Source of the DNA: Nitrososphaerota archaeon | GTDB lineage: Archaea > Thermoproteota > Nitrososphaeria > Nitrososphaerales > Nitrosopumilaceae | Assembly (NCBI GenBank): GCA_028867395.1 | Contig: JAGWGO010000001.1 | Location: forward strand, 1 to 35,047 | Reading direction: 5' to 3' | Length of the DNA stretch: 35,047 nucleotides | Part shown: positions 1-35,047 of the stretch, piece after piece | How positions within the stretch are numbered: position 1 is the first letter of the stretch | Layout: the number at the start of each line of letters is the position of its first letter | Made by a program: the position numbers and the translations under genes | Notes under the pieces: generated by a model | The model's input: only the letters and a program-made list of their open reading frames with translations | The model's database searches: none | Told to the model about the DNA's origin: nothing

Positions 1-354
1 CTTGGAGTTTATGCGCAGATAGTGGTCAAAGATGCATCAGGAAATCTGGTATCGTATATCGAGTCCTCCAATACAAGGTTACTAGTAAGTGCTGCCCAGT
101 TTAACCAAATATTAAACCAAAACCTAAGTCATTTCAAAAAGACAGAACTCAATGCGAACGGCCAGAACATCGAGATATTGCAGGTAAACAACACACTTGT
201 ACACAAAGACCCCACAATAGTATCATTAAACATAATATCGCTTGGGACTCCAAGCGGACCACAAATATTGGTTATTGCCAACCATGACGGTTTTCCTGTG
301 GTGGCAGGAGACAAGATGACTGTTTACTGGACAATTGTACGATCTAATGGCTAA
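1..354 (+). CDS. Thaumarchaeal-type hypothetical protein, 5'-partial
   Basis: Frame is open from base 1 (LGVYAQIVVKDASGNLVSYIE...). The QIVVxDxxGxLVSYIE and WTIVR patterns resemble a thaumarchaeal exported protein family. Confidence 0.7.
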   Translation, partial: LGVYAQIVVKDASGNLVSYIESSNTRLLVSAAQFNQILNQNLSHFKKTELNANGQNIEILQVNNTLVHKDPTIVSLNIISLGTPSGPQILVIANHDGFPVVAGDKMTVYWTIVRSNG

Positions 355-376
355 CTTTTGTAATTTAATGCAAATC

Positions 377-1663
377 CTAGATGCTTGATAACTCGTGCTC
401 TTTCCTAGTCTTGTTAGACAGCAGAACTCCAACACCCACTGCAAAAAAGACAGAAACAGAAACAAACCTGTAAGGCTCGTTTGTCTGGTATGTAAACCCG
501 GTCAAAAGTGGTGCAGCCATGAGTATCACAAGTATGAAGAACATTATCGAATCTGCGTGCATCACGCCTCTTCTTGAGGCAAAAAAGAGCATCACAGTAA
601 GCGGAAGGAGGAAGAGCACTATGACATAGTCAAATCTCATCTGCATTGCCATTGCTGCAAAGCCTTGCCAGAACTCTGATGCGCCAAAGTAAATTTTTGT
701 TCCAACAAGATTTGTACTCCAAGAAGATACCACAGCTGCAATGATTGCTCCAGCGACGCCATAACTGAGAAGCGAGTAAATCCTGGTTCTTTTTGGAAGA
801 TCAGAGCGTGCAATAAAGTAGATGTTCATTGGAAAGAATGCAAGAGTGAGGGGCTTGGAAAAGAGTGAGAGGATGTAAGGCATAGGCGAGGGCGGCCAGA
901 ACTTTAGTACCATGTATAGCGAAAATAGATAGAGCAGAATCCAGGAATTTTCATAGCTTGCTGTAGTGCTGTAGGTAACAAATATGTCACTTTGTAGCAG
1001 AAAAACCATGGCAACAATTCCTGATATTCTTTTTCCTGTGATCTTTTTTGTGAAAAAATATGTCTGCAAGAGGAGAGCGGCCGATATGATAAAGGGGACA
1101 ATCCTGATGTTCCCAAGTCCATTTAGCGAAGTGGAAAGAAGCAAGTATCTAAAGTGTGGTTCAAAACTCTTGCCAAACTGCGATATATCCCAAGACTGGA
1201 CCCTTGCTTTGACGTCTGCATAGTCTGCCCATGTTTCTTCTTTTGCAAGTGTTCCTGCAGTGATTACGCAAAATATTGCAAGTATTGCAATTACGCCAAT
1301 TATTGCCTGTTTTTTTGTAATCTCAAAGGACTTGATCTTTGCAATGTATTCCTTGCACTTTGATCTCTTGTAGTACGCTATTCCTATCACAAGTATGATT
1401 ATGTTTACTATGACAAGCGGTGTAGCAAAGACCCCGGGCTGGAAAGCATTAATGATATCAGGAGAGTAGACTTGGGCGGTGAATGTACTTGTGGTCCTGA
1501 TTACAAGGGCAGGAAAGACTGCCGAGATTAATGTAATAAACACAACAACAACTGTTGGAATAAAGACTGCCCAGGAAAGAAGATGCGGTCTGATTGAAAA
1601 TATTCTCTTGGGTTTTGGCTCTTCTCTTTTGCGTTCTAGGTTGGGTTTTTTCTTGTCTGCCAA
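377..1663 (-). CDS. Polytopic membrane protein, possibly GT-C-fold glycosyltransferase-like
   Basis: 428 aa with ~10 hydrophobic segments; acidic loop (EETWADY) after the early helices, KP motif, PYRF near the C-terminus. Confidence 0.65.
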   Translation of the reverse strand: MADKKKPNLERKREEPKPKRIFSIRPHLLSWAVFIPTVVVVFITLISAVFPALVIRTTSTFTAQVYSPDIINAFQPGVFATPLVIVNIIILVIGIAYYKRSKCKEYIAKIKSFEITKKQAIIGVIAILAIFCVITAGTLAKEETWADYADVKARVQSWDISQFGKSFEPHFRYLLLSTSLNGLGNIRIVPFIISAALLLQTYFFTKKITGKRISGIVAMVFLLQSDIFVTYSTTASYENSWILLYLFSLYMVLKFWPPSPMPYILSLFSKPLTLAFFPMNIYFIARSDLPKRTRIYSLLSYGVAGAIIAAVVSSWSTNLVGTKIYFGASEFWQGFAAMAMQMRFDYVIVLFLLPLTVMLFFASRRGVMHADSIMFFILVILMAAPLLTGFTYQTNEPYRFVSVSVFFAVGVGVLLSNKTRKEHELSSI

Positions 1664-1779
1664 ACGAGTTTCTTAAAGTGTATGGGTTTAAAAGCGAACC
1701 GGCATTTGCATCTTTCACCAGAGATTCAAAATGAGATTTGCCAAATGAAAAAAGGGAATCAATTTAGCCAAATGATTAG

Positions 1780-2223
1780 CTAGCTATCTTTTATCTTTGA
1801 GAAGACATGCGCCCACTGCTGACCCTCACTTCTTGCCTGCGCCTGCGCGTTCTCGTAGAGCAGCTGGTAGACCCATGACACTATCTCAGACCATATGGCC
1901 TCAAGCGAGGCCTCGTCGGAGAAAAGCACGCTGGTTCTTACTGCAAACATTGCAGGAATGTTTCTTGCGTTTTTTGCGGGGTCCTTCTGCCACTTTTTTA
2001 GCACTCGGTCGCAGAACTCGATGATGTCATTTTTTGACAGCGCAAGCCCTTCTGGGTCTGCTTTCTGGTTGTTTCTTTGATTGCTTTTTGCAACACCGTT
2101 TCTTTGTCTGGAATAGCTGGAGTTTTTAGAATCGTTTTTGGTATGATTTTTGGCATTTTCTTTGGAGTTTCTGGTACCCTTGCTCCTTGAGCTCTCTTTT
2201 TGTGCCTTGGAATCCCTCCTCAT
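1780..2223 (-). CDS. Hypothetical protein (basic low-complexity N-terminus, helical C-terminus)
   Basis: 147-aa ATG ORF that fits between its neighbours; no family recognised. Confidence 0.6.
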   Translation of the reverse strand: MRRDSKAQKESSRSKGTRNSKENAKNHTKNDSKNSSYSRQRNGVAKSNQRNNQKADPEGLALSKNDIIEFCDRVLKKWQKDPAKNARNIPAMFAVRTSVLFSDEASLEAIWSEIVSWVYQLLYENAQAQARSEGQQWAHVFSKIKDS

Positions 2224-2323
2224 TGGCTTGATAATGTCACAGGTTGCCTTTAGTAGTTTTGTTCTCTGTATGATCGCAAGAACAGTATGATCTCTTAATA
2301 GTCAGCGTACCGCATTGTATAAC

Positions 2324-2515
2324 ATGAACATCTATGATATGAAATCCGTTCGCTGTTCGAAATGTGACAGGTTCATAGGTGAGATTGAGTATGATGCCGT
2401 AGTTACCTTGCCAAAGTGCGGCCGGTGTGCAAACCCGATGCCTGAAGGCGACGACAAAGTGAGCTACATCGTATCCAAGTTCAACAAGAATCCAAAGGGA
2501 CTTGTGCCAAACTAG
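2324..2515 (+). CDS. Small zinc-finger protein
   Basis: Two CxxC pairs (CSKC, CGRC); ATG at 2324, or TTG at 2315. Confidence 0.7.
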   Translation: MNIYDMKSVRCSKCDRFIGEIEYDAVVTLPKCGRCANPMPEGDDKVSYIVSKFNKNPKGLVPN

Positions 2516-2630
2516 ATCAAAAATCAGAGTTACATTGAGCAATATCTCAGCCTCGGCTGATCATCTCAAATTTTGAAATCATGATAACCTCAAACCGTCT
2601 TGAATAATTTCATAACACATCGCATATCAG

Positions 2631-2871
<241 letters not shown>

Positions 2872-2902
2872 TTTTTTTGCTGCAAGTGTTCTTGATTAAT
2901 TT

Positions 2903-3502
2903 CTAGGGTTGTGCAGTTATCACTCTAGGCCTTCTTGTTGCAAGTATTGTTACCGTGCCTGCGACTGCAACTGCTGCTATCTCAAACAAGATCCAGTCAA
3001 TTGTTGGAAATATTATTTGGTGGTTGTAGAATGGCACAAACAACGGGAACTTGGAGTCTCCGTCAAAGGCATCAAATGAAAGGTGTGACAACACTCCTGC
3101 AAATGCAGCTGCGCCAAGCCTGTAATCTTTTCTTCCAAATGATATCATCAGAACTATGACTGCGATTGTGCCAAAGGCTATAGAGTGAGACATTCTTTCT
3201 AGTGCCTCTACGTGAAACAATCCTATGATATGATCAGAGTCGATCAGTACAGCAAAGAGTCCTGTTATGATGACATACCTTGCGCTCAAAAATACTGTTC
3301 CTGCAACGAGGCCCCAAAGCATGTGTCCTGCAATCTCGTGGAGGCTCAGACCGCCTGTTGGGTTGTGTAATAGTACCTTTTCTGGAAGAACCATGCCCAC
3401 AAGGGAGAAGGCTGCTGACAGGGCACAAAATACGAGAGCCGTCTTGATTATGTATCTTGCCTCTTTTTTCCAGATTTGGGACATTGACCTGACTCTTGGC
3501 AT
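2903..3502 (-). CDS. Membrane-bound metal-dependent hydrolase (YdjM/DUF457-like)
   Basis: GH...IDSDH...RMSHS...SHLSFD...PLFVPF motif series with transmembrane helices. Start more likely 3502 or 3484 than 3715. Confidence 0.75.
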   Translation of the reverse strand: MPRVRSMSQIWKKEARYIIKTALVFCALSAAFSLVGMVLPEKVLLHNPTGGLSLHEIAGHMLWGLVAGTVFLSARYVIITGLFAVLIDSDHIIGLFHVEALERMSHSIAFGTIAVIVLMISFGRKDYRLGAAAFAGVLSHLSFDAFDGDSKFPLFVPFYNHQIIFPTIDWILFEIAAVAVAGTVTILATRRPRVITAQP

Positions 3503-3787
3503 TACTTTATTTTTCTCTTTAGGACACTCAAAGCGTACTCTGTTCTGAAAACCATTTTGCGTGGTTCTGCCTCTGTCTTTTCGTACAGGAATGGCACCAG
3601 ATAGTGTCATTTCCGGGCTCCCTTGGCTTTTCACAAATGGTGCACATGTTCTTTTTTGCCTTGTCCTTTTCTGACATCTACGGATACCCGTCAAGATATT
3701 TTGCATATAAAACAAAAATCTGATTATCAGTCTTGGTTTCGTGCATTTGACTACGATTTTCTCAAGGGGACGTTTCTTGGGTCAAAA

Positions 3788-4963
3788 TCAAAGTGATTTA
3801 TGCGCAGGCATGACTTCTTGGTACATCTTGACAATTTTTTGGTACATTGATTCTTGGCTGTACTGTGTTACTAGCTTCTGGTATCCACTCTGGCCAGTCA
3901 ATTTGGCCTGCTCTGGATTTTTTATTGTATCAAGCAGAGCTTGAGCCCACATCTTTTCATCGCGTGAATCCAAGACATGCCCTGTAACTCCATCTGATAC
4001 GATATCGGACATGGGCTTGATGTCAGATACCAGTACTGGCTTTTTCTTTTCATATGCCTCTAGTATTACGAGCCCGAATCCCTCGCACAAGCTTGGGAAG
4101 ACAAGTGCTGCAGACTCTGAAATTATCCTTGACTTTACTTCTGCAGTTACATATCCCTTGAACTCGATGTTTTTCTCAAGGCCTAGTTTTTTTACCATCT
4201 CTTCAAGCGTCCTTCTGTGCGGGCCGCTGCCAACCAGTATTAGCTTGATCTCGGGCTCGGTCTTTCTTGCAATGTCAACTGCCTTTATTGCCACTTCGAG
4301 GTTTTTGTAAAAGACCAGCCTTCCAACGTAAACAAACTGCAGTGGGTTTTGCTTCGTGTTACCTACCTGAGTTGACTCTATTGCATTATGGATTACATGT
4401 ATTGGTTTTTTTGCGCCAAACTTTAGCAGGTCCTCTTTTGTCGCATCGCTGACTGTATGGATGCAGTGGTACCGAAGCTTTATCATGAATTTTTCAAAGA
4501 AGGGGGCAAGCCAGACATTCATCCTTGAGACATCGCTTTGCCTTCCCCACTCTTTCCAATAGTTTTTCCCGCAAAGCGAGAAGATGTCATGGACTGTAGT
4601 AATATGGGGTCTTGAGGTAAGGCTTGATAGTATCGAGCCTGCAAGTGCCGGAGCAAAGTTGTTGGAATGTATGATGTCTATCTTTTCATTTTTTATTATT
4701 TTGAGTCCTTGTTTTATTGCGTTTATTGCATATCTGATGTTGTCAGAGAATCCAGGCGGCAATCCTCCTTTGTATTGTAGTAGAGGGGGGACAAATATCA
4801 CTTGGATGTTTTTTAGATCTTTGTAATCCTCACCTTCGATCTTGTTTGTTATCACAAATACCTTGTTGTCGTTCTCGGCAAGTTTTTTTGCAACTATGCT
4901 GAAAACATACTCTCCGCCTCCTCTGGTTGTCGAGAAGAACTGGCTTAGGAGCAGGATGTTCAT
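3788..4963 (-). CDS. Glycosyltransferase family 4
   Basis: GGGE, HSNN, TVHD, VGRLVFYKN and EGFGLVILEA (EX7E) motifs. Confidence 0.95.
   Translation of the reverse strand: MNILLLSQFFSTTRGGGEYVFSIVAKKLAENDNKVFVITNKIEGEDYKDLKNIQVIFVPPLLQYKGGLPPGFSDNIRYAINAIKQGLKIIKNEKIDIIHSNNFAPALAGSILSSLTSRPHITTVHDIFSLCGKNYWKEWGRQSDVSRMNVWLAPFFEKFMIKLRYHCIHTVSDATKEDLLKFGAKKPIHVIHNAIESTQVGNTKQNPLQFVYVGRLVFYKNLEVAIKAVDIARKTEPEIKLILVGSGPHRRTLEEMVKKLGLEKNIEFKGYVTAEVKSRIISESAALVFPSLCEGFGLVILEAYEKKKPVLVSDIKPMSDIVSDGVTGHVLDSRDEKMWAQALLDTIKNPEQAKLTGQSGYQKLVTQYSQESMYQKIVKMYQEVMPAHKSL
4703..4963 (-). repeat. GT4 5' end, copy 1 (direct repeat with 19936-20196)
   Basis: 87 codons, about 69/87 aa identical to the orphan copy by manual count. 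Confidence 0.92.
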
Positions 4964-5100
4964 GAGATTTGGTAAAATGCAATCATTCTAGAATCTTTCG
5001 AAGACTGGGTTTAGGATGAGGCATCTAATCAGGCAGGTGTTCTTAGGTTGTAACTTGATAAAGTACGCATTGTGGAAATTCTCCTCAAATCCAGTAGTCT

Positions 5101-5297
5101 CCTGGGAGTAAGATGTCTGGTACATACTCCCAGGGCAACCCCATCCTATGGTAAGAGAAATAGGCTGCAAGCTACATTACCATCTACTGGTTCAAAAAGG
5201 TAGTTGCATAATTTTTTTTGATGTCATAAAAATTTATGTTAAAAAAATATTTAATTATAATCTAGCAAAAATAATTGCTCAAAACAAAATTTTTTAC
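5101..5297 (+). repeat. Non-coding hairpin + A-tract element, copy 1
   Basis: Perfect 10-bp stem CCTGGGAGTA/TACTCCCAGG (5101-5134) and motif ATCTAGCAAAAATAATTGCTCAAAACAAAATTTT (from 5260); alignable to 9577-9773. Confidence 0.85.
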
Positions 5298-5309
5298 ATT
5301 GACGTTTTG

Positions 5310-5852
5310 TCAGTGCAAACTCGTGTTCTTTATCTCAATAACAAGCGAATTGGAGGTACTATCGACAATTGCCTTTCTTCCAAGGTCTTTGAGCATCTGC
5401 ATATAGTACACCTTGTGAAAAAGCGACCACTTTGGTCCCAGCCCATGTGTGATAACTATCTTGGTCTGATTCGCATTGCGAAACTCTTGGTAGGCAAAGT
5501 TTGATCTTACCGACCTGTATCTTGTAATCAATAACCATGACTCGAGGTCTACCTTTCCCGAGATGGAAAGCAGGGTGTCTTTCATCACCGTCTTTGCAGC
5601 CTTTGTTGCAAGCCTTCTCAGGGTCTTTTCGCTCAAGCTATCTATGAATAATTTCATGATATCACTTTTTAACAAAACCCAGCCTGCCTTGGCTGACTTT
5701 CTATCCCAGCTAACATAATTGTCAAAGACTTGGTCGACAAGTGCATTGAGTGTTATCTTGTCCTCTTTTGCTGCATCGGATAATTTTTCTATGATTTGAG
5801 GATCAATTCTGAAGCTGATTGTTTTTTTGTCCTTTTTGCTGCCACTTGCCAT
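5310..5852 (-). CDS. Ribbon-helix-helix N-terminal domain protein (thaumarchaeal family)
   Basis: TISFRID...ITLNALVDQV RHH pattern; ITHGLGPKWSLF C-terminal motif. Confidence 0.8.
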   Translation of the reverse strand: MASGSKKDKKTISFRIDPQIIEKLSDAAKEDKITLNALVDQVFDNYVSWDRKSAKAGWVLLKSDIMKLFIDSLSEKTLRRLATKAAKTVMKDTLLSISGKVDLESWLLITRYRSVRSNFAYQEFRNANQTKIVITHGLGPKWSLFHKVYYMQMLKDLGRKAIVDSTSNSLVIEIKNTSLH

Positions 5853-6008
5853 ACTCTATCTTGTTTCTATTTAGAGGATTCCTTTTTTGTACCGTACTCA
5901 AGTAAACTGGAGATTGACTCCATTTTGTCAAGCAGGATTTTCCTATTTTTCAACATCTTGATTTGTTACTACATTGCCTTCGCCAAACTTTGAAGCGTAG
6001 ATTATCGA

Positions 6009-6803
6009 GTGATGGACCTTGGCGGCCCGATGCAGATATTTGCATCATCGCGTATAGCAGATGACATTAGAAGGCTATCTCCAGAGTACAAGGCAATCAT
6101 GCATCCTGTCGGTGACTATACTGTCAAGCATGGTGAACAGTTGTTAATCTACAACATTTACGGAGAGGGGTTTGGAAACAGGAACACTCCAAAGAAAGGC
6201 AAGGTGCAGAAATCCAAGGCCGCAGAGCAGGACCTCAAGAACTCTAACACATTTCACTTTTCAAGCGTTGACCTTGGGGTAAAGATAACAGATCCAAAAA
6301 CCATGATGGCCCGCCACACTTGGACGTGGGACATCAGGAACATATCGCCTGAACCAAAGGACCAGATTTTTTACTATCTTGACGGCGATGTTCCTAGAGA
6401 GTTTGCCGACATGAATGTTGTTGTGACAAATGGTTCAGGCAAGGAACTTGAGATAATATCATTGAATGTGAACAAGCCCTATCACAAGGAGTTTATCGTA
6501 AAGCTTGACAAGCCTTTGAAGCCAAACCAGACTAGCCAGAAGATTACCTTGCAGTATGACTGGGAGGAACCAGAGCGCAACTTTTTCTATAAAGTGTCAT
6601 CTGACTGCAAGCTGTTACAATATCACTTTACCATGCCAAAGGGCACAGATGTGAAAAATAGGGTGTTGAAGGTGGATCCGGAGACTGGGTACAAGACCCA
6701 TGCAACGCCTGCTGCAAAGGTGAAATATCACAAAGACAGGATAGAGATTTCGTGGGAGAAATCAAACCTTTCTGCATACGAGGCGTACAGGTTTGAGTGG
6801 TGA
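6009..6803 (+). pseudogene. 5'-truncated class III adenylate/guanylate cyclase-domain protein
   Basis: Begins at the tail of the cyclase domain (RVMDLG..QIFAS...VKHG). In-frame TGA at 5991; the catalytic N-terminal part is absent. C-terminal domain ends YRFEW. Confidence 0.75.
6731..6803 (+). repeat. Cyclase 3' end, copy A
   Basis: Encodes KDRIEISWEKSNLSAYEAYRFEW*; matches 10841-10913 and 7501-7550. Confidence 0.9.
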
Positions 6804-6891
6804 ATTTACAATCAGAGGAATTTTACTACCGCTCTTACCGTCGTTGATGGAACTAGAAAAATTAATACACATCTCAGGTACGACTATGCAC

Positions 6892-6899
6892 TTTTATAT
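6892..6899 (+). promoter_or_regulatory. Archaeal TATA box
   Basis: TTTTATAT about 24-31 nt upstream of ATG 6923 (leaderless spacing). Confidence 0.5.
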
Positions 6900-6922
6900 G
6901 CAATAATGTCCAAAACTAGAAC

Positions 6923-7111
6923 ATGGCAACTAATCTAACTGCGAAGGCATATCGCAAGGTTAGAGTGGCACCAAAAGACGAAGCAAAAATGATCGATACA
7001 CTATTGAAAACGGGTGAACAATTCAAAGCCGTATCAAAGAATGACTACTACATAACCACAAAACAATGCGCCACGCTAAGTAGAAATAAGATACCTTATC
7101 AAAAACTGTGA
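6923..7111 (+). CDS. Small basic hypothetical protein
   Basis: 62-aa ATG ORF with a TATA box; 1-nt gap to the next ORF. Confidence 0.65.
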   Translation: MATNLTAKAYRKVRVAPKDEAKMIDTLLKTGEQFKAVSKNDYYITTKQCATLSRNKIPYQKL

Positions 7112-7112
7112 A

Positions 7113-7445
7113 TTGCAGAAGCTGCAAAATAAAATAAAACTACATTTCAAATTACCAATTTATTATAACAATGGAAAACCGGTAGAAGAACAAAAACTCG
7201 TGGACGTAAAAAATTACTTTATTGACACTTATGGCGGTCTCACGGTAGATAGCAAATCAGAAGGATTTTGGAATGATGATGGTGTGCTCTTCACTAACCA
7301 AATTTTGGAATATTCTGTTTTTATTGCAAAAAATAGATTTGATAGAGAAGTGAAGAGAATAATTCCAAAACAACTGGAAATCTTTCGTAAACAGTTTAAA
7401 CAGATAGGGATATTCTGTTACTATCATCCTGTTGTTTCAACATAA
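7113..7445 (+). CDS. Hypothetical protein, DUF3574/PII-like fold candidate
   Basis: LPIYYNNG...YGGLTV...EGFWNDDG...FKQ pattern resembles the DUF3574 G-L-T-V...G-x-W pattern. Confidence 0.6.
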   Translation: MQKLQNKIKLHFKLPIYYNNGKPVEEQKLVDVKNYFIDTYGGLTVDSKSEGFWNDDGVLFTNQILEYSVFIAKNRFDREVKRIIPKQLEIFRKQFKQIGIFCYYHPVVST

Positions 7446-7500
7446 TTTGGTTATTTTATATCATCGTCATAATTTGCAATGTTCAATCCAGTCTTTATAG

Positions 7501-7576
7501 TAGGGCAAATCAGGCCCCTTACATTGGAAGCTTATAGGTTTGAGTGGTAGTTCGTCAGTCTAAAACATTATTAGAC
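7501..7576 (+). repeat. Cyclase 3' end, degenerate copy B with downstream flank
   Basis: Reads KSGPLTLEAYRFEW*, followed by AGTCTAAAACATTAT, a flank shared with copy C. Confidence 0.8.
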
Positions 7577-7598
7577 TCTAGAACCATACTCAAGACAG

Positions 7599-7684
7599 CG
7601 GCCGGGGGTGGGATTTGAACCCACGAGACATCACTGCCTTGAGATTCTGAGTCTCACGAAATAGCCTAGCTATCCGACCCGACC
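7599..7684 (-). tRNA. Atypical type II tRNA (or pseudo-tRNA), anticodon CAG
   Basis: T arm GTGGG-TTCAAAT-CCCAC; anticodon arm TGAGA-CTCAGAA-TCTCA; variable arm AGGCA-GTGA-TGTCT; acceptor GGTCGGG/CCCGGCC with one extra C; discriminator G. TTTTATGA about 25-30 nt upstream. Confidence 0.8.
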
Positions 7685-7899
7685 GAAATTCTTTGTATCA
7701 GTTAATCATAAAATACTGATCATAGAATCCAATCTGACCCCAAGTTAATCTTTGAAATTTAATTTTGATATCATGATTCCGGCCAGTCTCCGCCGCACTC
7801 GGGGCACCTTCCCCTAAATTCGTTGTATTTTGGCTCCGGTACCACAATAGCATTGTAGCATCCGCATGACTGGCACTGGGTCCTCTCGTAAAACAAGTC

Positions 7900-8169
7900 T
7901 TATTCCACCTGCTGTGTGCAGACAAGCGTAGTCGTGCAGCGTACCTCTGGAATCTTTCTTACCTTCAGCGATATCGCATCTCGTAACTCGTCAGGACTGC
8001 TTGCCTGAACAAGTGCCATGATGTCATGTCGACCTATGGTAAGAGTTGATTCCTTTATCTCAGGAAGTGTCCTAATCTCGTCAAGCACGTGTTCTTCGGA
8101 GCCAGACTCGCAGTTTATCATTACATAAGCCCTTGTCCTTGCCTTGTCTAGCTGGAACATCTCAGACAT
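7900..8169 (-). CDS. Lrp/AsnC ligand-binding (RAM) domain protein
   Basis: AYVMINCESG...GRHDIMALV...KVRKIPEVRCTTTL; no HTH. Confidence 0.9.
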   Translation of the reverse strand: MSEMFQLDKARTRAYVMINCESGSEEHVLDEIRTLPEIKESTLTIGRHDIMALVQASSPDELRDAISLKVRKIPEVRCTTTLVCTQQVE

Positions 8170-8278
8170 GGTATTCTATGGTATCTATGGAATGTATCCC
8201 AAGCTTGCGATACCAGCTAAGAACTTGCAGTATCAGCTAAACACGTGATATCAATCTTGGACTCGAAGATACCAGAGT

Positions 8279-8560
8279 ATGGCATCAAAGAACAATGTCA
8301 GGGAGGCTATTGTATCATATGCAATAGAAAAGGCCCTGATTGACTATGGCAACTCGGCACTAGAAGAGGTATACTACAAGCTGTACCACGAGTATGCCCT
8401 GCACTTTGTAGACTGTTACCACAACCCTGAGACGCTGCGAAAGGTCTTTCTTGAGACTTTTGGCGATGCGTACTGCAATATAGTAGAGCTTGTCAGGAAC
8501 CATCTTGGCGAGTATGCAACGCAGGAGCACATTCGCAAGTTTTTGAAGACAATTGAATGA
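8279..8560 (+). CDS. Small thaumarchaeal protein (NitrOD5/DUF3227-like)
   Basis: IEKAL..G..ALEEV..KL..EY...DCY.NPE.LR.V..E.FG pattern. Confidence 0.7.
   Translation: MASKNNVREAIVSYAIEKALIDYGNSALEEVYYKLYHEYALHFVDCYHNPETLRKVFLETFGDAYCNIVELVRNHLGEYATQEHIRKFLKTIE
8473..8560 (+). repeat. 88-bp direct repeat, copy 1 (gene 3' end)
   Basis: 82/88 identical to 9388-9475. Confidence 0.95.
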
Positions 8561-8594
8561 GTTTGATTAACCTTCCGAGTGAGAATATCAAGAT

Positions 8595-9008
8595 CTAATG
8601 TCCAACTATCTCAAGCATCCTCTCTACAGTCACTATCTTTATGCTATCAAATTCTCCGAGGTCAAGAATGTGTCTGTCTCCAGATACTATAAAATCTGCC
8701 TTGCCTCCAATTGCAGTAGCAAGTATCAGGTTGTCATCGGGGTCCTCCTCTATTGCATTTATCCCGCGTACAGGCCTGACATACCTGGCCGTATTGTCAA
8801 GTATCTTGACAAAATCTATAATGTCTCTATCTGTGAGATATGGCTGAAACTTTTTTCTCGAGATTACTCGCAAAAACTCAGATCTAATCTTGCCTGACAA
8901 GACGAGATTTAGTTCATTTCCTGCAACCTTGAGCCAGAGATGTCTTGGTTTTCCGTCAGCTATGAGAGCGGAAACTAGGATGTTGATGTCAAAGACTGCT
9001 GTGTGCAT
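8595..9008 (-). CDS. PIN-domain toxin (VapC-like, PIN_3/MJ1680 type)
   Basis: VFDINILVSA...EF...DPDDNLILATA...ADFIVSGDRHIL. Confidence 0.92.
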   Translation of the reverse strand: MHTAVFDINILVSALIADGKPRHLWLKVAGNELNLVLSGKIRSEFLRVISRKKFQPYLTDRDIIDFVKILDNTARYVRPVRGINAIEEDPDDNLILATAIGGKADFIVSGDRHILDLGEFDSIKIVTVERMLEIVGH

Positions 9009-9022
9009 GCCTGAAAACCCTT

Positions 9023-9310
9023 CTAGTGCTTTTTCTTCTCTGACCTGTACTGTTCAATCTCGCTTAGGATCTCTTCTTCACTAATTTTGCCGTATTTGGC
9101 AGTCCTTGCATCAACCCTTTTGTAGAGTGCCTTGAGATCCTTCAGTGCGTCTGGCATCTTCATCCTCTTCATGATGACGGTGTCCTTGTAGCCGTATACC
9201 AAGAGCTTTGTCTTGGGCTTGAGTCCCAGCTTTTTCCTCAATGATTGAGGTATTACCACCTGACCCTTTCCACTCACTACCGTTATGTCTTCTTCCTCAT
9301 GTTGCGTCAT
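9023..9310 (-). CDS. AbrB/MazE/SpoVT-family antitoxin
   Basis: SGKGQVVIPQSLRKKLGL; directly upstream of the PIN gene. Confidence 0.92.
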   Translation of the reverse strand: MTQHEEEDITVVSGKGQVVIPQSLRKKLGLKPKTKLLVYGYKDTVIMKRMKMPDALKDLKALYKRVDARTAKYGKISEEEILSEIEQYRSEKKKH

Positions 9311-9387
9311 GTGTATATTCTTACTTTCTTACTTTACATAGATAACCGTTGCGGCAATGGGCTTTTTGGGATGCCTGTAAACGCCTG

Positions 9388-9475
9388 CTGCAATATAGTA
9401 GAGCTTGTCAGGAACCATCTTGGCGAGTATGCGACACAGGAGCACATACGCAAGTCTTTGAAGACGATCGAATGA
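9388..9475 (+). repeat. 88-bp direct repeat, copy 2 (orphan gene 3' end)
   Basis: Encodes CNIVELVRNHLGEYATQEHIRKSLKTIE*. Confidence 0.95.
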
Positions 9476-9576
9476 CCCATTTGAGTATTCATAGGGTCTA
9501 CAATTCCTTCCACGATGCTTTATCACACCTTGAATAGGGCAATTGTACTCGTGCCAGAATTCTAGTTAACAATTCT

Positions 9577-9773
9577 CCCGAGAGCAAGATGTCTGGTGCA
9601 TGCTCCCGGGGCAACCCCATCTGTTGGTAAGAGAAATCAGGTTGCATGTCTTGTCGGGGCTTTCCTGCTCAAAAAGATACCTATGTGGAGTTTTGTGCAC
9701 CGGCAAAAATTATCAATAAAGAAACATCTGATAAGAATCTGGCAAAAATAATTGCTTAAAACAAAATTTTTAC
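9577..9773 (+). repeat. Non-coding hairpin + A-tract element, copy 2
   Basis: Stem CCCGAGAGCA/TGCTCCCGGG with two compensatory changes relative to copy 1; motif ATCTGGCAAAAATAATTGCTTAAAACAAAATTTTT. Confidence 0.85.
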
Positions 9774-9820
9774 GTTCCAATTTATAGCAGGGATGGAGGT
9801 GTCCGGTATTTACTAAATCG

Positions 9821-9828
9821 TTTAATAC
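9821..9828 (+). promoter_or_regulatory. Archaeal TATA box of the GH5-like gene
   Basis: TTTAATAC about 22-29 nt upstream of TTG 9850. Confidence 0.45.
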
Positions 9829-9849
9829 TAAAGCGCCATCTAAATTCTA

Positions 9850-10913
9850 TTGTCGTTTCAGGCAGGCTCTAGGTTTCTTGTCGGAATAAACAACGGTTGG
9901 TTTGCAGGACAGTACGACCATGACCTGGGATACAACCAGTTCTCAGTCATTCGGCTGTATGACAACCCAATACCTGACCCGTCCCTTCCTGATCCAAGTC
10001 CTGCCAAGCCATACATATCAAGTAATCCAGGAGACGTGACAAGCTTTTTTCAGAATGTACAATCTGCACAAAAAAACTTGGCCGTGGTTCGCGTCTGGGC
10101 ATTTGAGAGGTTTGAAGGTTTGCAGTTTGACAACAGCTACAACGTGACAGGACTTGACGCCGAGTTCTTGGCAAACCTTGGAAAGGTGCTTGATGCCGCA
10201 AATGCAAACGGTGTGCAGGTATACCTGTGCCTCTTTGATTTCTGGGCAGTATATGGTCCCCCCCGCAGGACATTGTAAACGCGGGCAAGACTTTGGACTA
10301 TACAAACCTGCAGGGTACCTGGAAGAAGATAATCAAGTCTCTTTTCAAAGACTCTGCGGCACTTGCCAAGTTTACATCAAACGCGCTTGTACCTCTGGTA
10401 AACCAGGTTGGGTCGCATCCCGAAATATTTGCAATCGACCTCATAAACGAGCCAGAGTGCCTGATGCAGAAAGACACCATGGTTTTTTCTGATATTCAAA
10501 ACTTTATCGCACAATGTTCAAGCTCGATCAGATCTGCAAACTCTTCAGTCAAGATATCTTGCGGTTTTATGGACTATAACACGGCAAAGAGCAACTCCGG
10601 CTCGCTTGCGCAGTACCTGGACTTTTTTGACTTTCATGTGTACAACACGGACGGATCCCTTGTAGCCTATTCCCAGTCGGACTTTGCGGGCAAGCCGTGC
10701 ATAGTTGGCGAGTGCGGCTATCCTGAGGGAAATGTTCCGTATGACGCGACAAGGGAGGTTCCGGTTGCGCAGACATTTCTTTCAAACGCATCACAGCTTG
10801 GGTATGGAGGATGCCTCTTGTGGTATACCGATTACACAAACAGGGACAGAACAGAGATATCTTGGCAGAAATCAAACCTCGCTGCATACGAAGCATATCG
10901 GTTTGAGTGGTAG
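9850..10913 (+). pseudogene. GH5-like (clan GH-A) glycoside hydrolase, frameshifted at a C7 tract
   Basis: ORF1 has VVRVWAF and VYLCLFDFW. ORF2 has IDLINEPE (acid/base), FHVY, IVGECG (nucleophile) and GCLLW. The frames join at the C7 tract 10258-10264. Confidence 0.85.
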
Positions 10914-10938
10914 GTCAAAGTCTAAAACGTTATGGACG
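10841..10938 (+). repeat. Cyclase 3' end, copy C, fused in frame to the GH5-like ORF
   Basis: RDRTEISWQKSNLAAYEAYRFEW*, then AGTCTAAAACGTTAT. Confidence 0.9.
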
Positions 10939-10980
10939 GATTGGATAGAGATCTTACGTGTTCATATTGTAGCAAGATAA

Positions 10981-11124
10981 GAGATTTGTTCTCAGTATTG
11001 GGATACAGATCTCCTTAACACATGACAAGAAGAAAAAGAATTTCATTTTTTGTGTTCATAAAAATTATCATAAAAAAATATCTGATGATAATCTGACAGA
11101 AATATTTGGATAAAACAAAAATTT
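10981..11124 (+). repeat. Hairpin + A-tract element, copy 3 (diverged)
   Basis: Hairpin GAGATTTGTTCTCA-GTAT-TGGGATACAGATCTC; then CATAAAAATTATCATAAAAAAATATCTGATGATAATCTGACAGAAATATTTGGATAAAACAAAAATTT, alignable to copies 1 and 2. Confidence 0.65.
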
Positions 11125-11200
11125 CTATATCGGATTCTGACTTGCTCTCTTTTGTAATTGTTAAACTACAAAGGACAAAGCCAAATCTGTTCATTGTGTC

Positions 11201-14200
11201 CTACCCGAATTTCTTTTGTGCAAACTTGGCTATTTGTAAGACTAGTTTTGCTGTCAGTATGGCCGAGACTGCTAGTATTGTTAAGACCAGAAATGAGGTT
11301 GACGCCGTCAACAAGTAGTTGTTATCATTCAGTAATGCTATCGTAACGATTATCAAAATCGCAGGTAATGGTGTCAATGCTACTTTGTAGTTGAATCTAC
11401 TCTTACGCACTTGTCTTACTAACAGTGCAAATGGTGATAGATACACGCTGCCAATTAGCGTGCATGCAAGTATGCCGTAGGAAAGTATGCCCAATTCTCC
11501 GTTGACATAGTTGTAAGGCTTTTCAGAATATTCTAATATGTAGAGCATGGGATAGATAGAAAACTTTACTGTTTGCTGGAACCAAGGATTTTGTATCTCG
11601 TACGATGAAATCGGCTCACTGGCCGAGAAATACAAAGGATTGAATACCTTCATAAAATCTGCACCAACCCTTGTAGAGTCTATAGAATTGTCTCTGAAAT
11701 CTTTTATTGATTGCAATTGCGAAGTTGGTTCTTTGTGGTCTGCCAAGTCTCCTCCAAAGGCAGCTGATGCTCCACAAATGCCAGAATTAGGAGTGGTAAC
11801 GCTAAGAACGTCTGACGGCTTGGATGTCGTTCCAGTAGCATTGATGGATGATACGCGATAAGCATAGGCGGTACTTCCTGAAACGCTTGCATCAGAGTAT
11901 GAAGTAGAGCTAGTGTTTGATAATATGATCCAATGACCACCGTTAGTTGACCTTTCTATCATATATCCTGTAATCTGTGAATAAAGACATGAGGAGGGTT
12001 GATTCCATGAAAGGCTTACATCGGAGCTTGTTAGACTGGTGTACCCAAGTCCTGATGGAGGATAGACAAGGTGGACTGATCTCATCTCTGGAGAGATTCC
12101 TCCATCTTGTTGATTACAATTGTTTTGGCTAAACGCTGCGATAAATAACGTCGAATTGGGATTCCGTAATGGGTCGTTTGATGGCACAAAAGTATAGCCA
12201 GATGCAAGCCAGCCGCAGTCATTTTCAAGAGGCCTGATCCGTACATAATCTCCAAAATCAGGAGCATCCTTCCTTGAACTCATTAAGGTATCATAAGGCA
12301 CCCATGGAATGTCAGAGGTGCTGGTATAATTCTCCAAAGTCGCGCTGTCGACTATCCCGATATTTGCTACCGGTCCCGCGGTTCCATTATTATATGCTAT
12401 CCACCCAAGTCCGTGGGAAGTCGGATACGAGTTTGCATACATCCATGGAGTGGAACTGCTTGCCATGTATGGGTTGCCTATGTAAGTCAGGTTATCTGCA
12501 TAGAACATTGCAGCGTTAACAAAAGGATAGGAAAGACCTGCTGTTGAGTTGGGATACGCATTCCAAAAGAATCCTATACGGTTTCCAACCTGCCATCCAT
12601 TCAATACTCTGGTGTCAGCACCTCCGCACCAGTTATCATGGCTGCAATTCATGGGTTGGCTTGATTGTGAGACCCAAGGATCTATTTTTACAAGGGTGGG
12701 CTGTGCAGTATTATCACTGTTGTACCACCTCAATATTGTTAGGTGGGTATTGTTATTTGTCTGAGTTGCAAAGAACATTGGATCGCTTGCCCCTTGAACT
12801 GGAGCAGTCGTATAATTTGCATCGCTTATGATGCTAAAATCTATCTGAGGGTTTACTGCAGGATCTTCTAATTGAGTCGGATCTATCCGCATGATTACAT
12901 TATCAACCCTATTTGATGCACTTGAGGAAGAAATTTCGACATTTGCGGTAACAAACAAAAATTTGTCTGTTATTGCAAGCTGTGGGTATTCCCACCAAGC
13001 AGGCTGTCCAGTCCAATCTGTAAAGTTGCTGATTGCAATATCAATAGACCGCCAATTTTGTAGATCTTTTGAGACTGACAGTCTTACCTTTTCATTTGCA
13101 AGATTCCAACCAGGATCTGGGGCAGTCATCTGTTCCCAGATGAAAATTTGGTGTTTTGGGTCGTAAATTACATCTTGGTCGATACAAGGATTGGAGACGT
13201 AATTAGTTGATAACTTGGACATGTACTTCCAAGTTGTTCCATTATCTGTAGATATGGCATTGTCTACATTGGTTGTGTAAAATATGAAAGAGCCATTTGT
13301 TGCAACCGCAGGTTCCAACTTTGATTCTCCGACAAAGCTTGTCTTGAACGGAATTTTTTTGTTTAGAGTTTTAATAGGTGATGTAGGAAGTATAGGCATT
13401 TCATGTCTGGGAGTTGACTCTATGTGAAGGGAACGTATAGCAAAGTTATCCATATAATGCAGTGCGTGAGGAATTGAAAAATTCACCATGCGTGTCATTT
13501 TTTCGGGGATGTCAATTGCATCAATTTTTGCATCTAATACTCTTAGTTCAGAAAAGGACAATACCGGAGGGGTGTTTTGAAATATGGCATGAAAACTGTG
13601 AACTGTATAAGGCTGTGATCTTTCTGCTGTCATACGCATTCCAATAAATGAATTTGATGTCAGAGTCATTTGAGAAGGAAGAACAAACGGGCCTGTTGGT
13701 GTGGGTATGGTTCTATCCTCATAGGAGGCAGTAACAGTATCCACCTCTGAGACATGTAGCTTGTTGCCAAACGAGTTTGATTTTGTAAAGTAGACAATTC
13801 CCTGGAAGATGCCAGAACCTGCTGAAGTCTCTGTCACCATGACCTGTACACCATGAGGGTCGGTGTTAGACCAGACCTTTATCGGAAAAGAGTTGACAAG
13901 TTTTGGGTAAAGTGACATGTCTGGGTCTACAACCTGTATTACTCCCTGACTCCCATGAGAATAGCTAGAGTGCAACCAAGATATCTCGCCTATGTTCCAT
14001 CGTATCACAGATGATCCTGTGACAACTTGGTTTGTCCCCGCATGAAATGATACGGATATGTCATCATTTCCTTCTGCGGGAAGCAGTCCGTCTGTGGGAC
14101 CCGTGCCGCTTGGACCCTGACCTGACGGCTTGAATTGGCTGCCATAGATGCTAAAGTCCCTTGCAGTCGGATCTCCTGTAAGGATAACATAACCCGTAAA

Positions 14201-14542
14201 GACTCCTGTGTTAAGACCGGACTCGACAAGTTTGTAATTGGTAATAGTGTGGTTTCTTGTAGCTACTGTAACCATAACGGAATCAATCGCATTGTGGTTG
14301 GTATTGTTTGCCGGAGCATTTACAGTGATGTATACTCGATCAGTCCAAGAGTATACACTCTGGTCTAGTTTTACTGTTGCAGAAGGCGATCCAAAGGCTT
14401 CTTGATATGAAAACCCAACGTTCGTCTCTGAATTATTGTTTGGAGTTATCCATGAAAACGTGTCAGAGACAAGAGGCGAAAAAATAAAGAGCGCAAAAAC
14501 AATTGAGGCAAGGTAAAATAGTCTTAAACTCTTCGAGTGCAA
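11201..14542 (-). CDS. Large cell-surface protein: S-layer-like domain, probable beta-propeller, FN3, CFI-box-CTERM-like tail
   Basis: Signal peptide; ESGLNTGVFTG and ETSAGSGIFQG repeats; Asp-box STDNGTTW; LSW...Y.YRVSSIN (FN3); CGASAAFG..LA...KDFRDN...G..FM..FN..Y plus three transmembrane helices. Confidence 0.85.
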   Translation of the reverse strand: MHSKSLRLFYLASIVFALFIFSPLVSDTFSWITPNNNSETNVGFSYQEAFGSPSATVKLDQSVYSWTDRVYITVNAPANNTNHNAIDSVMVTVATRNHTITNYKLVESGLNTGVFTGYVILTGDPTARDFSIYGSQFKPSGQGPSGTGPTDGLLPAEGNDDISVSFHAGTNQVVTGSSVIRWNIGEISWLHSSYSHGSQGVIQVVDPDMSLYPKLVNSFPIKVWSNTDPHGVQVMVTETSAGSGIFQGIVYFTKSNSFGNKLHVSEVDTVTASYEDRTIPTPTGPFVLPSQMTLTSNSFIGMRMTAERSQPYTVHSFHAIFQNTPPVLSFSELRVLDAKIDAIDIPEKMTRMVNFSIPHALHYMDNFAIRSLHIESTPRHEMPILPTSPIKTLNKKIPFKTSFVGESKLEPAVATNGSFIFYTTNVDNAISTDNGTTWKYMSKLSTNYVSNPCIDQDVIYDPKHQIFIWEQMTAPDPGWNLANEKVRLSVSKDLQNWRSIDIAISNFTDWTGQPAWWEYPQLAITDKFLFVTANVEISSSSASNRVDNVIMRIDPTQLEDPAVNPQIDFSIISDANYTTAPVQGASDPMFFATQTNNNTHLTILRWYNSDNTAQPTLVKIDPWVSQSSQPMNCSHDNWCGGADTRVLNGWQVGNRIGFFWNAYPNSTAGLSYPFVNAAMFYADNLTYIGNPYMASSSTPWMYANSYPTSHGLGWIAYNNGTAGPVANIGIVDSATLENYTSTSDIPWVPYDTLMSSRKDAPDFGDYVRIRPLENDCGWLASGYTFVPSNDPLRNPNSTLFIAAFSQNNCNQQDGGISPEMRSVHLVYPPSGLGYTSLTSSDVSLSWNQPSSCLYSQITGYMIERSTNGGHWIILSNTSSTSYSDASVSGSTAYAYRVSSINATGTTSKPSDVLSVTTPNSGICGASAAFGGDLADHKEPTSQLQSIKDFRDNSIDSTRVGADFMKVFNPLYFSASEPISSYEIQNPWFQQTVKFSIYPMLYILEYSEKPYNYVNGELGILSYGILACTLIGSVYLSPFALLVRQVRKSRFNYKVALTPLPAILIIVTIALLNDNNYLLTASTSFLVLTILAVSAILTAKLVLQIAKFAQKKFG

Positions 14543-14568
14543 CTCGCCTCACAAACTATTTTTAAAAT

Positions 14569-16467
14569 CTAAGGTCTCCTTCGTTTTGACCAGATGGCAA
14601 TACCTATGATTACTGCCGCTACAGCAATGCCAACAGCTACTGCTACTGTTTGATCTGGATTTGGTCCGGGAGGCGGGACTGATTGTACAGTTACAGATGT
14701 AGAGTTGGAACTTGACAAGCCGTTGCTATCATAAGCCGTTGCATTAATTGTAAAAGTTCCTCCCTGAGAATAGGTGTGAGTCTGTGGGAACTGACCGCTA
14801 GATGTCTGACCGTCGCCCCAGTTCGTGTCTATTTTTGTAATTGATGCACCTTGAGTTGTAGCTTGAGCTTGTCCATTGACACTTACTGAAAGGCCATTTA
14901 ACGTAGCAGCGATGCTAATTGTGGGAAGAGTTTGGAGTGAACCTGTGGGAGCCGCATCAGAATGTGAGAGGCCTCCGCCAATATCCTCACCTTCGTTTGC
15001 TTGGGGTGCGGATTGGTAGAAATTAGTGCTGTTTCTAAAGCTAAGTGGCTGAGGAGTGCCTGCATCTCCATTTTGGATATAGTTCCAGTCGTTGTAGCCT
15101 GTAAGCGTTGTTAACGTAGTGGTACTACATGAGATAGATGGTAGGTTGTTGAGAACTTGGGAATATGATCCACTGCCTACGCCATTTTGGTTCCAGTCGT
15201 CTGTAGTGCCTGTGTATCCAGTCGCCGTACCTCCAGAATACGACCACCAGATTGGTCTTTGACCACTAGTGGGGCATGATGATGGCTGGTTTGCTTCAGT
15301 GCCTGCAGGAGGCGGAGGGTTATTTGATGGGTATTGGTAGCTTCCAACGTCAGAGTCTGCCAGATTGTTCTCGTTTAGGTTTGCAAGAGCTGTGTTAGAA
15401 AAGTCAAGAGGCCTGCAAACATCTGCGGTCTTTCTGAAAAGGTATGTGTACGACATTACAGAGAGATAGTTTGGCTTGCAGTTGTTCATGTCCGCTGCCG
15501 TTCCTGTCCTGCCGCCATGTCCTAACCCAAAGTTGTGGCCAATCTCGTGCATAAGCTCTGCCTCCTGCTCGTCAGTAGTACCTACACCATTTTCAAAGTT
15601 ACCAAGTGAGATTACCATGTCATTGCCAAATATCTCTCCCCAGCCAGAATACTGTGGGTTTTTGTATTGATAGTTGACAAATGTGACATAATGGAATACC
15701 TGCCTCTTTGCTGTAAGGCAGTTGTAAGCGTTGGCGTTTGTGATTGTTCCTCCAGGGCTACTTGGTACTGCATTTGAAGGGCAGTACACTGTGTTTCCTT
15801 GCCTTTCTGCAACAGTGCCAAAGGTGTGCTGTTTTATCCACGTGTAACTTTGAAAGTCCGTGTTCCCTGTGGTGCATGAGCTTTGAGGCGTTCCATAGTT
15901 TGCAGTATTGAGAACATTTACGTAGCAGTAAAAGAGTCCAGTGTCTCCGCTGTTTGTTGATGGATTCTCTCCCCACTGGACATGCAACTGGATTCCTTGA
16001 TTGTAAAATGCCTTGACCACATCAGTAACTACCTGAGAGCTCGGACACAAGCCATGCATGCAGTCAAGCTCGATGTAGATGTCCTTTTTGGCAGTAGAGG
16101 GACAGACAGACAATCCCGTAGGATCATTTGCAATTGTATTTCCAGGAGTACAGGGTAAGTTGTAGACATAGGTAACTGGATAGGTACTAAGGTAACTGCT
16201 TGTAAAACTTATGTCGAGGCCTGCGTTTGAGCCTGAGCTTACCTTCCAGTTATCACAGACGCCGTCCTTTACGGCATTTCCTCCGTATGCAGCGCAGCTA
16301 TAGGGGTCCTTTCCCCCAGCACCAAAATTTGCATAAGTGTTATCTGAAGACAGAAAAGAGCTCTCATCGCTGTTGAGGGCTAACGCAGGCACCAAGCCAA
16401 CTGCTATCATAGAAAGTGAGAAGATCAAAATGATGTGTACCGGACCTACCACAACCAACCCGCTCAA
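14569..16467 (-). CDS. Membrane-anchored metzincin zinc metalloprotease with PKD domain
   Basis: HEIGHNFGLGH, Met-turn SVMSY, NWGDG..HTY (PKD), C-terminal transmembrane helix plus KRRR. Confidence 0.88.
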   Translation of the reverse strand: MSGLVVVGPVHIILIFSLSMIAVGLVPALALNSDESSFLSSDNTYANFGAGGKDPYSCAAYGGNAVKDGVCDNWKVSSGSNAGLDISFTSSYLSTYPVTYVYNLPCTPGNTIANDPTGLSVCPSTAKKDIYIELDCMHGLCPSSQVVTDVVKAFYNQGIQLHVQWGENPSTNSGDTGLFYCYVNVLNTANYGTPQSSCTTGNTDFQSYTWIKQHTFGTVAERQGNTVYCPSNAVPSSPGGTITNANAYNCLTAKRQVFHYVTFVNYQYKNPQYSGWGEIFGNDMVISLGNFENGVGTTDEQEAELMHEIGHNFGLGHGGRTGTAADMNNCKPNYLSVMSYTYLFRKTADVCRPLDFSNTALANLNENNLADSDVGSYQYPSNNPPPPAGTEANQPSSCPTSGQRPIWWSYSGGTATGYTGTTDDWNQNGVGSGSYSQVLNNLPSISCSTTTLTTLTGYNDWNYIQNGDAGTPQPLSFRNSTNFYQSAPQANEGEDIGGGLSHSDAAPTGSLQTLPTISIAATLNGLSVSVNGQAQATTQGASITKIDTNWGDGQTSSGQFPQTHTYSQGGTFTINATAYDSNGLSSSNSTSVTVQSVPPPGPNPDQTVAVAVGIAVAAVIIGIAIWSKRRRP

Positions 16468-16687
16468 ATAACTTGGAATTTGGTTTTAAGACTTGCTGTG
16501 AGGTTTGGAAACGCGTAATAGAATTTTGGTAATTGTAACAATTTTATCAAATATTTGCATTTTATTGTTATAAATGGAAAATTTTCACAAGCAGTTGCAA
16601 ATTGAGAAAAAAAGGAGAAATACCTCGCTGGGTAGATCGATTCTGGGGTGGGAGAATTTCAAAAAAGTACAATTCTCTTGTAAAAAG

Positions 16688-18406
16688 ATGAAAAATCTAA
16701 ATATCCTGCTTTTAGTTCTTTGTGGAGGAATATTTTTTGCTACAGTACCACATGCCCTTGCCCAGCCAACAATAACTTGGGATTGTGGTTCGTTTTGCTC
16801 GCATTCCCTCTCTGATGGCGCGGTTGGATCCTTTTTTTCTCCAACAACATCGCAGTTCACGGTAAGCGATCCATCTCTTGCCTCTCCCACTTTGAACCAC
16901 ATCATAGTGCTTGTAAACTCTACAACTGATCCTTCTGGCATCACACTAAACCTTACAGAGACTGCTCCAAACAGCGGGATGTATACAAACACCAACCTCA
17001 TCTTTACAAACGGAACTGGCACCTTTGGAGTCTCAAGCAGCCAGACAATTGGAATAAACAATCCGTCGCTAATTACCGACGCAACAAAGGTAGAGACTCT
17101 AGTTGGTGATGTCATGGTCTTTTCAACTACAGATACCACTGGCATATCGATGAACCTTACAGAGACAGGTCCTGGAACTGGAATCTTTACTGCAACACTG
17201 CAATTTACAAGCGGTCCATCTGTTAACGGCAAGTCAATTAGCGTTCAAGCTGGAGACACGGTTACAATAATGGACTTTTTAAATTTTGATGTAACAAATG
17301 AGCTAGTTACACCAAACCCCGATCCTGCATTTGGTGCTCTGCCGTCATCATATGGCGACGAGGTCGATGCAGTATTTGATGGGGTAAAGGCGCCAATGTA
17401 TCTCAATGCAGGATCCGCGCCAGGCGGAGGGGGAGGTGGACTCATTCGACCAAGTACGGTACTTGACCTGGCCCTTGGCGGGGGAAAGAGTGCAGACACA
17501 TTTGATCCCCCAAGCATAGGAAACGACTATTACTATCGGTTCGGTGGCGGAGTAACAATTAACAACAAGCCATTTACCATTGCAAACTATTCGACCACAA
17601 TCCTGCAGCAAGTACTTGACATCGGCAAGCCTGCAAAGTTTGGCTTTAAGATATTTGACGAGAGGGGTGCATATACGATTTCGGACGTGGTGATGTACTT
17701 CCACTTCAAGGGAGACCCGTCGCCCCAAAATGCTGACACCTGGATATCGTGGGACAGGTCCAGGGGGCCATTAACACACGACCCAAACGGCATCTTCAGC
17801 GCAACCAGCATCAACACGACAATCTCCGGCAAATATCTTCTTGCCAACTTTACGATGGTTCCGCAAAAGACCATGCCTGACTCGAGCTTGATAATGAGGA
17901 TGTGGGACGACAAGCTTGCAATGGGCGACGTGCCAATATGGGGTGCGATTGTAATTGTAGACCCCAATGCACCTGTGCCTGTAAAGAAGGTGCCTGATAA
18001 CCAGTATGGAGACTATGTCACACTTGAGAACATTCTTGGCAGGGACGGGTACGACATACCCTTGATGCTAAACAAGATGCACAGTCTTGCCGACATCTAC
18101 ACCTCGCTTGAGATAAACTGGGTTTACGACAAGGGGGTGGACAAGCTAACAATGGTGGAGTCTGACAAGTCAGGCAACCTAATGGGGGAGCTTGTGTGCA
18201 ACCTCACCAAGAAGATAGTACAACCCAAAGTGACAGACCATGGCTATTTTCTCTTTACTACAAAGCAGCTAAACAGGCAGGACGTTCAGGGTGAGGAGGC
18301 TGCAAAACTTGCCGAGGCAGACAAGGCACTCAAGCTCGTTCAAAGTCTTGGCCTTGTGAGGCAGAACAACTTTGATATATTGAACGGTACAATGCCCAGG
18401 ACATAG
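16688..18406 (+). CDS. Secreted S-layer-like surface protein
   Basis: Signal peptide from ATG 16688; LTETAPNSGMY and LTETGPGTGIF repeats; Gly linker; PPSIG motif. Confidence 0.8.
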   Translation: MKNLNILLLVLCGGIFFATVPHALAQPTITWDCGSFCSHSLSDGAVGSFFSPTTSQFTVSDPSLASPTLNHIIVLVNSTTDPSGITLNLTETAPNSGMYTNTNLIFTNGTGTFGVSSSQTIGINNPSLITDATKVETLVGDVMVFSTTDTTGISMNLTETGPGTGIFTATLQFTSGPSVNGKSISVQAGDTVTIMDFLNFDVTNELVTPNPDPAFGALPSSYGDEVDAVFDGVKAPMYLNAGSAPGGGGGGLIRPSTVLDLALGGGKSADTFDPPSIGNDYYYRFGGGVTINNKPFTIANYSTTILQQVLDIGKPAKFGFKIFDERGAYTISDVVMYFHFKGDPSPQNADTWISWDRSRGPLTHDPNGIFSATSINTTISGKYLLANFTMVPQKTMPDSSLIMRMWDDKLAMGDVPIWGAIVIVDPNAPVPVKKVPDNQYGDYVTLENILGRDGYDIPLMLNKMHSLADIYTSLEINWVYDKGVDKLTMVESDKSGNLMGELVCNLTKKIVQPKVTDHGYFLFTTKQLNRQDVQGEEAAKLAEADKALKLVQSLGLVRQNNFDILNGTMPRT

Positions 18407-18473
18407 CCCTTGCAAAACTTTCATCCATAAAGATCCATTTTTCCCTAGTGTTTTTCATAATAGGAAAGGGACC

Positions 18474-19682
18474 TCACGTCCTTTGGAAATTTGCTTCTGT
18501 CACAGTGGTCCCGTTATACTCTACATGAACCCGCTGGGGACCTGACAAGAATTGGCTTGTGACATCAAACGTTGTGGTAAAGTTTCCCCACCTGTCTGCC
18601 GTGACATTATTGTCGTCTTGATTGTTATTACCAAAATAGACGTCATACTGTATGTTTGGCATAAAGTTTGAACCGTTTACTGTAACCATTGTGTTGACAG
18701 GACCGGAAGGGGGATATGCGTGAATAACTGGCGGGTCCAGTATGGTCACAGTCCTTACCAGGTCAAGAGGACCTGTTGGGTATGACCCGTTATACTCTAT
18801 CCTGTAGACGCCTGCTTTGGCATACTTGTGGGATGGATTGGAATCAAAAGAGGCAGAAGACCCGTCTCCAAAGCTCCACACTTGGCTCTGGGCAGCACCA
18901 AGGACTGAGAGGGCGGCGGGACCTGACTGTTCAATAAAATTCAGCGACCTGTTTGCCCAGAACACCATCTGCAGAGGACTTGGGACATTGCTATCGTAAC
19001 CCACGGAGATATAGCCTGTTAGATTCATATCGTTTGAGACTGTCATAACGCAAAAGTCCCTGTTCTCGGCAGGTATTCCCTTCGAGTCCACCGTTACAAA
19101 CCCGTTGTAGGTCTGTTTGCCGGAATACTGATGGCTGGGATTGGAATACCCCTCTATCTTCGGTTCACCAGTGTCTCCCTTGAGCCAAGTCCACTTGAAG
19201 AAGGGGGCTGTAAGGTTTGTTGAGACTGAAAATCCTGCATAGTCGCCCTCGACTATAACGCCCTCGTACTGGTCAAACCTTTCTATGTTCTTAAAATCCA
19301 CGGCGTTCACTGTTACTGTGAAATTTTCCCTGTCTCTTCCAATCTTCATTTTTGCATCTTTCCACTCTGTGACACTGCCACTGAACTGGCGACTAGTCCC
19401 GTTCTCTAGTCTGTATTCGTGATTTACTACGACGCTTGTATTGTTCTCCTTGATGCCATCGCCCCAATCCCATGTCTTCAATGTATAGACCTCTGCCCCC
19501 CTGAGGAAGAATCCCTCCATGAAGGGGTTTGTGCCGACATGCGAGCAGAGGGTAAGGTTGTCTTTTCCTGTGGGAATCTGGCTTGCCGTGATTTGCTGAC
19601 CTTGCGGGTGATAAAGTACCAAAAAGAGTACTGCCGCTGCGATTGCTGCTCCTGCTATGATGAAGACATAGCGGTACCCCAT
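18474..19682 (-). CDS. PKD-domain surface protein
   Basis: N-terminal transmembrane helix; WDWGDG..HEY, NPSHQY, WSFGDG..NPSHKY; C-terminal Ig-like domain. Confidence 0.85.
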   Translation of the reverse strand: MGYRYVFIIAGAAIAAAVLFLVLYHPQGQQITASQIPTGKDNLTLCSHVGTNPFMEGFFLRGAEVYTLKTWDWGDGIKENNTSVVVNHEYRLENGTSRQFSGSVTEWKDAKMKIGRDRENFTVTVNAVDFKNIERFDQYEGVIVEGDYAGFSVSTNLTAPFFKWTWLKGDTGEPKIEGYSNPSHQYSGKQTYNGFVTVDSKGIPAENRDFCVMTVSNDMNLTGYISVGYDSNVPSPLQMVFWANRSLNFIEQSGPAALSVLGAAQSQVWSFGDGSSASFDSNPSHKYAKAGVYRIEYNGSYPTGPLDLVRTVTILDPPVIHAYPPSGPVNTMVTVNGSNFMPNIQYDVYFGNNNQDDNNVTADRWGNFTTTFDVTSQFLSGPQRVHVEYNGTTVTEANFQRT

Positions 19683-19783
19683 CGATTCGCAGTATGCGTT
19701 CCTAATCTTAAGGCTATCTGAGCAGAAGAATGATATCATGAAAAAAATTGCAAGATTGGCTGGTTTTTAAAAACAATTCTTGG

Positions 19784-19895
19784 AAAAATTTGCATTGGGT
19801 AATTAATTTGACAGATGTCTTGGCAGCAGTACGTGTGTAATTATCAAGTCTGGTACTCGAGCTTGGCCTATTTATCGCAGGAAGCGGTATGCTTC
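19784..19895 (-). repeat. Hairpin + A-tract element, copy 4 (inverted, diverged)
   Basis: Minus strand ATCTGTCAAATTAATTACCCAATGCAAATTTTT (19816-19784); hairpin GGAAGC-GGTAT-GCTTCC at 19879-19895. Confidence 0.5.
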
Positions 19896-19935
19896 CCATG
19901 GTGGGAAAAAGCCTTCTTGTAGTGGGTCTTGTCGC

Positions 19936-20196
19936 AAGTCCCTGCCTTATTGCATTGATTGTGTACCTGATGTTGTCTGAGAATCCTGGGGGCAGCCCTC
20001 CACTGTACTCAAGTGTGGGCGGCACAAATGTTACACGGATGTTTTCGCGCTGCTCGTATTTTTCGCCCTCAATCCTGTTTGTTATCACAAACACCCTGTG
20101 GTTGTTCTCTGCAAGCTTTTTTGCAATGAGGCTGAACACATACTCGCCTCCGCCCCTCGTGGTCGAGAAGAACTGGGAGAGCAAAAGGATGTTCAT
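19936..20196 (-). pseudogene. Orphan 5' fragment of the GT4 glycosyltransferase
   Basis: MNILLLSQFFSTTRGGGEY...NAIRQGL, after which homology to 3788-4963 stops abruptly. Confidence 0.92.
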
Positions 20197-20441
20197 GTCC
20201 TTGCATACCTCCTGTATTCCTTGACGTATCTCCTGGCAAACCACTGGAGAAATATCCTCTCCTCATTTCTTGTCTGCGATCTTTCAAGGGCATTGTAGTA
20301 GCTGCTCCTTCCATCGTATGGAATGTCCATCATGGGGTAGTCTTTTCTGTGAAGGATAAAGTTGGTGTCAAGACTTGTCATGAACCCATTTCCGTCGCCA
20401 AATGGATGTATTGTCACAAACTTTAGATGAGTAATTGTCAA
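20193..20441 (-). pseudogene. Fic-domain protein, C-terminal remnant
   Basis: IHPFGDGNGFMTS (canonical HPFxDGNGRxxR with both Arg lost) and YYNALE; N-terminus missing; ATGA overlap with the GT4 fragment. Confidence 0.85.
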
Positions 20442-20550
20442 GATCTATTTTAATCGAATCATTAAATATTATTTATGTATACAAGAAGGCACAATATTGA
20501 ATAAAAAACAAAAGATCGCTAGTGAAAATAGAAAGGAATAGAGAAGACAC

Positions 20551-20824
20551 TAGAGTAGCTCTATCTCATCTGTCATCCCATTATTTCGTCTGCCAGAAAG
20601 CGCCGTCTTTCCTCCCTAGACGAACCTCTCCTTCCACTGGTAGAACTGCACAGGTGATACCGAGTGCTTTCTGCACTGATCTGATATTGCAATGTTGATG
20701 GTAAGTGACGCCACCAAGATTCGTATCTTCTTCTCGCTACTCCATCGCGTTCTAGCCATGAGCAAGGATATCCCCTCCAATGTATAACTTAGGAGGCGTT
20801 CCTACTCTAGAGGGAACCGTACCA
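20551..20824 (-). mobile_element. IS3-family remnant (left end plus decayed orfA)
   Basis: ATG 20759 reads MARTRWSSEKKIRILVASLTINIAISDQCRKHSVSPVQFYQWK, then a frameshift to ERFV*GGKTALSG (HTH_Tnp_1-like). GGAGG lies upstream; candidate end 5'-TGGTACGGTTCC at 20824. Confidence 0.8.
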
Positions 20825-20869
20825 AAGGATTTATCTTTTGTTATCGATGTGATCAAAAATGGTATTAAC

Positions 20870-21442
20870 ATGTTGCATCTTGTAATATTTCTAGTAATTT
20901 TTGTAGCTTTATTTTCTTATTTTATAAAACCATCAGCAGCAGAAAGTCAAGAAAATGTTAAGATTCTTAACATACGTACAATCCCTCCTACAGTTCATGT
21001 CGGTGATAATTTTACTATATCAGCAATGATCATCAACAATTCTACAAATCTAATCTCATTTAATGATGCTTGTGGTTCGCCTTTATCTGCTGTATTTGAA
21101 AAGAACGTAGCAGCTAGCAGCAGCTTATCTTGTTTTGCATTATCAGTGGTTTATCTAAAACCAGGACAGAACATTAATGTTACAGGACCTGGATTGGGTA
21201 CACTTTATAACGCCACCGATACAGGGTTGACAAACGGCAACGTTACATTTGCATACAAATTTGGTGGAACGAACAATGTCAATGTGTCAGAACCATTCTC
21301 ATTTACTATATATCAGACAAGTAAGGAGACTGTACCAGAGTTTAGCCCTGTCGCACTAGTACTTGTAGCAGCAACAACATCAGTTATTGTGCTGTCTACA
21401 AGATGGGAATGGAATTCTAACGTTAATAGATTTGAAGCCTAA
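20870..21442 (+). CDS. Secreted protein with PEF-CTERM sorting signal
   Basis: Signal peptide; many N-x-S/T sequons; VPEFSP, a hydrophobic stretch and R at the C-terminus. Confidence 0.8.
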   Translation: MLHLVIFLVIFVALFSYFIKPSAAESQENVKILNIRTIPPTVHVGDNFTISAMIINNSTNLISFNDACGSPLSAVFEKNVAASSSLSCFALSVVYLKPGQNINVTGPGLGTLYNATDTGLTNGNVTFAYKFGGTNNVNVSEPFSFTIYQTSKETVPEFSPVALVLVAATTSVIVLSTRWEWNSNVNRFEA

Positions 21443-21683
21443 TTATACTTCAACTCAATTTTATTTTAAAAGGTAATTTAAGAAAAGAAGACAATATAAA
21501 TTCCAGAAAAGTTTGTCCGAATGCTTTCCATGATGAAACTAAAATCAGAAGGGATCCTCCTAATTAATGATTTCTTGCTTTTTTAGCTAAACATTTCCAC
21601 TTTGGCATGTAATTTCAGATTAATTATTACTAAGAGATAAAAGTACCTTCTGCGAATTACACCTGTAATTGGCTAAAAGAACG

Positions 21684-23093
21684 ATGAAAGGAGAACAGCC
21701 ACGACTGCTAGTCATTGGCTTGGATTCAGTCCCATCAAATCTATTAGTGGAGCTTGCAAATGAATTACCTAATATAAGAAAAATGATGGATAAAGGCATC
21801 TTTGCAACTCTTGAGAGTTGCCACCCTCCAATAACTGTGCCTGCATGGATGGTCATGATGTCAAGCAAGAGTCCGGGTAAGCTAGGAGTTTACGGCTTTA
21901 GACACCGAAAGGGATTCTCCTATGATGAAGGATGGTTAACAAACTCTCAAACAATAAAAGCAGCCCGGGTTTGGGATCTGATGGCAAAACATGAGAAAAA
22001 AACATGCCTTGTTGGAGTCCCACCTACATATCCACCGATAAAGATCAATGGAAGTCTGGTTTCGTGTTTTTTGACACCAAAGGACAAACAAGACTTTACA
22101 TATCCAGCTCCTCTTGCCGATGAGATTCAAAATTTGGTCGGTAAATACATCTTTGATGTTAAATTCAGAAATGATGATCGTGATAAAATAATAAAGGATC
22201 TTTATGAGATGACGCAAAAGAGATTTGATGTAATAAAATATCTACTGAAAAAAGAAAAATGGGACTACTTTATGTTTGTAGAAATAGGTGTGGACAGGCT
22301 ACACCACATGTTCTGGAAGTATTACGACAAGACTCATCCAAAATATGAAGCCGGCAACAAGTATGAAAAAGTAATACCAGATTATTACAAATTTATAGAC
22401 AAAAAAATCGGCGAACTCTTGTCAACTATAGATGATAATACCTTTGTCTTGGTCGTTTCAGATCATGGAACAGCTTCTATGAAAGGAGCTTTTTGTATTA
22501 ATGAATGGCTGATAAAAGAAGGATACCTCGTGTTGAAAAAGTATCCCACATCTGTATGTTCGTTAGAAGAGTGTGATGTAGACTGGGAAAAAACAACGGC
22601 ATGGGGATGGGGTGGATATTATGGCAGGATTTTTCTCAATGTAAAGGGAAGGGAATCCCAAGGAAAGGTAAACAGTGATGAAATTCAGAGGGTCAGAGAG
22701 GAGTTAAAAGCAAAACTTTTGAAAATTACAGGGCCGGCAGATGAAGTGCTAGACAATAGGGTATTTACTCCCGAGGATCTTTATGGAGAATGTCATGGCT
22801 CTAAATCAGACTTGATGGTTTATTTTGATAACCTTTACTGGAGATCCGCAGGGACAGTTGGACATAACACATTTTATCTCTCAGAGAACGATACAGGACC
22901 GGATGATTCTGTTCATTGGATGAATGGAATGTTCTTGCTCTACCACAAGAAAAAAACAAATCATACAACCAACATAAACAAATTGAGCATCTACGATATA
23001 GCTCCTCTCATATTAGATATGATGGATATCCAGATTCCAAAAGACATGGAAGGCAAGTTATCAAAGGAAATATCACAATGGATAAAAAATTAA
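21684..23093 (+). CDS. AlkP-superfamily nucleotide pyrophosphatase/phosphodiesterase (COG3379-like)
   Basis: VIGLDS, PPITVPAW (Thr nucleophile), DRLHH, SDHG, SVH. Confidence 0.9.
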   Translation: MKGEQPRLLVIGLDSVPSNLLVELANELPNIRKMMDKGIFATLESCHPPITVPAWMVMMSSKSPGKLGVYGFRHRKGFSYDEGWLTNSQTIKAARVWDLMAKHEKKTCLVGVPPTYPPIKINGSLVSCFLTPKDKQDFTYPAPLADEIQNLVGKYIFDVKFRNDDRDKIIKDLYEMTQKRFDVIKYLLKKEKWDYFMFVEIGVDRLHHMFWKYYDKTHPKYEAGNKYEKVIPDYYKFIDKKIGELLSTIDDNTFVLVVSDHGTASMKGAFCINEWLIKEGYLVLKKYPTSVCSLEECDVDWEKTTAWGWGGYYGRIFLNVKGRESQGKVNSDEIQRVREELKAKLLKITGPADEVLDNRVFTPEDLYGECHGSKSDLMVYFDNLYWRSAGTVGHNTFYLSENDTGPDDSVHWMNGMFLLYHKKKTNHTTNINKLSIYDIAPLILDMMDIQIPKDMEGKLSKEISQWIKN

Positions 23094-23641
23094 CCAACGA
23101 TGCATTTGTGATCTGGATGACTGGACTTCCATGTGCTGGAAAGACAACCATTGCTAGGAAGTTACAAGAATACATTCCAAATCTGGCTGTGCTTGATGGT
23201 GATGAGCTCAGGGAATGGCTTTCGCCAAAAGATTTCTCCAAGGAAGGCCGCAATGAACATAATAGAAAGGTTGCTCATCTTGCCAAACTGCTTGTAAAAC
23301 ATGGTGTTCCTGTTTCTGTTTCTCTGATAAGTCCGTTTAGAGAAAATAGGGATACAGCGCGTCAAATAATTGGCAGTGACAAGTTTTTTGAAACCTATGT
23401 GAAATGTACGTTAGATATATGTGAGAAAAGAGACGTCAAGGGAATGTACAAAAAGGCAAGAAGAAATGAAATAAATAATTTTACAGGAATACAAGATCCT
23501 TACGAGGAACCTCTAAAGCCAGATATTGTTCTTGATACTGAAAATGAAATCTTGGAAATGTCGGTAAGTAAAATTATTTTCAGATTGAAAGAGCTTGAAG
23601 CAATACCTAGCGGTTCTAGTCATATAAGATTTGAAGTTTGA
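23078..23641 (+). CDS. cysC: Adenylylsulfate kinase
   Basis: WMTGLPCAGKTT, LDGDELR, ISPF, RDVKGMY, FTGIQDPYEEP; ATG 23078 overlaps the upstream gene's end. Confidence 0.95.
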   Translation: MDKKLTNDAFVIWMTGLPCAGKTTIARKLQEYIPNLAVLDGDELREWLSPKDFSKEGRNEHNRKVAHLAKLLVKHGVPVSVSLISPFRENRDTARQIIGSDKFFETYVKCTLDICEKRDVKGMYKKARRNEINNFTGIQDPYEEPLKPDIVLDTENEILEMSVSKIIFRLKELEAIPSGSSHIRFEV

Positions 23642-23666
23642 TCTTACCTAAGCTAGAATGTTTATT

Positions 23667-24926
23667 TCAATGAGATCCTAAGAATGAAAACAGGTTATTT
23701 GCAAGTGGACTACCCAGACCAGTTACAAAGTCATACCCAGTTACTGCTGTACATATTGAACCACAGTTGCCATTAGTACCGGCCGTGATATCTCTGAAAT
23801 TTTGAGAATATGAACTGCCTTGTGCCGCGGAATATACTATGTTGCCAGTTCCAAAATTTATTGAAGAAATCGGAGTAATTCTGACGCTGTTTGCTATTGC
23901 AAACAAGGCAGCCCATTGAGGAGCAGCATCGCTTGTTCCGCCAACTTGAATCCAGCAATCTCTGCTACATCTGTAGCTGTCATAAACGGGGAAACCAGTA
24001 GAGGGGTCTGAGTCATAGGAAACATCTGGAATACCCCTCTTGGAATTGGTGTTGAATAATAATTGATAGGATGGCTTTGGCTCTATGGTGCTTATCCCTC
24101 CTCCACTCCCACTCCAAGCACTCTCACTAATAACATTGCCTTGGCTGTCAAGATTCAATGTCGTTCCACCAACTCCTATTACAAAGCGTGAGGCCGCTGG
24201 ATACTCGACACCACTGCCACTGTCACCAGATGCTGCAAAGAAACTTACTCCTGTCTTCTTAAAATGCTTATCAAATAGAATTTCACTCGGGTACTCCTGA
24301 CTTCCCCAACTCATGGATACCTGATGGACACCGCTCTGAGACGAACCAATATCAACCGCATGGAATAGGGGGGTAGTAAATGCATTCTTTGATTCAACCA
24401 ATATAATTTTTGCACCAGGAGCTATGGCATGCGCCCATTCTACATCAAGTGAGATCTCCTGCGTCCATCCAAAGTTGGGTCGTGGTTGACCTTCAGGGGT
24501 GAGTTTTACAAAACAACCATTTGAGGTAGTACAAGGTGGGAGATTGAATTGAGTATTAAACATGGCAAGGTCAGATTCAACATTAGGATCGTCAAATGCG
24601 TCTATTATCGCTACTGCCTGTCCATTTCCACAGAGATTAGTACTAGGCCATGTTGGTGCAGTATAGGAGCATGAGAGCTGATCAAATCTATACGCATGTC
24701 TTATCTGAGCTGGTGTAATACCATTTGGCACTGATGCAGATGCAATTTTTATATGAATGGGAGGATGCATCTCAATATCTTTGGGAGGAGCTGTAGCTTG
24801 TGAATAGGCAAGCTGTGGAACTATTATAACTAATAGAAAAATTGTAGATAGAGAAAATCCAACACTGTAGATCCTCTTCATGATTAGAGCCTTCATTTGC
24901 TGTATAAAAATTTTGGTGTGTTCCAT
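23667..24926 (-). CDS. Secreted S53 (sedolisin-family) serine peptidase
   Basis: EISLD, SGDSG, GGTS, GYDFVTGLGSP; signal peptide; short pro-region. The start may be a downstream Met. Confidence 0.92.
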   Translation of the reverse strand: MEHTKIFIQQMKALIMKRIYSVGFSLSTIFLLVIIVPQLAYSQATAPPKDIEMHPPIHIKIASASVPNGITPAQIRHAYRFDQLSCSYTAPTWPSTNLCGNGQAVAIIDAFDDPNVESDLAMFNTQFNLPPCTTSNGCFVKLTPEGQPRPNFGWTQEISLDVEWAHAIAPGAKIILVESKNAFTTPLFHAVDIGSSQSGVHQVSMSWGSQEYPSEILFDKHFKKTGVSFFAASGDSGSGVEYPAASRFVIGVGGTTLNLDSQGNVISESAWSGSGGGISTIEPKPSYQLLFNTNSKRGIPDVSYDSDPSTGFPVYDSYRCSRDCWIQVGGTSDAAPQWAALFAIANSVRITPISSINFGTGNIVYSAAQGSSYSQNFRDITAGTNGNCGSICTAVTGYDFVTGLGSPLANNLFSFLGSH

Positions 24927-25028
24927 CTCTATAACATAAAATCAAAAATCTTTGAGTCAGATTCCAATTATTATTCAAACATTGGAGAGGTTTTTTAATA
25001 CTAGTATTCTGTAAAGAAATGAAACACG

Positions 25029-25616
25029 ATGAACGTTTTGGCTATGGGTACGAGGTTGTCTGATATACAGATAGGATGCCTGAAAACTTTGATAAAGTAT
25101 TCTTGGGAAGGAAATGAGATTAGTCTGGTAATTTCTGGAAATCCCAAGGGAAGGAAGGAAAAAGATTCTATGTCATACAGCGAACTAAAAATTGACCATG
25201 TTTACTTTACTGAGAGGTTTGACGAGTCCACTGTCACACAGGAGAATGTAAATACGCTTGGCTCAATTATAAAAAAGACAAAGCCGTCATTAGTAATTCT
25301 ACCTTTTGATAAAACCAAAAACAAGAAGAGAGCAGTATTAGCTCATTCCGCATTGCTTGCCTGTAGGGGGATAAAAAATATACTAATGTACGAAACAACA
25401 AAAAACGAGAATTTTTCACCAAACGTGTTTTTTACCTTTGAAAAAGAGTCACTAAATGGCCTGACCGAAGACAGGAAACTGCAAATTAATTCAACTGTTA
25501 AAGAGATAAGAAAATCTATACAAAAGTTTCACTCTAGTAATATCAGAATAGAAAAAAACACAGAAGCGTTTGAGAGTAAGCGAGTTTTACTACTTGATAT
25601 TTCAGAGATAGCTTGA
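25029..25616 (+). CDS. PIG-L family protein, catalytically degenerate
   Basis: Aligns with the next gene (ILMYE, F.PN.F, EAF), but HPDD is replaced by RLSD and HxDH is absent. Confidence 0.7.
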   Translation: MNVLAMGTRLSDIQIGCLKTLIKYSWEGNEISLVISGNPKGRKEKDSMSYSELKIDHVYFTERFDESTVTQENVNTLGSIIKKTKPSLVILPFDKTKNKKRAVLAHSALLACRGIKNILMYETTKNENFSPNVFFTFEKESLNGLTEDRKLQINSTVKEIRKSIQKFHSSNIRIEKNTEAFESKRVLLLDISEIA

Positions 25617-25667
25617 GCATGTTAGTTTTGAATTTTTTAAATAGAAATCCTTCGTGTGAGTCTATTC

Positions 25668-26288
25668 ATGAAAGTTGTTAGTGTGGGGGCTCATCCCGAT
25701 GATCCTGAATTAGGTATGGGAGGAACAATTGCAAAACATACTGCTAGAGGGGACAATACCGAAGTAATCTTAGTTACCTTAGGAGGTGTTTCAGGAGATC
25801 CAAGACAGAGAGAGGAAGAAGCACAAAAAAGCTCACAGATTCTGGGAGTTAAAAAGCTACACATATTGGATTATCCAGTATCAAAATTAAATAAACGATC
25901 AACTGAACTAGCAAAAATAATAAAGAAACTTGTCGATGAGATCAATCCTCAAAGAATCTACACACATAGTCCATTTGATTTCCACCAAGTTCATACCACA
26001 GTAAGCAATTCTGTTTTAAATGGAGCAAAAGATGTAAATCAAATCCTATTTTATGAATATATCTCATCAACAACTCAATACTTTATTCCTGATGCATATG
26101 TAGACATTACAAGCTTCATAGACTTGAAAATAAAAAGTATAAAACAACACAAAAGTCAGTTGCACAGACTTTACATGAGACCAAACGTCGTTAGATCACT
26201 TGCCAACGTTAGATACATTGAAGCAAAACTAGGTTCAGACCCATCTGGTTTAGCAGAGGCATTTGTAATACAAAAAATGATTCTTTGA
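25668..26288 (+). CDS. PIG-L family N-acetylglucosaminyl deacetylase
   Basis: GAHPDDPELGMGGTI, REEE, HQVH, HKSQ, AEAF. Confidence 0.92.
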   Translation: MKVVSVGAHPDDPELGMGGTIAKHTARGDNTEVILVTLGGVSGDPRQREEEAQKSSQILGVKKLHILDYPVSKLNKRSTELAKIIKKLVDEINPQRIYTHSPFDFHQVHTTVSNSVLNGAKDVNQILFYEYISSTTQYFIPDAYVDITSFIDLKIKSIKQHKSQLHRLYMRPNVVRSLANVRYIEAKLGSDPSGLAEAFVIQKMIL

Positions 26289-26352
26289 TTGATGTTGTTT
26301 TTTGAGATTATTTTTGTAACTTTCTTTTAGAAAATTGTTCTTAACCTGACTG

Positions 26353-28245
26353 TCATTCAAAGATATCGTGTAAGATTGCACCTTCAGAATTTTTAGGAGG
26401 AGCAATACCTAGGATATGAGCAATGGTGGGAGCTATATCTGTCATATGTATGGGTTTTTCCCTGTGATATCCCTTCCTTATTTTGGGACCGTGTGCAACA
26501 AACATTGATTTTATTGTACCGTACTTGCCCATATCCACAGAGGGAAGCTGAGAACCATGAATACTTGCATCAGGAAATCCCGCTTTGAGGTCTTCAAATA
26601 ACTCGTCACCAATCTTAAGTCTGTTATCGCTTGCATAGATGGAATTGGTGGCATATACAATATCGCCGACCCTGTTTCCGCCAAGACCCAGAAATTGGGC
26701 GTCCGTGTTGTCAAGTGCAAGAGCGATCGGCCGTATCCCCGTCTTTGGGTCCTTGATATCATAAAGAAGATCTATTACTCTTCTTACTAATTCATCACGA
26801 TCATTGCCAGATTTTATTATGCCGTTGGGTTCTCTTCCTTTTAGATTCACATAAACATGAACCATACCTTGGCAGAAGACTTGGGTGTTATTCCAATCTA
26901 TAGCAATTTTTTTTGTCGCTGGATCTCTTTTTAGTTTAATCAAACCTTTCTGATACAAATATGAATTGATAAAAAATCTCCGTTTTCCCATAACATGACC
27001 GTGATCTGACAAAACAATCGTGTAGATCTCTTGCCCTTTTTTCTTTTGTTTATTATTTGCCCGAACAATATTGCCAACTAGCTCATCTGCAATCTCATAC
27101 GTTCTAGCTAGGACTCTATTACATATTTTGGCTTGATTTGGTGACAATACAGATTTGTCAAATCTGAGAAACGCATGTTGTGTATTATCTATGCCATGCC
27201 ATTGTGTCATAAACAAATCCCATTGATTTCTAGACATGAGGTAGTGCGTGGCTTTTCCCATCCAGTCTGCTTGATATTCCATGTCGTCAATGTAAGTATC
27301 TTCATCAATCCAACCGTAGACGTATGGGAAATGACTTATGGATTCAAGAAAGGGACCAAACTTTTCAAACAGTTCCTTTGAAAGAGATTTTGGAAAAGTC
27401 CAGCCTTCTATCGGAAAAACTGCTGAAACAAAAAGCTTAAACTTTTCTTTATTATGATAACCTATGTCAATTAACTTCATTCTAAAAGAAGCCTTTTTGA
27501 CTCTGCCGTCAACTTCAAAGTCCTCGAGCAACCATTTTGATTGCTGTCCTCTTTTTAAAATGAGAGCGTCCTTTGTGTCCTTGTTTTTGGTAAGTAAGGC
27601 AGTATCATACTCCTTTGAACGTTGAGCCAGCAAGAGAACGTTGTATGCTATGCCTTTTTCTGGACCAATTATTATTTCAGATTCTAGGGGAGGCATGTAG
27701 GATAATTGGGGTGAAATATTTCTCCAATCAGAAAGATCTGCTTTAGAAAAACTCATCACCATTGCATTCTCCAAAGGTATAGTACAGTAACAGGAACTGT
27801 TACTCAATGCTAAGGGACTTGATCCCCACGGTCTCGACCCTGGTCCACCGGGAGCGCCAAAACCTTCTACCTGAACACTTTTTTTTATATTGGGTGGCCA
27901 TGAAGCAATAAATTTCAGTAGTATGCATTTCTTGCCGCATCTCTCTGCCGTCTTCCATATCTGTTCTGCTTTACAAAGATCAGAATAGAATCCACTTTTG
28001 ATCTCCGTAAGATGAGTTCCAGGCATGTGAACCACCATGTCCGTTACACCATGAGTCTTTGGCCACGCTCCAGTCGAGACAGTATTCCAGTTGCTTGCAG
28101 TATGAGTTGGAAAGACAGGAATTCCTTCTGCCCAGGTACCACCGTTAACTAGTTTTTGCATATTTGGTAATTTGCCCATCTGGAGATATTTTTGAACTAG
28201 TGTCGGTACCGCAGCATCAAGACCAATTAATATTACTTTTTTCAA
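26353..28245 (-). CDS. AlkP-superfamily phosphodiesterase with large insertion
   Basis: LIGLDA, PTHTASNW..STG, DNTQH, SDHG, SIHG, DIAPTI. Confidence 0.9.
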   Translation of the reverse strand: MKKVILIGLDAAVPTLVQKYLQMGKLPNMQKLVNGGTWAEGIPVFPTHTASNWNTVSTGAWPKTHGVTDMVVHMPGTHLTEIKSGFYSDLCKAEQIWKTAERCGKKCILLKFIASWPPNIKKSVQVEGFGAPGGPGSRPWGSSPLALSNSSCYCTIPLENAMVMSFSKADLSDWRNISPQLSYMPPLESEIIIGPEKGIAYNVLLLAQRSKEYDTALLTKNKDTKDALILKRGQQSKWLLEDFEVDGRVKKASFRMKLIDIGYHNKEKFKLFVSAVFPIEGWTFPKSLSKELFEKFGPFLESISHFPYVYGWIDEDTYIDDMEYQADWMGKATHYLMSRNQWDLFMTQWHGIDNTQHAFLRFDKSVLSPNQAKICNRVLARTYEIADELVGNIVRANNKQKKKGQEIYTIVLSDHGHVMGKRRFFINSYLYQKGLIKLKRDPATKKIAIDWNNTQVFCQGMVHVYVNLKGREPNGIIKSGNDRDELVRRVIDLLYDIKDPKTGIRPIALALDNTDAQFLGLGGNRVGDIVYATNSIYASDNRLKIGDELFEDLKAGFPDASIHGSQLPSVDMGKYGTIKSMFVAHGPKIRKGYHREKPIHMTDIAPTIAHILGIAPPKNSEGAILHDIFE

Positions 28246-28437
28246 TCTGATTTGTCACACTGGTTTTTGTCTGAAAAGATATTGCTTTGTAATACCAAAG
28301 TTATAGAAATATGACATAACACAGTAGTTCTTCTTGGCTAAATATTATTATTTAAAATTTATCTAGATTAACCAATAAATTATTTTGCATTTTTTGAAAA
28401 CCTCTATCATTTAAATAGATGCTTAAAGAGAGCAGAT

Positions 28438-28692
28438 TTGTTGAAGACCAGAACGGGTCGACAGATGAAAAACAAAAAAGAGAACAAAGACGTACCTATC
28501 TATCTACCTGCTAAGACAATTGCATTGTTAAGAGAAGAATTTAGCTTGAAGGAAGATACGGTTGAAAATTTTGTAAATTCCTTAATTAACAAAACTGTTC
28601 AAGAACACATGGACCAGAGAAATTCTGCAGTCTTTTCAAAAGATGAGACAAAAGAAATTGAGGACGACCTTAAAGGTCTGGGATATATTTAA
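28438..28692 (+). CDS. Small CopG/RHH-like protein with an 'EDDLKGLGYI' tail
   Basis: TATA-like TTTAAATA at 28410-28417; alternative ATG 28465. The C-terminus matches the LxxLGY tail of sulfatases and COG3379 enzymes. Confidence 0.75.
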   Translation: MLKTRTGRQMKNKKENKDVPIYLPAKTIALLREEFSLKEDTVENFVNSLINKTVQEHMDQRNSAVFSKDETKEIEDDLKGLGYI

Positions 28693-28693
28693 G

Positions 28694-29656
28694 TTAGAAG
28701 AACTTTTCCTGCTGGATGGCTGTGATTTTTTCTAGCTCATGCTCTGTAAGCTTGATATTCGAGGCTTCTATATTGGATCTAAGCTGGGCCACATTTTTTG
28801 CTCCAGGAATGCACGTAGAAACTTCCTCCCTTGAAAGTACATAAGATATGGCTGCCTGACTAAGAGAATGCGATTTGTCTTCAAGAAAGCTAAATTTTTT
28901 ACAAAACTGGACTCTCTTTTGAATCTCTTGTGCTGAATATCTACTCCTAATGTCTGAAGAAGGGAACATGTGATCATTACTATATTTACCACTTAGCAGC
29001 CCTTGTGCCAAAGGCTCGGCTGCAATTACTCCTACACCCTTCCTTTTTGCTAATGGTAATATTTCCTTGATTGGTTCAAAATTTAAAAGAGAAATTTTTA
29101 GTTGAATAGTATCGATAATATCCCTTTCTAATAACGGGATTGCTTTCTCATATTGTGCACCAATGGAAACACCACAGTATAGCGCCTTTCCTTCCATTTT
29201 TATATCATTGAAGGCCCTTTTTATGTCGAGAAAATCTTTTTCTGTAGTTGGCGCGGCGTGGACTTGGAATAAATCTACATAATCAGTTTGGAGTCGCGCC
29301 AAACTTTTATCTAGTGAGGCGATCAGATGATGATACGAGATATCTATCTCAAAAGGCTTGTTATATTGAGGATAACGTCCTGCCTTTGTAAAAATATAGA
29401 TATCTGATCGATAATCTTTGAGAAACTTGCCTAATCTAGCTTCACTTCTTCCCAATGAATATACATCAGAGGTATCAAAGACGTTTATGCCCTTATCAAT
29501 TGCAAACAACACAATTTCTTGGGCTGTCATTTCATCCATGTCACCATAATTGGCTGGAATATTATTTATCATTGATATTCCGCCTAGCTGTACACATCCT
29601 AGTCCCACCTCCGATACTTGGAGTCTAGTTTTACCTAACTGTCTTTTCTTGAGCAA
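28694..29656 (-). CDS. Aldo/keto reductase
   Basis: LGKTRLQVSEVGLG, FDTSDVY, TK, SLARLQTDYVDLFQVH, PLAQGLLSGK, IPG. Confidence 0.95.
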   Translation of the reverse strand: MLKKRQLGKTRLQVSEVGLGCVQLGGISMINNIPANYGDMDEMTAQEIVLFAIDKGINVFDTSDVYSLGRSEARLGKFLKDYRSDIYIFTKAGRYPQYNKPFEIDISYHHLIASLDKSLARLQTDYVDLFQVHAAPTTEKDFLDIKRAFNDIKMEGKALYCGVSIGAQYEKAIPLLERDIIDTIQLKISLLNFEPIKEILPLAKRKGVGVIAAEPLAQGLLSGKYSNDHMFPSSDIRSRYSAQEIQKRVQFCKKFSFLEDKSHSLSQAAISYVLSREEVSTCIPGAKNVAQLRSNIEASNIKLTEHELEKITAIQQEKFF

Positions 29657-29918
29657 CCAAACACTCTACCGATATCATCATAGCAGCATTCTTCTTTTAT
29701 TTTAATTGATTTTATAAAGAGTAGGCTAAAGATATTTCTTGATTGTTTTCTCAAAACGAATTTGAATCTGGTTGTTATGGAAAGGGTTTTTGGGATTTTC
29801 GGTCTTATTTTAATATCTTTAGGATCAAAATTCTGATTTTGGTTCCATTTTTTAAAGGGGCTCTGTATGATACAGTAATAAATGAGTAAAATTTTAGAAT
29901 TTACAGTGATAAAACAGG

Positions 29919-31970
29919 TTGCGTTATAGCCGTCCATTTCTAGTTATTTTATTTTTAACATTAGGTCTCTTGTTTGTTTTCAACAACAATAGCAGTGTTT
30001 TTGCTCAAACAACAACTACCACCTCACAATCATTACCAAATTCAAATGTAATACCTCCTACAGCATATCAGCCAAATATTTTTTTTATTAATGTCCACGT
30101 AGATACCAACCCTGTACCCAACAAACCATTTCATATATATGCAGATATTCAAGATCCGAACCCTGCTGATTTAATAGCACACATTGTGGTTCCACCGCAA
30201 ATGAGCGTTCTAAGTCCCATAGTGCCTTCGCCGACTTATACAACTTCATACAACATTTTGCGCGCAACATGGACTGTTATGGCAGGCCAGACAGGATCAT
30301 TTCCAATAAACATTGTAGCACACTCTAATTTTCCCTATGATACGGAAACATTCAGTCTAACCGTAAACGTTGGTAGCCCAAATAGTCTAATGGTAACTGC
30401 GATAAACATTCCAGGCAACATTGTTCCAGGCGACAATTTCACTGTGAGTATAAAACTGAATAACACTTCAACCGTCAAAGACCATTTCATTCTTGCGCAA
30501 GTAGCCGTTCCTGCAGGACTGCAACTGTTGAACAATAGTACATTAAGTGTTGACTCATTGAATCCAAATAGGGAAGTAGCCTTTAACTGGAGACTTAATG
30601 CACAGGCACCGGGCTCTTATCCTTTGATTTTTAACTACTCATCAATCAACTCGGGATCAAATTCCATCAAAGCTTACGTCAATGTAGGCTCGGTGCCGAT
30701 TGCAACAGGAGCTTTGCTCTCTATTTCCGCAGAACCCATTGTGCTTGAACAAAACGCTATCACTCCTGTAACCTTTGATATTAGTAACAATAGCACGTAT
30801 CCTATACATCACCTGCAGATAGTTTCTGCCACTGGGGGGGCCTATACATCCGTAGATACGCCAGCTAATATAGGTGATTTAGAAATTGGGGCTACAAAGA
30901 AGGAGACCTTGGGAATATATACAACTAATGAAAGCTTGACCCTAAAGGTTCCGATAGATGTAAAATATGATGCAAATGGAGTTAATTACAATGAGACTTA
31001 TTTGACTGAATTACCACTACAGAACCAAGCAAATTTTAAGATTAGTAGCGTGGTTACGACCCCCCCTCTCTCATTTGCGGGTGATGTAGCAGACAAGATA
31101 GACGTACAGATATTTAATTTGGGTCAAGGTGCAAATGATGTCCATGTGGCACTAAACCTACCTAAGGGTTTATCACCTGCCTGGGGTAATGCCACCTCTG
31201 TTTATTTTGGAAGAATAGATACATTCCAAACTGTGACAGCATCATTTTATATCAATATCGATACTACCTCGGTCTCTGGTAACTACCCTCTGACGCTACT
31301 TATTACAAGCGGGAACCAGAAAACAAGTTTGAACATAAACTATGTAATTGCCAAAAAGGCGATATTTCAGTTAGTATCTGTTGATTCTTCGCAACTTTAT
31401 CCTGGTGCCACAAACGTACCATTTACGATAACACTGAAAAACATAGGTTCTGCTCCGGCAGAAACATTGACTACTATGCTACTGAGCGGCAATGCTGTAC
31501 CAGGTGTAAAGAGCTCAACGATAACTGCCATTGGAAATGAAGAGAACATTGGAACTATTCTCCCTAATCAAGTTTTTACAACAACATTCCTAGTAGCACT
31601 TGATCCAGCCTTCCCCGCAGGAGATCAATCTACCTCGGTGGAAATCAACTGGACACAAAATAGTACATATGCTGCAGGTACTAACAGCTTTGTGCAAACA
31701 GTGGCGGTTCCATACCATATACCAAATGGACCTTATTATCTATTATATTATAATGGAGTACCTTGGACAATTATAGTTGTAGTAGTGATTGGTATTGTAT
31801 TAATAGCTATTTTCATCAAAAGAAGGAAAAGAAGATTGAAGACAATTGAGTTGGCCGCTTTGCAAGCAGGTGGAATTCAAACAGAGGGTTTGGATATGGC
31901 AAGGATTCAAGCATCAGAAGACATCAGTGCGCAAAAGGAAAATACTTCTGAAAAGAAAAACCCCGTGTGA
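29919..31970 (+). CDS. COG1361-like S-layer-domain membrane-anchored protein
   Basis: Signal peptide; repeated Ig-like units (I.N.G...A...IG.I.P); C-terminal transmembrane helix plus KRRKRR. Confidence 0.85.
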   Translation: MRYSRPFLVILFLTLGLLFVFNNNSSVFAQTTTTTSQSLPNSNVIPPTAYQPNIFFINVHVDTNPVPNKPFHIYADIQDPNPADLIAHIVVPPQMSVLSPIVPSPTYTTSYNILRATWTVMAGQTGSFPINIVAHSNFPYDTETFSLTVNVGSPNSLMVTAINIPGNIVPGDNFTVSIKLNNTSTVKDHFILAQVAVPAGLQLLNNSTLSVDSLNPNREVAFNWRLNAQAPGSYPLIFNYSSINSGSNSIKAYVNVGSVPIATGALLSISAEPIVLEQNAITPVTFDISNNSTYPIHHLQIVSATGGAYTSVDTPANIGDLEIGATKKETLGIYTTNESLTLKVPIDVKYDANGVNYNETYLTELPLQNQANFKISSVVTTPPLSFAGDVADKIDVQIFNLGQGANDVHVALNLPKGLSPAWGNATSVYFGRIDTFQTVTASFYINIDTTSVSGNYPLTLLITSGNQKTSLNINYVIAKKAIFQLVSVDSSQLYPGATNVPFTITLKNIGSAPAETLTTMLLSGNAVPGVKSSTITAIGNEENIGTILPNQVFTTTFLVALDPAFPAGDQSTSVEINWTQNSTYAAGTNSFVQTVAVPYHIPNGPYYLLYYNGVPWTIIVVVVIGIVLIAIFIKRRKRRLKTIELAALQAGGIQTEGLDMARIQASEDISAQKENTSEKKNPV

Positions 31971-32129
31971 AAAAGGAGAAATTAGTACTTTGCTACACTT
32001 TGGTTAAATTCTCAATTACAATTCTTGGTCCGAGATACAAATGATATCAAATGAGTCCCAATCTATTACATGTCACATGTAGTTTTAACTGGCACAAAGT
32101 AGAAATAAAGTAGACGACATAAGAAAGTA

Positions 32130-33290
32130 ATGGGGCTAGAAACTATCACCTCGGGACATGCAGGTGAGAGTAAAGGAGCTCTGGCAAGATATAATTTTAA
32201 GGCCAAGGCAGTCAAACACCTAGATGTACTTGAGAGAAATCTTAAGGTAATAAAAGAAGCTCCTGTATCCGTAGTCATACATCCTACAAATGCTTGTAAC
32301 GCTAAGTGTCCTATGTGTCGCTATGCTGACCTGAGAGAGACCAGCGAGACCATCCCCCTTGATGTAATGAAACAGACCGTAACAGAACTTGGTAAGATGG
32401 GCACCAAGAGCATAATTTTTTCAGGAGGTGGCGAGCCAACAATTTATCAAGGCTTAGCAGAAGTCATAGAGCTTGCTGCATCCTATGACATAAAGACGGG
32501 ACTTGTAACCAATCTTATACGTCTAAGTCCAAAGTTGATGAATGCCATAGTAGACAATATGTCTTGGGCAAGAATATCGATCAACGCCGCCAGTGCAGAA
32601 GCATATCAAATCGTTCAGGGAATGGACCCAGCTGTCTGGCCAAAACTTTTGGATAACATAAAGAGAGTGGTAGAGGCAAGAAACCAAAAAGGCACAAAAT
32701 TAGCTATAGGGGGTAGTTTTATCGTACAGAAAGGTAACTATAGAGAATCTGGAGATTTTCTTGATCTTTGCGCAGATCTTGGTGTGGACTATGCAATATA
32801 CAGACCGGTACAGAAATGGTCACCCACAGCTGCTTTAATGGCTGGCTCACTTGCACTGACAAAAGAGATGATCGAGGAATTGAGAAGCATTGCAACAGAA
32901 AAGCTCCGGACAGATTCAGTGAAATTCTGTGACAACAACCTTTCAAAGGCTGCAGATTTATTTACCGCAGTAGACGCTGCAAAAACCTATCCAAAATGTC
33001 TTTCCTCAAAAGTAGAATCTGCGATAGGTGGTGATGGCAGTGTTTATCCATGCTGTCAACATGTAGGTAATACTAAATTTGCAAGTGGGAACATACTTCA
33101 AAGATCCTTCTGGGACATATGGACAAGCCCAGAAGCAAGGACAATTAATGAATCCGTCGAGCCAAATCTGTGTCCGCCATGCAGATATGATTTTTATAAC
33201 AGAGTATTCAACGAGTATGAAAAAGGATGGCGACCAACACAGGAAGAGATAACAAAGGCTGCGCAAACACCAGATGTTGACTTTATGTAA
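32130..33290 (+). CDS. Radical SAM enzyme with SPASM/twitch domain
   Basis: CNAKCPMC, SGGGEP, C...GDGSVYPCC...GNI...CPPC. Confidence 0.93.
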   Translation: MGLETITSGHAGESKGALARYNFKAKAVKHLDVLERNLKVIKEAPVSVVIHPTNACNAKCPMCRYADLRETSETIPLDVMKQTVTELGKMGTKSIIFSGGGEPTIYQGLAEVIELAASYDIKTGLVTNLIRLSPKLMNAIVDNMSWARISINAASAEAYQIVQGMDPAVWPKLLDNIKRVVEARNQKGTKLAIGGSFIVQKGNYRESGDFLDLCADLGVDYAIYRPVQKWSPTAALMAGSLALTKEMIEELRSIATEKLRTDSVKFCDNNLSKAADLFTAVDAAKTYPKCLSSKVESAIGGDGSVYPCCQHVGNTKFASGNILQRSFWDIWTSPEARTINESVEPNLCPPCRYDFYNRVFNEYEKGWRPTQEEITKAAQTPDVDFM

Positions 33291-33434
33291 AGGATTGCCA
33301 GTATAATTTTGAAGTTAATCAAAGGGATCGCTTTATGTAGATGACAATGAAAAGAGAATGAAGCTGGTCATACTCATCAATTAAACGTAAGAATTGGTCA
33401 GTAGAACAGAGAACATATACTAAAATATCAACTA

Positions 33435-35047
33435 ATGACAATATTCTACATGACGATAGATACTGTTAGAGCTCAACTTCCTGTCAAAATTAAGGACGCC
33501 TTTATCAAATATGATCGAGGAAGTACATCCAACCTCCATAAGGTACTGAGGATCCTATGGTCCTTTCCTCTGCGTTTTATAATGTGTGGCTTTTTTTTTG
33601 CTTACTTGCTACTGGATACTACCTTTCTCCAAACCTTTCAATATCAAGCTACCATGAGCCTATTTCACACCATTCACATGCAGGCATCCATGGATGGCGA
33701 CGCATTCATAATCGGAAGTGTTTACACCCCTGTACAATTTCCTGCACTTGAAAAAGTAGAAGTTCTTTATCTAATGTTTTTCCTTTCATTTGCAGTAGCT
33801 ACAAAATCTACCCTTAAAACTAGGATGAAGTTATTAATTATGGGATTTTTATGTTTGATTTCATTAATTTTAGTTGAATTTTTAATTGCTGTCGCAATTG
33901 TCACGATGGGCATTTCATCCAAAGCAGTATATGTGGAAGCCAATGTGATTATTCTAAATATAGTGGCTAGCGCCTTCATGCAAAAAGCACTGTTTTCTAA
34001 TATGATGTTGCCACTACCAACCAAAGTTACTCCTGTTATAAGGACAAGCAACATCATACATTTTGTGTATTTAGCCGCTACTTTGTCGGTGGCAGGATTG
34101 GTGGGTTATACATTCCTTGAATATTTTCAGTTATCGGAGAATCGTCTTTTCATAGCCTTTATGGCTATAAGCCTAGGTGAAATATTAGCACTAAAGAGTT
34201 ATCTGGCCAATTTCATTTATGAGGTAAAAACTCCACACTGGGCAAAGGTGATTAGATCACGTCCTGGCGTAAGATATGACAATATGTCAGTGAGCTTTCT
34301 AATACCTGCATTTAACGAAGAGAAATTTATTAAACGATGCATCGAAAGTTTTGATAAAATAGCATCCAAGTATTCTGGCTGGACAGAGATATTGATAATC
34401 AATGATGGTTCCACTGACAACACTCGAAAAATAGCTTCCGAGGCCATACTTAACCTAAAATATGCAAATGGTAAGGTATACAATATTCCACATTCTGGAC
34501 TTGTATACGCATTGCAGTATGGCCTACAAAAAGCAAGAGGAGACATTATCTTTAGAGCAGATGGTGACTCTGTAACACACGAGGATGCTCTTAACTACCT
34601 CATTTACCACTTTAGTGATCCAAGAGTTGCTACTCTAAGTGGGGCAATTCTCTCATTAGAGGAAAAAGTTTGGTGGCAAAAAATCCAGACACTTGCTTAC
34701 TGTAGCAGAATAATGTACAAAAGACAGGTGGAACTATTTGATTCAATTCTGACTCAGGGGGGGACATTTACAGTATTCCGAAGAGACGCTCTAATCAAGG
34801 CAGGAGGCTGGATACACGATATAATGGGTGAGGATACTGAAATGACCGTAAGGCTTGGAAGATACGGTTACAGACACGAATTTGATCCACGCGCTATACA
34901 GTTTGGTAACGTACCTATAAAGTGGAAAGATATCGTAACACAACGCCTCAAGTGGGCAATGGCTTACTATCAGACATACTCTGCTAACGCAAACGTTCTC
35001 AAAGAACTCAAACCCCTGTCAGTACAATTTGCGATCAGAATGTTGCT
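33435..35047 (+). CDS. Processive GT2 polysaccharide synthase with N-terminal membrane domain, 3'-partial
   Basis: Absent from the ORF track. Read by hand as open from ATG 33435/33450 to the window end: LIPAFNEE, NDGSTD, ADGD, GED, QRLKW. Confidence 0.9.
   Translation, partial: MTIFYMTIDTVRAQLPVKIKDAFIKYDRGSTSNLHKVLRILWSFPLRFIMCGFFFAYLLLDTTFLQTFQYQATMSLFHTIHMQASMDGDAFIIGSVYTPVQFPALEKVEVLYLMFFLSFAVATKSTLKTRMKLLIMGFLCLISLILVEFLIAVAIVTMGISSKAVYVEANVIILNIVASAFMQKALFSNMMLPLPTKVTPVIRTSNIIHFVYLAATLSVAGLVGYTFLEYFQLSENRLFIAFMAISLGEILALKSYLANFIYEVKTPHWAKVIRSRPGVRYDNMSVSFLIPAFNEEKFIKRCIESFDKIASKYSGWTEILIINDGSTDNTRKIASEAILNLKYANGKVYNIPHSGLVYALQYGLQKARGDIIFRADGDSVTHEDALNYLIYHFSDPRVATLSGAILSLEEKVWWQKIQTLAYCSRIMYKRQVELFDSILTQGGTFTVFRRDALIKAGGWIHDIMGEDTEMTVRLGRYGYRHEFDPRAIQFGNVPIKWKDIVTQRLKWAMAYYQTYSANANVLKELKPLSVQFAIRML

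What the first reader, a model, noticed from the sequence alone, without database searches (positions are those of the whole stretch)
4703..20196. Nested, integrase-free gene cassettes bounded by diverged duplicates of host gene ends
Seen: three separate cases of cargo lying between direct, diverged copies of a protein-gene end. These are the GT4 5' end (4703-4963 / 19936-20196), the cyclase 3' end (6731-6803 / 7501-7550 / 10841-10913) and the NitrOD5-like 3' end (8473-8560 / 9388-9475). The smaller units nest inside the larger. No integrase or intact transposase is in the window. Established: integrative elements often carry a replacement copy of the target gene end. Inference: this locus repeatedly takes up cassettes by gene-end replacement at unrelated protein genes, which would be an integron-like accretion platform with the recombinase acting in trans or via host RadA/XerA.
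Basis: partly seen in the sequence, partly recalled or inferred. Interest (0 to 1): 0.82.

Follow-up and report, generated by a model that had tools for sequence, protein, structure and literature searches.

The report
Recombinase-free cassettes leaving orphan gene ends
In a variable island of an ammonia-oxidising archaeon, small gene pairs such as toxin-antitoxin modules sit between two diverged copies of a host gene's end, and relatives show the same sites empty and the same cargo at other genes; the cargo most likely arrives from related lineages by host recombination anchored on one side, a known process in bacteria, rather than by an integron-like enzyme.

Summary
All three gene-end repeats are real. 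Relatives in the genus hold empty alleles (Fic-GT4 contiguous; cyclase and NitrOD5-like ends without cargo), and the same cassettes recur at unrelated targets, some with their own 29-524 bp duplications. There is no integrase, attC site or shared border motif, so it is not an integron. The GT4 and cyclase orphans differ from the intact genes like orthologues from another species (mostly third-codon changes, no stops), which favours donor-plus-recipient alleles joined by homology-anchored illegitimate recombination (inferred, about 0.55). The 15-kb GT4-bounded span is not shown to be one cassette, and the third cyclase end is a microhomology fusion to a broken hydrolase. Closest known: 'insertion with long target duplication' (Furuta 2010) and arrays attributed to homology-facilitated illegitimate recombination in Vibrio. 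The scan has already noted both such cassettes and this tRNA family on other DNA. Verdict: new variant of a known kind.

The parts
3788..4963 (-). Intact GT4 glycosyltransferase (391 aa); its 5' 261 bp are the left copy of the GT4 repeat
5098..5299 (.). Non-coding repeat A, copy 1; A lies upstream of the intact hydrolase gene in G049:C21
6009..6803 (+). 3' half of a class III cyclase-domain gene; 5' half lost at a 9-of-11 bp microhomology join near 6005-6015; last ~70 bp are cyclase end copy B1
6923..7445 (+). Two-gene cassette (62 aa + 110 aa, unknown function, DUF3574-like predicted fold); found at 8 other places in the genus, one with its own 37-bp duplication
7522..7551 (+). Orphan cyclase 3' end B2, followed by the flank that follows the intact cyclase in relatives
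7558..7576 (.). Imperfect palindrome conserved about 20 bp downstream of many tRNA-like genes of the genus; function unknown
7598..7684 (-). Serine-type tRNA-like gene: 7/5 cloverleaf, long variable arm, G discriminator, anticodon CAG (family usually GAA)
8279..8560 (+).
8595..9310 (-). AbrB/MazE-type antitoxin plus PIN toxin cassette; found at other sites in 7 relatives, 2 with their own duplications
9388..9475 (+). Orphan NitrOD5-like 3' end (first 45 bp identical, 6 differences in the last 43 bp)
9574..9776 (.). Repeat A, copy 2, upstream of the hydrolase
9850..10848 (+). Broken GH5-like hydrolase (split into two frames, 3' end missing); intact 445-aa gene in G049:C21
10845..10933 (+). Orphan cyclase 3' end B3 fused in frame to the hydrolase at a short microhomology, with a remnant of the palindrome
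11046..11130 (.). Repeat A, copy 3 (AT-rich part only)
11201..19739 (.). Four large surface/secreted protein genes (FN3, metallopeptidase-PKD, S-layer-like, PKD); two have homologues downstream of the NitrOD5-like gene in relatives
19937..20197 (-). Orphan GT4 5' end, open frame, allele-like divergence from the intact gene
20193..20437 (-). 3' fragment of a Fic gene; Fic-GT4 is contiguous with an intact GT4 in G001:C71

Best explanation
The window is part of a hypervariable island where cargo lies between an intact gene and an orphan copy of that gene's end, and this most likely arises when DNA from a related lineage recombines by homology into a shared gene on one side and is joined illegitimately on the other. 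Shown: the repeats, the empty alleles, the same cargo at unrelated targets, the orphans keeping the old flank, allele-like divergence, and microhomology at two internal joins. Inferred: RadA-type strand exchange in the shared gene lets the donor supply a new gene end plus whatever follows it; the far end of the donor piece is joined into the recipient a short way inside that same gene end, so the recipient's old end is pushed behind the cargo. Repeated events with different anchors would give variable repeat lengths, unrelated targets, nesting and broken genes without any dedicated recombinase. Toxin-antitoxin pairs likely persist because losing them is costly (established knowledge, not tested). 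A circular donor integrating by one crossover would give the same product and cannot be told apart here.
For: Empty alleles: G001:C71 matches window 19937-20437 at 75% and continues into an intact GT4; cyclase is followed directly by palindrome and tRNA-like gene in G013, G049, G067, G046, G053, G061; 8 of 8 relatives with an intact NitrOD5-like gene and sequence beyond it lack the AbrB/PIN cassette and second end (G013, G020, G008, G049, G067, G046, G053, G077). Same cargo elsewhere: AbrB/PIN between 92-bp (88%) repeats of a tRNA-like promoter in G068:C128 and 29-bp repeats in G020:C13; the 62+110 aa pair between 37-bp (97%) repeats in G020:C24; another pair at three targets with 42-55, 165 and 524 bp repeats, including the single-contig genome G070; AbiEi/AbiEii at the GT4 3' end. 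Differences between window copies: 56 of 85 at third codon positions, no stops or gaps (P 9e-10 against one third, 2e-4 against my rough 0.46 expectation for decay of one copy). GT4 intact versus orphan 14/9/40 by codon position, the same spectrum as 7 cross-species orthologue comparisons (14-19/2-12/35-47). Microhomology at the RHH-cyclase and hydrolase-cyclase joins. RadA present.
Against: Most cassette copies in relatives show no flanking repeat within 1.5 kb: 5 of 7 full AbrB/PIN copies and 7 of 8 copies of the 62+110 aa pair. The NitrOD5 copies are closer to each other (93%) than to any relative (70-90%), and an h147 orphan in two relatives has a premature stop; both fit plain duplication of the target followed by drift. 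No relative showed the donor arrangement (cyclase or NitrOD5 followed by the same cargo). GT4 trees were unresolved, so donor and recipient could not be assigned. ComEC and DprA were found in 0 of 5 genomes, so the route of DNA entry is unknown. Microhomology was seen at deletion-type joins, not tested at the cassette borders. All empty alleles come from other species at about 75-83% identity.
Confidence: 0.55

Rival explanations
1. True long target duplication: break repair or re-replication copies the recipient's own gene end on both sides of incoming cargo, and the copies then drift apart.
For: NitrOD5 pair is 93% identical with 45 exact bp and shares states against relatives; several repeats in relatives are 93-97% identical; h147 orphan with a stop. 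This is the reading of Furuta 2010 for restriction-modification units.
Against: GT4 and cyclase orphans differ by 17-24% with no stop or gap and an orthologue-like codon spectrum. The cargo identified here encodes PIN, HEPN, nucleotidyltransferase and Fic domains, not restriction enzymes.
Confidence: 0.25
2. A tyrosine recombinase acting in trans with low sequence specificity inserts circles carrying a piece of the target.
For: The genome encodes two tyrosine recombinases on other contigs. Archaeal pTN3 integrase recombines identical stretches of 104 bp or more (passage in PMC8371274). A conserved palindrome follows the tRNA-like genes.
Against: No attC-like sites; both enzymes score far below the IntI and XerA cut-offs; repeats are long, diverged and of variable length, whereas thaumarchaeal att sites have a median of 17 bp; no common border or terminal motif seen.
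Confidence: 0.12
3. Old tandem duplication of the region followed by deletion and decay.
For: The window holds broken genes and deletion joins.
Against: Orphans are not decayed; the cargo between repeats is unrelated to the duplicated genes and occurs at other sites.
Confidence: 0.05
4. Chimeric metagenome assembly of strains.
For: The window is a whole contig of an 80% complete, 294-contig genome; the NitrOD5 repeat has 45 exact bases; no reads could be laid.
Against: The GT4 and cyclase repeats share at most 16 and 13 exact bases, too few to join an assembly graph; the same architecture occurs in several independent genomes, including single-contig G070.
Confidence: 0.03

Closest known systems
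Insertion with long target duplication (Nobusato et al. 2000, seen only as a citation; Furuta et al. 2010, PMC2853133, passages and two sections read)
   Same: Insert under 20 kb, no mobility gene, long variable direct repeats that span a start or stop codon and leave the target intact, empty site in a relative, occasional gene fusion.
   Different: Cargo is toxin-antitoxin and unknown pairs rather than restriction-modification genes; host is an archaeon; many events are stacked in one island; two of the repeats behave as alleles from different lineages rather than copies of one target.
Arrays attributed to homology-facilitated illegitimate recombination: Vibrio cholerae T6SS immunity arrays and rhs orphan 3' ends (Kirchberger et al. 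2017, PMC5361080, passages read)
   Same: New module enters through a homologous anchor, old gene end is shifted back as an orphan, successive events build an array, no integrase known.
   Different: There one locus and one anchor are reused; here at least six unrelated anchors (GT4 both ends, cyclase, NitrOD5-like, h147, YdjM, tRNA-like promoter) are used across the genus.
Thaumarchaeal integrated mobile elements at 3' ends of protein genes (Krupovic et al. 2019, PMC6563490, passages and section 6 read; supplements not seen)
   Same: Same phylum; target is the 3'-distal part of protein genes; gene end restored; nesting occurs.
   Different: Their att sites are short (median 17 bp, only 7 of 68 over 25 bp); here repeats are 29-524 bp, diverged, and bound mostly two-gene cassettes.
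Allo-tRNAs (Mukai et al., PMC5389517, passages read), for the tRNA-like gene
   Same: Long variable arm and G73 pointing to serine identity, non-serine anticodon, toxin-antitoxin neighbourhood.
   Different: Ours has a normal 7/5 acceptor/T arrangement, is archaeal, and the family is fixed on GAA (CAG in this copy).

Membership tests
Insertion with long target duplication (Furuta 2010 criteria) | Insert shorter than 20 kb with no mobility genes | tested here: met
   Repeat spacings 747, 915, 4110 and 15233 bp; no integrase or transposase
Insertion with long target duplication (Furuta 2010 criteria) | Duplication longer than 30 bp, matching one copy at an empty site | tested here: met
   261, 88 and 67 bp; B1/B2 about 29 bp is borderline; empty sites are in other species, not strains
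Insertion with long target duplication (Furuta 2010 criteria) | Cargo includes restriction and modification genes | tested here: not met
   Cargo is AbrB/PIN, unknown pair, hydrolase, surface proteins; works like the class but is not an RM unit
Integron or attC cluster | Integron integrase | tested here: not met
   None in window; the two genomic tyrosine recombinases score 16 bits or nothing against a 265-bit IntI cut-off; genome is 80% complete
Integron or attC cluster | attC sites (inverse core and core, paired hairpin; consensus recalled, not from a call) | tested here: not met
   0 sites in 4701-20200 versus 0-2 in 8 shuffles; no Rfam match above cut-off
Thaumarchaeal integrase-type iMGE | Short, near-identical att repeats of fixed position | tested here: not met
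   Cyclase-end repeats are 29, 67, 87 and 524 bp in different events; identity 76-97%
Homology-facilitated illegitimate recombination | Homologous anchor on one side, with donor and recipient alleles side by side | tested here: inconclusive
   Allele-like divergence met for GT4 and cyclase, ambiguous for NitrOD5; trees unresolved
Homology-facilitated illegitimate recombination | Microhomology at the illegitimate join | tested here: inconclusive
   Seen at two internal joins; donor sequence at cassette borders unknown
Homology-facilitated illegitimate recombination | Dependence on RecA/RadA and DNA uptake | not testable with these tools
   RadA present; ComEC and DprA not found in 5 genomes
Allo-tRNA | 8/4 or 9/3 acceptor/T-stem fold | tested here: not met
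   7/5 cloverleaf
Allo-tRNA | Long variable arm plus G73 with a non-serine anticodon | tested here: met
Allo-tRNA | Charged with serine and active in translation | not testable with these tools
   No expression or aminoacylation data

The most novel reading that the evidence does not exclude
Nitrosotalea-type archaea keep an open, recombinase-free cassette platform in which any shared gene end serves as a docking anchor, and one class of cargo and anchor is a mobile serine-charged tRNA that misreads phenylalanine codons; the copy in this window has switched its anticodon to CAG and would put serine at CUG leucine codons, an archaeal parallel of CUG ambiguity, acting as an RNA toxin or defence beside the toxin-antitoxin pairs.
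Probability: 0.12. Interest if true: 0.85.

Novelty: new variant of a known kind. Interest (0 to 1): 0.46.

Why it matters
The mechanism behind insertion with long target duplication is unresolved in the paper that surveys it (Furuta 2010 offers DNA breakage as a hypothesis and notes no evidence for release or re-infection). This island gives many events at unrelated genes in one genus and a sequence test, codon-position spectrum, which indicates that at least two 'duplications' are donor and recipient alleles. It suggests how toxin-antitoxin pairs move in archaea without transposase or integrase, and it warns that long diverged direct repeats at gene ends are not by themselves att sites. The tRNA-like gene offers a direct test for natural mistranslation in archaea.

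Tried and rejected
Sequencing runs: none was listed, so no reads were laid; this is no evidence either way. Metagenome scan with the 93-aa protein gave 2 loci, both other species at 75-81% DNA identity, so no same-species empty allele. Viral scan with the PIN protein found no relative. GT4 trees for mosaicism had 0 of 11 (5' part) and 1 of 10 (3' part) strongly supported inner branches. In one search, two of nine repeat pairs were unusable (G019 cyclase misaligned by a gap; G053 hydrolase in the wrong frame); the statistics use the four window pairs only. Direct-repeat density is not diagnostic: 6 pairs in this contig versus 51 in 1.63 Mb of much shorter contigs, which I did not classify. The palindrome at 7558-7576 was considered as a recombination site: homology often ends near it, but it is not duplicated around cargo, and the Nitrosopumilus and Nitrosarchaeum copies looked at lack it; left unexplained. 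Repeat A was found in only 2 of 62 relatives and had no Rfam match. The pattern scans of genome and viral collections mostly returned bacterial and phage tRNAs whose loop I read as ordinary Ser(UGA); none of the 23 viral rows resembled the archaeal family (part of the genome rows was cut from the output). Literature: 8 searches listed no paper on such cassettes or this tRNA family in Nitrososphaerota; supplements of Krupovic 2019 and Mukai were not read and could hold cases.
Full report
Observation. A self-comparison confirms all three repeats at the stated places: GT4 5' end, 261 bp at 76%; the 3' end of the 93-aa gene, 88 bp at 93%; and the cyclase 3' end, 67 bp at 84%, with a shorter middle copy of about 29 bp. 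E-values run from 6e-48 to 1e-5. No integrase or transposase was found among 30 ORFs or by tblastn with the genome's own recombinases. Two features were missed: non-coding repeat A in three copies, and a tRNA-like gene at 7598-7684. The window is a whole contig of an 80% complete genome.

Setting. In 7 of the 20 regions fetched the homologous region lies beside tRNA-Gln(UUG). Gene maps show a shared set of genes (membrane protein, h147, YdjM, GT4, cyclases, Lrp, the 93-aa gene) in changing order, with toxin-antitoxin pairs (VapBC, MNT-HEPN, AbiEi/AbiEii, Fic, AbrB/PIN) at different positions. It is a hypervariable island.

Empty alleles. G001:C71 matches window 19937-20437 at 75% and runs on into an intact GT4, so Fic-GT4 is a real allele. 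In G013, G049, G067, G046, G053 and G061 the intact cyclase is followed by the palindrome or its variant and the tRNA-like gene, which in the window follow orphan B2. Eight of 8 relatives with an intact 93-aa gene and sequence beyond it lack the AbrB/PIN pair there. In G019:C2 a fragment of that gene is followed by repeat A, as the window's orphan is. So in each case the orphan keeps an older flank, which is the signature of gene-end replacement.

The same cargo at other targets. AbrB/PIN lies between 92-bp repeats of a tRNA-like promoter and 5' end in G068:C128 and between 29-bp repeats in G020:C13; 5 of 7 full copies show no repeat of their own. The 62+110 aa pair lies between 37-bp repeats in G020:C24; 7 of 8 copies show none. 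A further pair sits at the h147 end (42-55 bp; G013, G046 and single-contig G070), at the cyclase end (524 bp; G019) and beside Fic (165 bp; G011). AbiEi/AbiEii sits at the GT4 3' end (52 bp) and a YgiT-finger gene at the YdjM end (84 bp). Borders share no motif that I could see, and homology between cassette copies ends at their own promoters.

Are the orphans decayed copies or alleles? Across the four window pairs 56 of 85 differences fall at third codon positions, with no stop or gap. For GT4 the spectrum (14/9/40) equals that of cross-species orthologues. The GT4 and cyclase orphans are therefore pieces of genes that were functional in another lineage. The 93-aa gene pair is different: the copies are 93% identical, closer to each other than to any relative, with 45 exact bases, which also fits true duplication. 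Trees could not assign donor and recipient.

Corrections to the nested-cassette picture. The window cyclase has lost its 5' half at a join with 9 of 11 matching bases, and copy B3 is fused to a truncated hydrolase at a short microhomology; the hydrolase is intact in G049. The genes inside the 15-kb GT4 span occur in similar order in G020 and G067 with no second GT4 end in the fetched stretches. The span is better read as one haplotype of the island laid into another and then altered by further gains and deletions (inference).

Mechanism. The simplest process that yields diverged, variable-length repeats at unrelated genes without a recombinase is homology-anchored additive recombination: strand exchange in a shared gene, an illegitimate join on the far side of the cargo, and displacement of the old gene end. 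This is inferred, not shown. RadA is present; ComEC and DprA were not found in 5 genomes, so how DNA enters is open. True target duplication remains a fair rival, above all for the 93% pair. An integron-like system is unlikely: no attC-like sites, no IntI, and thaumarchaeal att sites are much shorter.

Comparison with known systems. The anatomy matches 'insertion with long target duplication' as defined by Furuta 2010, except for the cargo. I was led to that class by earlier notes of this scan and then read the paper. The mechanism matches the model proposed for Vibrio T6SS immunity arrays. Krupovic 2019 describes thaumarchaeal elements at protein-gene 3' ends, but with short att sites.

The tRNA-like gene. 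It scores just under the Rfam tRNA cut-off (28.5 versus 29 bits). Twenty aligned copies keep a cloverleaf with changes on both sides in 16 of 20 pairs, 92% of cells paired against 36-50% in slid controls. By my count of the 44 family rows printed (two pairs are near-duplicates; four ordinary tRNA rows set aside), 39 carry GAA; the others are CAG (this window), GAG, GUC and two broken loops. A strict pattern finds 1-5 copies in 11 of 63 genomes of the genus, and copies occur in records named Nitrosopumilus and Nitrosarchaeum. Long arm plus G73 point to serine charging by analogy with allo-tRNAs, which is untested. The scan had already noted this family in another ammonia oxidiser. What is added here is that these genes are themselves targets of the duplicating insertions and that this copy has a leucine anticodon.

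Verdict. Real, recurrent across the genus, and a new archaeal, toxin-antitoxin-rich variant of a known bacterial phenomenon; not an integron. Interest 0.46.

Noticed in passing
window 7598-7684 (-); own genome C160:2614-2705: Serine-type long-armed tRNA-like family, GAA in most copies, CAG in the window copy; a second copy with GAA lies on contig C160.
   Followed up: partly
window 7558-7576 and 10919-10936: Imperfect palindrome about 20 bp downstream of many tRNA-like genes in the genus, at constant distance; homology between paralogous loci stops just after it. Function unexplained.
   Followed up: partly
window 5098-5299, 9574-9776, 11046-11130: Repeat A: a GC-rich part with a hairpin plus an AT-rich part; upstream of the hydrolase in G049:C21, present in only 2 of 62 relatives, no Rfam match. 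Possible regulatory leader or small RNA.
   Followed up: partly
L146:1501-1571: A Nitrosopumilus tRNA-like copy whose 3' acceptor strand is replaced, with a second T-arm start shortly after; looks like an insertion into the T arm.
   Followed up: no
L280:438-528, 1347-1487, 1895-2012: Three partial or whole tRNA-like promoter and 5' copies in tandem in G068:C128, with AbrB/PIN between the first two.
   Followed up: partly
window 7775-7900: Non-coding stretch downstream of the Lrp gene conserved at about 74-79% in relatives, GC-rich; not examined for structure.
   Followed up: no
window 21669-29656: Cluster of two phosphodiesterase/sulfatase-family genes, APS kinase, PIG-L deacetylase, subtilase and aldo-keto reductase at lower G+C (35-39%); likely a surface sulfation or modification island.
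   Followed up: no
L033:4248-5585 and window 11201-14542: The intact hydrolase of G049 and the window's FN3 protein both carry a CFI-box-CTERM sorting domain; the window's hydrolase has lost it.
   Followed up: no
L012:5317-6711, L041:17103: Cdc6/Orc1-like genes inside the same island in some relatives, a hint of plasmid or virus input.
   Followed up: no
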